In this document: positions 1 to 64,000 of the stretch, piece after piece | Layout: every line of letters begins with the position of its first letter | Position numbering within the stretch: the first letter of the stretch is position 1 | Origin: Mytilus trossulus | Lineage: Eukaryota | Direction of reading: 5' to 3' | Length of the DNA stretch: 64,000 nt | Assembly (NCBI RefSeq): GCF_036588685.1 | Contig: NC_086381.1 | Location: 25,358,001 to 25,422,000, forward strand | Notes under the pieces: model-generated | Databases searched by the model: none | The model's input: only the letters and a program-made list of their open reading frames with translations | Told to the model about the DNA's origin: nothing | Program-made: the position numbers and the translations under genes

Positions 1-1399
1 TTTAAAATGAAAACAACGCGATCAGAATTCCGTGCGTCCAAGGCGTTATTTTGGATTTACCATCATCTGGAATGCCAAAAACCAAAACCTTAAAAGCTTA
101 TGATGTATAACAACCTTAAAAGATATATATAGAAAATATAACCAAATAGAATAAAAAACAGAATTAAATGTGATGAACGATATATTATTTTACACCAATT
201 TAATATTTGACTGGAATTCTATAAAGTTACTGCACTATAACAAATATATGATTGTGCCTAAATAAAGTTGATGGATAATTTGATAATGTTTTTCGTCGTC
301 GAAAATGAACATGGCAACAACAATCATAGTATCACAATGTCACTTTTATACAGCTAATTCTTTCAAGCAATAATATATACATGTATATATGTACCTTAAA
401 GGTCTATTTTACTTAATGCACACATAAAACACGGAATAAGTTTGTTCGGTACTAAAGAAGAAAAAAGAATTCATTTAGTTATCAATTGTACTTTATCAAA
501 TATCAACTTGATTTTCCAGTAGTATGCGCCATATGTTCTCGAAGAAATGTTCTACTTTATCAATGCAGGCTTTTAAAACATTTACAGCAAAGAAACGTTA
601 GATAATGAGATAGTTCCTTAATGATATAGATAACGAGAGCATGTCTTATTAATATCATATTGACTTTATCCTTCATGAAAACAATAATTGTTTGAAGTCA
701 ATAGTCGACCTATCTAATTAGTTGTACCTTCCATTTGAAAGATGTATGTTGCTTAATTTAAACAATCATGCATCGCTTTACTTTCATAGTGCATACGGCT
801 TTTCATTGTGTATGGAATTAAGATATGTTCATGTAGACATTTAAATTTATCAGACTCATAATAACAAAACAAATCATATATCCTCGGCTAATTGAATCGT
901 TGACAATTATTTGCTTATATTTGTCCTAAGCTCTTCAAATGAAACCATTTCATAAACAAATCAAGAATCTCCGATTACAGCAATTTTGATAATGTATATT
1001 TTGATTTATCGCTTTGGATCTTTTATAGGTTACCGTAGACAGATCAAATACGGTTACCTTGCTGCTCTGCTGAACAAAAACTTTGGATCGAATAAAGGCT
1101 TTGATTTCTTTTTTGGTTTAGAATTTAGTCCAGACTTTAGTCCAATATTTGGTTTTTTGATGTTTAAAAGTAAAGAACACACCAATGATTTTTTCACAGA
1201 ATAGTAAGTGTATTTGTGTATGAATATGATCATTAAGATTATAAACGAAGAACACAGTGCAAGTACAATGTACTTATTTCTTCAAAAAAGCATTGCTGAC
1301 TGATACATTAACTGAATACACTGACTGACGAATATATGACCTGATTTTGATACTACCATATAAAATTTCATTAGCATTTAATTTTTCAAGATATCTACA

Positions 1400-1541
1400 A
1401 ATATGACAGTTGTTATCAATTCGTTTGATGTGTTTGAGCTTTTGATTTTGCCTTTGGATTATGGACTTTCCGTTTCGATTTTCAGAGTTCAGGACTTTCC
1501 GTTTCGATTTTCAGAGTTCAGTATTTTGTGATTTTACTTTA
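1400..1541 (+). repeat. Fragment of a short interspersed repeat, with an internal ~29-bp tandem duplication
   Basis: gtttgatgtgtttgagcttttgattttgcc...gagttcagtattttgtgattttacttt recurs at ~12110-12205 and partly at 10180-10228. Confidence 0.55.
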
Positions 1542-2400
1542 TTTCATTATTTTTAAGGTCTATGTAACAGTGTTCTTTCATCGTTTCAACAGTTAGATGA
1601 AACAAAAAGGCGTGTTCACAGAAAAAGTGGTGTACTGTAAAAATGTGCACAATTTGTTTCATTCAATGAACTTTAAGAACTTTAATTTGCTTTTATATAT
1701 GCACCAATTTTAGTATGTTTGTGAAAAATTGTGAACCGGATTAAACTAGGAATAAATAAAATGTACATAACAGGTTGTTGAACTAAACAAATATCTTGTT
1801 TAACTTCTTTTTAAAATACATATACATTAACTATACAAATTATTCTGTACTACATGTAAACATCTGTTTTAACATGTTCATGAAAATTTCCAAAACAATT
1901 TGAATAGAAATAAATGTTAAATAAACAACACGTTTTGGGATTGAAAGTATCTCGGTCAACTTAGTTCTAAAATTTTGCTAATTCAATCTTTTATATGTAA
2001 AATGACATTTCGATTCAAAGAAAAATATATCTTAATACGACAGTATTTTGACGATTCATTTGCGGGTAAATTCTTTTATTTATGAAAATATAATTTACCA
2101 GCACATATATGGTGCATCTGAATTCAATCAATTTCGCATCTTATGTGCAGTAGAGTCATCGCAGACATCAGTCTTTATATTTGCCAATTTGACCTTTCTA
2201 ATTTCTGATTGATTGTATAAAAGACAAGGATTTGAACTTAAAATATGCATATACGAACACATCTATTTTTTTACAGGGTACTTTGATTATCCAAAATAAT
2301 GAATAAAAGACAATATTCAAGAAGAAAACATATTAACATCATGCACTCACATTTACGAACTCGTAACGTTTTCATTTTTTTTTTTATAATTAAGACATAG

Positions 2401-2481
2401 CTGAGACTACTATAACACAGTCATATATAACATGTGTTATAGTAGTTGAGACTACTATTACACATGTTATAGAAGTCTCAG
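2401..2481. repeat. Small fold-back (MITE-like) element
   Basis: ctgagactactataacac at the left end and tgttatagaagtctcag at the right end are reverse complements; the motif is repeated internally. Confidence 0.45.
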
Positions 2482-5339
2482 GACATAAGAATTATTTTTG
2501 TCGCTAAATATATGTTATATCTATCAACATGGGCAATTTCAACAATGAAACATTGTATTGTCCAGGTCAGCTTAGTACCTAAAGGTAAATAAACCGTTAT
2601 CTGCCATAGCATCTAGGCATTATATCTAGGTATTTTGTTTATACTGCAGCTATGTAAATTCGACAGACTTTAACATATACTACAGCTGTAAAAAGTACGA
2701 AGTCCACGATGAGTCAACAATATTTTTATGGGCGTTTGAATGTAAGTACAAACAAAAAAACAGGATTATTAAAATAAGTCAGAGAGAAATAGGGGATGTA
2801 CCTGAGTTAATGAGAAAAAAACACAACAAAGCGTATATTTCCATTGAAAAGGTTATCTATGAGACCAGCTTGCTAGCTAGTATGTCGCGTATGCTATTCG
2901 ATAAAATGAATAGAACTAATTGGTACCAAAAACTATAAAACATATAGCACAAAGGTATACTGACATAAATTTGATTTTTTAACACTACCTTTTTCTTTTA
3001 ATGGCTTCAATTTAAAAACACAAAATAACCAGACATTCTGGTAATGTATTTATAGCAGATAGATTGAACACGAAATAGTATAGGTTTTTCATCATGAGCA
3101 GTTAATTCACTTCTGAAAAGTGCTTGTATTGTATAGATTTAAAGTTATATCTGAACCTTACCAACAAAAGTATACAGAACTTTACTGCTTAGTCAAGGGT
3201 TATAGTAACATTTAAGGCATTTCATGTTTTCAATTTGAAAGAAAACACGGGTATTAGTTGATTATTCGTCAATGCTTTTTGAATTCAAAAGTTTAACGGT
3301 CAAAACTAGGAATTATTTTGTACAGATTTAATGAGTCTTTGGGTTCATATTTTCCTTTCTGCCTGTCTGTTGTTGACTTTATCCTTGTGGTAATTTATAT
3401 TTTGTTGTTTAGGTGGTGGAGCTGTCTTATAATTGCTGTCTGTATAAATGCATTTTGCATCATTTTAGTGTTTAGTATTTTGAAAGCTTTTCAATAGAAT
3501 GATGGAACAAGTATATGATTATATCGATAATTGATCATAGAATATAAACAAGTCACTTTCGGGAGAAAAGAAAATTGAAAAAGGATATTTCAAACTTGCA
3601 ACATCACTCATATTTGTGAAGCCTCAATTCCGACTTTTACTTTTCATATTTTAGCTCAAAAACGCATGTATTCAGACCCGATGCCTTCAATGTGCGACAT
3701 CTGTAATGGAAATCTTGCAATAACATACAGATTAACAGGTTAGTCAAAAAGTATATAATGCATTGCTTAAAAATGTTTCTATATTAGTCAATCTTGTATA
3801 ATATGAAATGGCAGCATATTGAAAATAAATAGATAGACCCCCAAAAAAAATTAAGTTACATAAAATTGATATACTTTTACATTGCGATGGTTCCATTAAA
3901 TGTTTCAATTCATATAATTTTAGATAAAAAATCTGGAAAACCAAGTAAGTACAAACATTATATTTTCTAAATAACATTAAATCTTACAACTGTTATGGAA
4001 TAACCTACCCCAAATAATAACGGATATATGTTCCACTTATTGTAGCAAATATTTCGTTAACATGTTCTCTAGATTGTATTTCAAAACAAACAAGTATCAA
4101 TGTGCTTTTACCTTTACCTGTTTATAACAAAATGCAAAGGAATGCATAGTTTTCCTGTGACGTTGTTAGATTAAGATTATTTATCTGTGTCTCCATAATG
4201 GAGAGGAGCGTAAAAAAAAATTCTATATTACTCTGACAACCAATATTAACTTTAAATACTGACTAAATAAGTTATTTTCAGTTACGCCTTATAAACTGTA
4301 TTTATATGATCTAGCTGTGATCTTTTATCAGATTTGCTAAAACCATATTTTTGAATGTGGTATATATATATATTATCAGAAATTTACCAGTTTTTTTCCA
4401 AAAACGTTAAGACCAAGAGGAATAACTCCAGTCAAAAAGACTTGCGTATGAAAAATCTTTTAATTATGTTTTATCTACATACGCCTTCTTTTTAACAGAA
4501 ATGGTACCTTGAATAAATTGCAACAAATGAGAAGTTTTTAAAAAGAATATTGTATCCGTTCTTATTCATAGGCTGGAAAACAGATTCAAATACATATGAG
4601 TTTTGATGGTATTTAGAGGCTCTAAAAAGTCTTTGATACTCACATAGGTGTATTTGCGTATTCAACAAAGAACACTCTCAAACATTGTAAAAGAGAATAA
4701 GAATCCTTTAATTTTTTTTAAAGGATCTTGAAATTTCGTCTGTTCAGTTTCTATCTTCTTTAGCTTTTGCTCAAAACACAAAAAAATAAAACAAATCTTC
4801 AATTAGAACAATCACGCCTATAAAGAGTGACAGTCTAAAAACTTTATCAATACAATTTATATTCGTATATGCTGATCATTTTTGTTCTGACAGTTTTGAT
4901 TTATTTATTAAATTTTGGGTCATGTAAAGTAAAATAAATGCAAAAAAAATAATGTTAAAATCGCCATTTATGGACAATAACTTTATGTTGTCTGAATTGA
5001 AGATCTTGTCTTGCTTATAACTTTTGCTTACTAAACGTCCAGCTAAAACAAAACACAATAGAGAAACCCATATTATATCAAATGATTATAGTGATTTTTT
5101 TTTTAGTTTGCACAGTAGACCCACCTGAAATTAAATATCCTGTGAGGCCAGCGGTCTGCAAAAAAGAATGTTAATAACATACATTGTATATCGTAAAGCA
5201 GCACTGTTCGAAATAAAGTTAACATATCTGAATAGTTAGTTTTAATTTAACTATATATACAATTTGGTACAATTTGGTATACACAGATATCAGCATTCTA
5301 TGAATGACTCTAGTTTTACATAAAAGCGAATATGCAGAA

Positions 5340-6080
5340 TGAAACCCTTAAAAAATATTGGAACCCATCAACTCATGGAAGCCCTCCTTGATCAATGACC
5401 ACAAAACTCAATTCTCAGCCTTTCATTTGTAGAATGGAACCTTGACTATTTGTAGTACAATTGCAGAGAGACCCATTAAGGCATTTACTTCTACACAAGT
5501 AATTGTCTGGAATCTAAAAAGAAATGCTGGTTTTCGACCTTTTTATGACCCCTTAATCCTCCATGTTTGAGGCAATTACCTCCCAACTTCATCCCAGACT
5601 TCTCTTTGTGATATGGGACACTGTGGTACAATGTCAGAAAGATTCGTACACTCATACACAAGTTATTGTCCGGAAACTACAAAAATGCTTGTTTTGGCCC
5701 CTTTTTGACCCTCAATTCCTAAACTGTTGGCACCAAAACTCCCAAAATTAATTCCAACCTTTAACTTGTGGTGTTAAACATAGTGGTACAATTTGAGAGC
5801 AATGCAAATACTTATACACAAGTTCATATCCTGAAACTAGAAAAAATGCTTGTTTTTGGCCCCCAAATTCCAATACGCTAATTCAGACCATCGGCCCAAA
5901 AAATCAATTCAAACATTCTTTTTGTGGTATTGAACCCTTTTAAACAAATTTCACAAAGATCCATTTTCTTTTCTTCAGTTATTGTCAGCTAAATAAATGC
6001 GTCTTCTGACTACAAGGCAGACGACGATGAAATCATATCATTTTACAATCCCAGAAACATTTTTGCGGTTGTATACAAAT
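5340..6080 (-). mobile_element. Degenerate HINE/Helentron-like element related to 50642-52527
   Basis: Shares the ~165-bp unit (ttttggcccc...ttcctaaactgttgg...aaaactcccaaaat) and a gacgacga microsatellite near the end. Confidence 0.55.
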
Positions 6081-8001
6081 TTTAATATGGCGTCTTTACC
6101 TTTAAAGATGCTTATTATGATGTATTTCTTTTAATTTTATATTAAATGGTCTTAAATCCCTTTGCATTTTGATGTTAGCTGCTTTATATTTTTATAAGCT
6201 GGCATCCCATTGCAATAATGACATCACATCAGTCAGGATGCTATCATCCCAAAATATGGGGATTCTGGCACCCCAAAATAACTGGTTTACCAGAAAAAAT
6301 AAGGAACTAAGGATAAATTCCTAGAAGATGATATTTTTGTGTATGTTCATGTTACACTGGTGGCCTGTATATTTAGCATGAGAAATCATGAGTGTGAAAT
6401 GTATACTTGATCAACATACAGAGTCTGATATGTAAAGTGCTAGTTCACCATGTGAATTCTGATGTCAACATTTTTATATTTCTAAAAGTATATCAATTTT
6501 CTTATGATAATTGACAAAAAGTTGTTTCTTATCTTTGATTACCTTAATGTAAGACATGTATACATGTTATTGTGGTCTCAAGACAATACATTTATTTGTG
6601 GTATGTAAAGGCATACCAATCAAACGAAATAATCCAATTTTGACTCAGATATTTAAAGTCAACATGGCAGACAAACATGTTATTTAAAAACCAGTATCTA
6701 CTCTTTCACAAAATTTATCAAAGATAAGCTATATAAAAACTATCTCCATGTCTGGAAGGAAAATTGAAATAAAGTTTTACAATCAGATCAAGTTAAACTT
6801 ACTATCTATTTTTCCTTTAAAACTCTTATTTTGTTTTGAAAAATATTTGATCTAAAAGATTTTAGATTAAGACAAGCAATCTGTAAAATTAGAATAAGCG
6901 CTCATCCAGTAAGGATTGAGACTGATAGATATGCCAAACGTTATGTGAATATATAGGACACTGAGAAAATGAAAAACGCTTTGCGACTGAATATCCACTA
7001 AATAGAGATAACAGAAATGAGTTTTTTACTGAAATTTCTCTAAATTGTAATAATTTTCAATCTTTAGACAATTTTTCAAATTTTTATGGCTATTTACACT
7101 AGAAAGCTTTAAATGTGTATAAATGTTTTGAAAAGTATTTATCTAAAAATCTAGAGATAAGGAGAAGTTCAAAAATAATAAATGCAAATTAGCCAAAAAT
7201 ATACATATTTTGAGTGGTATATGATTTTAAATGGTATATTTTAAAGATGCAAATTGTACTATCTGGTTCTGTCCTGGCTTTTTATAGCATTTTTAATAGT
7301 ATTAAACAAATGTTGTTTTATGATATGTCTCTAATTTATGTATAATTTACGTACTTGTATGTAATGTCATGAAAGCTCTTTATAGGACCCTTTTATTGTA
7401 AATAAAATATTCTTATTCTTATACTAGCCGACACTCCATAAACACCTTAACTTTACCTTTTTTTTTAAAATCTATAATGAATATAAAGTCCTTAACTATG
7501 AGAACATATGTTTATTCAAATATACTTGACATATACACACTGTTTAAATTGTAAATATGTTGATTGAATTGATATAATAACGACAACTTAAACAATAATC
7601 GTGGTTACTTGGTATACTATAGTGGTGATCTCTGTTGTAAAACACTACATGCACTAGATTCTATGATACAACAAAGATACACAGACTTAAGGTTGAAATA
7701 TCGCTTGATTTCTTAATGTCAGTATATCAGAAAAAAATAGAATGTTCATCTTAGAGTAATTAAGTTTTCTTAATAATAGAAGTTTCTAAATGTGAAAATG
7801 ACAAAGAGAGAAAGACTTCTTTTGGTCTGGTTTTGTATTTTGTGGAAATTAGCATTATTTATACCTTGCATTACATTTGGTTGAGGCAAACTTAAGATCG
7901 GAAACTAAATATTTTGCAATTTTTCCATTAATAAAGGGGAATAACAAATTGTGTTTCAATAGTTTTAGGTATTAATGGTTTTGATGTTCTTAAAAGATAC
8001 T

Positions 8002-8268
8002 GTCCCAAGTCAGAAGCCTCTGGCCTTTGTTAGTCTTGTATGATTATTAATTTTAGTTTCTTGTGTATAATTCGGAGTTTAGCGTAGCGTCCGTTATCAC
8101 TGAACTAGTATACATATTTGTTAAGGAGCTTGCAGAAGGACGCATCCGGGTGCGGGAGTTTCTCGCTACATTAAAGACCCATTGTGGCCTTCGGCTGTTG
8201 TCTACTTTATAGTCGGGTTTTTGTCGCTTTTAAGTTGATACATTCCCCATTTCCGTTCTCAATTTTAC
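8002..8268 (+). repeat. SINE-like interspersed repeat
   Basis: GC-richer island (gaaggacgcatccgggtgcggg...gacccattgtggccttcggctgttgtct...cattccccatttcc) resembling a common mytilid repeat. Family recalled, not verified. Confidence 0.4.
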
Positions 8269-9199
8269 TTCAGATAAGTAGTGTCAAAGGCGACAATTAT
8301 AGTTCAATGGTTTGTTGTTGGGAACCGAGTCGGGGTAAGAAAAGTTTTCTCAGTATTTAACTGCACACCTACTCTCATAACTGTCATTATACTTTGAACG
8401 ACCTTGATTTAATAACAAGACACAAATTTCATACAACTATACAAACGCAGATCTGAAAAAATTATATATCAAAAGCAAAATTTGCTAACTGTGAACTTCT
8501 GTATACATGTATCCATAGAGGACGTAATTTCGTTTCAAAATCAAATGGAGCGAGCCTAAACCAATGGTGACTTTTTTTACCTTTTTAAAAATCTATATAC
8601 CTATATACAAATATTGTTTGGAGATGTTTTATAAAAAAGATGTGTCGGACTGTAAAATGCTCCAAAAACCACTTACTGGATATGTAGAAACTGTCATTGT
8701 AAATAAAAATAAATAAAGAAGTTGTATGTAATAATTGTCTGTATTGTAAATATAAAATAAATGTTTTCAACTTTTATTATTTAGTACATATTACTAGTCA
8801 TTGCCGATTTTTTCATTAAACAATAACGCAATGTAACCGTAGCCTCAATAATTATTGTTACATTCGTAATTAATCAGTTCCTTACCCAACTTTGCATTCA
8901 GGCAATTAGTCTCCAATGTATTGTTACATTTCCATGTAACGGTAGCCAGTGCCATTCTCATAAGCAAATCTCCAAACTTTTTAACAAAATTACCTATTAA
9001 ATACGAGTTTCGTATGTGTAGGAAAAACGTATTTTTAGTGCAGGAACTAACAGTGTTTCTTTTTAAGTGATTTTTACGCGTGGATGTATTTCTAAACGAA
9101 AGAATTTATTGGATTTATTTATGAAAACAGTTACGCTATAATGGCGACGGCCACACGTCCGAGATGGACAATTCTCTTCGAGATGAGGAAATGATAGAT

Positions 9200-10170
9200 A
9201 CAACAAACAAACAACAAACAAACAAATAATTTATTAGAGTCTCACCTCTTTAAAACATTTGATATACAACACAATATAATATTAACAATTTATAAAAGAG
9301 CCACTCTAAAAAGAGTTATGAGAGACTGTAAAACACAGATAAAAATACATTTATATTACATCTATTACATATATCAATATATCTTAGCATAAAACACCAT
9401 ACTATTAAAAACACTTATACAAAAGAAAACAAACAACTTTATAAAAACTTATTACGAGTATAAAATACACTTTCTCTTAAAAAGTACTTCATGGCAGATT
9501 TTGGCTGTAAAATAACAAACTCTATCATCATGAAACATAAACAAAAACTTTTCTTCATTACTTAAATTACTAAAACTACTTCCTATATTACGTACACTGT
9601 TAAAAAATATCGTTCGCAGATCTGCATATTCTGGGCATTCTAATAAAACATGTTTTCATCTTCAATTATATTCAAATCATTTTTTCTACAATTAAAACAG
9701 AACCTTTTATTTACATCTATACCTTCATATCTGCCAGTTTCAATCGGAGCAACACCTGCTCTAAATTTAGCATATGCACTTCTATATTTACCGGGCATAG
9801 TAATACTTAAATATTTTTCTGTACAATAATTTGATTCAAATAACCTGTAAGTACGCAATTTACTGCTTTCATTAGCTAGTAAATTTAAATGCCAATTATT
9901 TTGGTACATAATAAATAGATTGTTTTCAATATCTTTAATAACAGACTTGCTCAAAATACATTCAATATTACAATACTGATAAGATCAAGTTCTTTAAACT
10001 TTGTATTCACTCTACAGTTCCAATTTTTTACTTTATTAAAACTGATATTATTACTCCAAAGAAAAATTGTCTTATTAAGTCTACTATCAGACATCTTATT
10101 AAATCGTGACCATGTCCTAAATATGGAAGACCATTGTTTAACAATACATGGTTTCCATCCCATATCTACA
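9200..10170 (-). mobile_element. 5'-truncated non-LTR retrotransposon (ORF2 C-terminus, RTE-X/L2/CR1-like) with 3' UTR and tail
   Basis: Minus-strand ORFs 9951-10163 and 9640-9954 encode SSKLRTY...KFRAG..IETGRY...RFCFNC...IEDE, a C-terminal zinc-knuckle region. AATAAA then a (TTTG)n tail at ~9200-9235. Confidence 0.85.
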
Positions 10171-10298
10171 TAAAGTGCTAATTTTTGAATTTTCCTTGGA
10201 GTTCAGTATTTTTGTGTTTTTACTTTTGAAACCATACTTGTTTTATTCTTTAATAAAAAGCAAAGCAATACAAAAATAAATGATTGGTTTGTTTACAG

Positions 10299-12756
10299 AG
10301 CACCAGTGGACTATGGTCACCAGTACCGAAGGTGCCTAAGGGGCACACATCACTTGGGCACCTTAAGACCAGGAAGACGCCTAGCAAATTTGAATTGTCA
10401 CCTTCAGAACAATATACTGTAAGTGTTGCAATTAACTTTGAGACAAAAATAGAAATAATTTGTTTTGCTGCCTTAAAGACTAAAATGTCAAGATCTTCAA
10501 ATTATAGTGTATTTAAGAAATACAATTAATTTTATTAAACTGTTATTCATTTGATCAATACAAAGCAATACAGAAATTAATTAAATGATTGGTTTGTTTA
10601 CAGAGCACCAGTGGACTATGGTCACCAGTAGCTAAGGGGCAGACCCTTCAGACCCTTCAGACCAGAAAGTCTTCCCCTACTTTAAAGACGCCGACCAGGA
10701 AGAGGCCTAGCATTCAATTAGAATTGTCACCTTCAGAACAATATACTGTAAGTATTGCAATTAACTTTGAGACAAAAATAGAAATAATTTGTTTTCCTGC
10801 CTTCAAGACTGAAATGTCAAGATCTTCAAATCATAGTGTAAGAAATACAATTAATTTTATTAAACTGTTATTCATTTGATAAATACCGTAAAATTGAAAC
10901 CATATCTGTTTATTCTATAATGAAAACAAAGCAATACAAAAATTGATTAAATGATTGGTTTGTTTACAGAGCACCAGTGGACTATGGTCACCAGTAGCTA
11001 AGGGGCAGACCCTTCAGTCCAGAAAGTCTTCCCCTACTTTAAAGACGCCGACCACGAAGAGGCCAAGCATTCAATTAGAATTGTCACCTTCAGAACAATA
11101 TACTGTAAGTATTGCAATTAACTTTGAGACAAAAATAGAAATAATTTGTTTTCCTGCCTTCAAGACTGAAATGTCAAGATCTTCAAATCATAGTGTAAGA
11201 AATACAATTAATTTTATTAAACTGTTATTCATTTGATAAATACCGTAAAATTGAAACCATATCTGTTTATTCTATAATGAAAACAAAGCAATACAAAAAT
11301 TAATTAAATGATTGGTTTGTTTACAGAGCACCAGTGGACTATGGTCACCAGTAGCTAAGGGGCAGACCCTTCAGACCAGAAAGTCTTCCCCTACTTTAAA
11401 GACGCCGACCAGGAAGAGGCCTAGCATTCAATTAGAATGGTCACCTTCAGAACAATATACTGTAAGTATTGCAATTAAATTTGAGACAAAAGTAGAAATA
11501 ATTTTGAATAAGAATGGAAATTGTTAAAGAAACAACAACCCTACTGAAATGTAAAAATACTATTTCAATATTTGTCTTCATTAGCCCTCGCACAATATTA
11601 GAAAAAAAAAGGTTTGTTTGTCTTGAAAAACATAAAAAAATATTCTGTTACAGGCTTCCACTGAGTTGTCTGTATGCTTCATATAAAAAAATCCATCTAT
11701 TGCTTATTATGATTTCAAGCCCATCACATGTAATTTGAATGTGCATATCTATAAAAAAAAGAATAAAAAAAAGATTTGTTTTTCATTTCCCAAAATTTTA
11801 AATTTTCATTATGAACTTTTTCAATTAGAATTCTAAGCAATTCAAGTGCTTATAAAAATGATTATCAGTTATTGATCAACAATTTTAAAAGAATCTTTCT
11901 TAATTGCAGAGAGTAACTAAGATATGGTCGCCCATAGACTGCATATCGCCACAAAGTAAAAGTCAGTCCCTACACCTTGTATGGCCCCCTCAAGATCAGT
12001 ACACTTTTGCTGACGACAAGGCTGTAACCACATCTTCAAATCATAGTGTAAGTAAAACAATTAATTTTAATAAAATGTTATTCATTTGATAAATACCATA
12101 AAATTGCAGAGTTTGATGTGTTTGAACTTTTGATTTTGCCATTTGATTTTGGACTTTCCTTTTTGAATTTTCATTGGAGTTCAGTATTTTTGTGTTTTTA
12201 CTTTTGAAACCATACTTGTTTTATTCTTTAATAAAAAGCAAAGCAAAACAAAAATAAATGATTGGTTTGTTTACAGAGCACCAGTGGACTATGGTCACCA
12301 GTACCGAAGGTGCCTAAGGGGCACACATCACTTGGGCACCTTAAGACCAGGAAGACGCCTAGCAAATTTGAATTGTCACCTTCAGAACAATATACTGTAA
12401 GTGTTGCAATTAACTTTGAGACAAAAATAGAAATAATTTGTTTTGCTGCCTTAAAGACTGAAATGTCAAGATCTTCAAATCATAGTGTATTTAAGAAATA
12501 CAATTAATTTTATTAAACTGTTATTCATTTGATCAATACCGTAAAATTGAAACCATATCTGTTTATTCTATAATAAAAACAAAGCAATAGAAAAATTAAA
12601 TGATTGGTATGTTTGCAGAGCACCAGTGGACTATGGTCACCAGTAGCTAAGGGGCAGACTCTTCAGACCAGAAAGTCTCTCCCTACTACAAAGGCGCAAA
12701 CTAGGAAGACGAAGACACCTAGCAAATTAGAATGGTCACCGTCAGAACAATATACT
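10299..12756 (+). CDS. Array of 7 tandem phase-0 exons encoding basic Ser/Thr-Pro-rich repeats (STSGLWSPV...SPSEQYT)
   Basis: Exons 10299-10418, 10604-10747, 10970-11104, 11327-11461, 11910-12047 (divergent), 12277-12396, 12619-12756. Each has a (t)tRcag acceptor and gtaagt donor, a length divisible by 3 and no stops. Confidence 0.75.
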
Positions 12757-13891
12757 GTAAGTATTGCAATTAACTTTGAGACAAACATAGAAATAATTTG
12801 TCTTCATTAGCTTCAAACAATTATATAGTATTTTTTTTTTCTTTTAAAAATGTTTGTTTGTGTTAAAAAATAGAGTCTTTGCAGAGTTGTGTGTACTCTT
12901 GCAAAAAAAACCTTAACATTATGTTTTGTAATTTGAGTATGGACATTCTGGAATAAAAGCTGAAAAACAATTATCAACATCTATCAGACTATATGTAAGT
13001 TTTATTCCAAATATAAGTTAAAATTCAACCTTTTAAATTAAACTTATTTTTGTTTATTAAGAATGCCATACATTTGAAACATTAGATTTTTTTCTTAATA
13101 CAGAGATCATTTGTTTTTCTAAACAATATATATTGGAGAATTAAAATAATTATATTTTCTTTGTGTCATTTTACTGTGGATTTACATATCTGTCAACTCA
13201 GTCTTCAAACTAAGCACTACACAGGGTAAATTTCATATCTTCTCTCAATTATAAAATGGTTAAGTAGATACATAAATCTGTCATCAACAACTGATTAGGG
13301 ACAGATAATATTGCTTCAAAACAGATGTTTAAAACAAAAGCTAAGCGTGTAAATTTTTGATAACCACTCAAGTACAGAAATAACCAGATAAATGGTAAGT
13401 ACTATTGTTTCAATTTTTACATCATCTGACATGAAAAAAAACCAACTTAATGTTTTAAGAATACTATATGTTTTAATAAGCCATGATCTTTGATAGGAGC
13501 TGTAGTTGCATTTTATATACATGCATTGGAAATTAAGAATATCATGATCATTGAATCTTAATGATACACAAGGTCAAAGATATACAGATGTGATATATAT
13601 CTAACTGGCAATTGAATATTTTACTTCATTAGCATGACATGATAGTTAAATTAGATTTAATTTGGATATTCAGATACTTTCATTCTTAACTAATTTTGAC
13701 AAAATGACATATTTACAATATCTACCGCCCTTGAAGTACTGCAAAAAGACGGAAAACGGTCTTAAAACTACAGAAAAAAATAAAGCTTCAATGATGAAGT
13801 CAGTTTTCTTTTCAATTGAAACATCACCGTAGTATTAGAACTTTTTTTAATTATAATAGTAAAATACAACCACTTAATAAATATAAAAAAA

Positions 13892-14015
13892 GACAAAGTG
13901 GTATGATTGCCAATGAGACAATTAACTCTACATAAGACACCAAAATGACACAGCAATTAACAACTATATATATAGGTCACCGTACGGCCTTCAACAGTGA
14001 GCAAAGCCCATACCT
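13892..14015 (+). repeat. Short interspersed repeat (SINE-like)
   Basis: gtggtatgattgccaatgaga...ataggtcaccgtacggccttcaac recurs at ~25010-25165, ~40165-40290 and as a stub at ~59393-59415. Confidence 0.6.
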
Positions 14016-14220
14016 CATTGAAGGTACATTTAAAAATCAATATAAATATATGGATTTATACTAAGAATACTTAGGTCATTTATTTTGTACTACAAAAAAA
14101 ATCATTTACTCTAGCTGTTTATAGTATCAAAATTCATGCTTTTCTTTGCAAAATACATAGTTATAAACATTCTAAACTTAGACATCACTTTTCCCCTTTA
14201 TCAGGAACAAGATTTCAAAA

Positions 14221-17200
14221 ATGAAAGCTCTTTATCAGTTCAAAGAAGAAGGAATAGATGAACCTTTGATTTATTTTGAAGACTTTTACGAATTTATTAG
14301 GGAAAGACAAACGCCTGATGATAAAAAACTGCACAAGCACAATGTGCTAAGGGAGTTTAAAGGTCACAAAGAGGGAATCAAAGACCTTACTCATGGCAAA
14401 GCAGTGACAACAACATCAGTGTCTAAATTTATATTTAATCATTTTGATGACTTTAAGATATGCACAGAAATAGGCACTGATATAAGCAACTGCTTCTTTT
14501 CTGAGAAACTAGAGGCTCTAAAGAGCCTGTGTCGCTCACCTTGGTCTATGTGCATATTAAACAAAGGACACAAATGGATTCATGACAAAATTGTATTTTG
14601 GTGATGGTGATGTGTTTGAAGTTCTTACTTTACTGAACGATTTTGCTTCTTACAATTATATCTATCATGAACTTTGCCCATTAGTAACAGAGAACTATAT
14701 TTGGTAAAAATTTACATAAATTTACCAAATTAATGAAAATTGTCAAAAATTGACTATAAAGGGCAATAACTCCTTAAGGGGTCAATTGACCATTTAGGTC
14801 ATGTTGACTTATTTGTAGATCTTACTTTGCTGAACATTATTGCTGTTTACAGTTTATCGCTATCTATAATAGTATTCAAGATAACCAAAAACGGCAAAAT
14901 TTCTTTAAAAATTACCAATTGGAGGGCAGCAACCCAACAACCAGTTGTCCAATTCATCTGAAAAATTCAGGGCAGATAGATATTGACTTGATTAACAAAT
15001 TAACTTCTTGTCAGATTTGCTCTAGATGCTTTGGTTTCATAGTTATGAGCAAAAATCTGCATTTTACCCCTATGTTCAATTTTAGCCGTGGCGGCCATCT
15101 TGGTTGAATGGCCAGGTCATCGGACACATTTTTCAAACTAGATACCCCAAAGATGATTGTGGCCTAGTAGTTTCAGTGGAGATTTTGTAAAAGATTACTT
15201 AGATTTATGAAAAATGGTTAAAGATTGACTATAAAGGGCAATAACTCCTAAAGGGGTCAACTGACCATTTTGGTCATGTTGACTTGTTTGTAGATCTTAC
15301 TTTGCTGAACATTATTGCTGTTTACAATTTATCTCTATCTATAATAATATTCAAGATAATAACCAAAAACAGCAAAATTTCCTCAAAATTACCAATTCAG
15401 GGGCAGCAACCCAACAACCGATTGACCGATTCATCTGAAAATTTCAGGGCAGATAGTTCTTGACCTGATAAACATTTTTATCCCATGTCAGATTTCCTCA
15501 AAATGCTTTGGTTTTTGAGTTATAAGCCAAAAACTGCATTTTACCCCTATGTTCTATTTTTAGCGGTGGCGGCCATCTTGGTTGGTTGACCAGGTCACGC
15601 CACACATTTTTTAAACTAGATACCCCAAAGATGATTGTGGCCAAGTTTGGATTAATTTGGCCAAGTAGTTTCAGAGGAGAAGATTTTTGTAAAAGATTAC
15701 TTTAATTTATGAAAAATGGTTAAAAATTGACTATAAAGGGCAATAACTCCTAAACGGGTCAACTGACCATTTTGGTCATGTTGACTTATTTGTAGATCTT
15801 ACTTTGCTGAACATTATTGCTGTTTACAGTTTATCTCTATCTATAATAATATTCAAGATAATAACCAAAAACAGCAAAATTTCCTCAAAATTACCAATTC
15901 AGGGGCAGCAACCCAACAACCGATTGACCGATTCATCTGAAAATTTTAGGGCAGATAGATCTTGACCTGATAAACATTTTTATCCCATGTCAGATTTCCT
16001 CAAAATGCTTTGGTTTTTGAGTTATAAGCCAAAAACTGCATTTTACCCCTTTGTTCTATTTTTAGCCGTGGCGGCCATCTTGGTTGGTTGACCAGGTCAC
16101 GCCACACATTTTTTAAACTAGATACCCCAAAGATGATTGTGGCCAAGTTTGGATTAATTTGGCCAAGTAGTTTCAGAGGAGAAGATTTTTGTAAAAGACT
16201 ACTTTAATTAACGAAAAATGGTTAAAAATTGACTATAAAGGGCAATAACTCATAAACGGGTCAACTGACCATTTTGGTCATGTTGACTTATTTGTAGATC
16301 TTACTTTGCTGAACATTATTGCTGTTTACAGTTTATCTCTAACTATAATAATATTCAAGATAATAACCAAAAACAGCAAAATTTCTTCAAAATTACCAAT
16401 TCAGGGGCAGCAACCCAACAACCGATTGACCGATTCATCTGAAAATTTCAGGGCAGATAGATCTTGACCTGATAAACATTTTTACCCCATGTCAGATTTG
16501 CTCTAAATGCTTTGGTTTTTGAGTTATAAGCCAAAAACTGCATTTTACCCCTATGTTCTATTTTCAGCCGTGGCGGCCATCTTGGTTGGTTGACCGGGTC
16601 ACGCCACACATTTTTTAAACTAGATACCCCAATGATGATTGTGGCCAAGTTTGGTTTGATTTGGCCCAGTAGTTTCAGAGGAGAAGATTTTTGTAAAAGT
16701 TAACGACGACGGACGACGACGGACGACGGACGCCAAGTGATGAGAAAAGCTCACTTGGCCCTTCGGGCCAGGTGAGCTAAAAAAGGACTAACACCAAAAC
16801 ACTGCTAGATTTGTACAAGTCTGTTGCTGAAGTTGATCTCAACTGTTTTAATGACCCAGAATTTAGAGATGTATATGTTCCTACACTGGCAATTAATTAG
16901 TAAGCATGTTTCTCGATTCCTTAATACAAGACACAATGTCAATGTCAGTAAAATTATGTTTCTTTCACAAGATTCATTGCCAAATTATACACAAGAAAAC
17001 AATGACACAGCACGTTTTCATTTGCGAGATGATATTTTCCTGGGAAAGCTTACAGAATCTGTTCTCCACATAGAAACACCAGCACAAGTTGACGTTCTAG
17101 AAACAAACACCTATAAATGTGATGTGTGCCACACAACTTCCCTGCCAAAGCCACTCAGTATTAAGGACTTCTCCGTTGTGCAAGAGTGGTATCTAGATGT

Positions 17201-20200
17201 TCCTTTAGATGTTCAAATTCTATTTCAAACCTTCATTAACAAAATGTCCTTTCGAAAATCAAAACACAATGATTTATTGACAACGAAATTAGATAGAGTG
17301 TATGGGCTGTGTGATGCAATGCTGAATACATTTAACAGGACTTATATTGGAATTTTACAACAAGCCAACACTGACGAACTTGCAATGCATTTTAAAAGTA
17401 TCACCTCCGTATTTTCTATTACAAACAGTACAGGTATATCTACCAGTCTGAATCAAGCAGAGCGAAAAATCAAGGAAAGAACGGTAAACGACTTATGCTA
17501 TTACAATACATATTTAAAGCGTTATCCACTAAGATATGAGACACAGGACGGTGAACTTGAAAATTTGGTCAGTTTGCAGGAGTGTCATCTGATACTGATG
17601 ATGGATAATTTAGTAAGACTGATAACCTATTCCGACCCAAACCCTGGTGAAAATAGGACAGGACAAGTTTGTACCCTGCCACTTACCCTCCAAGGCCTTC
17701 CAAAAGACAATGTCATAACTGACAAATGGCACCTTGAAAATTGCAACAAAACAGACAGATGTCTCTGCAAGAATGCAACCACACTGACAAAGAATGATTT
17801 TGATTTATCACTCATTTCATTGAAACCCGACGAAAAAGAAGTGTGGGATAGATTTAGTCAAGTCCTGACATGGGGAAATATTTCACTTTGGAAAAGACTT
17901 AGGGAAAGTAAGCATATTTTTAACAAATAAAGATGAAAAAGAAACGAACAGATTCAAAAGAAATATGTTTTCATCTCTTTTTACTTTTCTTACATATATC
18001 TAATGATAACATGATGACAGACATGACAATGAAGTTATTTTCTTTTCTATTTTCAAAACAGACAACAAATGCAATATAGAAAGACTTTCATTAGCTAATG
18101 TGTTGCAGCATTGTTGCAAATAGACATACTATTAGCTGAAATACACAATCGAAAATATGAAATTATCTTATCTACAGCAACAACAACGACAATAGCAGGA
18201 ACACAAAAACTGAAAACAATTATAAGGAGGAAAATGCAACATCATGATTAGGCATAATACAAAGCACTTAATAACAAATTATAGTTTACAAAAAAACAAA
18301 ACACTTTAAAAAAGGAATTGTAAATCAGACATTTTCATGATCTTAGAGCGTAAGCAATGTTTCCCCCTCAAATGTTTTCTAGCATTGTTTTGCTGTCATA
18401 TTAAAATCTGGTTATTAGTTATACTAAATGATAGGTTATGAATGACAATTAGAATAACAAATAGATACAGAGTATTTCTTGTAATTGTTGATTTATTTCT
18501 TTTAGCAAATTTGATTGATATCGCCCCAAAAAGTATGACGACAGAAGAAGAAATAGTACAAGGTGAAGAAGAAGAAATAATGGACTCTGAAGAAAATGAG
18601 GATAACTTATCAGACCTGGTAATATTTCATATTCTAGCATGCCTACTCAATGTACTAAGGTGTAGAGGTACTATTTATGAGAACCTGCTTGACATCATAC
18701 CTAAAAGGAAAACTATAGTACCTTTACTTGCAGTATCTTTTTTTTCAACATAATTTAGACATATTCAAAACTCAATATAAAATTAAACTCAATATCAACT
18801 TGAAAATATGTACATGTTAACATGATTTTAGCCTCCCCCTAAAACAAAGCTGATTTTTACAATTTCTTAATTTTTTTAAAATTGCAATCTGTCAAACTAA
18901 AGTCTGAGGCAGTCAGAGTCCCTGTTCAAATATGTTTCATTTCTTCCAATATGACATCCCTCTTGAGTGTCATCTATGATTCAGTTTTGATAAGATTCAG
19001 CTGAAATCTGTATACCTTGAATGAAAAGATGACACCTTTTTATTTTAAATTGCAGAATTATTAAAATTTAGTTATACGGTTCGCTAAATAGAACTTCAAG
19101 TCAAACAAGTATGCAATTTTGATGTGACTTGCTTAAGTATGGATAAAAAAGATAATTGTTTAGCCATGTCAATAGGACAGCAACATCATGATTCAGTTTA
19201 AATAAGAAGTAATCTGTCATACTGATATTTCTTTTTATTTATTTTAGTTGGACTTGGAACCTGATGAACTGGATATGATCCAGTATGAGAGTACTGAACA
19301 AGAAACAACAGAAACTATGTTTCTTGAAGCAGAAACGTCTGATCATGAAGATTGTACTGACCCAGAAGAAGAAAACTTAGGTTCATTACTAGAGACAGCA
19401 AACTTGTTGTCTTACACATCAAAATTATTGATAACGAAATAAATGATCATGATTTATCAGGTATATATGAGCTCACTATGGATGAAGAGGAACTAGAACT
19501 GTCATTTGGGAACATGTCATTGGACAACCAAACTTCGAAAAGCAACAACAGTCTCACCTCAACGGATGAGTCAAACGTCTTAAATTTGTTTGGTTTCAAG
19601 AAATTTAAAGTGCCGCCTTTGTTGTGCCGACATCCACCACCTGCAACTGGCAGGGATGACGACATTTATAAATTGAAAGATATCATGGATGACGTCATTG
19701 TAAGGGCGTATAAACGTTCCACACGAAGGAGTTGATAGAATACTGTTTGGCCCAGACAATAAAATAGGTGCAAATCTACTAGAAATTGTTAAAGATCCAA
19801 GATACAACCATTTCTTACCAGAATTTCCTCTCCTTCATTTGAGGAAGTCAAAAATAAACACCCTTTTCAGTTCATACAAAGATACAGGACTACTTCAACT
19901 ACTGATGTACATGTGTGATGAAGAGAAAAAGGAATGGCCAAAACTAATATCCATGGATCACATAGATGTTGCAACAAAATATGTCCGCCGACTGTCATTG
20001 TCTTTTCACATATCATTTATGTGCAGATTTCTACAAAGTTTAGAGCCAGAGGAAGCACTGGCTGTCATTGATATGCTAGAAGAAGGGAAAATTGAAGAAA
20101 CTTCTAGGTTATGGAGTAGTAAGTTTCAGGATTTTATGAATACGGGTATAACTCAAAATTGCACATTTGCTCTGCATGCAGACATGATGCAACACTGTGA

Positions 20201-22580
20201 TGAAGTTGTTGCTGTCTACCTTTCAGAAAGATTGGGTGGAAATACAGGCTACAATTTACTTCTTGGAGCTGTAAAAAGGTCCCTTCCCTTCTCATTTCTG
20301 AATGGTGCATCTTCTTACGGCCCATATTGTGCTCAGTTACTTATTCAACATTACAGTGCAGGACATTTCCATCAGTGTCTCAAAAAAGCACTCTACTCCA
20401 CACCTATCGGGAACAGCTCGGTAAATTTTGCCTGTGATTCTAAAAGAGAGATGGATCATCAAGATGCCCTCCGAGGATTCAGATCAGGATCATCAATGAC
20501 ATCTGTTATAGGTCGTATGTCACTAATAGATTCTTTTAATGAAACTCATCAAATAAGATCAAAGAGTCATACAAACTCCAAAGAAGACTCAAATGTGGAC
20601 TGGGCTTTATCAGAAACTGACCTGCATCATATTATTCCAACAGTTGCTCTGATACTTCGACGTAATGGTTTGTGTTTAGAGGAAAATAATTATCCAGAAA
20701 ATGTTTACACGTCAGAAAAACTTGTACTGTCACCATGTGTATTAGATAATACAACATCAGATATAGGAAAATACCTGATAAAACGCTATCTAGCAAACAA
20801 TAGCTTCCTAGGAATGACTATGGATGACATACCTGAACTTAATGAAACTAGTGGACCGGCCTCTTTTGTCAGAAGGGTAAAACGTTCAAAAGGAGTAACA
20901 ATCAAAAGAACTGCAGAAAAAGTGACACTTCAAACCAAAACGGAACGTCAGGTGAAGGAGGAAAACAGAAAAGCATTACTAAAAAGAGAAATGCAGAGGG
21001 CAAGTTTTCTTAGTTCTGAAATGAACATGTGCCAAGCATTAGTTAAACCAGACTGTACAAAGCCAAAGGTGATGAAGTCCAAAGGAATGCAGCAAGCACT
21101 GGTGAATTTATTACAGGAATTAAAATGCCAACAAAACCTTATTTCGCTTAATCTGAAGTCAGTACCAAAAGAAATCACTACCACAGTGGAACTTGTGACA
21201 ATAGAATTCGCTGGTGTTAAATTTTAAACGAAGGTTACCTCAGACATACAGTATATAAAATATGTTCAAAATGCAGTTATAAAACCAATCCTTCGACAAT
21301 TCCCAACAGCAGAAAGACTTATACTTTGTGAGGAAAAATATTCCTTTACGCCAGATACCTTCAAGGCAGCTACACACCAACAGAGAAATTTAAAAAAAAA
21401 AGCAACCATTGCTCATCTGAGAACATCCCATGAGATGATAAACCAGAATCAATTTCGAAAAGAAGATATTGTGACTACCAGAGAAGGAAATACCATCATG
21501 AGTACTTATTTGGCTGCTAATGCGAATCAACTTGAAATAGGGGCTGATTTTATTCTCGATATTGACAGTGAATTGAATATGAAGGTTGTTCCATGTGAAC
21601 ATAGTGTAGAATGCATATGTCAAAACTATACTATACCAATACAATGCTCATTCAAGAAAACGTGTCCTAAGCCAATTATACAAGATCTAAATGACATACA
21701 CCAAAGAAAAGGTGAAGCTGAAATGTCTCAGGTTGACTGGTTGTGTATTTGCAAAGCAGGGCTTTCTCCGTCAAAAGCAGCATGTAGCATTGTGACATCA
21801 GGAGATATAGATGCCATTCCGATTCATATGTTTGCACTTTCAGACAACTGGCCCTTTGCACAAGGGAAATATAGCCACCCAGTATTTGTCGTATTACAGA
21901 AACCAAACAAAAAGATTGATGTTTACAATATAATGTCTTTAATAGAATTCTTTCACAGCCATTTTGAAGATGTTGACATTGCAAAAAAAAATTCTACTGT
22001 ACTCTGCATGGGTGGGAATGATTTTATTCCTAAATTTTATGGAATTTCTCATCAGAAAATGCTTAATTTGTTCCTTAATAATGATTTCTTCCGAACAAAT
22101 TTACTTCAAAAGGATAACAGAAACATCTACCAAATTGATACTCCAACCTATAAGATGTTTATGAAGAAGTTATATTGTCCAAAAACCATGAATTCAGAGA
22201 GTTCCTTTGATGATGTGCGAAAAGCAACTATGATTAGTAAACACAAAAACCAGAACACTGACCTCGTATACAGCAAGTCTTTGAGGAGTGGACAGTTGTG
22301 GTTGCCACCGGAGTCAGCAATTGAAAGGATTGCTGATATAATCAACCTGCAAATAGAGTATCTGTCTACTGCTGGAAACCCTATGGATTTATTACCAAAC
22401 TTCCTAGGAAAAGACTGTCTACGTAAGACCGAAGACAACGAAGTAGAATATTACTTTGGTCCAGATAGTAAAGGGAATGTAAGTGAAATAATTGGCCAAA
22501 AGAGGCGTATGGAAGACACACCACAAAAAGGAAGAAGAAAAAAAAGAATGACCACATCTACGCCTGTTAAATCCAAGTAG
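14221..22580 (+). pseudogene. Divergent Academ-like transposase fused to a C-terminal XPG/XRN-like (PIN/FEN-fold) 5'-nuclease; spliced and disrupted
   Basis: Reconstructed from 14221-14506, [HINE], ~16783-17907, exon ~18505-18618 and 19248-22580. Frameshifts at ~16880, ~19421 and ~19708; one in-frame TAA at 21225-21227 (ORFs 19839 and 21435 share a frame). Motifs in Academ order: LMMDNL, ILFGPDNK, FPLLH, ERLG...LLL.AVKRSLPF...SSYGPY, FACDSKREMD; then TIEFAG, LILCEEKY...KAATHQQR, GEAE, TSGDIDA, GGNDFIPKFYG, WLPPESA; basic NLS-like C-terminus. Confidence 0.7.
14507..16782 (-). mobile_element. HINE/DINE-1-like non-autonomous Helentron, copy 1 (4 internal ~480-500-bp units), inserted in the Academ-like ORF
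   Basis: Minus-strand start TTTTTAGCTCACCTGGCCCGAAGGGCCAAGTGAGCT (subTIR plus inverted repeat), (CGT/CCGT) microsatellite, tandem units from ~14750, 15226, 15728, 16229, and end GGTGAGCGACACAGGCTCTTTAGAGCCTCTAGTT (subTIR plus hairpin). Inserted in an A/T run with no TSD. Confidence 0.85.
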
Positions 22581-23547
22581 TCAGTTGCTTTGAATGCTCT
22601 TTGTTTAGATGAAGAATGGACCTTTCCTGAAAAGTTCTAATTATATGTGTTCATTTTCATAATGATAAAGCTATATGGTTTATTTACTTCAAATTGTCAT
22701 TATATACTTATAGGATAATTGTTACAGGTATCAAAACTTTTTTTTGATTAAGTGGATCTACATAGAAGAATTAAACTAAAACAACAAGTTAAAATGCAAG
22801 ATCTTATGTTTTACCTTTACATAGAATTATCAATATTATTACAATTTAAAATTTGCATTTTTGTCAGCAATAGGGTATTCCTAAATCTTTGAAAACATTT
22901 TTAGTATTATTTGGGTATTTATTTCAATTGTTCATTTACATTGTAAAAGATGTTTTTATACTTAATAGGAATGTAATATGTGTTGCTGGACAATAAACAT
23001 ATTAAATTATGCAATCAATCAATTTTTCATTTTCACCTTGTTTTTATTCAAAGAAAAATATGGTTTATCATTGTTAACTTTTTATGCCATATATATATGA
23101 TATATTTTTATTAGATTATGTATAATAATTCAATTTCATTGTTTGTTCATGTTGGTTATAATTTGCATGTACATTAAAGATATAAAATATATTTCAAACA
23201 TGAAAGTGGTTGTTAATTTCTCTGTTAAATGACTTTATTTTCTAGTTCAGCTTCAAAATTCAAATTATACCTTTTTTTTTTAAATAAACTTAACACATAA
23301 TTTATTAAATAGGACACAATTAAGAATCATTGATGTGTATTTACTATTAATACATTTGGCCAACAATTATCACTTCAAAATCAGGTTAACAAAACATGTG
23401 GTTTCTGTCAACTTGCAAATTTTAATTGAAATGACAGTTTAATTTGTATTTATGGTATTTTCTAAGTGATGCAGATGATAAGCCCAACATCATTTTGATG
23501 TGTTTTCTCGGGCATAGTTGCTGGACTGAACTTAATTTATTTTTTAG

Positions 23548-26500
23548 GGTCAAGCGCAGAAATGTTTATATGGCACTTATACAGCATCCCCTCAAACCTC
23601 ACCCATGACAGAAAAGGAATACAAAGTGTATAAGCCTTTGACCAAATTGTTTCAAGATTCAGTAAGTATTACATTGTACATCAACATGAAGTGCAGCTAT
23701 ACAATTGATTTGAAAATACTTTTGGAACATATGTTCTTCTGGAAAGCTGATACTTTGACATAATAGTTAAAGTGCATTTTTATCTTTGTATAAGAGTATT
23801 TTTCCTATGTGATTAATAAAAATTTTGATATATACATTTGAAATGTTTGATTTGTTTTTTAAAACAATATTTATGTGACAATTAAAATAATGACTTTTTT
23901 ATTTTTGTCATTTAGTTAAGGTCTATTTAACTGTGAATTTATACATATCTTCTTGATTTATTTGATAGGGTGAAGGACAGAAGTTTCAATTTGGGAGCAT
24001 GTACCAGCCTCCGCCTCAGGCAGTATCTGAAAAAAGAATTGGACAGAATCAGACCATCCCAAAACAGCTGTTTCAAGATTTAGTAAGTATAAGATCAATA
24101 TTAAGTGCAGCCTAAACCAGTGAAATGAAAGTACTTTTCTAATAAGAAAAATATGCTTATACTTTGAAAAAATAGAAAGAGTGCATTTTTTTTTTTTTAT
24201 CAAAAATGACTTTCATTATACAAGAACATTTTTCCTTGTTGATTATGAAAACTTTGATACTCCAAAATGTTCATCTTTTGCTTTATTTTTTTTTAGTAGA
24301 AGCAAACAAAATAATGGCTTTATATTTTATTTTAATATAATATACTTGATTGATGTAGTGTATGATTAATTGTTTCAGGGTGAAGAATCAAGACAAAAAT
24401 CACAAGGTAATAAATTAAGTCACTACAGTAGATAACAATTAACTTCTGTTTCATTGATTGTAGCTGTATATATCTTTCTTAACAAAAAACAAACTGACAT
24501 CTAATCAAAGTATTACTTGACTGAAGTTGTTAGTTAAACAGTTACAATGCAAAAGTTTATATGATATTTATTTAACTAATCAGCAATTTTTGTTTATGTT
24601 TCATAAACAAAAATTGCTATAATCAAATAACATTGTGTCTAAATGATTAATACATGTTCTATATTTTTTTTTTAAACTGTTTTAGGAAAAATGGCCATTA
24701 GCATAAAGGAGACTTTACAACAGCGACAATGGTCGCTCATTCCAAAATTAAAAGGGGCACCTGCCCTAGCAAGGGAACTCTTAAAGAAGATGGTGCCAGA
24801 GGAAGAACTTTTTCAAGCTTCTTTTTCTGGCAAAAACAAAGATGGAAATAAACTGGATGATGTCCAGATGGAAATGATAAAAGGTAAAGAGAAAATATTT
24901 ATTAATGCATCTAGTTTTATAAGCTGTAAATTTAACCAAAAACACTCATGTGTACATGTATGACCTGTTCAAATAATCCTCTAGCCATTCCTACATCTAA
25001 TTTAAAAAGAAGATGTGGTATGATTGCCAATGAGAGAACTCTCCAAAGGAGACCAAAATGAAAGAAATTAACAATTATAGGTATTTGTATGACATTCAAC
25101 AATGATCATAGTCCATACAGCATAGTCAGCTATAAAAGGCCCAGAAATGTCAATGTAAAACAATTTAGCCCATTTAATTGCACCAAATGATGTTGGATTA
25201 AGCTAAACCACTTATAAAACTCCAAATTTTCAAATAAATCTGTCACTTTAATTAAATGTCTGTTTGTTGATGAATACCACACGTTTTTTTGATAATAGGT
25301 CAAAATTGTTGCATGAAGGATATAGTGTTTTGACATTTTATGTGACTGTTTATTTTATCTTCTATTATAAATCACCGGATTATAAATACTACGCAGTTTT
25401 TAACCTACAGCAGAGAATCTGACATTGTAAACAATAAGGCAATTAAATATCATCTGGTTTCTATCTTTCATACTTTTCTATGTATGTATCTATGAAATAG
25501 TTCAGTTTAATAAAATGTAGCTATAGAAGCAGTCACGTTTATTTAGTATAGTTGTGTTATATATATAAGAACCCAAATGCAGTTATAAATACACAACAGT
25601 TTGGCGACGAGGATGGGATATTAATTGTCTTTAATTCAAAGGACTTTTTCGAAAATAATTTTCTGTGAAATTACCTTGGTTAATTAGACAATGGCGGGAT
25701 ATATAGGGAAAATAGAGCCGTTTGATGATAGTACAGAAACGTGGAGTTCGTACGTTGAAAGACTGGAACAATATTTTGCAGTGAACGCACTTGAAAATGA
25801 GAAGAAGGTTCCAGCTTTATTGACATTATTAGGTGGGAAAACCTATGGACTTCTTAGAAATTTGACTTTACCGGATAAACCCGCAACTAAATCGTATGAC
25901 GATATTGTAAAGTTATTGAAAGACCATTTAAGTCCGAAACCATTGATTGTCGCAGAGAGATTTCGTTTTTATAAACGTTATCAAATACAAGGAGAAACTG
26001 TAAATAAATATGTAGCAGAACTTAGAAAGTTTGCCGAATATTGTGAATTTGGGAACTTAAATGAATCTTTAAGAGACCAGTTTGTGGTTGGACTTAAAGA
26101 TGAACAGACACAAAAGAAACTGTTAACTGTGCCGGACTTAACTTTTGTGAAAGCTATCGGAATTGCTATAGCCGTAGAGACTGCAAACAAAGATGCAATT
26201 GAGTTAAGAGGGAAATTCCACACCGAAAGTTCTGTAAACAGGATACAACGACAGCAACGTATTAAAACCGCCACCAAGAAAAACAGATAGACAAAAATCG
26301 TTCGTATGCTACCGATGTAATGGAAAGAATCACAAAGCAGATACATGTAGATTTAAAGACGCGGTGTGTCACAGCTGTAATAAAAAAGGGCACATTCGTA
26401 AAGCGTGTAGATCATCCGGTAAACCGAAACAAAGACCGGCGCAAAAGAATGTTAATTCCTTGGATAATCAATCACGGGAATACACAAGTGATGAGGATGA

Positions 26501-29500
26501 TTACTTAGGAATTCACAGTGTTAAAAATTCCAATCAGGATTCAATTTGGATTACGCCAAATGTGCATGGAAAAGAAATTAGAATGGAGCTGGATACAGGT
26601 TCAGCCGTGTCAGTAATTTCTGCTGTGGATTACGACAAGTATTTTCAAAATGAAAAACTTGAAAGTGCAAATGTCACCCTGAAAACGTATACAGGAGAGT
26701 TGTTAATTCCAACTGGATATATGAATGTGCAAGTTAAATATAATGGTCAATGTGAAAATCTTAAATTGTATGTAGTGCAAAAAGGTGGCCCTGCATTGTT
26801 TGGGCGTGATTGGTTAAGGAAAATCAATTTAGATTGGAAAAATCTCAAGTGGATTAATAAAATTTCAGTATCAAGAAATTCAAATGAAAAGCTGGATTTA
26901 TTACTGAAGGAGTATTCAAATGTATTCCGTGAGGGAATAGGGTGTGTTGCAGATATAAAAGCACATCTCACGTTAAAAGAAAATGCTTCACCGAAATTTG
27001 TAAAAGCTAGACCGGTGCCATTTTCAGTCAAACCGCAAGTGGAGCGAGAGCTAATAAGGCTTGAAAAGGAAGGAATAATTTCAAAAGTCGACACAAGTGA
27101 ATGGGCATCACCAATTGTCCCCGTTATGAAATCAAATGGTACAATTCGTATATGTGGAGATTTCAAAACCACCGTGAATCCTATGCTTAATGTGGATCAG
27201 TACCCGCTTCCGCGGACCGATGAGATATTCGCTACTCTCGCAGGAGGACAGAAATACACGAAACTGGATCTCCGTAATGCATATTTACATATGGAGGTAG
27301 ACGATGAGTCAAAACCATTGATGACAATCAATACACACAAAGGACTGTATCGTTATAATAGGATGTTATTCGGAATTGCGTCAGCACCAGCTATATGGCA
27401 AAGAACAATGGACCAGGTATTAAATGGACTTGATAGTGTACAATGCATGTTGGACGACATGATTATAACGGGCCCTGATGACGAAACACACTTACAAAAC
27501 TTGAAAAATGTGTTACAGAGACTTCAGAACTATGGTTTAAGGGCAAACTTGCAGAAATGTTCTTTCCTCAAGGACAAAGTCATATACTGCGGACATGAAA
27601 TTAGTGCAGATGGACTCAGGAAAACTACAGACAAAGTACAAGCTGTAATGGAAACTCCGACTCCGAAAAATGTAAAGGATGTACGTGCATTCTTAGGACT
27701 AATAAACTATTATCACAGATTTATGCCTAATTCAGCAACTGTACTTAAACCATTGAATCAACTGCTAGAAAAAGAGCGAATATGGCGCTGGACAGACGAT
27801 TGTGAAAAGGCCTTCAAAAAGGCAAAGGAGCTTATTACGTCAGACCAAGTGTTAACACACTACAACCCCGAATTACCAGTCCGTTTAGCGTGTGATGCTT
27901 CGCCATTCGGACTTGGAGCAGTGTTATCTCACGTTATGCCAGATGGATCGGAAAGACCAATTTCTTTCGCATCGAGGAGTCTTACAAAATCCGAAAAGAA
28001 CTATGCACAAATCCAAAAGGAGGCGCTTGGAATAGTGTGGGGAGTGAAGAAATTTAACACATTTCTGTACGGTAGGAAATTTTCTTTAATTACTGATCAT
28101 CAACCTTTAACAGCAATTTTTAATCCTGAAAAATCAATTCTCCTGGTATAAACCACCCATCAATGTAGACATAAAACCAATACTTGCACCAAATAAACAA
28201 GTATAATCAATACTTGTACAAAATATCCAAGTATAATCAATACTTGTACCAAATATCCAAGTATAACCAATACTTGTACCAAATATCCAAGTATATATAT
28301 GTACACACTCTGCATATAAACGCCATAAAAGGCTATAATAAATACCAAATACTTTGTAAAGTGGATAGTCGCACGACAACGCCGATGCTCTATATTTAAT
28401 GATAAATAATCTCAATACATACATATATATCTACACATATAATATATAACTCAAACATCAGTATCGACACAAAAAACTCTCCAAATAAAAAGCTTCATAA
28501 ACTTTAACCAGAATTAAAATTTACCAAGAAAATTCGACTGCTCAGATTGACGATGTCGTGCTGAATGATAACATAGGCAATAAAATACCGCGAAAATAAT
28601 TTTGAAGCGGGAAAACATTACGCCCTCTATGCTACATATGATGAAACACCCAGGAGAAATTAATTTCACTCTAATGCACTGCCCGTTTAAACGAATGAAA
28701 TTATAATTCTCCTGGTATAAACCACCCATCAATGTAGACATAAAACCAATACTTGCACCAAATAAACAAGTATAATCAATACTTGTACAAAATATCCAAG
28801 TATAATCAATACTTGTACCAAATATCCAAGTATAACCAATACTTGTACCAAATATCCAAGTATATATATGTACACACTCTGCATATAAACGCCATAAAAG
28901 GCTATAATAAATACCAAATACTTTGTAAAGTGGATAGTCGCACGACAACGCCGATGCTGAACCCAAAGAACGGGAAGCTATTTAGTACTATGTATGCAAA
29001 ATTATATAGTCCAAATGTAAATAAAACAAAAAAGATATTAATTTCCCAAATTCTGAGAAACAATCCTACATTTTGATAAATCTTCTTTCACATAGCCATC
29101 CTTTGAAGTTTCCGACTTCCAACGTCCATGACGTTTAAAAAGTCTATCTGAAAAACCAAACCTTGCAGCGGTAATAGCACCACAAGATCGTAAACTATAT
29201 AATCCGTATGCTTTTATATCGGTAACAAATGGAGAAAATTGCAAAGTAAATTCCCTCATCCTTGTATAGTTTAAAGGCTAATTTGTTGAACGAAAAACAA
29301 AAAGTTCTTTCACTTGTGACAATTTCTGAATGAATACAAATTTTAATCAGATTAAATGCTACTCTATGCATATATAATTCCAAATTAGGACTGGACGCAA
29401 ATTTGTGCGTTTTTCACAATAATAAACCAGTTTCCATCTCTGTAAATATCCGTTCTTCCGATACAAATTGAAATGTGTATTGACTTGCAATTAATTGCAT

Positions 29501-32500
29501 AATAACGCAGATTCAACAATTCTGATACACTAAAAACATATATTTCCCAATAAACACGCACCAATGGTACGTTGTGTAAAAACGATTATATACACAAAAT
29601 AACTTATTATACGCATCCTGTAATAACTCATCGGCTCTTCCTTCCAGATTTGTGGGCCTAATTTCTTTTCAACATCCTCAAAAACATATTTCACTAATTG
29701 AGAATCTGTTGTAGAATCTACACCAGTAATCGAGTGCACCCCTCTATACTATAGTATGCAGATACATACAGGACTAGACAAAGCAATATCGTTTCTGAAC
29801 ACCTGGAAAAAACATATGAAATAACATAAATTTAAATTGATATGTGGTTCCTTCCAAGTTTTCAAATAGTTCATCAATACAATACATTATACACCAATAA
29901 AATGAAAAATTACAATAAAGCATATGCAATAAAAATTACCCCAATACATGAAAACTATCACCAAGTTAATACTAGTTAATTTAAGTCACCCTAAACTCCA
30001 TTCTAATAGCCAACACCGTAAATGGTAAATCCATATACCAAAAGCCGATTTATTCCCTCTACCAAATAAAAAATTAGCTTTGTTAGTAGGTAATGTAAAC
30101 CCAACACCTGATCAATAAATATATCTCCTTTGGGACATAAAAACGGCCAGTAAAACGCCGATCTCCACAAAGGTAAAATAAAAGTTCTATATGCCTTGTA
30201 CATGTATACATAAGGACTTTCAATAATAGGCAAACTGGGGGAACATACCACCCATTTATACCTTCTGATCAATTAATCTATCTTCTTTGGGACATAAAAA
30301 CGGCCAGTAAAACGCCGATCTCCACAAAGGTAAAATAATAGTTCTATATGCCTTGTACATGTATACATAAGGACTTTCAATAATAGGCAAACTGGGTGAG
30401 CATACCACCCATTTATACCTTTTGATAAATTATTCTATCTCCTTTGATATATAAAAACGGCTAATAATACGCCGATCTCCTCAAATGGTAAAATAATAGT
30501 AAAATATGCCTTCCACTGCTGCATGTATACATAAGGACTTTCAATAATAGGCAAACTGTGGGAACATACCACCCATTTAATAACCTTGCCAATAGATAGT
30601 GAACGCATCAATAAACATGAATGTACATTCCAATACCTGTAGTAAAATACAGGTAATCGATGGTTATGATCACTAACAAACCAATTAATTTCATGAGGAC
30701 CCAAACAGGGAATCCAAATATTCAAAATTATGTACTGCAAAACGGCAGTCATCAGTATTTATGATACGACTTATATAGTCTGCAATTTTATCTATGCCCT
30801 AGGTATCCATTCAACCTCTAAGAACAAGACTTAATTGTGCTTCTAACAAGTCACAAAAATGACATACGCAATATCTGCAAATAAGGCTTCATACTGCCCT
30901 TATATAAACAATAACAAAAAGTTTTGGTTATCCGTAAACCATCAATGCGTTTATCTCTCATAAAATCCGTCCAAGAAGCCATCTATATTTAACAGCCGTA
31001 AGTTCTTCCAAATAGAACTATGGTATACATCGTATTCATGACACATACCTTGAGCAATAATCTTACTGAACTGAAAGTCCAATATTAGATTCATATAGGC
31101 TGATATAACATCAAAACTAATGATTCAATCATAGTATAGCCACATTCCTATGACATATATACGAAATGGATATAATTTGACCAACGGAAGCTACAGTTCT
31201 CCCATTAAATTAACCTCAATATTCTGAAGATAGTTTAACTTGTTTTATGGTATCAAACAGTTATGAGTCTCTCAACCGGTTATGCTTATGATAACTTTGT
31301 CTGTATCAATGAAATACTTTAGTAACCAAATATGTCAATGTATAACTGGGAGACCATGTGGATACAACCACTTTGATCAATAAGTTCTTGTCTAACTCAG
31401 GTGGCAAACTCTGTACACACGTTTATATCAGAATCGGTGACAAATCCATAAATCTATATACATAAAATTTAAATTTCTTATCATTCACATCAATTTAATT
31501 AGTGGTCACGTAACTTCAGTAAATATATATTAAGCAAAACTTCATCCCAAAAAGGAGAACGAGAATACAAATATATATGAACTTCCATCCAAGGATTAGT
31601 AGTCTTAACTATTATACCTCGTCATATGTTCAGTAAAAACCAAGATGATCAGAATGCAGATCGTATATATGCCTATCTGGCGATAAGCTGAATGTTAAAC
31701 GTAAAACAATAAAAATATGTTTAATTAGATTGCATATCTACCAAGATATCTTCAAATTTCACAAAGGTGTTTTCCATAGATGTAAATGACATGACCTACA
31801 ATATATATCTAAAATTAAAACTTTAATTACCATTGCTTAGAACAGAGGTAGCAAGTGGTGGCAAGTGAATAAGCAAACCAATGGTTTACATCAGTACATC
31901 CAATAATAAGTCCTCTAAACAAAAAGATCTTCAATAGTTTATAAAACAAGATCACTGTATGTAATAGCAGAATAATGTTTTGTAAACAAACGGACAGCCG
32001 TGTAGTACAATTTAATAAAAGAGTATTTATAAGCGTGTAAAATGGTATCGGTATTTAAATTGTCGGTAATGAAATCATGAAAACCAATGTTATATCAAAA
32101 ATCAATATATCTCTATAATCTATCTCTGACGATAATTTTAGACTGACCTTGTTCATATTCAATGTAGTCGTGTGTGAGAAAAGTGTGCACTCGATTGACT
32201 ACTAATATAAATATTTAAATACTCATCTTATATAAATAATTCCTGATTTGGACCATAGACTGCTTTCGAGTTGAATAGGCATCTATTCCTCAAATATTGG
32301 TTATCCACAACCATAGCAGGCTCCTTCCTGAAACTTTAAGACTGACTTCCTCTCATGCTGGACATGTTGCAATATAACGGGAAAACGGCATATACAACCG
32401 GGATGAGGTTCTCGAAAGGGCTGCTGTTGAAACTTTAATTGTTGTTTACTAGTGTTGAAAATGTCCTGTTGTGAAAAACCATGCAGGAGATTCCTCAAGT

Positions 32501-35500
32501 AAAAGAGAATCTGGGTTCATTGTCAAATTCAAGATAGGCAGCGTACCAAGAAAATTCGACTGCTCAGATTGACGATGTCGTGCTGAATGATAACATAGGC
32601 AATAAAATACCGCGAAAATAATTTTGAAGCGGGAAAACATTACGCCCTCTATGCTACATATGATGAAACACCCAGGAGAAATTAATTTCACTCTAATGCA
32701 CTGCCCGTTTAAACGAATGAAATTATAATTCCTGTAACTACCGCCGCTAGGTTACAGCGTTATGCTATTTTTCTCTCTGGATTTACATACAACATCGAAT
32801 ACAAAAATACAAAGAAACACAATAATGCAGACGCATTATCGCGACTACCGATGCAAAGTGACATGAACATTAACAGTGAAGACGCAGATGATCTTTTTCA
32901 CGTGTTACAAATTGAGGACCTTCCAATTACGAGCGCCGAAATTCAACGTGAAACTCGAAAAGAAAAGGTATTAGCATCAGTTTTGTACCAAGCAATGAAT
33001 GGATGGGAAATAACGGACGATTCGTTAATAAAACCTTATTTCACTCGCAGAAATGAATTAACTGTTAGTCATGGTTGCCTTCTGTGGGGAATAAGAGTCA
33101 TAATTCCGATTAAATTCAGGAATCGAATTCTAGAATTACTTCATAGTAGTCACCCGGGAATGGTGAAAATGAAGGCGTTGGCCAGAGGGCATGTCTGGTG
33201 GCCCGGTATAGACAGTGACATTGAACATTTAGTCAAAAGCTGCACTGGATGCCAGATAAATCAGCACGCACCAGCACTAACACCGTTACACCCATGGGAA
33301 TGGCCCGAGACACCATGGCAACGAGTCCATATAGACTACGCAGGACCGTTTATAAACAGAATGTTTTTTGTTATGGTGGACGCGCATAGCAAGTGGCCTG
33401 AGGTTTTCGAAATGAAATCGATTACAGCAACAAAAACAATTGACATTATGAGACAAGTATTTGCTAGAAATGGAGTACCTGCTCATATTGTATCGGATAA
33501 TGGACCAAGTTTTGCATCCGCAGAATTCGCAGAATTCTTGAGACAAAATGGAATAAAACACACGAAGTCAGCACCCTATCATCCAGCAACAAATGGACTT
33601 ATTGAGAGATTTATTCAAACATTTAAACAGTCAATGAAAGCAATGAAATGGGAATCTGGTGATGTAAACAAAAAGATCGCAAACTTCTTGCTGACGTATC
33701 GCCAGACACCACACACTAGCACCCACGAAACACCATCAAAACTGTTTCTAGGAAGGGACTTAAGATCTAGACTTCATTTGTTAAAACCAAACTTACGAAA
33801 CACCGTTAGAGTGAGCCAGGAAAAATCTTGCGAAATAAGAATGAATAAGAAGGATAGACAATTTGAAGTAGGCGAAAGAGTTATTGCAAAGGACTATAGA
33901 GGAAAAGATCCGTGGGTAGCAGGAATTATAAGCGAGCGTGAAGGACCACTCATGTATAAAGTTTCAACCGACAACGGACACACATGGAGAAGGCATACAG
34001 AACAATTAAAGTCTACTCAAATGCCAAAATCGTATGAACAATCAATCGAAAACGATAACATTATAGTTGACAATACGGAGACACGCACACAACAACATGT
34101 GGCCGAAAAATCACCGGAACAAACCAAAAACAATGAAATGTCAATGCCGCGACGAAATCCAATAAGAGAACGAAATCCACCAAAAAGATTAATTGCCGAA
34201 ATGGAATAGTCAGTGTGCATAAATAGGACTTTTATGGTTACACATTATGAGGCATAATAACCCTCGTGTAATCATAATCAGACCAGGGTCTGATCTTGCA
34301 TGATATTGAGAAAATATTGTAAACTGCATGACCTATCTTTCTATCTATACTCTTTATATTTGTTTTCAATTTGCTAGGTCAATTTTCATTCATAATTCTT
34401 ATCACGCGAACACGTGATCACACGTTTGGAATTAGCAGGGAGGAACTATAGTGTTTTGACATTTTATGTGACTGTTTATTTTATCTTCTATTATAAATCA
34501 CCGGATTATAAATACTACGCAGTTTTTAACCTACAGCAGAGAATCTGACATTGTAAACAATAAGGCAATTAAATATCATTTGGTTTCTATCTTTCATACT
34601 TTTCTATGTATGTATCTATGAAATAGTTCAGTTTAATAAAATGTAGTTATAGAAGCAGTCACGTTTATTTAGTATAGTTGTGTTATATATATAAGAACCC
34701 AAATGCAGTTATAAATACACAACAAAGGAATTAATAGCAAATACACAACACTTGTATAGATAATTATAAATGCAAACATGCAATACAAATTAAAAAAAAA
34801 TAAAAAATATAGGAAGACCAATTTAAATTTCCTTCATCTTTAATTAATATCGTTGCAGTGGTAACATCAGAAAACTGGACACATTGTGTAAAATCATCTC
34901 TATGTTATCATCTTTACTGTTAAGAAATGCATTTAGTATTTGTTTTAAACATCTGTTTGTTATTATCTGCCCCTTTAATGCCTTTATCAGACTTAGATGA
35001 CATATTTACAGTTCAATTTTATAATAGAGAGAGATGATATGATATTCTCTCTGAAGGGCTGTAACTGTGAAAAGTTTAAAAAAAAAGTATGAAATTGTTT
35101 ATTGTGTAAAACATAGCTAAATATAAGGTAAAAGTCAGAGAAATCCCTTTCCCGCCATTTTTTAAACATCAAATATCTCGAAAAGGAGTTCCATAACCCC
35201 TATCACTATTTTCAGCTTATTTTGTTCTTTACTAATGTTCTAATGATTTATTGTATCAATTTTAAATTGTAGATTTTCTTTAAAAAAAAAATTATCAAAG
35301 CACAATTCATTTTCTATTCATTACTATCTTCACAAGCAGAGTATGTTAAAGGTTTCTTTTATTTATATTATACATTTGATCTTACTTTCACAGGTTTTTG
35401 CTACAGAAGCTAGCCATGTATTACTAGGGAAAGATGCAGCTGTAAAATGTGAAGTGAGTGAGTTTTTTATCCACAAACTTAATTTAATCAATGTGAATTA

Positions 35501-35501
35501 A
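23548..35501 (+). CDS. BEN-domain gene 1, multi-exon; last intron holds the Gypsy element
   Basis: Exons 23548-23661 and 23969-24082 (duplicated 38-aa phase-0 exons ending LFQDS/LFQDL), 24379-24406 and 24686-24883 (APALARELLKKMVPEEELFQASFSGKNKDGNKLDDVQMEMIK, BEN core) have compatible phases. The probable last exon 35394-35501 needs one T removed from a T run. Confidence 0.65.
25321..25598 (+). repeat. 5' LTR (278 bp)
   Basis: Matches 34447-34724 except two C/T differences; termini TATAGT...CAACA. Confidence 0.97.
25602..25619 (+). promoter_or_regulatory. Primer-binding site, tRNA-Ser(GCU)
   Basis: TGGCGACGAGGATGGGAT is the reverse complement of the metazoan tRNA-Ser(GCU) 3' end (ATCCCATCCTCGTCG-CCA), 3 nt after the LTR. 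Confidence 0.85.
25691..26290 (+). CDS. gag: Gypsy Gag N-terminal part; continues into the zinc knuckles after a +1 shift
   Basis: IEPFD...WSSYVERLEQYF...AERFRFYKR.Q...LRDQFVVGL. The +1 frame near 26262 gives CYRCNGKNHKADTC and CHSCNKKGHIRKAC. Confidence 0.9.
   Translation: MAGYIGKIEPFDDSTETWSSYVERLEQYFAVNALENEKKVPALLTLLGGKTYGLLRNLTLPDKPATKSYDDIVKLLKDHLSPKPLIVAERFRFYKRYQIQGETVNKYVAELRKFAEYCEFGNLNESLRDQFVVGLKDEQTQKKLLTVPDLTFVKAIGIAIAVETANKDAIELRGKFHTESSVNRIQRQQRIKTATKKNR
26364..28139 (+). CDS. pol: Gypsy Pol: zinc knuckle, aspartic protease, reverse transcriptase, RNase H (interrupted)
   Basis: MELDTGSAVS (protease); WASPIV, RICGDFK, KLDLRNAY, MLFGIASAP, MLDD (RT); CDASPFGLGAVL, EALGIVWG, TDHQPL (RNase H). 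Confidence 0.95.
28181..28295. repeat. 30-bp minisatellite (~4 units) in terminal repeat B; duplicated at ~28750-28864
   Basis: aatacttgtaccaaatatccaagtataa(t/c)c repeated. Confidence 0.85.
29038..29760 (-). pseudogene. Tyrosine recombinase relic of the DIRS-order element
   Basis: GLYSLRSCG.TAAR.G.SDRLFKRHGRWKSETSKDGYV (the HxLR...HGRW...Y catalytic region, with H changed to Y); upstream frameshifted remnants. Confidence 0.85.
30003..30752 (-). pseudogene. Relic of the DIRS RNase H-adjacent methyltransferase-like region, with a ~170-bp segment triplicated
   Basis: GPHEINWFVSDHNHRLPVF..RYWN and ILPLWRSAFYWPFL; three copies of ataaaaacggccagtaaaacgccgatctcc at ~30137, 30294, 30451. Confidence 0.55.
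32731..34209 (+). CDS. pol: Gypsy Pol continuation: RNase H end and integrase
   Basis: NADALSRLP; HHCC motif LHSSHPG...CTGC; DDE core RVHIDYAGP, SDNGPSF, NGLIERF. Confidence 0.95.
   Translation, partial: PVTTAARLQRYAIFLSGFTYNIEYKNTKKHNNADALSRLPMQSDMNINSEDADDLFHVLQIEDLPITSAEIQRETRKEKVLASVLYQAMNGWEITDDSLIKPYFTRRNELTVSHGCLLWGIRVIIPIKFRNRILELLHSSHPGMVKMKALARGHVWWPGIDSDIEHLVKSCTGCQINQHAPALTPLHPWEWPETPWQRVHIDYAGPFINRMFFVMVDAHSKWPEVFEMKSITATKTIDIMRQVFARNGVPAHIVSDNGPSFASAEFAEFLRQNGIKHTKSAPYHPATNGLIERFIQTFKQSMKAMKWESGDVNKKIANFLLTYRQTPHTSTHETPSKLFLGRDLRSRLHLLKPNLRNTVRVSQEKSCEIRMNKKDRQFEVGERVIAKDYRGKDPWVAGIISEREGPLMYKVSTDNGHTWRRHTEQLKSTQMPKSYEQSIENDNIIVDNTETRTQQHVAEKSPEQTKNNEMSMPRRNPIRERNPPKRLIAEME
34447..34724 (+). 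repeat. 3' LTR (278 bp)
   Basis: Preceded by the purine tract agcagggaggaac and followed by the AAGGA TSD. Confidence 0.97.
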
Positions 35502-36588
35502 ACTGGTCAAATTATGTCAATTTCACTAGCTAGACTCATAATTACATATACCCACTCTTTTATCAAAAGAGAGCTTTTAATTTTGGTAAACTGAGCACAC
35601 ATTCTTGGTAACTTTTGTCCAAGATATTTTACTAGACAGTCTTATGTTGTAACTTGTTCAATCAGAACTTATATGTGCATTCACCTTTAATTGTGTCTAC
35701 TGTGTAACATAAAAAAAAATATCAATTAAAATAAATTAGCTTAATTGCTATTGTTTAATCTTTATTGACTTCATTGCCATTTGGCACCTTTATAATATTC
35801 TAGATAATGTAATCGAACTTCAAACCTTTCTTAAGTTTTATCATACTATAGTATCACAACATTATAATAATTATATGAAATTAAACAGACCTAAAAATGT
35901 AAAAAGAAAATCTTCAAATTTTTGTTACCTTTATAAACAGATATGAAATAAACAGATATGAAATTTATGCATATTAAATTACAAAAACAAAATACTCTTT
36001 CATGCTTTTTTTATCAAATTTTACTACTTTCCAGGATAAGGTTTTGTCATTTGCTAATGATAATGAGAAATTATTAAATCTTTTATGTGTAAAATTATGT
36101 GTATTTTTGCACAAATACAATGCCATTCATAGGATGCAGAAATTATCACTGTAGCACCTGTGTTATGTTATCTTTACTGAACAACATTACAATCCTTATT
36201 TAAAAATGATTGTTGACATCCATTTAAAGTTTTATGTTGTTTTTATCTCAACAGTAGTTGTGTGTAAACATTTTCAATTTTCAATTTGAGGGCTGTGTAA
36301 CAGTTTTGCAACTAATATTGTCATCTAGAAATATGGCATCTCACTTTGTCTCTGCTACTTTAATAAATACACAAAACTACAGTGTTCTTCTGCCTATCAT
36401 AGATGTTTTTTCTTTTAAAGATTGATATTTGGGCTTTTAAAATTCATTCCATATTCCCTGCAGTGGAAAGGTGACAAAATTATTAAATAACAGCTGAGCC
36501 TGAGTGATTCACTGATAAAGAGATGAATTAATTTAATGAATTACTAAGTGTGTTTAGATAAATTACACAAACAAATATAATTTCAGAA

Positions 36589-38059
36589 ATGGAAGGTAGA
36601 TTGCCCAAGACAAACCACCTGTGTCATCTATATGATGATTTGGCAGTCAAATATAGAGTTAGAAATACCAATATGCCTGAAGAAAAAGAAGGTGGAAAAG
36701 ATGCTACAAAAAGGTATTGTTAATTTCAAGAACTAATTAAATTGAAAAGGGATGGGTTATTTACCTTAAGCAAGTTTTTTAATTATTTAATTATTTGTTA
36801 ATATTTAATTTAATTTTAATTAATAAATCAAGATTTATTCTATTCAGTTGCGATCAAGAACTATTTATAAAAAAGGAAGAAAGGGTATGGTTGAAGCATG
36901 AACACAATGCTATATATTAGATAGACATTGGGATATTGACTGGTCTTTAATAATTTAATTGAACATGCATTACACAGGTAAATAAATTTTGGTCTTTCAT
37001 TTATTGAGATAGTCAATGAAACAAGTTTTACTTATTTTATTGAATAATTACAATATTAAACTGTGCAAGGCCTTCACCGATAGTCAGGGACTTCAACATT
37101 CCCATCTTTGTCTAATCAATTTATACAATGTTTAAGTTAAAGGGCCTATTTACCGTACATAGAGTCAATGAGAGAAAGATGATTAAATCTTTGACATACA
37201 CATCTTTTACATTTATACAGTTAATTTCATCTTTTAAATCTACACAGTTAACTTCATCTCATAAACATTTGACATGTGTAAACAATATTTAGAAATAGCA
37301 ACTAAATCTGATCTGATATGTAGATTTCATATATCTTGCATTATTAATATCATTCTTAGTTATATTGCTGCATACCATGATTTTATTGACATTTTTTTTA
37401 ACAAGCTCTTGAAAAAGTTTTATCCATGGGGTTGGCACAGTTTAGTGAAAAAAAATAAATAATAAAAATTGTTGCTTTCTCATCTGAAACCCCACTTTTT
37501 TGTTGTTTGATGAAATTTTTTTAAATTTGGCATAATTAATATTTTGTACAAAAGTCATTTTTCTTTTCCATAATTGTTCAGTATTTGTATATTGTAGCAT
37601 TGGAAAAAGATCTCTTGATACAGACTCAGAGATTAAAGAACTGAAAGATCAAGTAAAGAGATTAAAGAGACGGGTAGAAAAACTAGAAGAAAAGCGTCCT
37701 TCTTCGAGTAAAGCAGGAAATGACACAACAAATTGTTCTGAAATGTCCGATCCAATTAAGTACAATGGATTTACATTAAACGAGCTAAAACTAAGCATAG
37801 AACATGTGGAATCATGTCAACCCGCCATTGATATTTTATTGAGGAAGATGTTTACCTCGGAAGAAATAACATCACAATCTGTTACAGGAAAAAAACTTCT
37901 AAATGTTCATTTGCTGGTCCAAGGCCACCAATGGACCAAACAAAACTTCATGTTATGAGTGACATCTTGGGGGCTAAGTTTCAAGAAAAATTCTCGAGAA
38001 AACTAATGGTGGAAAAAAATCAGAACGTACAAAAGGTGTTGAGAAAAAAAAATTGTTAA
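36589..38059 (+). pseudogene. BEN-domain gene 2 (coiled coil plus BEN), two exons, one frameshift
   Basis: Exon 36589-36713 joins exon 37598-38059 in phase 2: EIKELKDQVKRLKRRVEKLEE (coiled coil), AIDILLRKMFTSEEITSQSVTGKK, a shift in the A run at ~37890, then GPRPPMDQTKLHVMSDIL...MVEKNQNVQKVLRKK. Confidence 0.7.
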
Positions 38060-38214
38060 GAAAGTTGACTTTCAGTTCATTAAAACTGTAATTGAATTGA
38101 GATTTTGTTGCATCTTATCCTTCCTGCCATGAAAATGCAGAGATAAAGGTTAAAATACAGTGTTTTCAGCTTGTCCTGGAGGATATTCCATCCATTTAAA
38201 ACACCCATTTTTCT

Positions 38215-38696
38215 CCCTCTCAGACAGTTATGTATAATTCATGAATAGTCATGAACATTTCATGAACTGTTCATGAACAGATTTCATGAATGGTTCATCA
38301 TATCTTCATGAACATTTGATGAACAATTCATGAACTGAAAATCGACAGTAATGTTCATGAACTTTAATGTTCATGAACAATTCATGAACAAGAAAGGTTC
38401 ATGAACATTTAAGTGTTCATGAACTTCAATGTTCATGAACAATTTATGAACAATTCATGAACAAGAAAGGGTTCATGATCATTGTTGTTCATGAACATTT
38501 AAATGCTCATGAACCTTTCTTGTTCATGAATTGTTCATGAACATTAAAGTTCATGAACATTACTGTCGATTTTCAGTTCATGAATTGCTCATCAAATGTT
38601 CATGAAGATATGATGAATTGTTCATGAAATCTGTTCATGAACAGTTCATGAAATGTTCATGCATATTCATGAATTATTCATTATCATCTCACAGGG
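38215..38696. mobile_element. Fold-back element with CCC...GGG termini built from GTTCATGAAC palindromes (CMC/EnSpm-like, non-autonomous)
   Basis: The left ~210 bp is the reverse complement of the right ~210 bp. Ends ccctctcagacagttatgtataattcatgaat and (reverse complement) ccctgtgagatgataatgaataattcatgaat align without gaps. Confidence 0.75.
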
Positions 38697-40102
38697 GTGA
38701 CGCAGAAACCCTTTGTGATGCAGTTTTGCACAATCTTGGACAGGAATGGGGTTTTGAATTGACGAAGTTGAGGGGACAGGGCTATGATGGCTGTGCTACA
38801 ATGACTGGTGCGATATCTGGAGTTCAGAAAAGAATTCAAGATGCATGGCTGGAGGCGAAATATTTCGTACATTGCAATTCACATCGTCTTAATTTGGTGA
38901 TAGTCAACACTTGTAATAAAGTTGTTGAAGCTAGAAATGCACTAACCATACTTGGTAAGATAACATGGTTCATATGTGGCGTGAGCAAACGGAAAGCCAT
39001 TTTAATGAAAGAGGTCAAACAAGGAAACAAAGATTTAGATTTCGATTTACTCTATGACAATGAAGATGCCCTGTTTGAAGCTGCAATGAGACAGACCATG
39101 ATGCCGAAACTATCAGAGACTAGATGGACGTCTAGGGTAGACACATTGTCTTGGCTTTTGGCTCACTATAAGTCTCTACTAAATGTGCTTGAAAATGTAC
39201 AGTCAAATTCTAAAGGTCAGGCTGCAGCCGATGCTTCTTCATATCATGCAGTGCTACTTAAATTTGATTTCATCCTTGTAACAGTAATGTTACAATACAC
39301 CCTAGGCTATATCAGACCGTTGTCCATTCTGCTTCAGTCTGAGGCTTGTGATCTAGTAAAAGCTCATCAGGAGGCTAGAGATCTTCTGGTAATATTTCAA
39401 GGAATAAGGTCGGATTCCGATGCTAAGTTTCACGATATTTACGAGAGGAGCGCATCAATCGCAACTGAAAATGATGTGGTACCAACAAAACCAAGAAGCA
39501 CGCAACGGCAAAGGCACAGAGCAAATGCTCCAGTCGAAAGTATCGAAGAGCATTTTCGTGTTAACTACTTTCTACCGTTTATTGATCATATCATTTCACA
39601 TTTGGATTCGAGATTCCCGGAAGAGCTGAAGGCAATTTTCTATGGAAACTACCTTGTGCCATCGCTTGTAGGAAAAATAAAAGAAGAGGTGGTCACTTCA
39701 ATGAAACAAGAATACTCGGTAGACTTGCCATACCGAAATGATTTTACGCAAGAAGTTCATAGATGGGTGGCAAAATGTCATAGAGACAACTTGTCGTTAG
39801 TAACGACGCTAACAGGTGCAATTTTGTATGCTGACCCTGAGTTATATCCAAATATCCATTTGGTATTAAAGTTGCTACTTACACTGCCGTTCGGCTCGTG
39901 TTCGTGCGAGAGATCTTTCTCTGCTCTCCGACGGTTGAAGACGTGGTGCAGAGCTACAATGACGGAAGATCGGCTATGTGGATTAGCATTGCTGCATGTT
40001 CACTGGAATGACGCTGTAGGGCAAGTTAGAGCTGAATCAGTACTTAGAAGATGGGATTTATTAGGAAACAGGAAGATTCACCTTGCATTTACGGCTGATT
40101 AA
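38697..40102 (+). pseudogene. hAT transposase, C-terminal ~465 aa (ZMYM1/THAP12-like, Tip100 group), 5'-truncated
   Basis: LRGQGYDG, HCNSHRLNL, SETRWTSR and dimerisation motif CERSFSALRRLKTW.R.TM.EDRL.GLALL. The frame is open; the listed N-terminus comes from the fold-back element. Confidence 0.92.
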
Positions 40103-40599
40103 ATTTAAACAAAACATTTTCCAAAAACCAAAATTGTATGTTTTTATCAAGGATTTGAATATAAGAAGATGTGGTATGAGTTCCAATGAGATGACTGTTA
40201 CTATCCATCCAAGTCACAGTGTATTTGAAGTTTACAATTAAATGTTTAAGTACGGTCTTCAACACAGAGCCTAATCACATCCCGAACAGCAATCTCAGTC
40301 TTTTTTTTTTGGCATAAATATTGCTTACAGGTTTAAGCATTACAAATGAGTCTTAAAGTAAGGAAAACGGGTCATATTAAGCCATTTTATTGAGAGGAAA
40401 AAATCGGCGGTCACAATGTATTTGTTGGTAGAAATTATAAGTCAAAGTACGGTCTTCAACACGGAGCCTTAGCTGAACCCAAACAGCAATCTCAGTTTGT
40501 TTAATTATGCATAAAAATTGCTTCCAAATTCAAGCAATACTAATGATTCTCAAAGTAAGGGAAATTGAAAGAAAACGGGTAGTTTTTACCCATTTTACT

Positions 40600-40711
40600 C
40601 GAAAAAAAATCGGCCGGGGGCTGCGCCCTGCGATCCCCCCTTCATGGGGGCCTCAAACCGCGGCCCTCAAACCCCTGCCTCCCCTAAAATCGAAGCCCAG
40701 TTACGGCCCTG
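40600..40711 (+). mobile_element. hAT right end
   Basis: GC-rich subterminal region ending TTACGGCCCTG (reverse complement CAGGGCCGTAA, a typical hAT TIR start); left end not seen. Confidence 0.65.
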
Positions 40712-41510
40712 ATAGCACTCAATTGATTTTCGAGCTATAGCGGGCCAAAGTTTACAAAGAACTTCAATTTTTTTATTTCTCATCAGAAGGGACTTAATTG
40801 TTTCTTTGGATTCCTCTTGACTTAAAAATTGAGCTTCTGGATGAGTGCAGATAGTTTTTGTAAAGCTATTACTGTTTTCAAGCTTTAAGCTGCCAAAGGG
40901 GGTCATATAACCGCACGTTTTTAAAGTACCACATTTTAATTTTAATTATTTTTTTTACATCTTTGGTGTACGACCAACATTATATATTATGTATCAATGA
41001 TTACCAGCACTTTAAATGTACATGTATTCAAAATGCTGCGGTCATATCATGCCCAATGGTGCAGCTGTTCATTTTGTAATGCTTGCAGATATTCATTTCA
41101 TTTAGACAATTTTTGGTATGCAAGTCTACCAGGATGACTTACAGATCAAGCTTGCATTTTGTACATCTTTGACTATTTTTGATGGCATAATAAACCTTGT
41201 TCAACCGGTAGGGGACTATGTATTTCTGTGCAATACGATCCACACGTTCATACATTTTGTGTATTTTGATTTGAATTTTGAATGCGCTACCTACCAAAAA
41301 TCTGGGGCCATCCAGAGTTGTGCCTGGTCATAGTAAGAACTTTCGGTTTTATGGCGGTCAAAGTCGAAAAATTGATAAAAAAATAATTCAAAAATCATAC
41401 ATGAATGGAATATTATATAGGATGAAATTTGGTATGAAAGTGAGTAACAAATATAGAAAATTGCACTTCCAGCTGGCGTCCATTACACACAATAACATTT
41501 TCTTTTTCAG

Positions 41511-41629
41511 GTGAAATATTTAGCAGATTCCTGAAGGAAATCTCCATTGAAGACAAGACCAAGGAATGGGGGAAAATTACTGTTATTATGAACGACAAAA
41601 TTAGAAAACTAAGAAAACAATTAGACTAG
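41511..41629 (+). pseudogene. BEN unit 3: orphan terminal exon
   Basis: tttcag acceptor, then EIFSRFLKEISIEDKTKEWGKITVIMNDKIRKLRKQLD*. Similar to the last exon of BEN unit 4 (WTKLTININDKIRGLK), both phase 1. Confidence 0.6.
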
Positions 41630-41687
41630 AATGAGTGTATTTATATGTAGATGTATATTTTTTAGAATGAGTGTATTTAGATGTACA

Positions 41688-42170
41688 TTTTTTTAAGCTC
41701 ACCTGTCCTAAAAGAACAGGTGAACTTTTCCATCACTTGGCATCCTTTGTTAACTTGTTCAAAAAACTTCTATTCTGAAACGGCTGGGTAGATTGGATTG
41801 AACTTAATAGGAATGATGTTTGACATGTCCTCTTCAAACGATTCTCATTTTATATTGATCCGATGAAAAACATATCTGCGGTTGCTATAAATAGAACATA
41901 AGGGTAAATTGCTGTTTTTGGCTAATAACTCAAAAACCATTACAGATATCGAAAAACTGACATAGGGTAAACGTGATCAGCATGCCAAGATCTACCATAC
42001 AATTTTCAAGAAAATTCCGAAACCCATCTTGGAATTATTGCCCTTTGTCAAATTTTCAAAATTTTAACCTTTTTGGTCTTTATTTCCAAAACAATCAAAG
42101 ACAGCTGGTTAAGTTTAAATTGCAAAAATGTTCAGTATGTCAAGATCTACCTACTTTGCAATTGTAGAAA
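41688..42170 (+). mobile_element. Old, diverged HINE-like fragment
   Basis: Starts tttttaagctcacctgtcc...caggtgaacttttccatcacttggc, resembling the 5' end of the 14507 and 47351 elements. Confidence 0.55.
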
Positions 42171-42186
42171 ACAATAGGGGCATCCT

Positions 42187-42332
42187 CAGGGGTTTTCTTC
42201 AGAGCAAGGGATGACGGAGATCCCTCTCAATTAATGCCCCTTCAAAAATGGTGTATTCTTTAATACAATTTAAGAACAAGGTGGGCTTGTGATTATATCC
42301 CCATCTGAACAAATTTTCTGAAGAAAACGCTG
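42187..42332. mobile_element. 146-bp MITE with 5-bp flanking duplication
   Basis: TIRs CAGGGGTTTTCTTCAGA / TCTGAAGAAAACGCTG, flanked by ATCCT on both sides. Confidence 0.6.
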
Positions 42333-42604
42333 ATCCTATGTCTCATAACTTTTTAGTTTTTTATTTAAATTGGAATTTTCATGCAGTATAATTTTTATAG
42401 TGTGGATATTATAATTGCTTCATTATATTTGTACTTTTAGTAGAAATGAATTTTTTATAGTGAAGATTAAAGAATGATCATACCACAAAGATTTATGGTT
42501 GTTTTTGTTAAACTGTGAGTTAGCATGATGCATGATTTACTGAAACCCTAATTTCCAAAACAAGTACTGTGACCGCAAATTATTCAATACAACAATTTTT
42601 TATT

Positions 42605-42985
42605 GGAATTCCACTGGAGAGAAATTGTCTGGCATTCCACTGATCTACTGGAATTCCACTGATTGACCAGTGATAATTCCAGTGGAATCTACTGGAATTC
42701 CATTGATTTACCAGTGATAATTCCAGTGGAATCTACTGAAATTCCACTGATTTACCAGTGAAGATTCCAGTAGATCAGTGGAATGCCAGAGAAAATACCA
42801 CTGGAATTCCACTGGAACTTGTTGCATTCCACTGGAGTTACCACTGGTAAATCAGTGGAATGCCAGACATTTTTTACCGCTGGATTCCACTGGAATTCCA
42901 CTGGAATCCAGTGGTTAATCCACTGATTTTGCCAGTGGCTTTCCAGTGGAATTCCACTGGAATTTTGTCATCTTTTTCTATTGGG
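42605..42985 (+). repeat. Palindromic CCAGTGGAATTCCACTGG array ending ...CTATTGGG (putative transposon right end)
   Basis: Dense CCACTG/CAGTGG motifs in both orientations; ends abruptly at GGG inside an exon of BEN unit 4. Confidence 0.65.
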
Positions 42986-44765
42986 TAACAACTAAAGGAT
43001 CAGAGGAAGAAATTGTTGATGACAGTGCTGATGGTAATTAGGAAATGACAGTTGTAGCTTGATTCCTATAAGATTGATTGAAGCAGAGATAGACTTATTT
43101 CAATAGCATAAAGTTAAATGAGAATTTATAACACATTATAATAATTTATAATTTATAATTTGGTTTTGGATTATTTGTCCTTTTTGTAGAAAAATTGAAT
43201 TGGAATAATTAGTTACTTGAGCTTCTTCTGATTAATCCTTGGTATATATGTTAGGTCTTGATGACATATGTTAGGTCTTGATGACATATGTTATAAAATC
43301 TTAACTTGGTCAGGGATTGTCTGCCTATAATTAAGTCATTTTATATTGTATTTATAGATTAATGATATTTTTTTCTATTGTACAGGATCAATACTGCAAA
43401 CCCATTACAACAAAGATGATGATTTATCAAGTGCTGGAGAAGAAGGTAAGAATTAATTTCCTTTGAATACAGATTTCTGTAATAGCTAAGGGCTATTCCA
43501 GAAAATCATGTAGTGGGGAGGGGGGAAGGCAGGTACTTTTATTAGAATTTGATGGGTGGTTGTTATTTTAGAAAGATTGCCTGAACAATTTAAGGAAATA
43601 CCCAATTAAAAATTTATGCATGATGGAGTAAAAAAAAAGCCTTCCTTCACCCCATACATTTATTTCTGGATTAGCCCTAAATATATACAATTGTGCAATT
43701 AATTAAAAAATACATCCTAAAAGCAAATCACTGGAATTTTTTTTTCTGTTGTGCAATAAAATTGCTGGTTAGCGACTAGTCTTCAAGGAGCTTTTTTTTA
43801 TATCTACCATATATGATATATTTATTTAAAATTATTTATGTACCCCTTTAAAAATTCAATTTAATGCATCAGATGATATAAACAGAAATATTATAGCCAA
43901 TCAGAAAATTTATATGTCCAAAATATCCTGTACATGCATGCACATTCATTATGTACTATCTCATCAAAGAGAACTTTTTATTTACAGAACTGGCCTATGT
44001 TGGAGCAGCAAAATACAATGTGAAATTAGAAAAGGTTATTCTCAAAAGAATAATTAAAACATCTAAAACACCAGAAAAACTGGCCCTCAACCTTATAGCG
44101 CCACTTTTATCAGAGTATGAGATCAACAACTGCACTCTATATGGCAATCAGCAACATAAGAAGGAAGCAGTTGCTGAAAACAAAAGGAGAGCTATAAGAT
44201 GTAAGATTGACATAACAAATAGTCTCATTAAAATGTTCAAAACTAATGGAATGTACATGCGTGCATTTCGGATCAGTCATGACAATCGATGAGTTGAATG
44301 TTTTTGCAAAGAATGTTTTAGGTTGGAATCAACATTGCATGACTAGCAAGGTCACAATGGATGATAGAAAATATGTTTTGGGGTATAACTTCTTAACAAT
44401 TACCTCAAATTTCAACCAAATTAGTTGTGAATAGATTTCAGGGTTTATCAAATTAACTTTGAAACACTATTATTACATGTTAAAAAAATAGGGCAAACTC
44501 AAAAGTATATGGAAAGGATCAGATTCTGAAAAGATTTAATATGTTCCAGAAGAGATTGGGAATGCATATAGGCAAATTAAAAGAAAATATAGCTTACTGC
44601 ATCCATGTTTAGTTTTTTGTTTTTCTTTTAACAGCTGCTGTGTTTGATAAATTTGGAGGAGAAAAAGAACAGAATGAACAACTATGGACAAAGCTGACCA
44701 TCAATATAAACGATAAAATTAGAGGTTTAAAGAATGGCAAATATAAAAAAACAGTGAAATATTAG
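42986..44765 (+). CDS. BEN-domain gene 4 (acidic linker plus BEN), 5'-truncated, frame intact
   Basis: Phase-1 exons ..43033, 43386-43445, 43988-44200 and 44635-44765 splice to ...KTPEKLALNLIAPLLSEYEINNCTLYGNQQHKKEAVAENKRRAIRSAVFDKF...LWTKLTININDKIRGLK. Confidence 0.75.
43490..43677. mobile_element. PIF/Harbinger-like MITE in an intron
   Basis: TIRs GGGCTATTCCAGAAA / TTTCTGGATTAGCCC with a TAA TSD. Confidence 0.8.
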
Positions 44766-45544
44766 ATGTGATAGACCAGCTGTCTTAAACAAACTGTATC
44801 TTCAATTCTTGATTATATCTAGGACGAGTTTGAATTAGTGCAGGAAACTGTATTTTATTGAAGAGTGAAGTCCCTTGAAAACATTAAAAAAATGATTTCC
44901 AAAATATCTTGACTAACTATGTTTGACCTACATCATTTTCATTTATAATAACAAATGCAGGTTAACTTAGGTACTTATGGTGTAAAGTAATCATGTACCT
45001 CTTCACAACATGATAAATATTTTTAAGATAGTTTCAAAGTAACATTTTGATTTAAGGGTGACTACGAAATTAAGCCATTGATTTCTGTATATCATCATTT
45101 TTATATAACAATTATAATATACACATGAAAGAAGTAAATATGACACTGTTATATATATATTCATACAAATATAACCATTCAATGCTGCATTTTATTTGTG
45201 TGATGTAAAGATTATAATTTTTTAACCTAAAAAATTTAAGGAAAAGGATAATTGTAAAATAAACTTGTTTTTGAATTCCCTTGATTTAAAATGTATTATT
45301 TGTATATATATATATGTATGCTGATTTTGTTGATTCAAATATTGTATATTTAATAAATATTTTTCATTTTTTACAGTTGTTTACATCTTAGTAGTCCATA
45401 TTAAGATGTTGCAAAGTAATAGTTATTGATATTAAACTCTGGGCTAATCTGTGAGTACAAAAGCATGTGCATGACTTGCATTTCCAAAAAAAAGACAATA
45501 AACTATATTTAAGACATGAAAAAATAACGTGATTGATCTGCTGT

Positions 45545-45942
45545 TTTCACTGGAATTTAAAATAATTTCACTACACATAGTGTTGAAGAATCCATTTAAA
45601 TTTCTCTGGTTTTGCATTAAAATCCCACTGGAATTATTGAAATTTCATTGGGATCCCATTGAAATTTCAGTGGAAATTGCCCAGAATCACACTGGGATTT
45701 TAAAAATATCACTGAGATTCCACTGGAATCCAAGTGGGATTTTTGAAAAAATATAACTGAGATTCCACTGGAATCCAAGTGGGATTTTAAAAAATATCAC
45801 TGAGATTCCACTGAGATTTCACTGGAATCTTCTAAAAATCCCGACAAAATTGTCCAGTGGAATTCCAGTGGGAACCAGTGGAATTCCCAAGTGAGATTCA
45901 TGTGGGATTTCAGTGGAATTCCACTGATTATTTTTAGTAGGG
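45545..45942 (+). repeat. CCACTG(G/A)GATT / GGAATTCC array ending ...TTAGTAGGG (putative transposon right end)
   Basis: Same core motif as 42605-42985, includes a 45-bp tandem duplication, ends at GGG. Confidence 0.65.
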
Positions 45943-45995
45943 TTAGTAATAAGATATGTTTAAACTAAACCTTAATTTTGCTTATATCCTTGTAG

Positions 45996-46383
45996 AAAGA
46001 CTTACAAAGCTAGAGGAGGATAATACTAAATTAAAGAAAAAAAACAAAAAAATGGAAGAGAAATTGGATTCCTTGGAAAAAAAGTATTATCTGTATTACA
46101 TGTATCTTCTGAAACCAAGATGCCTGAGGCTGTGCCGGAGAAAAGGGAAAGAACAGTACCTGAGAAAACAGAGATAAAGAAAACAGAGACAACAAAGACT
46201 GAAAGTACCGAGGAAGAGACAAATAACCCTATGAATGAAATAACAATTGACAAGTTAGACAAAAGTGTGAAGGGGTTTATAGGGGAAAATTATATTTTCA
46301 AACATTTTTGTTTCAAAATATTTTCTTTGGAAGAACTTAGGAATTGTACAAGAACCGGTATATCAAAGCCTGAAAGGCTGTAA
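45996..46383 (+). pseudogene. BEN unit 5: coiled coil plus truncated BEN
   Basis: ttgtag acceptor; RLTKLEEDNTKLKKKNKKMEEKLDSLE, a frameshift in an A run, then ...FKHFCFKIFSLEELRNCTRTG. Confidence 0.6.
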
Positions 46384-47350
46384 AAGCAATTGCTGCCATG
46401 TTTATGTTTTGGGGACTTTTTTTCATCCACATATATTTAAGAATTAAACATGACAGGAGTGACAGGAGTCTAGTGAGAATTAAGAAGGTTTTAACTTTAT
46501 ATCAATTAAAGACTTTAGCAGAAAGTCATTTTTAATATGTTTTATATTTCACAAGGAGACAACACGTTTACCAGGTGCTAAAGTTGGGGTCAAATATACA
46601 TGTGCTGAAACATATAACTCCAAGAGAAATTATTATGGATTATCCCCTAGTAGTGTTTGTAACTGGCAATAATTTCCTTTATTGATTTAATTTTCATAAT
46701 TAATTTAAATTTAACTCTTCAGTTAAAACATTTCAACTTTCCAGACGCAAATGTTGAAAAACGGGAAAGAAACAAAATATTTTACAAGACATAAACATGT
46801 AAAAAATATATATATATTTCAGCTGACTAAAAATATTTTCATAATGTTACTTTGTCATCATTTCTTAAAAACTAAGTCCCAAACATTATTGCTCAGTTGA
46901 TATGTGTCATCCTCATGCGGTACGAGATAACTATAATTCTCATGCAATCCCGAAAAGAGGGGCCATCACAGACAAACATGACATTAAATCGTCATTATAC
47001 GAACAAGAACAAACAGCTCTAAGTTGCTTGATATTTATCCAATTTTCAGGAAACCTTGTGAAAATGATCTTCAATATTTCGAAAACATGTGAAATAAAAT
47101 TGCAAACACGGTGGACCGTCAAGGGTCAACAAAGGTAGTAGTCCATTGGAAAGACGAGGATAATGGTTTCATCATTTGTCATGCATACCCAGTTTTGAAT
47201 ATGATATCCAAAAAGGATGTACTTTTTTTAATCTATGAAACTAGAAAATACCAAATTGTAAATATCTCTTCATCTGGACTAGGCATCTATCACGTTTGGA
47301 CGGGTCCATTTCATTAGTGAGGTGATCGATAAATCTTATGGAGTTATGAC

Positions 47351-49167
47351 AACTAGAGGCTCTAAAGAGCCTGTGTCGCTCACCTTGGTCTATGTGCATA
47401 TTAAACAAAGGACACAAATGGATTCATGACAAAATTGTATTTTGGTGATGGTGATGTGTTTGAAGTTCTTACTTTACTGAACGATTTTGCTTCTTACAAT
47501 TATATCTATCATGAACTTTGCCCATTAGTAACAGAGAACTATATTTGGTAAAAATTTACATAAATTTACCAAATTAATGAAAATTGTTAAAAATTGACTA
47601 TAAAGGGCAATAACTCCTTAAGGGGTCAATTGACCATTTAGGTCATGTTGACTTATTTGTAGATCTTACTTTGCTGAACATTATTGCTGTTTACAGTTTA
47701 TCGCTATCTATAATAGTATTCAAGATAACCAAAAACAGCAAAATTTCTTTAAAAATTACCAATTGGAGGGCAGCAACCCAACAACCAGTTGTCCAATTCA
47801 TCTGAAAAATTCAGGGCAGATAGATATTGACTTGATTAACAATTTAACTTCTTGTCAGATTTGCTCTAGATGCTTTGGTTTCATAGTTATAAGCAAAAAA
47901 CTGCATTTTACCCCTATGTTCTATTTTTAGCCGTGGCGGCCATCTTGGTTGAATGGCCAGGTCATCGGACACATTTTTCAAACTAGATACCCCAAAGATG
48001 ATTGTGGCCTAGTAGTTTCAGTGGAGATTTTGTAAAAGATTACTTAGGATTTATGAAAAATGGTTAAAGATTGACTATAAAGGGCAATAACTCCTAAAGG
48101 GGTCAACTGACCATTTTGGTCATGTTGACTTATTTGTAGATCTTACTTTGCTGAACATTATTGCTGTTTACAATTTATCTCTATCTATAATAATATTCAA
48201 GATAATAACCAAAAACAGCAAAATTTCCTCAAAATTACCAATTCAGGGGCAGCAACCCAACAACCGATTGACCGATTCATCTCAAAATTTCAGGGCAGAT
48301 AGTTCTTGACCTGATAAACATTTTTATCCCATGTCAGATTTCCTCAAAATGCTTTGGTTTTTGAGTTATAAGCCAAAAACTGCATTTTACCCCTATGTTC
48401 TATTTTTAGCGGTGGCGGCCATCTTGGTTGGTTGACCAGGTCACGCCACACATTTTTTAAACTAGATACCCCAAAGATGATTGTGGCCAAGTTTGGATTA
48501 ATTTGGCCAAGTAGTTTCAGAGGAGAAGATTTTTGTAAAAGATTACTTTAATTTACGAAAAATGGTTAAAAATTGACTATAAAGGGCAATAACTCATAAA
48601 CGGGTCAACTGACCATTTTGGTCATGTTGACTTATTTGTAGATCTTACTTTGCTGAACATTATTGCTGTTTACAGTTTATCTCTAACTATAATAATATTC
48701 AAGATAATAACCAAAAACAGCAAAATTTCTTCAAAATTACCAATTCAGGGGCAGCAACCCAACAACCGATTGACCGATTCATCTGAAAATTTCAGGGCAG
48801 ATAGATCTTGACCTGATAAACATTTTTACCCCATGTCAGATTTGCTCTAAATGCTTTGGTTTTTGAGTTTTAAGCCAAAAACTGCATTTTACCCCTATGT
48901 TCTATTTTTAGCCGTGGCAGCCATCTTGGTTGGTTGACCGGGTCACGCCACACATTTTTTAAACTAGATACCCCAATGATGATTGTGGCCAAGTTTGGTT
49001 TGATTTGGCCCAGTAGTTTCAGAGGAGAAGATTTTTGTAAAAGTTAACGACGACGGACGACGACGACGACGGACGACGGACGACGACGGACGACGACGGA
49101 CGACGGACGACGGACGCCAAGTGATGAGAAAAGCTCACTTGGCCCTTCGGGCCAGGTGAGCTAAAAA
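47351..49167 (-). mobile_element. HINE-like element, copy 2 (3 internal units)
   Basis: Near-identical to 14507-16782 but lacks one ~500-bp unit and has a longer GACG microsatellite. Confidence 0.85.
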
Positions 49168-50185
49168 AGGAAAACAAACTTATTGTTATGTGTTTTTAAC
49201 AAGGGTTTCGTTCCTCTAAATTATTTGCGCAAACAAATCAACAAAATAGGTCAGTTAACTTTGTCTAATTTCAGATTACAGGTAATCATTTGACACTACG
49301 TATAACCTGATAACCTGTCATGCCTGTGTAGTGATTTTGATTTTACGATAAATTTATGAATGAACGACAATTTTATGAATGAACAAGAGCACCTGACCTC
49401 TTTCTTAAAAAAATACCAATTAAACATATAAAACCGTATATTATAAAAGACAATTCAGTCAAATTTTCAATACTAAATCAACAACTGAAATGATTCCATA
49501 TTTTGTTGAAACATCGTACGAACGGAAAACGGAATCGCAGGTATAAAAATGCAGTTTTTTCACTCGGACGTCTATGTTTTTTGATAGTCAAACGGTTGTC
49601 CCCCTAAATACAAAAATACATCTACAAGAATGTATGCTGAAACTTCTTAAATCCACTAACGTTTTTCAAAAGTTTCAAGCTATGTATTGCATTAGAAAAC
49701 ATACATAGGTGTTTAAGAATGACAGACCAGGAGCCTGTTTAACAAAATACTATGGCTTGATCTGGGCGGAGTCTCTGATCTGGGTCACAAAGATGGCCAT
49801 ACGCGACGGCATGAAAGCAATTGCTTTAAAAAACCATCAAATGTCATGATGTAATAAAACCTGCACTAAACACGGAAAAGTTGGACATTAGCCAAACAAG
49901 TGTTATAAAACACACATCGTTTGTTAGAGCAACTTTTGTAAAAAAAAACTTGAGAATCTACAAAAGATCGTCGTCAGAAGCTACAAAATGGCAAAGAAGT
50001 GAACATTTTTTCAATATTTATAAAGTTTACTTAACATTAAAATGAAAATCATATGATTTTTTTGTTGTTAAATATATTAAATGTGGCTAGCTTTGCTATA
50101 AAGGGCCCCAAAATTGATTGATAACTTGTCAGATCTTTCTGAAATTTTCACGTTCCTGGTTTTATTTGGCTCTGAATTAAAATAT

Positions 50186-50440
50186 TGTTCTTGAACTTTA
50201 GACATGTGTCATAAGTTAAAGAATAAGTTCAAGAACTTGTGACATTAAAGTCAAGAATAAGTTCAAGAACTTATGTCGGAAGTTCAAGAATAAGTTGTGT
50301 TGTAAGTTCATGAACAAGTTCTTGAACTGGTTTCAACAGGTTCTTGAACTAGTTCAGGAACATTTAGTTCTTGAACTTGGAAGTGGGCCATTTAATGTTC
50401 TTGAACAATTTTAAGAACAGTTCTTGAATTCCTCGCAGGG
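50186..50440 (+). repeat. GTTCTTGAAC/GTTCAAGAAC array ending ...CCTCGCAGGG (putative transposon right end)
   Basis: About a dozen quasi-palindromic motifs; terminus resembles ...CTCACAGGG at 38696. Confidence 0.65.
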
Positions 50441-50641
50441 GATGGACACCAGCAGCCAGAGGCTGGCCATTTCAAGAATTAATAGAAAACCCCCTAGATG
50501 TAGGAACAAGTTTGCAGAGGCCGTAACAGCAATCTTGGCCAAAACCACACCTAAAAAAAAGTTGTCCCCGCGGAAACTTGGGTTTGAAGGAAAGTTTTCT
50601 GAAGAAATTGTAAAAAACATAGTAACAAGAAATCCCAAGGT

Positions 50642-52527
50642 AAACCAGATGCTCCGCAGGGCGTAGCTTTATACGACCGCAGAGGTTGAACCCTGAACGG
50701 TTGGGGCAAGTATGGACACAACATTCAAGCTGGATTCAGCTCTAAATTTGGATTGAGATTAAATAGTTGACACAGCATAGGTTTCTGACACAGAATGAAT
50801 GTGTTCTAATGAACTTAAAATTTTTGTTTTCTCTTAGAGCAATTCACTATGCTGTTGAATATTAATCCTCTCAAAAAAATGTTTGAAGAAATTTTCTTTT
50901 TATTTATGAAATTTCAAATGAGAAAAATTGAACCCAATTTTTTAATCACATCCCCTTTTCCCTTATTCCAAAACTAATCTCAATTAAAATATTCTAATGG
51001 AGTTTGCAACAATAACTACTCATTTAAATACATCATAAAATATTAAGATGTAAAAAAACTGCTTGTTATCACTGAATGGTAAAGATCATTTAAATTTATC
51101 AGTTGGTAGTAAAAAGTGAATATACATTGTATAGTGTATATAACAAAGATTTAAGTTGATTCTGGACAAAGAAAGATAACTCCAATTAAAAAAAATTCTT
51201 GCAATAAGATATTTCTTGCTTACTATTCTAGACAAAGAAAGATAACTCTAATTAAAAAAAAAATTTGCTATTTCACAATATTGTGAAATTAGATATTTCT
51301 TGCCATTGCACAATACTGTGCAATTGAAAAGACTTGCTATTGCACAATACTTAATATAATAATTTTAGATCCTGATTTGGACCAACTTGAAAACTGGGCC
51401 CATCTAAGTACATGTTTAGATTCAGCATATCAAAGAGGCCCAAGAATTTAATTTTTGTTAAAATCAAACTTAGTTTAATTATGGACCCTTTGGACCTTAA
51501 TGTAGGCCAATTTGAAAACGGGACCAAAAATGAAGAATCTACATACACAGTTAGATTTGGCATATCAACGAACCCCATTTAATCAATTTTTGATGAAATC
51601 AAATAAAGTTTAATTTTAGACCAACTTGAAAACTGGGCCAATAATCAAGAATCTAAGTACATTTTTAGATTCAACATATCAAAGAACCCAACCGATTCAT
51701 TTTTTGTCAAAATCAAACTAAGTTTAATTTTGGACCCTTTGGACCTTAATGAAGACCAATTTGAAAACATGACTAAAAGTTAAGAATCTACATACACAGT
51801 TAGATTCGGCATATCAAAGAACCCCAATTATTCAATTTTGATGAAATCAAACAAAGTTTAATTTTGAACCCTTTGGGACCCTTTTTTCCTAAACTGTTGG
51901 GACCAAAACTCCCAAAATCAATACCAACCTTCCTTTTATGGTCATAAACCTTGTGTTTAAATTTCATAGATTTCTATTTACTTATACTAACGTTATGGTG
52001 CGAAAACCAAGAAAAATGCTTATTTGGGTCCCTTTTTGGCCCCTAATTCCTAAACTGTTGGGACCTAAACTCCCAAAATCAATACCAACCTTCCTTTTGT
52101 GGTCATAAACATTGTGTTTAAATTTCATTGACTTCTATTTACTTAAACCAAAGTTATTGTGCGAAAACCAAGAATAATGCTTATTTGGGCCCTTTTTTGG
52201 CCCCTAATTCCTAAACTGTTGAAACCAAAACTCCCAAAATCAATCCCAACCTTTCTTTTGTGGTCATAAACCTTGTGTCAAAATTTCATAGATTTCTATT
52301 AACTTAAACTAAAGTTATAGTGCGAAAACCAAGAAAATGCTTATTTGGGCCCTTTTTGGCCCCTAATTCCTAAAATGTTGGGACCAAAACTCCCAAAATC
52401 AATACCAACCTTTCTTTTATGGTCATATACCTTGTGTTATAATTTCATAGATTTCTATTCACTTTTACTAAAGTTAGAGTGCGAAACTAAAAGTATTCTG
52501 ACGACGACGACGCCAACGTGATTGCAA
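50642..52527 (-). mobile_element. Second HINE/Helentron-like family with internal tandem repeats
   Basis: End aaccagatgctccgcagggcgtagctttatacgaccgca; tandem units at ~51370-51870 and ~165-bp units at 51880-52490; gacgacgac microsatellite. Related stub at ~54815-54948. Confidence 0.7.
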
Positions 52528-55500
52528 TTAATAGTATAAAAAGGACATAAAAAAATACTTAAGAGAACTAAAGTCAAAATGAGATATATTTACGCAGTTA
52601 TATTTATTTTCTTGGGATTCCAAGCATACAGTAGTACGGTACAGAATTCGGCTAAAAATTTAGGTTGCAAGTGCGAAATAAATAATATAGACACAGAGAA
52701 ACCTGTCGCATGAATCAGTATTTCTATCTGTCATTACAGATATTATAAATCAATCTCACTGTTTTCTTGACCGTGTCATGATGAAATTGTGAAAGTCAGT
52801 AAGGGATGATGTTTTGAACTTCGATTATCAAACAAATTGATTATAAAAACCGCACATACAATGTAACATTTATTATATTTGTCCGCGTCATCTTCTTTTG
52901 AAGTTATTTATAGATCTTTAATAAAACATAGGTCAATTGATTAGTAATCACGTTGATTCTGTTAAACTGACTGTTTTATATACTTTGAATGTTAAAAAAG
53001 ATTGAATGGTCTCTATTCTGATACTTAAATATGTTGAAGTCAACCCATGCTTTGAAATTTTTAGGTAGGGGGGGGGGGGGGGGGGGGGGCAAACGCCCGC
53101 CACGCCCCCGCTTAAATCTGCCCCTGAATCAATATGCATAAACATGATAAATATCGTTTAATGAGGCAATGAACAAATAAAAAGATGAAAACATTCACAT
53201 TTCAATTTTCTTTTCCTCTTGTTTGATTTCAGTTCTTTGTATTTCAAAATTTGTGTCAATATTTTCTGGACAATGATGCACAAATAATTCATTTTGAGAG
53301 CTTAATATATATTGCACGAAAAGAGTTTTAAAAAACAAATTATAAAATAAATAATATGTTCTAAAACACAAGGAAAAGTAATATCATTATACAACAATTA
53401 AACGTAATACTGGCTGTAATACATAAAAGATGATAAAATATAATGTAAATAATGTTTCATTTTTTTCTATCAATTTTAACTTTCTTGTCGCTAAAATTAT
53501 TTTCTTTTGCATATTCTTTTAATATTTATTGTAATACTTAATGTTTTCTTGTCGCTAAATAGTTTATTGTCGCTTGTTGTCACTAATTAGTGCGACTGCA
53601 AGTAAGTACTCTTACTACCCAGAGAACAGTGGACGCGTGTGAACAGACAACAACAGCAACGATAACCGGAAATCAAAGAAGTGAAGAAGTCAATGCCAAT
53701 GGTCTTAACTTTAATTTGGAAACAGCAGACTTTGCTCTGAAGAGTAATGCATTGCAAACGGCTGCAGCAGGCAGCGAGGAACAAGCTCTTAGGAACAATC
53801 GTTATTTTCAAACACCAAGAGGCTATTCAGCCGAGTCTTTGCGTGCTTATGCGTTCATGGAAATCAAAATTTAATATAAAGTTTATTCTTTCTTATTAGT
53901 TTTGCCGAAATAGTGAAACATCGCACAAAAGAAATTTATAAAATTATATCAGGAAAATGTTCTAAAACTGTTGGAAACCATGATACTTATATTAACACTA
54001 GAAGTGTAATGAATAGAAGTTCAGATGCAATGCACACGCCAGCGGGAAGTGGTATACTGCGTATGTCTGGGAACCTGAAAAGTGAAATTGAAACTAAGGG
54101 GAATGAAAATAATAACAGTCCAACAAGGAAAGACATGATGGACAAGTTTTCTAGTATGGAAAAATCTCAAACAGAGATTATGGCTAATTAAGCCGTGAAC
54201 ATTTGTTAAATAAATAGTGGTTTATTGTAAGCTATTGTTGGAAGGTTTTGCATTGTATGTATTTTCAGTTATCTTTGTTTCTATCAATATGCTTGATTAA
54301 TATATTCATTATTATCACAGAATTGTTTAAATTCTAATACGACACGCTTCTGTTGCTTTGTGAATAAACCCATGCTCTAAATCCAATCATTTGTTGTTTG
54401 CACATGCGCATATTGACTACTGCAGAATAATGAATTTCATCAACTTGGCATGCAATCAATATATTTCATCAACTTAAAACACTTCCAAACTTTTAAATGA
54501 TGCACATGTAGTTACTTATTCATTTATTATGACTGTATTGTGTTACATTTTGGAAATTGACATATTTGACCTAGATGCTACAATTATTTCTTAAAATATT
54601 TTCTTTCAGTTGTAAACATTAAAGAATACAATTTCAGTAAAACCCAGAATGGAAATTCGTATTGTAATTCAATCATTTGTCAATGATTGCACATATTAGA
54701 GGAAATGAGGAAATATGTTCAAAAATACAGAGACATCAGATCTTTAACAGAAATGAGAGAAGCTTTGGATGTGTACGGAGGTGTATTATTAGGCTGCAAA
54801 ATTTTCAATGTTTTATGAAATAGATTTTCATTTACTTTTACTAAAGTTAGAGTGCAAAAAACAAATGTCTTCGGACGATGACAATGACATCAATGTGATA
54901 ACAATATATGACCAAAATGTTTTTCAATTTTTGCAGCTGTATAAAAAACTAACTCATTTTGATTCTGGTGAAAAAAATTGACAAAAGGTAAGTACAAGCA
55001 ATGCTGCAAAAAATATGCATATTTCATTTGACAAAACTGGGAAAAAATATGTTCTCCACATGATTATCTTCAGCCATAACAAATTGTATCATATTTTTCT
55101 CATCTTGCTTTACAGTTGAAATAGTTTTTAGATAAAGATTAAGTATCTTTGTTTTTATTTTAAAATTTTTACATGAAAACTCACTGATGCCATCTGGCTT
55201 TCAGTATTTAGTAGAAGGGAGACTGCTAGCCATATTGTCAGATTGGTAAAAAAAATACCATGTATAGTTTAAGGAAAAGAGATAGACCATGTGCTCTAAT
55301 GATGATGATTGACTGTTTGATGACCCAAGAGGAACATCAGCCTTCTCAAAATCTCCATTAGGTGAAGTAATTACCAGTGTGAAAAGTAGGTTTCTTTCAT
55401 ATCTTATAGGATTTACATGCCTAATAAACTCTCAGTGTACTTGATAAACTTTTTGAAAAACAGGGCAAAACATATGAATCCTGTTTTTTGTAGTTAAAAA

Positions 55501-55614
55501 GGTATTAAACAATCAGTGCTCTATAAGATATAGAGTTTATACTGTCAAAACTGTAATATCAGAAGTTTGAGAATATATAATATTTACACTTATATTCTCA
55601 ACAATTTTTCTTTA

Positions 55615-56034
55615 GGCCAAAAAAAAAAATAGGTGTGTTTCCGGTCGCCCGATCGACCCTAATTTTTTGGCGCCGACCCTAACTTTTTTTCCCGGAAAAA
55701 AAAAAAAAAAAAAAAATCCGGATTTTTTTCGTTTTTTTCCAGAAACGGTTTTTGTTTAGTATAGCCAATAACAATCGATGAGTGTCCACACAGGAACGAG
55801 AAAAAAAGTATAATAGCCCCATTTTCTAATTCTACCACCTTTATTGATATGTTCAATCAGTATCATGACTTTGGATTAAAGAACAATGAATTTACTGTGA
55901 CTGGAAAAAACCATGAAATATCTCCCACATGGACTATTCATATCTTGTATACTTTATACAATGAACTGATGAAAATAACCTGAAAGAATAACAAACTGAT
56001 TATAAAAATACACAAAAAACAACCGAAGCAGGCC

Positions 56035-56079
<45 letters not shown>

Positions 56080-56144
56080 CTTCCTACCGACCCTAATTTT
56101 TTGGGGCATGCAACAGGAAACACACCCTATTTTTTTTTTTGGCC
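55615..56144. mobile_element. PIF/Harbinger-like MITE
   Basis: TIRs GGCC(A)nTAGG(G)TGTGTTTCC, TTA TSD (55612-55614 and 56145-56147). The paralogous segment at ~58940-59185 lacks the insert. Confidence 0.85.
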
Positions 56145-56582
56145 TTATGTTTGCATTCATAAACCAGTATCGATCCTACCATCTCTGATCCTACACAAGC
56201 AAAAACTTTACAGAGAAAAATCTCCATATTAACAGTCTTCTTTATGAATGCAAATTGTCAGAGATTGTTGAGATTACAAGTGTAAAATGCAAGTGACTGA
56301 ACTCCAGACCCATAATAAATAATTCATCAAATGTATAGCTGGTCATTCCATATCAACAGGTTTTTTTTCAAAATATTCGTTTGATGATGCCTCTGTAGTA
56401 TGCCAACAGACTTTATGTACTAAGTTGTTACTGTTTTCACCTTGAAAAAGGCTGGTATTTTGCTTTTTTGATAAACACTAAATTAGAAAAAAAATAACAC
56501 CCAAATAAAAATGTCCATATTTACAATATTTTCATGTATACTTAATTTAATCATACTGTAATTGTGGTTTATTTCTTTACAG

Positions 56583-56763
56583 CATTAGTGTGTCTTGGAG
56601 ACCAAATAAGGAATAAAAATGAATGCAGCAGATTTGTCTCAATGTGGGGAGCACAGCCAGACAGCTGAAAAACTTGTTTTAAATCTGCTTGAGTATTTGG
56701 TTACAAAGGCAGACTGCCAAGACATGACTGTATATGGTCAACGAAAGAATAAAATGGAAATGG
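56583..56763 (+). pseudogene. BEN unit 6: exon paralogous to 43988-44200, cut by an LTR
   Basis: IKMNAADLSQCGEHSQTAEKLVLNLLEYLVTKADCQDMTVYGQRKNK aligns with VKLEKVILKRIIKTSKTPEKLALNLIAPLLSEYEINNCTLYGNQQHK. Confidence 0.65.
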
Positions 56764-58320
56764 TGTAACAAAGTTACTTGGATCACCATTATATGCGTCA
56801 GCAATTTATAATACGTCCAGTGATTAATATCTATTCATATCGACTTATACTTACATTGAGGATTTGTGTTAAGAAACAATAGAATGAAACACATGTTGCT
56901 GATGTCAGCCGAGTGTTTAGATATATAAACTGTTTTGTTTTCTAACGAAAGAAAGACTTCTCCGGTGCCACTATACGCACGTTGTCTCTCACATACATTG
57001 TAAAATAATGCAATAAAAGTTTGTCAAATTATCTAGCGTTAGTGTTACACTAGTAATTTTTGGTTCCGTGACCAGGATTCGTCAACGACGTCTGCCACAG
57101 ATTTTGAAGGTATGTCTATATTTTGAATTGTTTTGGTGGGAGTATGGCTGACCAGCAAATGGGGGAAGTTTTAGGAATCCAGGTCATAACCAGCAGGCTC
57201 TATCGGCTCAAGTCCACCATTTATCAAATACCGTGGGCACGCAAAGTGTTTCACAAGTTATTCCATCTTTTGGGGGGAATCCAAAGGAGTTTAAAGCATG
57301 GATCAAGGGCGTTGAAAAGTATGCTGTCTTGACGCATGCGATAGGGGAACAAGGATCACAATAAGTTAATTGTATATCAGTCAAGTAAAGGGGCTGTGAG
57401 TGATTATATTAAGAGATATTTGACCGCGAATGATCAGGCAACTTGGGACGAATGCAAAACCCAACTAACGGGGAGATTTTCTGAGGTAACTGACCCCCAA
57501 CATGCGTTCTCTCTGCTTCTTCAAGTTAAACAAAAGTCAAACTCTTGATGGCTTTAGTCTAAGAAGGATATATAGGACAGCAACGGGATGTCGAACCCGT
57601 GGAAAGACAAATAATCGGTTTCTTTGTGGATGGTTTGTTGCTCGACAAACTCAAAATGAAAATAATGCAAGATAATCTTGATGCCGCATTTACTTTGGCA
57701 ATGACAGAACAAAATTTGAAGACGCGTTTTGGTTAAGAACGAAAGGGTCCAACAAATAGGGATGATCAAGTAGATTGTAGGAGTTATCCTCCACGTAAAT
57801 ACCCTGAGACGCACCAAGTTAATTTGGTACAACAGAGAAGTATGGCAGAGGTTGTCTGCTACTCCTGTCGCTGGAAGGGATACTTCCAAAGATATTGTCC
57901 GCAATAAAATGGACAGGGAAACTAAAGCACTCTCTTCATTATGAAGCCAATGAAGGGAGAAATAGTACAAATAAAATACTTAAACATAAAAGTAAAAACT
58001 ACGGTGATTAGACAAAAACATTTAAGTTAAATAAAGCATTTGAAATAAATTCAACAAATTCTCCAAATTCATGTTTAATTAAAATTAAAAAAAATAAATA
58101 TAGAGCTCTAATTGATTCCAGGGCAAGTTGCTCTTTATTTCATAAAAGAGTTTATCAAGCTATGAAAAGTCCACCTAAGTTAATTAAAAGTGAAGTCTCT
58201 CTTCAAGCAGTAAACGGTAAGTCCTTATTAGTAGAAGGTATCGCAAATTTCACATTTGATATAGGGGGATAAAAAATAAATCATGTTTTTCATGTAGTGA
58301 CAGATATGAACAGAAAGTGA
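56764..58320 (+). mobile_element. Decayed Gypsy 5' half: LTR 56764-57049, tRNA-His PBS 57061-57078, gag/protease relics
   Basis: TGTAAC...GTTACA termini; PBS TGGTTCCGTGACCAGGAT; frameshifted gag (QSVSQVIPSFGGNPKEFKAWIK), knuckle relic CYSC..KGY....C, protease RALIDS. Confidence 0.8.
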
Positions 58321-58939
58321 AATTTTAATCAATTAAGAACACAGAAATAACAGTAAAGCCGCAAGCTGTACAAAAAATACAAAAAGAAATTGTAAAATAG
58401 TATTTGGGGTTATTTCAATTAAAACTAGCTTGTCATTTCACAACATTTTTTTGGCTATAGGAATACCCACCCTAAAATATTATTATAACCACTCTTTCTA
58501 CAAAATTTAAATGAATGATAATGTAAGATTTAGTTTTTTTGGCTTGAACAAATTACATAAATTAAACAATAGGATTACACTGGTGTCATTGAGTTTATCA
58601 TTGCATATTTTAAGTATGATATCTCAAGTGTATACTGTCGAAACTGTTATAACAGAAGTTTGAAAGTATATAATGTTCACATTTATATTCTCAACAATCT
58701 TTCTTATATGTTCTATAAAACCAGTATTATTCCTTACTGGTTTCAAGGCAAAAAAATTAAAGAGAAAAATCAGGAAATTTACTACTGTAAGAATGTATAT
58801 TGTGAGATTACAATTGTAAAATAAAAACTCATTTTGTTCACTGCAATATCTGCAATATAAAAAAATTTAAAAAAAATAAAAAAAATTTCAACTGACAGAA
58901 GTTTTAATCTGCATTTAACAATATTTTTGTAAATAAGAT

Positions 58940-59185
58940 CTAGAGTATATACTGTCAAAACTGTAATAACAGAAGTTTGAGAGTACATAATATTTACACT
59001 TATATTCTTAACAATCTTTTTAATGTGTGCATTCATAAAACCAGTATCAATCCTGCATAAACAAAAACAAAAACTTTAAAGAGAAAAGTCTACTCATTAC
59101 AGTCTTCTTTATGAATGCATATTGTCAGAGATTGCTGAGATTACAAGTGTAAAATGCAAGTGACTGAACTCCAGACTCATAATAA
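58940..59185 (+). repeat. Local duplication of ~55530-56320 (minus the MITE); third partial copy at ~58620-58770
   Basis: Shared tatactgtcaaaactgtaata.cagaagtttga and gagattacaagtgtaaaatgcaagtgactgaactccagac. Confidence 0.75.
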
Positions 59186-59415
59186 TAAAATGTTGTGTAT
59201 AGTTGGTAACTTTTTCCAGTCTTACAAAAACCAGGCAGATGCAAACGATCTTTCAAGTAAAAAAAGAAATTATGAGGTTTCAATTAAAAGCAAACAACGA
59301 AATGAAAAACTTTGCATTTAGAATAACTGCTTTTATCAAATACCATGAAGAAATGTTAAAGTGAAGCTGCGGCTTTCCAATTATGTAAAAATAAGATGTG
59401 ATATAATTGCCCATG

Positions 59416-60440
59416 TGTAACACTATTGTGTTCCAGAAGGATGATACATATTACAAACATTTAGAATACAAATGAAATATAGACAATTATAGACTATAGC
59501 GAAAGATTCAATGACTAAATTAACCTAAATTAACCTTATGTTGCAATTAACTACTGATTCAAAATTATGCCCAGTCAAATACAGATGACCACATTTATTG
59601 TTATGTTTTAATATGTGATTATTTAAATTATGTCCAGTTGAACTTCTCCTTTAATTGATTTAATTCCAATATTGGCGAGTTTGAATTGTAAATGGGATCA
59701 TTACAATTCATTTCATAGCTTTAATTCACATTGTTAAAGAATGATATAAAAATGAACATGTTTGTAGTTGAGACAGATTAAAATTTCCACTGTGCCTAGT
59801 CCTTTTACCTTGCTGCTCAATAGACATTTGTTTGATACGACTCTGAGTCATTTGCTACTGTAGGGTTACACATAGTAAATTTGGAGCCGTGACCAGGATC
59901 CTTAAACCAATTCATGTAAGTCTTTTTCTTGTTTGCTAATTCAATCTAAGTAAAATGGACACTCATGAGCAAATTGAACAAATGCTGGTTGAGGAGAAAG
60001 GGCAAATGACTTTGGTCACTAATCAATTGACAGGGCTAACATCTGCTGTCTATACACAAAGTGTGGCCCAATTTGTTAAGAATTTTGAAGGGGAACTAAA
60101 ACAATATAAAGATTGGATAAAGGCAATAAAAAAAATATTGCACTTACTTAGATTGGGTGATGGGGATATACCAAGGGTGGCATATCAATCTTGCACCAGA
60201 CTTGTAGGTGATTTTATTAGGCGTTATCTGGCTCAAAAAGAAGGGGCACAGGAAGATCTAAGTTGGGTGGAACTAAAACCAAATCTCACAAGAAGGTTCG
60301 CTGAAATAAACGATTAGCATCAAGCTTTTGCCATTTTAAGGAAAACAAAACAGAAACCTAACGAGAGCATAAAATATTATTCAGAAAGATTACTGAATTT
60401 AGCAGAGGATGCGTATCCTCAAGCAGGTTCCACAACTAAC
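59416..60440 (+). mobile_element. Second decayed Gypsy 5' half: LTR 59416-59870, tRNA-His PBS 59882-59899, gag relic 59955-60430
   Basis: TGTAAC...GTTACA termini; PBS TGGAGCCGTGACCAGGAT; gag TQSVAQFVKNFEG...DWIKAI homologous to the 57144 copy. A protease remnant MILGRDWLKQNG lies at ~60932. Confidence 0.8.
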
Positions 60441-61607
60441 ATTAATGGACAAGCTTCTTAACATAAGCAAGGCAAATAAAGGAATTGAGCCAAGTGAAGT
60501 TGGAGCAGTACTTAAAGTCTTGTGAAAGATTCATTTGTATTTACTCAGATGGCATATTCAGACATAAATGTCAAAAGAAGACAATTGATTAAAACAAATT
60601 TGAGGCTGTGTTATCGATCTCTCTGCCCAGACAATGCACCAATATCTGATAATAGTTATCAAAAGTACCAGGATAACAATTTAATACGCCAGACGCGCAT
60701 TTCGTCTACATAAAACTCATCAGTGACGCTCATATCAAAATAGTTATAAAGCAAAACAAGTACAAAGTTGAAGAGCATTGCGGATCCAAAATTCCAAAAA
60801 GTTGTTAACAGTCTCTTTAATGATAAACTATTCAGTGATTCAGAATAGAAAGTTGTGCTAATATTACTTTTAAAATTCGAAATTTAACGTTAACACATAC
60901 ATTTTGCGTCGTAAATGGAATGAACAGAAATATGATTTTAGGACGAGATTGGTTAAAACAAAATGGACTTTGTTTATATTTTGATTTATGCTATGCCTTT
61001 AATTATAATGTCTTTAAAACGATTTAAAATCATAAAAGTAAAAGGCCAGACTTTTATTTTAAATAAATATTCTTTTTCAAGAATGATGAAGCTTCGAATA
61101 TTCTCCAGTAATATTTGTTGCATAAGTTTGAACTGTTTGAGTTCATTAATCCTCCCTCATTTTCACAAACTGATGTGATATAACCAGTCCAGACTCTGCT
61201 TGAAATAAAATAATAATAAATAATTTATTAATAAATGTTATTTTTCAGAATGATGAAGCTCAGAGTCTTATTCCTAATTCTCTTGGCATACCCTGTCTTT
61301 CATAAGAGAAAATGCCAGATGGCTAGTTGCTTTTGAGATAAGTTTAACCCCCTATCAAATGTTAATAACGACGCTTGAGGAACATTTGTCAGACAAAGCT
61401 TGTCTGAGGAACTATTGAAGTATTGGCAACAGGAACGAAGAGACCCTGGTAGATATTTTAGATACGATAATACTATCAGTATTTTAAAACACGAAATTTC
61501 CAATACAAATTTAAGACAAATTTTTTTACTTTTATAATGTTTGTTGAATACTATGTTCAATTGTTAAAGAAAGTAACAGTTATCTTGCTGGTTATTGTGA
61601 TTTCTTC

Positions 61608-61830
61608 AGTCAACTATAATTTAGTCATAGTTGACCATGGTTTACATTTTTACCATTGTTAAAAATTTAGTTCAACATGGTTCTACAGTATGATAAGGCA
61701 TTATAGTTGCCCAATGACCATGGTTCAGCATAGCATAATCCATGGTTTTTACACTATGGTCATTTTATATGTTTGTCAAACCATGGTCAACTATGGTCAA
61801 CCATGGTTATAGGCAGCACTTTTGCCAGGG
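61608..61830 (+). repeat. ACCATGGT palindrome array ending ...TTGCCAGGG (putative transposon right end)
   Basis: Repeated gaccatggtt / aaccatggtc / aactatggtc motifs, ending at GGG. Confidence 0.6.
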
Positions 61831-63089
61831 GATCTGGTTTCTTTATTTTAGATGTTGTTCTAGTTAGGAATTAGTTTGCATCAGTACCAGTTCCCAGCAT
61901 CTGAGCCTTTCTGGTTTTGACTTAAAAATATTTTACGCAGCAGACAAATCTCAAAAGTGTTTTAAAACAAACTCATGGCTCAAATGAAATATGCCATAAT
62001 GTTATGGATAAGAGACAACATCAAAATGTCAGTGCATCACTTAAAGTATGAAACAAAAATGAAAAGCTGTGGAATGAATAACAGAAGGGTGACAGGTGAT
62101 GGTCATGTTACCCTGGTGCTGCTGGGGAGTGGGAATTCTAAATTTTAACAGTAGGAGGTAAGTTAACTTACATGTTTAATGTTTTTTGAATATATGTTTT
62201 ATTCACTTACATTTTAAACAAAATAAATATCTAACAGAAAAAAGTATGCATATTTGATAAATTTTAGTATAAAAAAAATAAATCTATTCAATTAGTTTTC
62301 ATGGAACTTGATGACATTGATACTCTTCAGTATACACAAGTTTATACTTCAAGGCATGACATGATAGCTGTAAGAAGGTCACTGGGTGCTCTATGGAGCA
62401 TCTACATGTGTTTCTAACAAAGAATTCCCTCTATTAATTAATTATCAAACATTATCTGTTGATAAGGGTACATAAGACTGAAGACCATCGGTATAAAATA
62501 TCTCAAACACAGTTTTGCTTAATTTTAATACACTAGTATATATATATATGATATTCGTCAAAATAAAAATGAATAGGGTAACTTATTTTTTATTTTTTAG
62601 ACATCATTCAATTGAAAAGGAAAGTTGATGACACATCTATCCACCAGGTCATCAACCATTTGCTGAAGCCAAGTACGAAACACAAGGCAAAATAGACGAC
62701 AGATAGCAAAGCTGAACTTTGAACATGTCCAAAATGTTTTACTTTACATTAAAATAATTCTAATTCTTAATTTTATTTTTAATATGTATTATTATTTTAA
62801 TCTTTTTTGCTAGTTATAATATATTGCAATATAATTTAAAAGGTGTAGCTCTATTTTAAAGTAATCAGGTTAATTTAATCTGATGAGAACTCCTGCAGAT
62901 AATTACTTTCCCAGTGTCCTATTTTGAAAATAATATGTTATTCACCTATACAGAACTATACACAGAAGTTATTTGTATTAGAATAATCATTCCTTAGTTG
63001 AGCATACTGACAAAGATTTAATGGGCAACAAACGCACAATAGTGTCAACTAAAACCATAACATTTCTACAAAAAATATGTTTTATTTCA

Positions 63090-63550
63090 GGGAGTATGTT
63101 ACAATAAAAGAGTTTCAAGAGCTTCATAAAAAGTATAAAAGTTTAATGGAATGCATTATCATACTAGAAAGAAAATCTGTAATTCCTGACCCTATAGTAG
63201 TACATGTAGCTGAGGAAGAATCATTGTCATTGGAAGGAATACCACCCACAACATCAATCGATCAGCTGTTTAATGGGAAAATATATAATCAGCTGGAGGA
63301 CTCAGTCTGTAATGTGACAAAATGTGTTCATACCCTATTACTACAACTATTTACTATAAATTACATTTAAAGCCATAGTGTAAGTGGCTATGCTTCCAAT
63401 AGCACATGTGTGGCAAAACCTAAATTTAACACTAAATTGTATGACACTTTGATGTATATTGTTCTAAAAAAAATCACTAAAGCATAAAAAAATGAATAAA
63501 AAAAAAAGAGTACAAGCAGTACAGAAAAAGTCCTTGCTTATAAGGAATAG
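63090..63550 (+). pseudogene. BEN unit 7: coiled coil plus BEN, paralogous to unit 2
   Basis: Reading through the stop at 63368 gives FNGKIYNQLEDSV...LLLQLFTINYI*SHSVSG...KPKFNTKLY...KRVQAVQKK, aligning with YNGFTLNELKLSI...LLRKMFTSEEITSQSVTG...RPPMDQTKL...EKNQNVQK. Confidence 0.65.
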
Positions 63551-64000
63551 CTTACTACATGGAAGTAAAATGAAATATTTTTGCGATCTTCTGTTTTTAT
63601 TTTGTGTAATACATGTAGTTCAAAAATTAACAAAAGTTTCAAATCTCTGCGTTTTACTTTCTTTTTTTTCTTTTTTTTTTAAAGTCCAGTAAAGTTTATT
63701 GTTTATGCAAATAATTTGAAAATATGTTTAAGATTTTAGATGAGATTTCACTGAAGCCATCTGGTTTTCAGTATTTAGTAGAAGGGAGTACACTGGCCAT
63801 ATTGTCAGATTGGTACAGGAATACCATGTACAGTTTAAGGAAAAAGATCGACCATGTGCACTAAAAATGATGGTTGACTGTTTCATGACTCCAGATAAGT
63901 ATGGTATAAAAGGAGGAACATCAGCCTTCTCAAAGTCCCCATTAGGTGGAGTTGTGACAAATGTGGAAAATAAGTCTCTGTGAACTTTCATATCTTACAG

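What the first reader, a model, noticed from the sequence alone, without database searches (positions are those of the whole stretch)
14221..22580. Highly divergent Academ-like transposase-nuclease
Seen: six fragments join into one spliced protein of roughly 1,600 aa. Putative catalytic residues: D in MMDN (~17604), D in GPDN (~19755), H in PLLH, E in DSKRE (~20448). The nuclease half reads more like XRN1/2 (GEAE, DIDA, GNDFIP, HQQR) than typical AcademX XPG (HEEAD, DTD, TGCD). It has Glu where Asp is usual (TIEFAG, LCEEKY) and lacks the C-terminal Cys-rich finger, ending in a basic NLS-like tail. Inference: an undescribed Academ lineage or sister group. It may mobilise the GGG-ended elements, although described Academ termini are different.
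Basis: partly seen in the sequence, partly recalled or inferred. Interest (0 to 1): 0.78.

Follow-up and report, generated by a model that had tools for sequence, protein, structure and literature searches.

The report
Dead copy of nuclease-carrying DNA transposon
The stretch is a broken copy of a large cut-and-paste DNA transposon of a bivalve whose single giant protein joins a transposase to a DNA/RNA-end-trimming nuclease; it belongs to a divergent, so far unannotated branch related to the Academ-type transposons that are already known to be common in bivalves.

Summary
The motifs and fragments are real, but they are not exons. They are pieces of one formerly continuous, intronless ORF of a 10,330-bp DNA transposon (window 13199-23528; termini CAGTC...GACTG; 4-bp target duplication AACT). 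A paralogous empty site fixes its ends.

The gene is broken by:
- a young 2.27-kb nested repeat (14509-16778);
- about 160 missing profile positions;
- a frameshift near 19702;
- one TAA at 21225.

Intact paralogs in the same genome encode 1,887-1,900 aa without introns.

The core gets no Pfam hit. It is nevertheless collinear with DUF6589-plus-nuclease transposon proteins (hhalign 92%, P 6e-7), and protein-language features point to DUF6589. Fold matches to P-element, Hermes, Transib and RAG1 transposases are only weak.

The 4-bp duplications (18 of 22 copies) fit the AcademX lineage.

At least 13 non-autonomous copies match the termini at 97-100%. In other samples the stop reads AAA and, in one, the frame is restored, so the family was active recently.

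Verdict: a divergent Academ-like lineage, moderately interesting. The "spliced" and "GGG-ended" readings are not supported.

The parts
13195..13198 (.). 5' copy of the target-site duplication AACT
   Evidence: AACT also follows the 3' end. The empty-site paralog L028 joins window 13198 to 23530 with a 3-nt overlap.
13199..23528 (+). Whole transposon copy: 10,330 bp, about 8.06 kb without the nested repeat
   Evidence: Boundaries come from the empty site L028 and from deletion derivatives L025, L026 and L027, which begin and end at the same bases. 18 further short copies share the same termini.
13199..13210 (+). 5' terminus CAGTCTTCAAAC
   Evidence: Present in 18 of 20 fetched short copies with at most 2 mismatches. 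137 first-look candidates match the 5' 202 bp.
14275..14508 (+). N-terminal fragment of the ORF (family HMM positions 3-76); ATG at 14221
   Evidence: hmmsearch E 1.8e-13; tblastn to L015 aa 19-101.
14509..16778 (.). Nested young high-copy repeat (2.27 kb) with four ~502-bp internal tandem units and a 3' GC hairpin. It is not part of the gene.
   Evidence: 98-99% identical to the 40 best-scored copies, with 13,294 first-look candidates. Tandem units. It is absent from derivative L027, which reads straight across.
16890..17912 (+). First half of the transposase core (HMM 258-595), with the candidate first catalytic Asp in MMDN at 17604-17606
   Evidence: hmmsearch E 1.1e-109. The Asp is conserved in 32 of 33 family members. 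HMM positions 97-257 have no counterpart between 16840 and 16890.
17913..19477 (+). Degenerate acidic linker, broken over three frames
   Evidence: ORFs 18442-18753, 19248-19442 and 19478-19735 lie in different frames and are acidic. The region corresponds to the variable, disordered linker of intact paralogs. No repeat match in the genome.
19478..19717 (+). Conserved segment LLCRHPPPATGRDDDI before the second core half (frame 2)
   Evidence: hmmsearch E 5.5e-22; tblastn 56% to L015 aa 866-910.
19698..19706 (+). Frameshift from frame 2 to frame 0 inside conserved coding sequence
   Evidence: Translations. Run X5 carries 5 extra bases after 19702 (41.1 of 41.1 depth), which brings the frames together. 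Run X1 lacks them (0 of 11.5).
19728..21224 (+). Second half of the transposase core plus linker. Candidate second Asp (GPDN) at 19755-19757, invariant His (PLLH) at 19836-19838, candidate Glu (DSKRE) at 20448-20450.
   Evidence: hmmsearch E 2.1e-232. D920 and H948 are conserved in 45 of 45. The Glu was nearly invariant (at least 90%) in alignment A2. hhalign to DUF6589 proteins aligns these motifs.
21225..21227 (+). In-frame TAA stop inside the first strand of the nuclease domain (VKF*TK)
   Evidence: Sister copies L025 and L026 read AAA. Runs X1 (20 of 20), X5 (103.7 of 122.7) and an RNA-library contig of X16 read A at 21225.
21231..22577 (+). FEN/EXO1/XPG/XRN-type 5' nuclease domain and basic tail; natural stop codon at 22578-22580
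22581..23528 (+). 3' untranslated and subterminal region ending in GTTGCTGGACTG
   Evidence: The 3' ~750 bp (22777-23528) recur at 94-97% in eight short copies listed over that span and the last 200 bp at 97-100%. 131 first-look candidates match the last 200 bp.
23529..23532 (.). 3' copy of the target-site duplication AACT

Best explanation
Window 13199-23528 is a pseudogenised autonomous copy of a terminal-inverted-repeat, cut-and-paste DNA transposon of a bivalve.

Shown:
- Its single, originally intronless ORF (about 1,900 aa in intact paralogs) encodes an N-terminal region of unknown role and a two-part transposase core. The core carries conserved Asp, Asp, His and Glu residues and is split by a long acidic disordered linker.
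- The C-terminal domain is a 5' nuclease of the FEN/EXO1/XPG/XRN (PIN-like) superfamily, followed by a basic tail.
- The core is a very divergent relative of the DUF6589 cores of transposase+nuclease elements in the same genome.
- The element makes 4-bp target duplications, as reported for the nuclease-bearing AcademX lineage.

Inferred mechanism: the DDE-type core nicks and transfers the 3' ends at the CAGTC...GACTG termini with a 4-bp stagger. The fused 5' nuclease cuts or trims the complementary 5' strands or flaps, so that the element is fully excised. This is a division of labour like TnsB/TnsA in Tn7 (analogy from recall).

This copy is dead in the assembled genome. However, its short deletion derivatives are 97-100% identical at the ends, and other sampled individuals or species carry versions without the stop or the frameshift. 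The lineage was therefore mobile very recently.
For: Mobility:
- Empty-site paralog L028, plus derivatives L025, L026 and L027 with the same ends.
- 18 of 20 fetched short copies have both termini. TSD is 4 bp in 15 and 5 bp in 3. With the window and L025-L027 this makes 4 bp in 18 of 22.
- A second subfamily pair, L016/L017, is 98.4% identical over 7.6 kb. It has a 15-bp perfect TIR, TACTCCAGCGACAAA, and 4-bp TSDs ACAA and ATAT.

Intronless ORFs: 1,900, 1,887 and 1,891 aa.

Breaks in the window copy.

Conserved acidic, Lys and Arg positions.

Core:
- hhalign to DUF6589+nuclease proteins is collinear over 834 columns (P 1.4e-4).
- By segment: core2 Prob 92.1, P 6.2e-7; nuclease P 0.0064; core1 P 0.0075; 12 off-diagonal controls P 0.096-0.54.
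- Aligned motifs: PD.K with GDgK, LHLRKSK with WHILKN, LDTqREM with LDEAHEM, GEAE with HEEAD, DID with DTD, GGNDF with SGCDY.
- The three best named ESM Atlas clusters all carry PF20231, with scores 0.95, 0.94, 0.91.
- In the second look, Hermes entries take the top 3 of 993.

Literature: AcademX makes 3-4-bp TSDs and encodes a nuclease (passage in PMC10045372).

Recent activity and polymorphism.
Against: - PF20231 itself does not hit any family member: none at E<=1 for 7 window pieces and 3 intact paralogs, and none among 26 members at E<=0.01. The genome-wide PF20231 scan gave 103 matches, none at this family's loci.
- Whole-length hhalign probability is only 52%.
- That DUF6589 is the Academ transposase core rests on recall and circumstantial text, not on a call.
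- No Academ reference sequence or terminus could be compared.
- The role of the nuclease in transposition is inference only.
Confidence: 0.8

Rival explanations
1. The fragments are exons of a functional, spliced gene in the window, possibly a host or domesticated gene.
For: - All catalytic-looking motifs are retained in this copy.
- RNA-library contigs of two runs cover parts of 19400-22250.
- In other samples the stop reads AAA, and in X5 the frame is restored. An open version may therefore exist elsewhere.
Against: - Collinear, intron-free alignment to intact 1,887-1,900-aa ORFs.
- The in-frame TAA and the frameshift lie inside conserved blocks.
- A nested young repeat sits in the gene and about 160 profile positions are missing.
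- No joints in any of the four runs laid.
- The locus has transposon ends, a TSD and an empty-site paralog.
Confidence: 0.03
2. The family is not an Academ relative. It is an independent superfamily in which a P/hAT-like DDE core was fused separately to a FEN/XRN-type nuclease. On this view the resemblance to DUF6589+nuclease elements is convergent architecture plus weak profile noise.
For: - No PF20231 hit.
- Whole-length hhalign probability is only 52%, and nuclease-to-nuclease P is only 0.0064.
- The best fold match of the core is the P-element transposase.
- Foldseek prefers XRN for the nuclease.
- No CXC domain.
- The D-W-H motif of DUF6589 proteins is replaced by PLLH.
Against: - core2-core2 gives Prob 92.1, P 6.2e-7, with clean off-diagonal controls. 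All four collinear segment pairs are the best in their rows.
- Catalytic motifs coincide in both domains in the alignment.
- The independent ESM-feature search returns DUF6589 clusters as the top three.
- Same domain order, and the same short TSD class as AcademX.
Confidence: 0.15
3. The nuclease is simply the ordinary XPG/FEN-type nuclease of AcademX elements, much diverged, with no special kinship to XRN exoribonucleases.
For: - hhalign aligns its motifs one-to-one with the HEEAD, DTD and SGCDY motifs of DUF6589+nuclease proteins.
- A profile search of PDB sequences gives no XRN hit.
Against: - Foldseek E 1.4e-7 for XRN2 against 2.8e-3 for Rad2, with TM normalised by the query 0.41-0.47 against 0.29-0.31.
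- XRN chains align 313-325 residues against 245-263 for FEN1 and EXO1.
- The GNDF(I/L)P motif resembles XRN (recalled).
Confidence: 0.55

Closest known systems
AcademX lineage of the Academ superfamily of eukaryotic DNA transposons (Kapitonov and Jurka 2010; Kojima 2020; neither paper could be read here)
   Same: - Very large single ORF joining a DDE-type transposase to a C-terminal nuclease of the XPG/FEN superfamily.
- Short TSD: 4 bp here, against 3-4 bp reported for AcademX (passage in PMC10045372).
- Academ elements are abundant in bivalves (passages in PMC10294476).
   Different: - No detectable Pfam DUF6589 signal.
- The core is split by an acidic linker of about 230 aa.
- PLLH replaces the D-W-H motif.
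- Glu replaces Asp at two nuclease metal-ligand positions.
- Nuclease motifs are GEAE, DID and GGNDF rather than HEEAD, DTD and SGCDY.
- No CXC Cys-rich C-terminus.
- Termini could not be compared with described Academ termini.
DUF6589 (PF20231) + nuclease + Tesmin/TSO1-like CXC proteins of the same genome and of Mytilus and echinoderms (L023:1719-7145, L024:928-7425, P0025-P0071)
   Same: - Same order of parts and similar length (1,808-2,165 aa).
- Collinear hhalign match over 834 columns, with coincident catalytic motifs.
   Different: - About 15% identity in the hhalign match, and no BLASTP similarity.
- Those proteins reach the Pfam cut-off for DUF6589 and some carry PF03638. The window's family does neither.
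XRN1/XRN2 (Rat1) 5'-3' exoribonucleases and EXO1/FEN1/XPG 5' nucleases
   Same: - Seven conserved acidic positions plus a conserved Lys and Arg, in the order expected for this superfamily. Their equivalence to the superfamily's residues is inferred from motif order and from recall.
   Different: - No sequence-level hit to any of them.
- Two ligands are Glu.
- A C.C......C.C cluster is inserted in the domain.
- It is fused to a transposase.
P-element, Hermes (hAT), Transib and RAG1 transposases
   Same: The core model aligns over 248-317 residues, from the first strands across a large helical insertion to the helix carrying the Glu.
   Different: - Foldseek finds nothing at E<=0.001.
- No GTP-binding, BED or THAP parts were found by Pfam.

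Membership tests
Academ superfamily, AcademX lineage | Transposase core homologous to Academ transposases | tested here: inconclusive
   Tested only through DUF6589 proteins as a stand-in: hhalign core2 Prob 92.1, P 6.2e-7; the top three ESM clusters carry PF20231. That DUF6589 equals the Academ core is recalled, plus circumstantial text (Academ and DUF6589 are both enriched in rust fungi: passages in PMC5751038, and bioRxiv 10.1101/2025.10.24.684071). No Academ reference sequence was available.
Academ superfamily, AcademX lineage | A nuclease (XPG-type) encoded with the transposase | tested here: met
   The C-terminal domain folds as a FEN/EXO1/XPG/XRN 5' nuclease. That AcademX encodes a nuclease comes from a passage in PMC10045372.
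Academ superfamily, AcademX lineage | Target-site duplication of 3 or 4 bp | tested here: met
   4 bp in 18 of 22 copies with both ends and a 5-bp match in 4 of 22. 4 bp in both copies of the L016/L017 subfamily. L045 and L048 have identical flanks and are one event.
Academ superfamily, AcademX lineage | Terminal sequences like those of described Academ families | not testable with these tools
   Repbase and the Academ papers were not available. Termini here are CAGTCTTCAAAC...GATGCTGGACTG and, in another subfamily, TACTCCAGCGACAAA.
Pfam DUF6589 (PF20231) | Score over the family's gathering cut-off (27 bits) | tested here: not met
   No hit at E<=1 for 7 window pieces or 3 intact paralogs. No hit among 26 members at E<=0.01. 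103 genome matches, none at this family's loci.
FEN/EXO1/XPG/XRN 5' nuclease (PIN-like) superfamily | The fold | tested here: met
   [not shown]
FEN/EXO1/XPG/XRN 5' nuclease (PIN-like) superfamily | Cluster of about seven acidic metal ligands plus a conserved Lys and Arg | tested here: inconclusive
   Acidic residues are conserved at seven positions, with K1486 and R1493 in 42 of 42. All are kept in the window copy. Their equivalence to the ligands of FEN1 or XRN1 is inferred from order and secondary structure. No residue-level superposition was available.
XRN1/XRN2 family | Specific kinship to XRN over other 5' nucleases (XRN_N signature) | tested here: inconclusive
   [not shown]
RNase H-like DDE transposases with an insertion domain (P, hAT, Transib/RAG1) | RNase H-like fold carrying D, D, E | tested here: inconclusive
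   [not shown]

The most novel reading that the evidence does not exclude
The family is a previously unrecognised deep lineage, or sister group, of Academ transposons. Its fused nuclease is an XRN-like 5'-3' exonuclease with Glu-substituted metal ligands, and it does the 5'-strand processing of a two-nuclease cut-and-paste reaction. The lineage is still mobile in living mussel populations, which would give a tractable system for asking why some transposases need a second nuclease.
Probability: 0.3. Interest if true: 0.6.

Novelty: new variant of a known kind. Interest (0 to 1): 0.42.

Why it matters
**Annotation.** Academ-type elements are among the least understood eukaryotic cut-and-paste transposons: no structure, no biochemistry, and no Pfam model for many of them. 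This family shows that a whole branch escapes current domain annotation. It has 603 representative proteins at E<=0.001 in 1.84 billion clusters, and the named ones come from abalone, clam and mussel. In gene sets it appears as 'uncharacterized protein'.

**Practical use.**
- It defines the ends, TSD and non-autonomous derivatives of one such family.
- It corrects a tempting multi-exon gene model into a pseudogene.

**Experimental use.** It offers intact natural ORFs (L015, L016, L017) for testing what a fused 5' nuclease contributes to transposition.

**Limits.** Nuclease-bearing Academ elements and their abundance in bivalves are already in print, so this is not a new principle.

Tried and rejected
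**Sequence searches that gave nothing useful**
- Pfam on the window pieces, on three intact paralogs and on 26 aligned members.
- phmmer and profile hmmsearch against PDB sequences gave only spurious eL29 and IpgC matches.
- BLASTP between the family and DUF6589+nuclease proteins.

**Searches for the ends of the window copy that failed before the copy comparison**
- An inverted-repeat scan.
- The L016 TIR as a pattern: 3 matches with 3 mismatches, against 1.2 expected by chance.

**Representatives search.** It listed only close family members, all 150 at E<=1e-42. It did not show whether the tail reaches DUF6589 proteins.

**Taxonomy.** The cluster look-up gave no names or organisms for 10 proteins.

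**Ends of 'classical' DUF6589+nuclease elements.** The attempt to define these for L023 and L024, for a side-by-side comparison of termini and TSD, did not succeed. For L023 only a 5' boundary near base 154-156 emerged. L024 runs off the fetched locus. I dropped it.

**Upstream repeated ORFs.** They gave no Pfam hit at E<=0.1 for 6 of the 12 ORFs listed.

**Literature**
- Kojima 2020 (DOI and PMC7165386) and Yuan and Wessler 2011 (PMC3093488) are not held.
- No paper holds both 'Academ' and 'XPG' as whole words.
- 'DUF6589' occurs in one preprint and 'PF20231' in no relevant paper.
- Of the papers cited I saw passages only.
- Supplements are closed. The curated bivalve Academ library of PMC10294476 and the Academ alignments used in PMC5751038, which could show that this family is already catalogued, were not seen.

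**Rejected readings:** host or domesticated gene; spliced gene; mobiliser of GGG-ended elements.

Full report
**1. What is at the coordinates**

The window is AT-rich (28-39% G+C). It comes from a 1.3-Gb eukaryotic assembly. Named relatives of its proteins are from abalone, clam and mussel, and earlier notes of this scan call the genome a mussel.

Long + strand ORFs lie at 14221-14604, 16824-17930, 19478-19735, 19839-21227 and 21435-22580. None of the pieces has a Pfam or PDB sequence match.

**2. The fragments are one broken ORF, not exons**

A six-frame search of the genome with 19839-21227 gave 27 matches. The best non-self match is 64% identical and the others 42-48%. Several lie in open frames of up to 1,900 aa.

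Three loci carry uninterrupted ORFs of 1,900, 1,887 and 1,891 aa (L015, L016, L017). Against the 1,900-aa protein the window aligns collinearly:
- aa 19-101 at 14257-14508
- aa 303-636 at 16932-17876
- aa 866-910 at 19595-19729
- aa 913-1888 at 19734-22577, as one frame-0 alignment

The last block crosses a single TAA at 21225-21227 (TIEFAG VKF*TK).

The step from 19717 to 19728 is a frameshift inside a conserved block.

A family HMM maps positions 3-76, 258-595, 704-784, 790-1316 and 1319-1778 in order. Positions 97-257 have no counterpart: only about 50 nt lie where they should be. The acidic linker 17913-19477 is split over three frames.

The 14509-16778 gap is a nested repeat with four ~502-bp internal units. 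It is 98-99% identical to the 40 best-scored copies, out of 13,294 first-look candidates. It is absent from a sister copy that reads straight across the site.

All searches used single pieces or natural intact paralogs.

**3. It is a transposon with defined ends**

L016 and L017 are 98.4% identical over 7.6 kb and unrelated outside that stretch. The shared part ends in a perfect 15-bp inverted repeat, TACTCCAGCGACAAA, flanked by 4-bp duplications ACAA and ATAT.

For the window's own subfamily, a paralogous segment on another chromosome (L028) joins window 13198 directly to 23530, with 3 overlapping bases. This is an empty site.

The element is therefore 13199-23528 (10,330 bp, about 8.06 kb without the nested repeat). 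It runs 5'-CAGTCTTCAAAC...GTTGCTGGACTG-3' and is flanked by AACT. Its 3' end, read in reverse, resembles the L016 repeat in 9 of 12 bases.

Deletion derivatives share both ends:
- L025 and L026: 13199-13395 joined to 21210-23528, 96-99% identical
- L027: a further deletion derivative with the same two ends

The terminal 200 bp have 137 and 131 first-look candidates. At least 13 copies match both ends, at 98-99% for the 5' 200 bp and 97-100% for the 3' 200 bp. An older set matches at 82-87%.

Of 20 short copies fetched, 18 had both termini. The duplication was 4 bp in 15 and a 5-bp match in 3. Two loci (L045, L048) have identical flanks and are one event. L034 and L046 failed the pattern. With the window and L025-L027 the count is 4 bp in 18 of 22.

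The elements sharing this copy's ends are thus CAGTC...GACTG derivatives. I found no link to 'GGG-ended' elements.

**4. The copy is dead here but the lineage is young**

The sister copies L025 and L026 read AAA where the window has TAA.

I laid public contigs on 19400-22600:
- Position 21225 reads A in run X1 (20 of 20), run X5 (103.7 of 122.7) and an RNA-library contig of X16. The X1 contig spans 19762-21498, which is sequence that only a full-length copy has.
- Run X5 carries five extra bases after 19702 (41.1 of 41.1), which would bring the two frames together. X1 lacks them (0 of 11.5).
- No joints were seen in any of the four runs.
- RNA-library contigs cover 20606-22249 (X16) and parts of 19400-21974 (X15), including the supposed intron. 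The tool warns that DNA can be present in such libraries, so transcription is suggested, not shown.

No other autonomous copy of this subfamily is in the assembly (best protein match 64%).

**5. The nuclease half**

An AlphaFold model of the C-terminal 506 aa of the intact paralog, made with 25 aligned sequences, has pLDDT 84.9 and pTM 0.86.

Foldseek against the PDB:
- XRN2, XRN1 and Rat1 rank first (E 1.4e-7 to 3e-4, prob 1.00, TM by query 0.41-0.47).
- Rad2/XPG follows at 2.8e-3 and FEN1 at 3.9e-3.

|---|---|---|
| EXO1 | 13.3 | 261 |
| FEN1 | 12.9 | not recorded |
| XRN1 | 12.3 | 323 |
| XPG | 12.2 | not recorded |
| XRN2 | 11.7 | 325 |
| Rad2 | 11.7 | not recorded |
| T5 FEN | 10.7 | not recorded |

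Membership in the 5'-nuclease superfamily is therefore firm. A special tie to XRN is suggested by Foldseek and by the longer aligned length, but it is not resolved.

Conservation across 45 aligned family proteins, counting those with a residue at the column:
- E1431: 42 of 43
- E1475 and E1476: 42 of 42
- K1486 and R1493: 42 of 42
- E1604: 40 of 41
- E1606: 41 of 42
- D1634 and D1636: 41 of 41
- D1704: 38 of 38

That these correspond to the seven acidic ligands and the Lys and Arg of FEN1 or XRN1 is my inference from motif order, strand ends in the model and recalled numbering.

**6. The transposase half**

The 1,111-aa core model is mediocre: pLDDT 65. It is high for aa about 870-1190 of the paralog and below 50 around the first Asp and in the acidic linker.

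Foldseek finds nothing at E<=0.001.

These Z-values are in the range the tool calls common. The fold evidence is therefore suggestive only.

Conserved residues are D548 (32 of 33), D920 and H948 (45 of 45), and E1153 (at least 90%).

**7. Relation to DUF6589 and Academ-like elements**

PF20231 has 103 matches in this genome, none at this family's loci. Two of the matching ORFs, L023 (1,808 aa) and L024 (2,165 aa), have DUF6589 in the middle.

Their relatives in Mytilus and echinoderms carry DUF6589. Some also carry a Tesmin/TSO1-like CXC domain: PF03638 in 2 of 47, and the name in 4 Mytilus entries.

BLASTP shows no similarity to the window's family, but profile-profile comparison does:
- Collinear over 834 columns, P 1.4e-4, Prob 52%. 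Three fusion or partial proteins were left out of the DUF6589 set.
- By segment: core2 against core2 Prob 92.1, P 6.2e-7 over 262 columns; nuclease against nuclease P 0.0064 over 352 columns; core1 against core1 P 0.0075; linker P 0.045.
- All 12 off-diagonal pairs give P 0.096-0.54.
- The alignment puts the functional motifs of both domains on top of each other.

Independently, language-model features of aa 866-1400 return three DUF6589 clusters as the best named hits. Scores are 0.95, 0.94 and 0.91, sharing 186-194 of 256 features. Of 30 hits, 18 share that family set.

A profile of five own-genome core segments finds 603 representatives at E<=0.001, 435 at 1e-10 and 206 at 1e-30 among 1.84 billion. 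The 150 listed are all close family.

**8. Comparison with what is in print**

- A passage in PMC10045372 states that AcademX makes 3-4-bp duplications and AcademH 9-10-bp. It links this to their nuclease and helicase respectively.
- Passages in PMC5751038 say Academ cores had no Pfam match in 2017.
- Passages in PMC10294476 report a bivalve-specific expansion of Academ and 100 curated consensus elements.
- The primary Academ papers were not held, and supplements are closed.

I therefore could not test whether this lineage is already catalogued. That DUF6589 is the Academ core is recall plus circumstantial text.

**9. Mechanism**

Shown:
- A mobile element with inverted termini and a 4-bp duplication.
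- One ORF with a conserved D, D, (H), E core and a conserved 5'-nuclease domain.
- Non-autonomous derivatives that keep only the ends.

Inferred: the core cuts and joins the 3' ends with a 4-bp stagger. The fused 5' nuclease cleaves or trims the other strand. The basic tail brings the protein to the nucleus. Conserved Cys/His clusters (C..C; WH...C....C.C; C.C......C.C) bind zinc for DNA contacts.

**10. Verdict**

- It is a new variant of a known kind, of moderate interest.

Noticed in passing
window 14509-16778: A 2.27-kb very young, very high-copy repeat: 98-99% identical to the 40 best-scored copies, with 13,294 first-look candidates. It has four ~502-bp internal tandem units, begins CTAGAGGCTC and ends in a GC hairpin (GGCCCTTCGGGCC) followed by AGGTGAGCT. 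No clear target duplication at the filled or empty site. It looks Helitron/Helentron-like (recalled resemblance, not tested).
   Followed up: partly
window 10182-13198 and 23530-25320; L028 (G000:C1:17064000-17073999): The transposon sits in a segment duplicated on another chromosome at 91-98% identity. The upstream part is a tandem array of ~360-bp units, each with a 68-96-aa + strand ORF.
   Followed up: partly
window 25311-34724: LTR retrotransposon of Ty3/gypsy type: gag 25691-26290, protease-RT-RNase H 26364-28151, integrase 32851-34209. A ~290-bp repeat lies at about 25311-25598 and again at 34435-34724 (98%), probably its LTRs. Parts of it are 97-99% identical to many copies elsewhere.
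   Followed up: partly
window 38618-40102: 494-aa ORF with a hAT C-terminal dimerisation domain (PF05699, E 3.6e-6): a hAT transposase remnant or gene.
   Followed up: no
window 21225 and 19702: The stop and the frameshift of this copy are polymorphic in public data. 21225 reads A in three of four runs laid. Five extra bases follow 19702 in run X5 but not in X1. More intact versions of this very element therefore exist in other individuals or closely related species.
   Followed up: partly
L023 (G000:C14:48541000-48550999) and many short loci such as L030-L032: The 5' ~560 bp of a DUF6589+nuclease element (starting near L023:154-156, ATCAGTGGGAAAGCC) recur in dozens of copies at 84-90%, as part of a separate element of 1 kb or more. 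The ends were not resolved.
   Followed up: partly
window 13878-14021 and 24991-25163: A ~140-170-bp repeat occurs both inside the transposon's 5' untranslated region and in the 3' flank, and several times in L025 and L027 (74-83% identity). Probably a small MITE or SINE.
   Followed up: no
L015:1285-6987 aa 745-800: The acidic linker of the intact paralog holds a perfect tandem peptide repeat (SVDDMIEETTTP, about five copies). This shows how freely this linker varies in length within the family.
   Followed up: no

What the first reader, a model, noticed from the sequence alone, without database searches (positions are those of the whole stretch)
23548..63550. Candidate new system: co-oriented BEN-domain genes paired with palindromic subterminal arrays and GGG transposon ends
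Seen: seven BEN-like units, all on +, mostly hidden from the ORF track by introns. Five are followed by a dense array of one short palindrome that stops at GGG: unit 2 then GTTCATGAAC (ends 38696), unit 3 then CCAGTGGAATTCCACTGG (42985), unit 4 then the same core (45942), unit 5 then GTTCTTGAAC (50440), unit 6 then ACCATGGT (61830). Established: BEN-solo proteins dimerise through coiled coils and can bind palindromes (Drosophila Insensitive binds CCAATTGG); plant CACTA TnpA binds subterminal repeats; some animal CMC/EnSpm elements have CCC...GGG ends. Inference: a family of large DNA transposons whose BEN proteins act like TnpA, binding their own end arrays for transpososome assembly or anti-silencing.
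Basis: partly seen in the sequence, partly recalled or inferred. Interest (0 to 1): 0.9.

Follow-up and report, generated by a model that had tools for sequence, protein, structure and literature searches.

The report
BEN gene cluster interleaved with transposon ends
A mussel (Mytilus) gene cluster of small BEN-domain DNA-binding genes, several of them broken, is interleaved with the repeat-rich right ends of small non-coding DNA transposons; the two lie together more often than chance, but nothing found here shows that the BEN genes belong to those transposons.

Summary
All five palindrome arrays exist at the stated places and end in GGG. Six of the seven "BEN units" are BEN-like. One, BEN4, is transcribed and spliced, and its product folds as a BEN domain.

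The arrays are the right subterminal regions of non-autonomous terminal-inverted-repeat (TIR) DNA transposons. These have CCCC...GGGG termini and a 2-bp target duplication, with family-specific palindrome arrays at both ends. Dozens of two-ended copies of 0.4-2.5 kb lie elsewhere in the genome. None of those examined carries a BEN gene or a long ORF.

The BEN genes are single- or low-copy. BEN4 has scallop homologues.

No BEN unit has a left terminus, a target duplication or a transposase. "Large BEN-encoding transposons" is therefore not shown.

The pairing is nevertheless not random:
- There are five arrays in 29 kb, against roughly one per 60-80 kb in other loci.
- Every terminus points away from the upstream BEN gene.
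- In two BEN subfamilies, a BEN gene piece plus its downstream array was copied to other chromosomes. In the ACCATGG-linked subfamily the copies end at the GGG terminus; in the other pair the shared sequence runs 4 bp past it.

Best reading (0.5): a host BEN-solo cluster with transposon insertions and rearrangements anchored at transposon ends.

The parts
24676..24960 (+). BEN unit 1: open frame holding the N-terminal two thirds of a BEN-like domain; the rest is presumed to lie after an intron
   Evidence: A local HMM, built from 16 BEN domains of this genome that pass Pfam's cut-off, gives E=0.0064 over profile positions 10-54. This is the best of 1459 open frames. Pfam itself is silent.
37536..38056 (+). 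BEN unit 2: coiled-coil region plus BEN domain, split between two overlapping frames (37536-37955 and 37832-38056), so a frameshifted pseudogene
   Evidence: Pfam BEN E=0.014 on the second frame, profile positions 21-75 of 76. The local HMM places the N and C halves collinearly. The genome holds no close paralogue, only a distant match to the C6 BEN.
38214..38697 (.). Array 2: complete palindromic MITE with GTTCATGAAC arrays in both arms. The right TIR is canonical; the left TIR is degenerate.
   Evidence: 90 matches at about 40 other places (both strands counted), with homology confined to 38230-38698 and unrelated flanks. The 30-nt TIR beginning CCCCTGTGAGATG has 22 genomic hits, six of them as 411-497-bp pairs.
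38698..40102 (+). 5'-truncated hAT transposase remnant that starts exactly at the MITE's right end
   Evidence: Dimer_Tnp_hAT E=3.6e-6 and the tail of DUF4371.
40712..42989 (+). 2.28-kb segment holding the unit 3 C-terminal BEN exon (41513-41626) and array 3. It is duplicated at C5:53467909-53470146.
   Evidence: 96.6% identity with sharp boundaries. The right boundary lies 4 bp past the GGG. The C5 copy keeps a BEN N-terminal exon about 100 bp upstream, which the window lacks.
42597..42985 (.). Array 3: right subterminal array and terminus of a CCAGTGGAAT-type non-autonomous transposon
   Evidence: 93% copies on C1 whose flanks diverge right after GGGG. Their left TIRs lie 2.2-3.2 kb upstream. 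The window has no left terminus.
42986..45290 (+). BEN4 transcription unit. Exons: 42986-43032, 43385-43443, 43986-44200 and 44635 to at least 45290, with the stop codon at 44763-44765.
   Evidence: Spliced contigs in two runs, with three GT..AG introns. The frame stays open through all four exons but has no in-frame ATG. The public model P0002 equals exons 3+4. The fold is BEN.
45474..45942 (.). Array 4: the last 470 bp of a roughly 2-kb or longer non-autonomous element of the same core motif
   Evidence: Copies at 96-98% on C35 and C29, and one on C11 (80% over the whole stretch, 94-97% in its blocks), end at the same GGG, after which their flanks diverge. Left of position 45474 they carry a different shared sequence.
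46030..46361 (+). "Unit 5": a coiled-coil-like exon and a BEN-like motif, cut at 46362 by an expressed repeat
   Evidence: No HMM or atlas support. No reads cover 46000-46199, and loose read ends pile up at 46362.
50187..50441 (.). Array 5: GTTCTTGAAC/GTTCAAGAAC array ending in CAGGGG
   Evidence: Only the terminal 40-44 nt has relatives in the genome, on C46 and C6. A 74-codon ORF starts with ATG at 50442.
56610..56765 (+). Unit 6: lone N-terminal exon of a BEN4-type domain
   Evidence: E=2.6e-20 against the BEN4-family profile. tblastn with mussel and scallop homologues also finds it.
61634..61831 (.). Array 6: sparse ACCATGGT array ending in CAGGGG
   Evidence: Homology of the next unit to its C5 paralogues begins at 61833. 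The promoter-like sequence that those paralogues share upstream is absent from the window.
63053..63484 (+). BEN unit 7: BEN domain with an in-frame stop at 63368-63370
   Evidence: phmmer E=4.5e-7 to the BEN at C6:6625499, which scores 38.2 bits with Pfam.

Best explanation
This is a decaying tandem cluster of host BEN-solo genes. Each unit has a single BEN domain, and some have an N-terminal coiled coil. The domain of BEN4 is split by a phase-1 intron.

The cluster has collected many mobile elements: an LTR retrotransposon, a hAT remnant, SINE-like repeats and gag fragments. It also holds five right-terminal pieces of related non-autonomous TIR DNA transposons.

Those transposons have CCCC...GGGG termini and make 2-bp target duplications. 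Both subterminal regions, 200-400 bp each, carry a family-specific short palindrome repeated every 10-20 bp. These repeats are presumably the binding sites of an unidentified transposase or accessory protein (inference).

The pattern "BEN, then array, then GGG" arises because insertions between co-oriented genes necessarily follow one gene and precede the next. After insertion, the elements lost their left parts together with adjacent DNA. As a result the surviving right end now abuts a truncated hAT ORF, the start-less first exon of BEN4, and the 5' exons of unit 7, which have lost their promoter (inference from the junctions).

Rearrangements anchored at transposon ends also copied BEN pieces plus the adjacent array to other chromosomes.

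Shown: the identity of the arrays as transposon ends, the BEN fold and splicing of BEN4, the low copy number of the BEN genes, and the duplicates that stop at or within 4 bp of the GGG end. Inferred: the order of events and the deletion mechanism.
For: ARRAYS ARE TRANSPOSON ENDS.
- Homology to other copies stops at the GGG, and flanks then diverge.
- The 2.5-kb family has both termini, and a 2-bp TSD in 5 of 6 copies (GT, TC, TA, TA, AA). It has about 20 copies at 95-100% identity and no open frame over 122 aa inside the element.
- The MITE of array 2 and the ACCATGG element in L076 are two-ended and non-coding.
- No BEN-like frame occurs within 1.5 kb of about 29 array-bearing loci, apart from the C5 duplicate.

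BEN GENES BEHAVE AS GENES.
- BEN4 is spliced at three GT..AG introns in two runs.
- Its product is identical to RefSeq models of two Mytilus species and has scallop homologues at 45-47% identity over the aligned proteins.
- The AlphaFold model has pLDDT 87.6, and its top 17 listed structural matches (ranks 1-19) are all BEN domains, with TM-scores of 0.5-0.74.
- BEN4 DNA is unique, and its family has only four other loci.

NO SECOND END.
- No left termini or left arrays occur in the window.
- Right ends abut truncated units.
Against: - Five arrays in 29 kb is about ten times the rough background. That background was 3-4 unrelated array-type elements in 237 kb of other loci.
- All four solo ends in the window, and the one next to the C6-type BEN, have the terminus pointing away from the upstream BEN gene.
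- Unit-7-type BEN genes at C6:6.625 Mb, C5:51.278 Mb and C2:77.933 Mb are each followed about 240 bp downstream by an ACCATGG array. The homology among these copies stops at the GGG.
- The window/C5 pair does nearly the same with a CCAGTGGAAT array, the shared stretch ending 4 bp past the GGG.
- Two BEN4-type units (3 and 4) are both followed by CCAGTGGAAT-type arrays.

A pure insertion-and-decay model does not predict these regularities.
Confidence: 0.5

Rival explanations
1. BEN genes are carried by these transposons, and their products bind the element's own subterminal palindrome arrays, in the way TnpA does in En/Spm. The dispersed BEN-less copies are deletion derivatives (MITEs) of BEN-bearing parent elements. 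The window holds tandem, left-truncated parent copies.
For: - Arrays are enriched in the cluster.
- The terminus orientation is constant relative to the upstream BEN gene.
- BEN plus array is co-duplicated to other chromosomes in two subfamilies with two different motifs, with the boundary at the GGG terminus in one and 4 bp past it in the other.
- Units 3 and 4 are of one BEN type and have one array core. Unit-7-type BENs go with ACCATGG arrays at three loci.
- Solved BEN domains bind short DNA sites, and the nearest structures are BANP and Insensitive bound to DNA.
Against: - No BEN unit has a left end, a TSD or an associated transposase.
- Unit 2 has no close paralogue and is frameshifted, while its array family has about 40 loci.
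- The closest BEN4 paralogue (C5:63881403, 73% identity) has no detectable CCAGTGG array nearby.
- Array 4 is 96-98% identical to copies on C35 and C29 whose adjacent sequence is unrelated to BEN4.
- Older unit-7-type paralogues (78-80% identity) lose homology about 60 bp before the array.
- BEN4 homologues exist in scallop.
Confidence: 0.25
2. The arrays belong functionally to the next unit, not the previous one. The right end of the transposon supplies the promoter or the 5' exon of the downstream gene, and insertions in that orientation were retained.
For: - The BEN4 RNA contig starts 1 nt after the GGG of array 3, and its ORF is open across the junction.
- An ATG-started ORF begins at 50442, directly after array 5.
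- Homology of unit 7's 5' exons to paralogues begins 2 nt after array 6, where the paralogues have a GC-rich promoter-like stretch instead.
- A 404-aa open frame starts at the right end of the ACCATGG element in L076.
Against: - Assembled contigs break at repeat boundaries, so the contig start is not a mapped transcription start.
- BEN4 has no in-frame ATG after the junction, which looks like damage rather than co-option.
- The C6, C5 and C2 arrays have no common downstream gene.
- The hAT ORF after array 2 is a truncated remnant.
Confidence: 0.15

Closest known systems
Non-autonomous TIR DNA transposons (MITEs) with subterminal repeat arrays, as in CACTA/En-Spm (CMC) elements
   Same: - Terminal inverted repeats.
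- A short TSD; 2 bp falls within the 2-5 bp range cited for the CMCT lineages (PMC12730594).
- A few hundred bp at each end packed with a short motif in both orientations.
- Non-coding deletion derivatives, and mosaic copies that share interiors but differ in their ends.
   Different: - The termini read CCCC...GGGG, not the 5'-CA..TG-3' or CAC...GTG given for CMC lineages (PMC12730594, PMC4079192).
- No transposase was identified, so the superfamily is unassigned.
piggyBac-type ends
   Same: CCC...GGG terminal trinucleotides (own knowledge of piggyBac).
   Different: The target duplication is 2 bp of variable sequence, not TTAA.
BEN-solo DNA-binding factors (Drosophila Insensitive and Elba/Bsg25A; BEN domains of BANP, BEND3, NACC1)
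   Same: - Single BEN domain.
- The predicted fold superposes on BANP, Insensitive, BEND3 and Bsg25A BEN-DNA structures.
- Units 2 and 5 have coiled-coil-like N-terminal segments.
   Different: - The sequences score below Pfam's BEN cut-off: 13.7-19.8 bits against 23.2.
- The DNA target is unknown.
- The genes sit in a tandem cluster with pseudogenes.
En/Spm TnpA (element-encoded protein that binds subterminal repeats)
   Same: Only the proposed logic is shared: a DNA-binding gene lying next to arrays of a short motif near a transposon end.
   Different: No element containing both the gene and two ends was found. There is no TnpD-like transposase in the unit. TnpA is not a BEN protein (own knowledge).

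Membership tests
BEN domain (Pfam PF10523) | Score at or above Pfam's gathering cut-off (23.2 bits) | tested here: not met
   The best scores are 16.0 bits for the unit 2 C-half, 13.7 bits for the BEN4 product P0002 and 19.8 bits for the M. coruscus homologue P0003. The six-frame genome search found no hit in the window.
BEN domain (Pfam PF10523) | BEN fold (mainly helical DNA-binding domain of about 90-110 residues) | tested here: met
   AlphaFold2 model of P0002 has pLDDT 87.6 and pTM 0.76. The top 17 listed Foldseek PDB matches (ranks 1-19) are all BEN domains, with probability 0.91-1.00 and TM-scores of 0.5-0.74 over 94-123 columns. The ESM atlas gave 16 of 30 hits in BEN clusters.
BEN domain (Pfam PF10523) | Sequence-specific DNA binding | not testable with these tools
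   Needs EMSA, DAP-seq or SELEX.
Non-autonomous TIR DNA transposon / MITE | Terminal inverted repeats, a target site duplication, many copies with unrelated flanks, and no coding capacity | tested here: met
   TIRs are seen. A 2-bp TSD is present in 5 of 6 copies. Copy numbers are given. There are no long ORFs.
CACTA/En-Spm (CMC) superfamily | CACTA or CAC...GTG termini | tested here: not met
   The termini begin CCCCATAG, CCCCTGTGAG, CCCCTGTCAG, CCCCTGCGAGG and CCCCTGGCAAAAG.
CACTA/En-Spm (CMC) superfamily | DDE transposase of CMC type, plus a second ORF that binds the subterminal repeats | tested here: inconclusive
   No coding copy of these families was found among the loci examined.
piggyBac | TTAA target duplication | tested here: not met
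   The flanking duplications are GT, TC, TA, TA and AA.
   The window has no left terminus or left array. The left boundaries of the C6, C5 and C2 copies could not be read.
   This holds for two subfamilies, where the right boundary lies at the GGG or 4 bp past it. It does not hold for units 2 and 4.

The most novel reading that the evidence does not exclude
Certain bivalve BEN-solo subfamilies are the dedicated end-binding proteins of a so far unclassified group of CCCC...GGGG DNA transposons with 2-bp TSDs. Either the elements encode them, or host genes co-evolve with the elements. Each BEN subtype would recognise the palindrome repeated in the subterminal arrays next to it. BEN-plus-array modules would be mobilised from the GGG end.
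Probability: 0.25. Interest if true: 0.75.

Novelty: new member of a known kind. Interest (0 to 1): 0.4.

Why it matters
If the ordinary reading holds, this locus shows how transposon ends reshape a fast-evolving gene cluster in a mussel genome. It also yields several new non-autonomous transposon families, and one expressed BEN gene whose annotated start codon lies in an intron.

If the BEN genes and the arrays are functionally tied, BEN domains would join THAP and TnpA-like proteins as transposon-end binders. That would give a ready set of protein and DNA-site pairs for studying BEN specificity. It would also give an origin story for BEN-solo factors.

Tried and rejected
- Pfam on ATG-started and stop-to-stop frames gave only one weak BEN hit.
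- The genome-wide PF10523 scan did not touch the window.
- I looked for left termini matching each right end and found none.
- I looked for an autonomous partner. The 2.5-kb CCAGTGGAAT family and its relatives are non-coding. The 6.8-kb copy on C19 holds only another insertion.
- The large ORFs upstream (16824-22580) belong to a separate multi-copy element of about 7.5 kb. It has its own TIR (TACTCCAGCGACAAA), no arrays and no BEN, so I rejected it as the missing transposase.
- piggyBac was rejected on the TSD. CACTA was rejected on the termini.
- A Helitron-like reading of the one-ended copies was considered and dropped. The families have clear TIRs and TSDs, and the ends are not of the TC...CTRR type.
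- Tandem co-duplication of gene plus array by unequal crossing-over was rejected. Arrays 3 and 4 are 93-98% identical to dispersed copies, whereas the BEN units are only about 35-45% identical to each other.
- The literature did not give a superfamily with CCCC...GGGG termini and a 2-bp TSD.
The left boundaries of the BEN-plus-array copies therefore could not be read.
- No typed spliced join of window exons was sent to any tool. The public model P0002, which equals exons 3+4, was used instead, and the other exons were handled one by one.

Full report
WHERE THE WINDOW LIES. The window is G000:C9:25358001-25422000 of a 1.3-Gb genome with about 31% GC. The product of one gene here is identical to RefSeq models of Mytilus galloprovincialis and M. 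trossulus. The organism is therefore a Mytilus mussel.

THE ARRAYS ARE REAL. Tandem Repeats Finder and direct reading show dense arrays at five places: 38238-38681, 42643-42964, 45693-45923, about 50187-50429 and 61634-61807.
- GTTCATGAAC with at most 1 mismatch occurs 32 times against 3.1 expected, 22 of them inside array 2.
- The GTTCTTGAAC, CCAGTGG and ACCATGGT words are confined to their arrays.
- Two caveats apply. GTTCTTGAAC is not a true palindrome, and the ACCATGGT array is sparse. The full 18-mer CCAGTGGAATTCCACTGG is exact only once in the window and at six sites genome-wide.

WHAT THE ARRAYS ARE. They are ends of non-autonomous TIR DNA transposons.
- Array 2 is a whole palindromic MITE (about 38214-38697). 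Its homology to about 40 other places is confined to 38230-38698, and the flanks are unrelated. Its 30-nt TIR beginning CCCCTGTGAGATG occurs 22 times, six times as pairs 411-497 bp apart.
- Array 3 matches copies on C1 up to the terminal G run, after which the flanks diverge. The left TIRs of those copies lie 2.2-3.2 kb upstream.
- Array 4 (45474-45942) is the last 470 bp of an element whose copies on C35, C29 and C11 end at the same GGG. Left of 45474 those copies carry a different shared sequence and a second array about 1.5 kb upstream.
- A related 2.5-kb family has about 20 copies at 95-100% identity. Its ends read CCCCATAGAAAATATC... and ...CTCTAGGG, and both ends carry arrays. It has no open frame over 122 aa inside the element, and a 2-bp target duplication in five of six copies.
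- Mosaic copies share that interior but end in array-3-type or array-2-type ends.
- A 1.95-kb element with ACCATGG arrays at both ends and termini CCCCTGTCA...TGACAGGGG lies on C12 and is non-coding.
- Arrays 5 and 6 have no close copies, but their termini have the same design. The last 40-44 nt of array 5 recur on C46 and C6.
- The window contains no left terminus or left array for arrays 3-6.
- The superfamily is unassigned. The termini do not fit CACTA/CMC, and the TSD does not fit piggyBac.

WHAT THE BEN UNITS ARE.
- BEN4 is a real, spliced gene. Contigs from two runs join 42986-43032, 43385-43443, 43986-44200 and 44635 to at least 45290 through three GT..AG introns.
- The frame stays open across all four exons, and the BEN-like domain is split by a phase-1 intron.
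- A library-wide phmmer search with exon 3 found 22 proteins. They include the public model of this gene, an M. coruscus protein named as BEN domain-containing by UniProt, and two scallop proteins.
- An AlphaFold2 model of the public product has pLDDT 87.6. Its top 17 listed PDB matches (ranks 1-19) are all BEN domains: BANP, Insensitive, BEND3, Bsg25A, NACC1 and BEND6. The language-model atlas agrees.
- Pfam scores stay below the cut-off.
- A profile of the BEN4 family finds the lone N-terminal exon of unit 6 (E=2.6e-20) and the lone C-terminal exon of unit 3 (E=0.003).
- A profile of 16 BEN domains from this genome ranks frames of units 1, 2 and 4 as the top six of 1459, with the N and C halves in the right order.
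- Unit 7 matches a Pfam-significant BEN on C6 at E=4.5e-7 but carries an in-frame stop. Unit 2 is frameshifted. Unit 5 has no support.
- BEN4 has no in-frame ATG in its four supported exons. The N-terminal 57 residues of the M. coruscus homologue have no counterpart in the window. Its 5' coding part therefore seems to have been lost where array 3 now ends.

EVIDENCE AGAINST ONE SYSTEM.
- About 29 array-bearing loci with 1.5-kb flanks hold no BEN-like frame, apart from one duplicate on C5.
- BEN4 DNA is unique, and its family has four other loci, all on C5.
- Unit 2 has no close paralogue in the genome, only a distant match to the C6 BEN.
- No BEN unit has two ends, a TSD or a transposase.
- The large ORFs at 16824-22580 belong to a different multi-copy element with its own TIRs and no BEN.

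EVIDENCE FOR A LINK.
- A k-mer scan that recovers all five arrays finds only 3-4 unrelated array-type elements in 237 kb of other loci. Five in 29 kb is therefore about a tenfold excess.
- Every solo end has its terminus pointing away from the upstream BEN gene.
- The same scan found ACCATGG arrays ending in ...CGCCTGGG about 240 bp downstream of unit-7-type BEN ORFs at C6:6.625 Mb and C5:51.278 Mb.
- Copies on C6, C5 and C2 share the BEN 3' part and the array at 84-93% identity. Their homology stops at the last G or within 4 nt of it. One copy starts inside the BEN ORF, so it is 5'-truncated.
- Older paralogues (78-80% identity) lose homology about 60 bp before the array.
- Window segment 40712-42989 (unit 3 exon plus array 3) is 96.6% identical to a C5 segment. 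That segment keeps the BEN N-terminal exon upstream, and the shared sequence ends 4 bp past the GGG.

READING.
- The most economical account is a host BEN-solo cluster hit by these transposons. The elements then lost their left parts together with neighbouring DNA. Rearrangements anchored at transposon ends also copied adjacent BEN pieces elsewhere.
- This explains three junctions where a right end abuts a damaged unit: a truncated hAT ORF, BEN4 without its start, and unit 7 without the promoter-like stretch that its C5 paralogues share.
- It does not predict the enrichment, the constant orientation or the partial match between BEN subtype and motif.
- A promoter or exon-donation model gets about 0.15.

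LIMITS.
The left boundaries of the BEN-plus-array copies are therefore unread.
- The RNA contig start at 42986 may be an assembly break at a repeat boundary.
- No typed spliced join of window exons was sent to any tool.
- DNA binding cannot be tested here.

EARLIER NOTES OF THIS SCAN. Three notes on this same window gave leads. One concerned co-variation of BEN subtype and palindrome, one a TnpA/TnpD-like layout upstream, and one an Academ-like transposase. I tested each in part, as set out above.

Noticed in passing
window 16824-22580 (+); L071 3285-8984; L073 3069-8750: Three ORFs of 368, 462 and 381 aa form a broken copy of a multi-copy protein of about 1900 aa with no credible Pfam match (one weak sub-threshold hit). 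Intact 1894-1900-aa frames lie on C3 and C10, and one of at least 1810 aa runs off the fetched stretch on C12. The C10/C12 element is about 7.5 kb and has 15-nt TIRs (TACTCCAGCGACAAA). It has no palindrome arrays and no BEN. It is probably an undescribed or highly divergent transposase.
   Followed up: partly
window 43951 versus exons 42986-43032 and 43385-43443: The RefSeq-type model of BEN4 (126 aa) starts at an ATG that lies inside intron 2 of the RNA-supported transcript. The supported exons 1-4 hold no in-frame ATG.
   Followed up: partly
window about 25250-34830: Ty3/gypsy LTR retrotransposon with gag, protease-RT and integrase ORFs; its LTRs at 25321-25598 and 34447-34724 are 99.3% identical. 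A nested insertion of about 4 kb is bounded by 188-bp direct repeats that are 100% identical (28522-28709 and 32544-32731). On the minus strand at 29038-29259 it carries a short ORF that looks like a tyrosine recombinase by eye (not searched).
   Followed up: no
window 14507-16732 and 47351-49075; L037 2255-3072: An element built of tandem units of about 500 bp occurs twice in the window at 98.5% identity. It also occurs next to a unit-7-type paralogue on C5.
   Followed up: partly
window 35116-37362: A 2.2-kb stretch has a 99% identical copy at C1:17058454-17060694. Its first 160 bp or so is a SINE-like repeat; the search had over a thousand first-look candidates, and nearly all 40 scored matches fell on it.
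   Followed up: no
window 57152-58269 and 59940-60458: Open frames that look like retroelement gag, zinc knuckle and aspartic protease by eye (only a weak sub-threshold Pfam gag-asp_proteas hit) lie between the unit 6 exon and array 6.
   Followed up: no
window 46362-46992: An expressed repeat: many RNA reads at 95-99% identity, with loose ends at both borders. It cuts the putative unit 5 right after its BEN-like motif.
   Followed up: no
L076 3094-4305 (C12:1519093-1520304): A 404-aa cysteine-rich open frame starts at the GGGG end of the two-ended ACCATGG element. This is another case of a transposon right end abutting an ORF.
   Followed up: no
L066 reverse strand 1311-1388 (C5:51277638-51277715): The GGG end of the C5 BEN-plus-array copy abuts the exact terminus of another repeat. 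That repeat has more than 30 copies at 92% identity, almost all on C5.
   Followed up: no

Follow-up and report, generated by a model that had tools for sequence, protein, structure and literature searches.

In maize En/Spm, with its TnpA, and in soybean Tgmt*/Tgm1, a short motif is repeated in both orientations under the element end, a second element-encoded protein binds DNA and families differ in their motif; for the Tgmt*/Tgm1 subfamilies it was proposed that motif and binder co-evolved (PMC2613891). TnpA itself is built from tandem HTH domains and, according to a preprint, is confined to flowering plants (10.64898/2026.08.24.746577). Among animal CACTA elements, whose ends are CCC, TRC elements have CCC termini (CCCTAG in Tribolium, CCCAG in Aedes), and a fast-evolving second protein of SmTRC1 from Schistosoma mansoni was predicted to act like TnpA; the excerpted TRC/SmTRC1 description names no BEN domain (PMC1636069). 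The reader of animal CACTA/EnSpm subterminal arrays is the question at stake, and TnpA-like proteins are reported from flowering plants only. In the literature searched, no description of BEN genes in CACTA-type elements was found (Repbase may list BEN in EnSpm families).

In the 64,000-nt stretch of Mytilus trossulus DNA analysed here (the window), units 2 to 5 are damaged BEN genes (frameshifts in units 2 and 5; 5′ parts missing in units 3, 4 and 5), each followed by a motif array ending YWGGG. The BEN fold, two BEN clades, the arrays, common termini, junctions where these abut other elements, and a repeat of the pairing on the metagenome contig L094 are shown by the data. The NDKIR clade (BANP-like; units 3 and 4) adjoins arrays of CAGTGGAAT, and the QNVQK clade (BEND6-like; units 2 and 5) adjoins GTTC-WW-GAAC arrays. 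Their proteins share the fold of the host factors BANP, NACC1, BEND3, BEND6 and Insv, with a loop 1 that is short in the BANP-like and long in the BEND6-like clade, and as in those factors helix 5 would enter the major groove and the coiled coil would mediate oligomerisation (excerpts of PMC11472053, PMC10206803 and PMC8887127); they differ from these factors in the helix residues NDKIR and QNVQK, in lying in mobile DNA beside dense arrays and in being broken copies.

Each gene in this stack, together with the repeat array and GGG terminus that come after it, is likely to be the right half of an animal CACTA/EnSpm transposon, a superfamily assignment that the ends alone make likely. Gene and adjoining array would then belong to one element, and the BEN protein would, by analogy with plant TnpA, bind its own element's subterminal array; the probability of this whole reading is put at roughly 0.55. 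BEN oligomers, driven by the coiled coil or by the array, might coat the ends and help to pair them or control element expression, and conservation of the helix would be driven by conservation of the motif. The pieces would have been stacked via nested insertion and/or end-initiated deletions, with left ends and transposases lost or upstream of the window. Unlike En/Spm, the candidate binder here is a BEN domain and the ends are CCC, and unlike SmTRC1 only right halves remain. As their domains are BEN rather than tandem HTH, the proteins may work like TnpA without being TnpA members. That animal CACTA/EnSpm replaced plant-type TnpA by BEN, each family with a matched helix and end motif (NDKIR with CAGTGGAAT, QNVQK with TTCATGAAC), is a tentative extension, somewhat less probable than its opposite.

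The assignment to CACTA/EnSpm draws on the termini. In reverse complement, all five right ends (CCCTG, CCCAA, CCCTA, CCCTG and CCCTG) are of the CMC type, CMCWR being the cited CACTA consensus (PMC3227409), and the subterminal repeats occur in both orientations, as in CACTA/EnSpm. All five arrays stop in YWGGG 12–26 nt past the last motif (product of chance values 5e-8, for a pattern selected after the ends were seen). A fourth G follows in three of the five, whose exact edge is uncertain, which makes CCCC a possible terminus in place of CMCWR. Two further loci, L049 and L118, are near-identical until CTCGACAGGG and unrelated right after it, so CTCGACAGGG marks a mobile end. The window holds no matching left end with an array, and no complete element was present among the loci fetched. 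No Transposase_21 was detected in the 17 window pieces scanned with Pfam; because the 5′ element halves are missing there, its absence is compatible with CACTA/EnSpm. The large ORFs at 16809–22580 were rejected as a cognate transposase, having no Pfam match and features nearest DUF6589 (0.92, low recognition).

The QNVQK units and their surroundings are as follows.
36589..38059, + strand: unit 2 gene, putative short 5′ exons, then coiled coil and single-exon BEN
~37598–38059, + strand: unit 2 BEN, QNVQK clade, one frameshift near 37895; helix LMVEKNQNVQKVLRKK
38215..38696, + strand: array A2, 23 TTCATGAA, foldback over its whole length; ends CTCACAGGG(G)
38698..40711, + strand: hAT element, 3′ part (Pfam Dimer_Tnp_hAT E 3.6e-6), right end placed by eye
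45998..46360, + strand: unit 5, frameshifted first half with the coiled coil and the BEN as far as FSLEELRNCTRTG
46361..49827, no strand assigned: high-copy insertion of ~3.5 kb splitting unit 5, limits approximate
~47351–49167: nested 502-bp-repeat element inside that insertion
49830..50002, + strand: unit 5, second half (BEN half and helix FVxKLENLQKIVVR at 49830–49996), frameshift in an A run
50170..50440, + strand: array A5, nine TTCAAGAA/TTCTTGAA and one TTCATGAA; ends CTCGCAGGG(G)

The unit 2 BEN was recognized by Pfam in its 3′ half (E 0.026) and by the clade profile (E 7.8e-9), and the second half of unit 5 by the clade profile (E 0.0036) and tblastn (E 0.008). The original prediction had given units 2 and 5 a coiled coil plus single-exon BEN, which was recovered in both, the unit 5 BEN being split by the insertion. 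It had also given them one palindromic motif and near-identical array ends: the ends are present (CTCACAGGG at 38696 and CTCGCAGGG at 50440), yet the motifs differ systematically, with 23 TTCATGAA and no TTCAAGAA/TTCTTGAA in A2 against one and nine in A5. From the stop codon to the first motif there are 179 nt in unit 2, and unit 5 has ~185 nt. TTCATGAA occurs 23 times in the 482 nt of A2 but twice in the 62,105 nt outside arrays.

The NDKIR units are arranged as follows.
41511..41629, + strand: unit 3, last BEN exon only, phase 1; reads WGKITVIMNDKIRKLR
42163..42985, + strand: multi-copy right-end block with A3 (42590–42985, 14 CAGTGGAAT units); ends CTATTGGG
42986..44765, + strand: unit 4 gene LOC143051076, BANP-like, 5′-truncated by the A3 end
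43988–44200 and 44635–44765, + strand: unit 4 BEN exons, the last reading WTKLTININDKIRGLK
45474..45942, + strand: multi-copy right-end block with A4, seven CAGTGGAAT units; ends TAGTAGGG; joined into a unit 5 intron

Although the unit 4 BEN reached only E 0.076 in Pfam, BANP was found by profile (E 5e-5) and the predicted fold matches BANP (Z 14.0, rmsd 2.6, 105 aligned). The C-terminal helix and phase-1 last exon ascribed to both units were verified at 41511–41629 and 44635–44765, and the last-exon splice of unit 4 (phase-1 intron) is also used by the NCBI model P0001. The neighbouring motif, previously taken for a palindrome, is in fact the asymmetric 9-mer CAGTGGAAT, palindromes arising where inverted copies meet; in either orientation it is found 14 times in A3, seven times in A4 and nowhere outside arrays. 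CAC/GTG was counted, post hoc, 22 times in A3 and 23 in A4 versus 2, 4 and 2 in A2, A5 and A6. Contigs resume at 42986 and at 45943, and at the latter they are preceded by other sequence.

A last unit had been raised as a counter-example to the pairing.
56584..56762, + strand: unit 6, middle BEN exon, NDKIR clade, cut by LTR-like sequence starting at ~56763
61600..61830, + strand: array A6, motif ACCATGGT; ends TTTGCCAGGG(G)

Unit 6 belongs to the NDKIR clade but branches separately from unit 4, and a search for its last exon upstream of the ACCATGGT array came up empty. Its BEN, like that of unit 3, was recognised by clade profiles. Owing to the LTR-like cut and this missing exon its pairing is undefined; its link to the array being broken, it was rejected as a counter-example and the caveat falls away.

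The pairing was also found outside the window. L094 carries a coiled coil, a single-exon QNVQK BEN (Pfam E 1.4e-7, above cut-off; protein fold versus BEND6, Z 10.9) and a TTCATGAAC array, followed by a TCACAGGG / TTTCACAGGGG end. Between unit 2 and L094, 9 of 11 recognition-helix residues are identical versus 19 of 77 in the remainder (binomial 1e-4), and the spacer DNA is unrelated (alignment score 22, shuffle mean 19.7) whereas the arrays score 177. The screen yielded 34 loci with at least seven TTCATGAA per 500 nt, eight of them with CCCTG/CAGGG close by; the GC-rich L031 and L036 were left out of these eight as probable chance. BEN was present in only one of 121 metagenome loci, and in one of the six with a convincing array and CCCTG end; a weak BEN match in L064 (E 0.72) was rejected. 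Scans led by QNVQK gave no confirmed relative among 110 and 76 pattern matches, and those led by NDKIR none among 22 viral, 150 metagenome and 69 prokaryote-genome pattern matches. An 18-mer of A3 hit no viral locus, and BEN was absent from 20 viral loci with CAGTGGAAT and 17 others; with these viral, metagenome and prokaryote scans devoid of a BEN relative, NDKIR–CAGTGGAAT has no outside replicate.

The co-variation of BEN clade and array proposed in the original prediction is real and extends to an independent contig, L094; the lock-and-key code drawn from it is unproven, the five BEN/array pairs in two clades amounting to one independent contrast (Fisher p 0.1). The caveat that common descent could explain the pairing stands as the main rival. 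Under it, CACTA/EnSpm-type elements carry BEN, but a DNA-binding domain of the transposase itself reads their arrays, and the linked BEN has another job (chromatin, anti-silencing or host targets); we consider this possible but clearly less probable than array binding. The terminal 9–12 bases track the clade in the same way as the arrays (CCCTGYGA versus CCCWAYWAAAAA), as descent of whole elements predicts, and in animal Spm the TnpA-type HTH is usually fused to the transposase (accessible part of preprint 10.64898/2026.08.24.746577). Moreover, units 3 and 4 have one motif in common yet carry different residues at a single predicted contact (the BANP R320 position, K versus N), and units 2 and 5 have different motif centres although the predicted contacts N/K/(K,R) are nearly the same in the structural register. 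Against co-descent alone, conservation between motif-sharing elements with unrelated spacers is far higher in the helix than elsewhere in the domain. Known BEN sites are short words of a similar kind (CATG, CCAATTGG and YCCACGC), and that the C-terminal helix reads bases in solved structures was borne out (excerpts of PMC11472053 and PMC10206803). In P0001, D110 and R113 superpose on BANP S313 and R316, and D110 also on NACC1 D462; an acid/Arg pair at i, i+3 in BEND3 reads C-A-C (excerpts of PMC8887127), and the D/R pair fits CAC.

For the QNVQK helix, the HMMER register is four residues off that of the structure, with which MAFFT agrees, and a Gln-to-Glu account of the A2/A5 motif shift, valid only in the HMMER register, was dropped. 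In a profile comparison of the NDKIR and QNVQK clades the helices were not aligned.

That the arrays are instead ends of independent non-autonomous elements, landed 3′ of BEN genes by chance or target preference, is improbable. Array blocks lie on deep contigs and BEN exons do not (384.5 and 128.8 versus ~18–22 in run X4, 64.3 and 27.6 versus ~9 in X13; no such excess in X1), and L064 has a CCCTG end and two arrays with no BEN. A2, the only array with a foldback along its entire length (231-nt arms, 91%), has an end-like inner edge and may be a closed MITE, but its left edge reads CCCTCTCAG and its flanks are CT and GT. Yet the deep blocks begin at 42163 and 45474 without CCC, as expected for deletion derivatives sharing only their parent's end. 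The hAT piece, whose 5′ part is absent from the window, is fused directly to the A2 end (contigs from two runs align from 38698, and before that point carry 360 and 325 letters of different sequence), and no hAT sequence is present to the left of A2. Finally, the end lies downstream in the same orientation for all four linked units, and the pairing recurs in L094. Least probable, by a little, is that the BENs are host or domesticated repressors that bind these arrays to silence MITE families and are clustered like KRAB zinc-finger genes: BEN exons have low, near single-copy depth, the QNVQK domain occurs in a bowfin host protein and scallop, clam, abalone and crinoid have relatives annotated as genes, but none of the units is free of truncation, frameshift or interruption, an element end cuts off each of them, and RNA depth over the units is ~1 or less in both raw RNA runs (too low for splicing or strand).

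If BEN reads the arrays, co-evolution of binder and motif would be testable with a small foldable domain whose contacts crystal structures have defined, and the pairs carried by elements would serve to predict the sites of uncharacterised BEN proteins. If the helix/motif pairs hold, the ends would state each protein's site and so provide natural data on which to train a BEN recognition code; BEN-coated ends might attract related elements and so build stacks, and mobile elements might be a source of host BEN genes such as that of the bowfin QNVQK protein. If there is linkage only, the locus would be an ordinary pile of dead transposon halves. Against the array-binding reading, the helix is also kept in host BEN proteins, NDKIR-like in P0031 and as EKLQNIQKVLRR in the bowfin protein.

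The pairing between BEN genes and motif arrays is real and has one independent replicate; binding of the arrays by BEN is predicted. A word scan across the 64-kb window found five arrays, named after the damaged BEN genes (units) that they follow or, for A6, lie near:

38215-38696, array A2, 3′ of unit 2
42590-42985, array A3, 3′ of unit 3
45540-45942, array A4, 3′ of unit 4
50170-50440, array A5, 3′ of unit 5
61600-61830, array A6, near unit 6

The array words are rare elsewhere (TTCATGAA twice, CAGTGGAAT and ACCATGGT never in the 62,105 nt outside the arrays). In each array YWGGG stands 12-26 nt beyond the last motif, and the first base past it is inside another element (hAT transposase ORF, unit 4 exon or unit 5 intron). 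CAC/GTG occurs 22 times in A3 and 23 times in A4, versus 2-4 in the other arrays. A2 is a near-perfect 482-nt hairpin (38215-38696; z −32.7), from which the other four differ; it may be a recent inverted duplication, possibly a route by which MITEs arise from one end. The array of metagenome locus L094 likewise opens with an end-like CCCTCTGA. Right at the end of A5 begins a 76-codon open frame (50441-50657) with no Pfam match, probably the interior of another element.

The array termini are the edges of elements. In two of two DNA runs from other mussels, contig alignments start at 38698 and are preceded by 360 and 325 foreign letters; contig starts also fall at 42986 in four of four runs and at 45943 in three of the four listed (97 and 46 foreign letters upstream in two). 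Over blocks 42163-42655 and 45474-45722, contigs are several-fold deeper than the BEN exons in runs X2, X4 and X13 but not X1, depth here not being copy number. Two metagenome loci, L049 and L118, are near-identical as far as CTCGACAGGG and unrelated beyond, and TTCATGAA arrays carry CCCTG ends in L064, L094 and L119. Animal CACTA elements are marked by CCC ends and 2-bp duplications (PMC1636069), and the CACTA consensus is cited as CMCWR (PMC3227409). Because neither a left end nor a Transposase_21 ORF was found within the window, we infer a putative CACTA/EnSpm membership from ends and arrays only. In other organisms, right ends are joined straight into another same-motif array, or CAGGG ends are repeated within one array (L049 1100-1586, L118 740-1220, L019 340-520), and one X4 contig fuses an A3-type to an A2-type array, which suggests that such elements insert into one another's ends.

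The BEN domains fall into two groups, split with 99/99 support in a tree of 23 rows that carries a long-branch warning (units 1 and 3, too short, were left out). The exon of unit 4 shows full identity to Mytilus galloprovincialis LOC143051076, and the unit's BEN domain is closest to BANP (profile E 5e-5; structure model pLDDT 85, Z 14.0). A search with it returned 36 representatives, those looked up including Mytilus coruscus, scallop, clam, abalone and crinoid proteins; NDKIR is common to all ten full-length BEN rows of this clade and unit 3 in the alignment, unit 6 being without that exon. Units 2 and 5 belong to the separate QNVQK clade, closest to BEND6 (profile E 3e-5; structure Z 10.9). 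The second half of unit 5 was located at 49830-49996, beyond a high-copy insertion that splits the gene (46361-49827, AAAGCAATTGCT close to both edges), and its stop-to-array distance then equals that of unit 2. Unit 7 (63053-63484) is a degenerate single-exon BEN on a very long branch on the QNVQK side; neither its helix nor its end was found in the window. A fish host protein (Amia ocellicauda LOC136764542) carries a QNVQK-clade BEN (EKLQNIQKVLRR) after an unrelated N-terminal region, so that a BEN exon may have been captured from a transposon.

The original prediction suggested that BEN subtype co-varies with the neighbouring array. A motif-led scan of metagenome contigs yielded at least 121 loci (456,632 bases), which were searched with a BEN profile from which QNVQK sequences had been kept out. 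Among those listed, the top new BEN match was L094, which Pfam confirmed; it has a coiled coil, a single-exon BEN that finishes in FVDKLQNVQKVLRR, a TTCATGAAC array and, as its end, TTTCACAGGGG. Since the scan thereby reached a BEN of the unit 2 clade, the pairing came out as predicted. Among the matches listed, a BEN was present in 1 of 121 loci (1 of the 6 whose array and end are convincing) and none was of another clade; the remaining loci are short or non-coding. In the helix, unit 2 and L094 agree at 9 of 11 residues, against 19 of 77 elsewhere, and their arrays align while the spacers are unrelated; three other clade members share 9, 10 and 7 of 11 in the helix and 22-23 of 74-77 elsewhere. 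L094 is an outside replicate of the QNVQK pairing; for the NDKIR pairing none was found among the viral, metagenome and prokaryote-genome matches scanned. The clade-by-motif table (3:0 versus 0:2) gives a Fisher p of 0.1 and one phylogenetically independent contrast. Unit 6, held to be unit-4-like, is not on the unit 4 branch but clusters with P0009/P0012/P0014/P0020; it is cut at about 56763, and no last exon was found ahead of A6 in the window.

The main rival is linkage, in which BEN co-varies with the array by shared descent in one element. This caveat retains its force, as termini co-vary as well as arrays; furthermore, a preprint finds that in animal Spm elements the transposase itself includes a fused TnpA-type HTH domain (bioRxiv 10.64898/2026.08.24.746577), and the word BEN has 0 occurrences there. 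The base-reading role ascribed to the C-terminal helix agrees with the structural reports: in every BEN complex solved, bases are read by helix 5, whose residues vary with the site (PMC11472053, PMC10206803). By structural alignment, with alignment ends taken as ungapped, D110, R113 and N117 of unit 4 (P0001) correspond to BANP 313, 316 and 320 and NACC1 462, 465 and 469, and the BANP sequence alignment agrees. NACC1 D462 touches a C-A step (PMC11472053), and within C-A-C, BEND3 E807 touches the leading C and R810 the base paired with the final C (PMC8887127); by our own reading R810 would be equivalent to BANP R316. The acid/Arg pair of unit 4 fits the CAC/GTG excess in A3/A4, a post hoc agreement with a 3-mer only. 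In the QNVQK clade the structural register gives N133, K136 and R140, from which the HMMER register is off by 4. Units 2, 5 and L094 retain N, K and K/R and have the half-site TTCA in common; the A2/A5 centre change is therefore not explained by these positions.

Beyond layout, clades, termini, junctions and recurrence, which were observed, each unit may represent the right half of a former element with genes for both a transposase and a BEN protein. As a candidate counterpart of maize En/Spm TnpA, BEN would sit on the array as oligomers and there assist end pairing or control the element. BANP is oligomerised by coiled coils (PMC11472053), and motif and binder are proposed to diversify together in En/Spm (PMC2613891). 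The stack is compatible with nested insertion, the left parts lying upstream or having been lost, or with deletions beginning at an end; L049 and L118 show a like end-into-array join. Titles and abstracts, most subscription papers and Repbase reports aside, yielded no description of a BEN domain in CACTA/EnSpm-type DNA transposons with subterminal repeats.

Nearly all coding transposon pieces at 16809-63500 lie on the plus strand (ORFs 16809-22580, Gypsy 25321-34724, hAT, seven BEN units and gag-like pieces near 57100-60317), the sole minus-strand coding piece being a fragment at 9640-9984. This arrangement resembles a one-stranded piRNA cluster; X21 reads over 36000-39500, sparse (depth about 1 or less) and mostly first-mate-plus, give a weak hint of the same. 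The large, nearly intact ORFs at 16809-22580 have no Pfam match; a 507-aa ORF is nearest DUF6589 clusters (0.92), and the ORF after it, with a nuclease-like DxD...GGND pattern, may, at a guess, be an Academ-like transposase. Unit 1 (24676-24884), a spliced BEN-like gene, follows these ORFs and is interrupted by the Gypsy element. Tandem 357-nt repeats at 10182-12804, each with a small exon-like piece, are partly duplicated 1978 nt apart, and duplications internal to the Gypsy pol region (28127-28958 and 32544-32731) accompany 30-nt and 157-nt tandem arrays.
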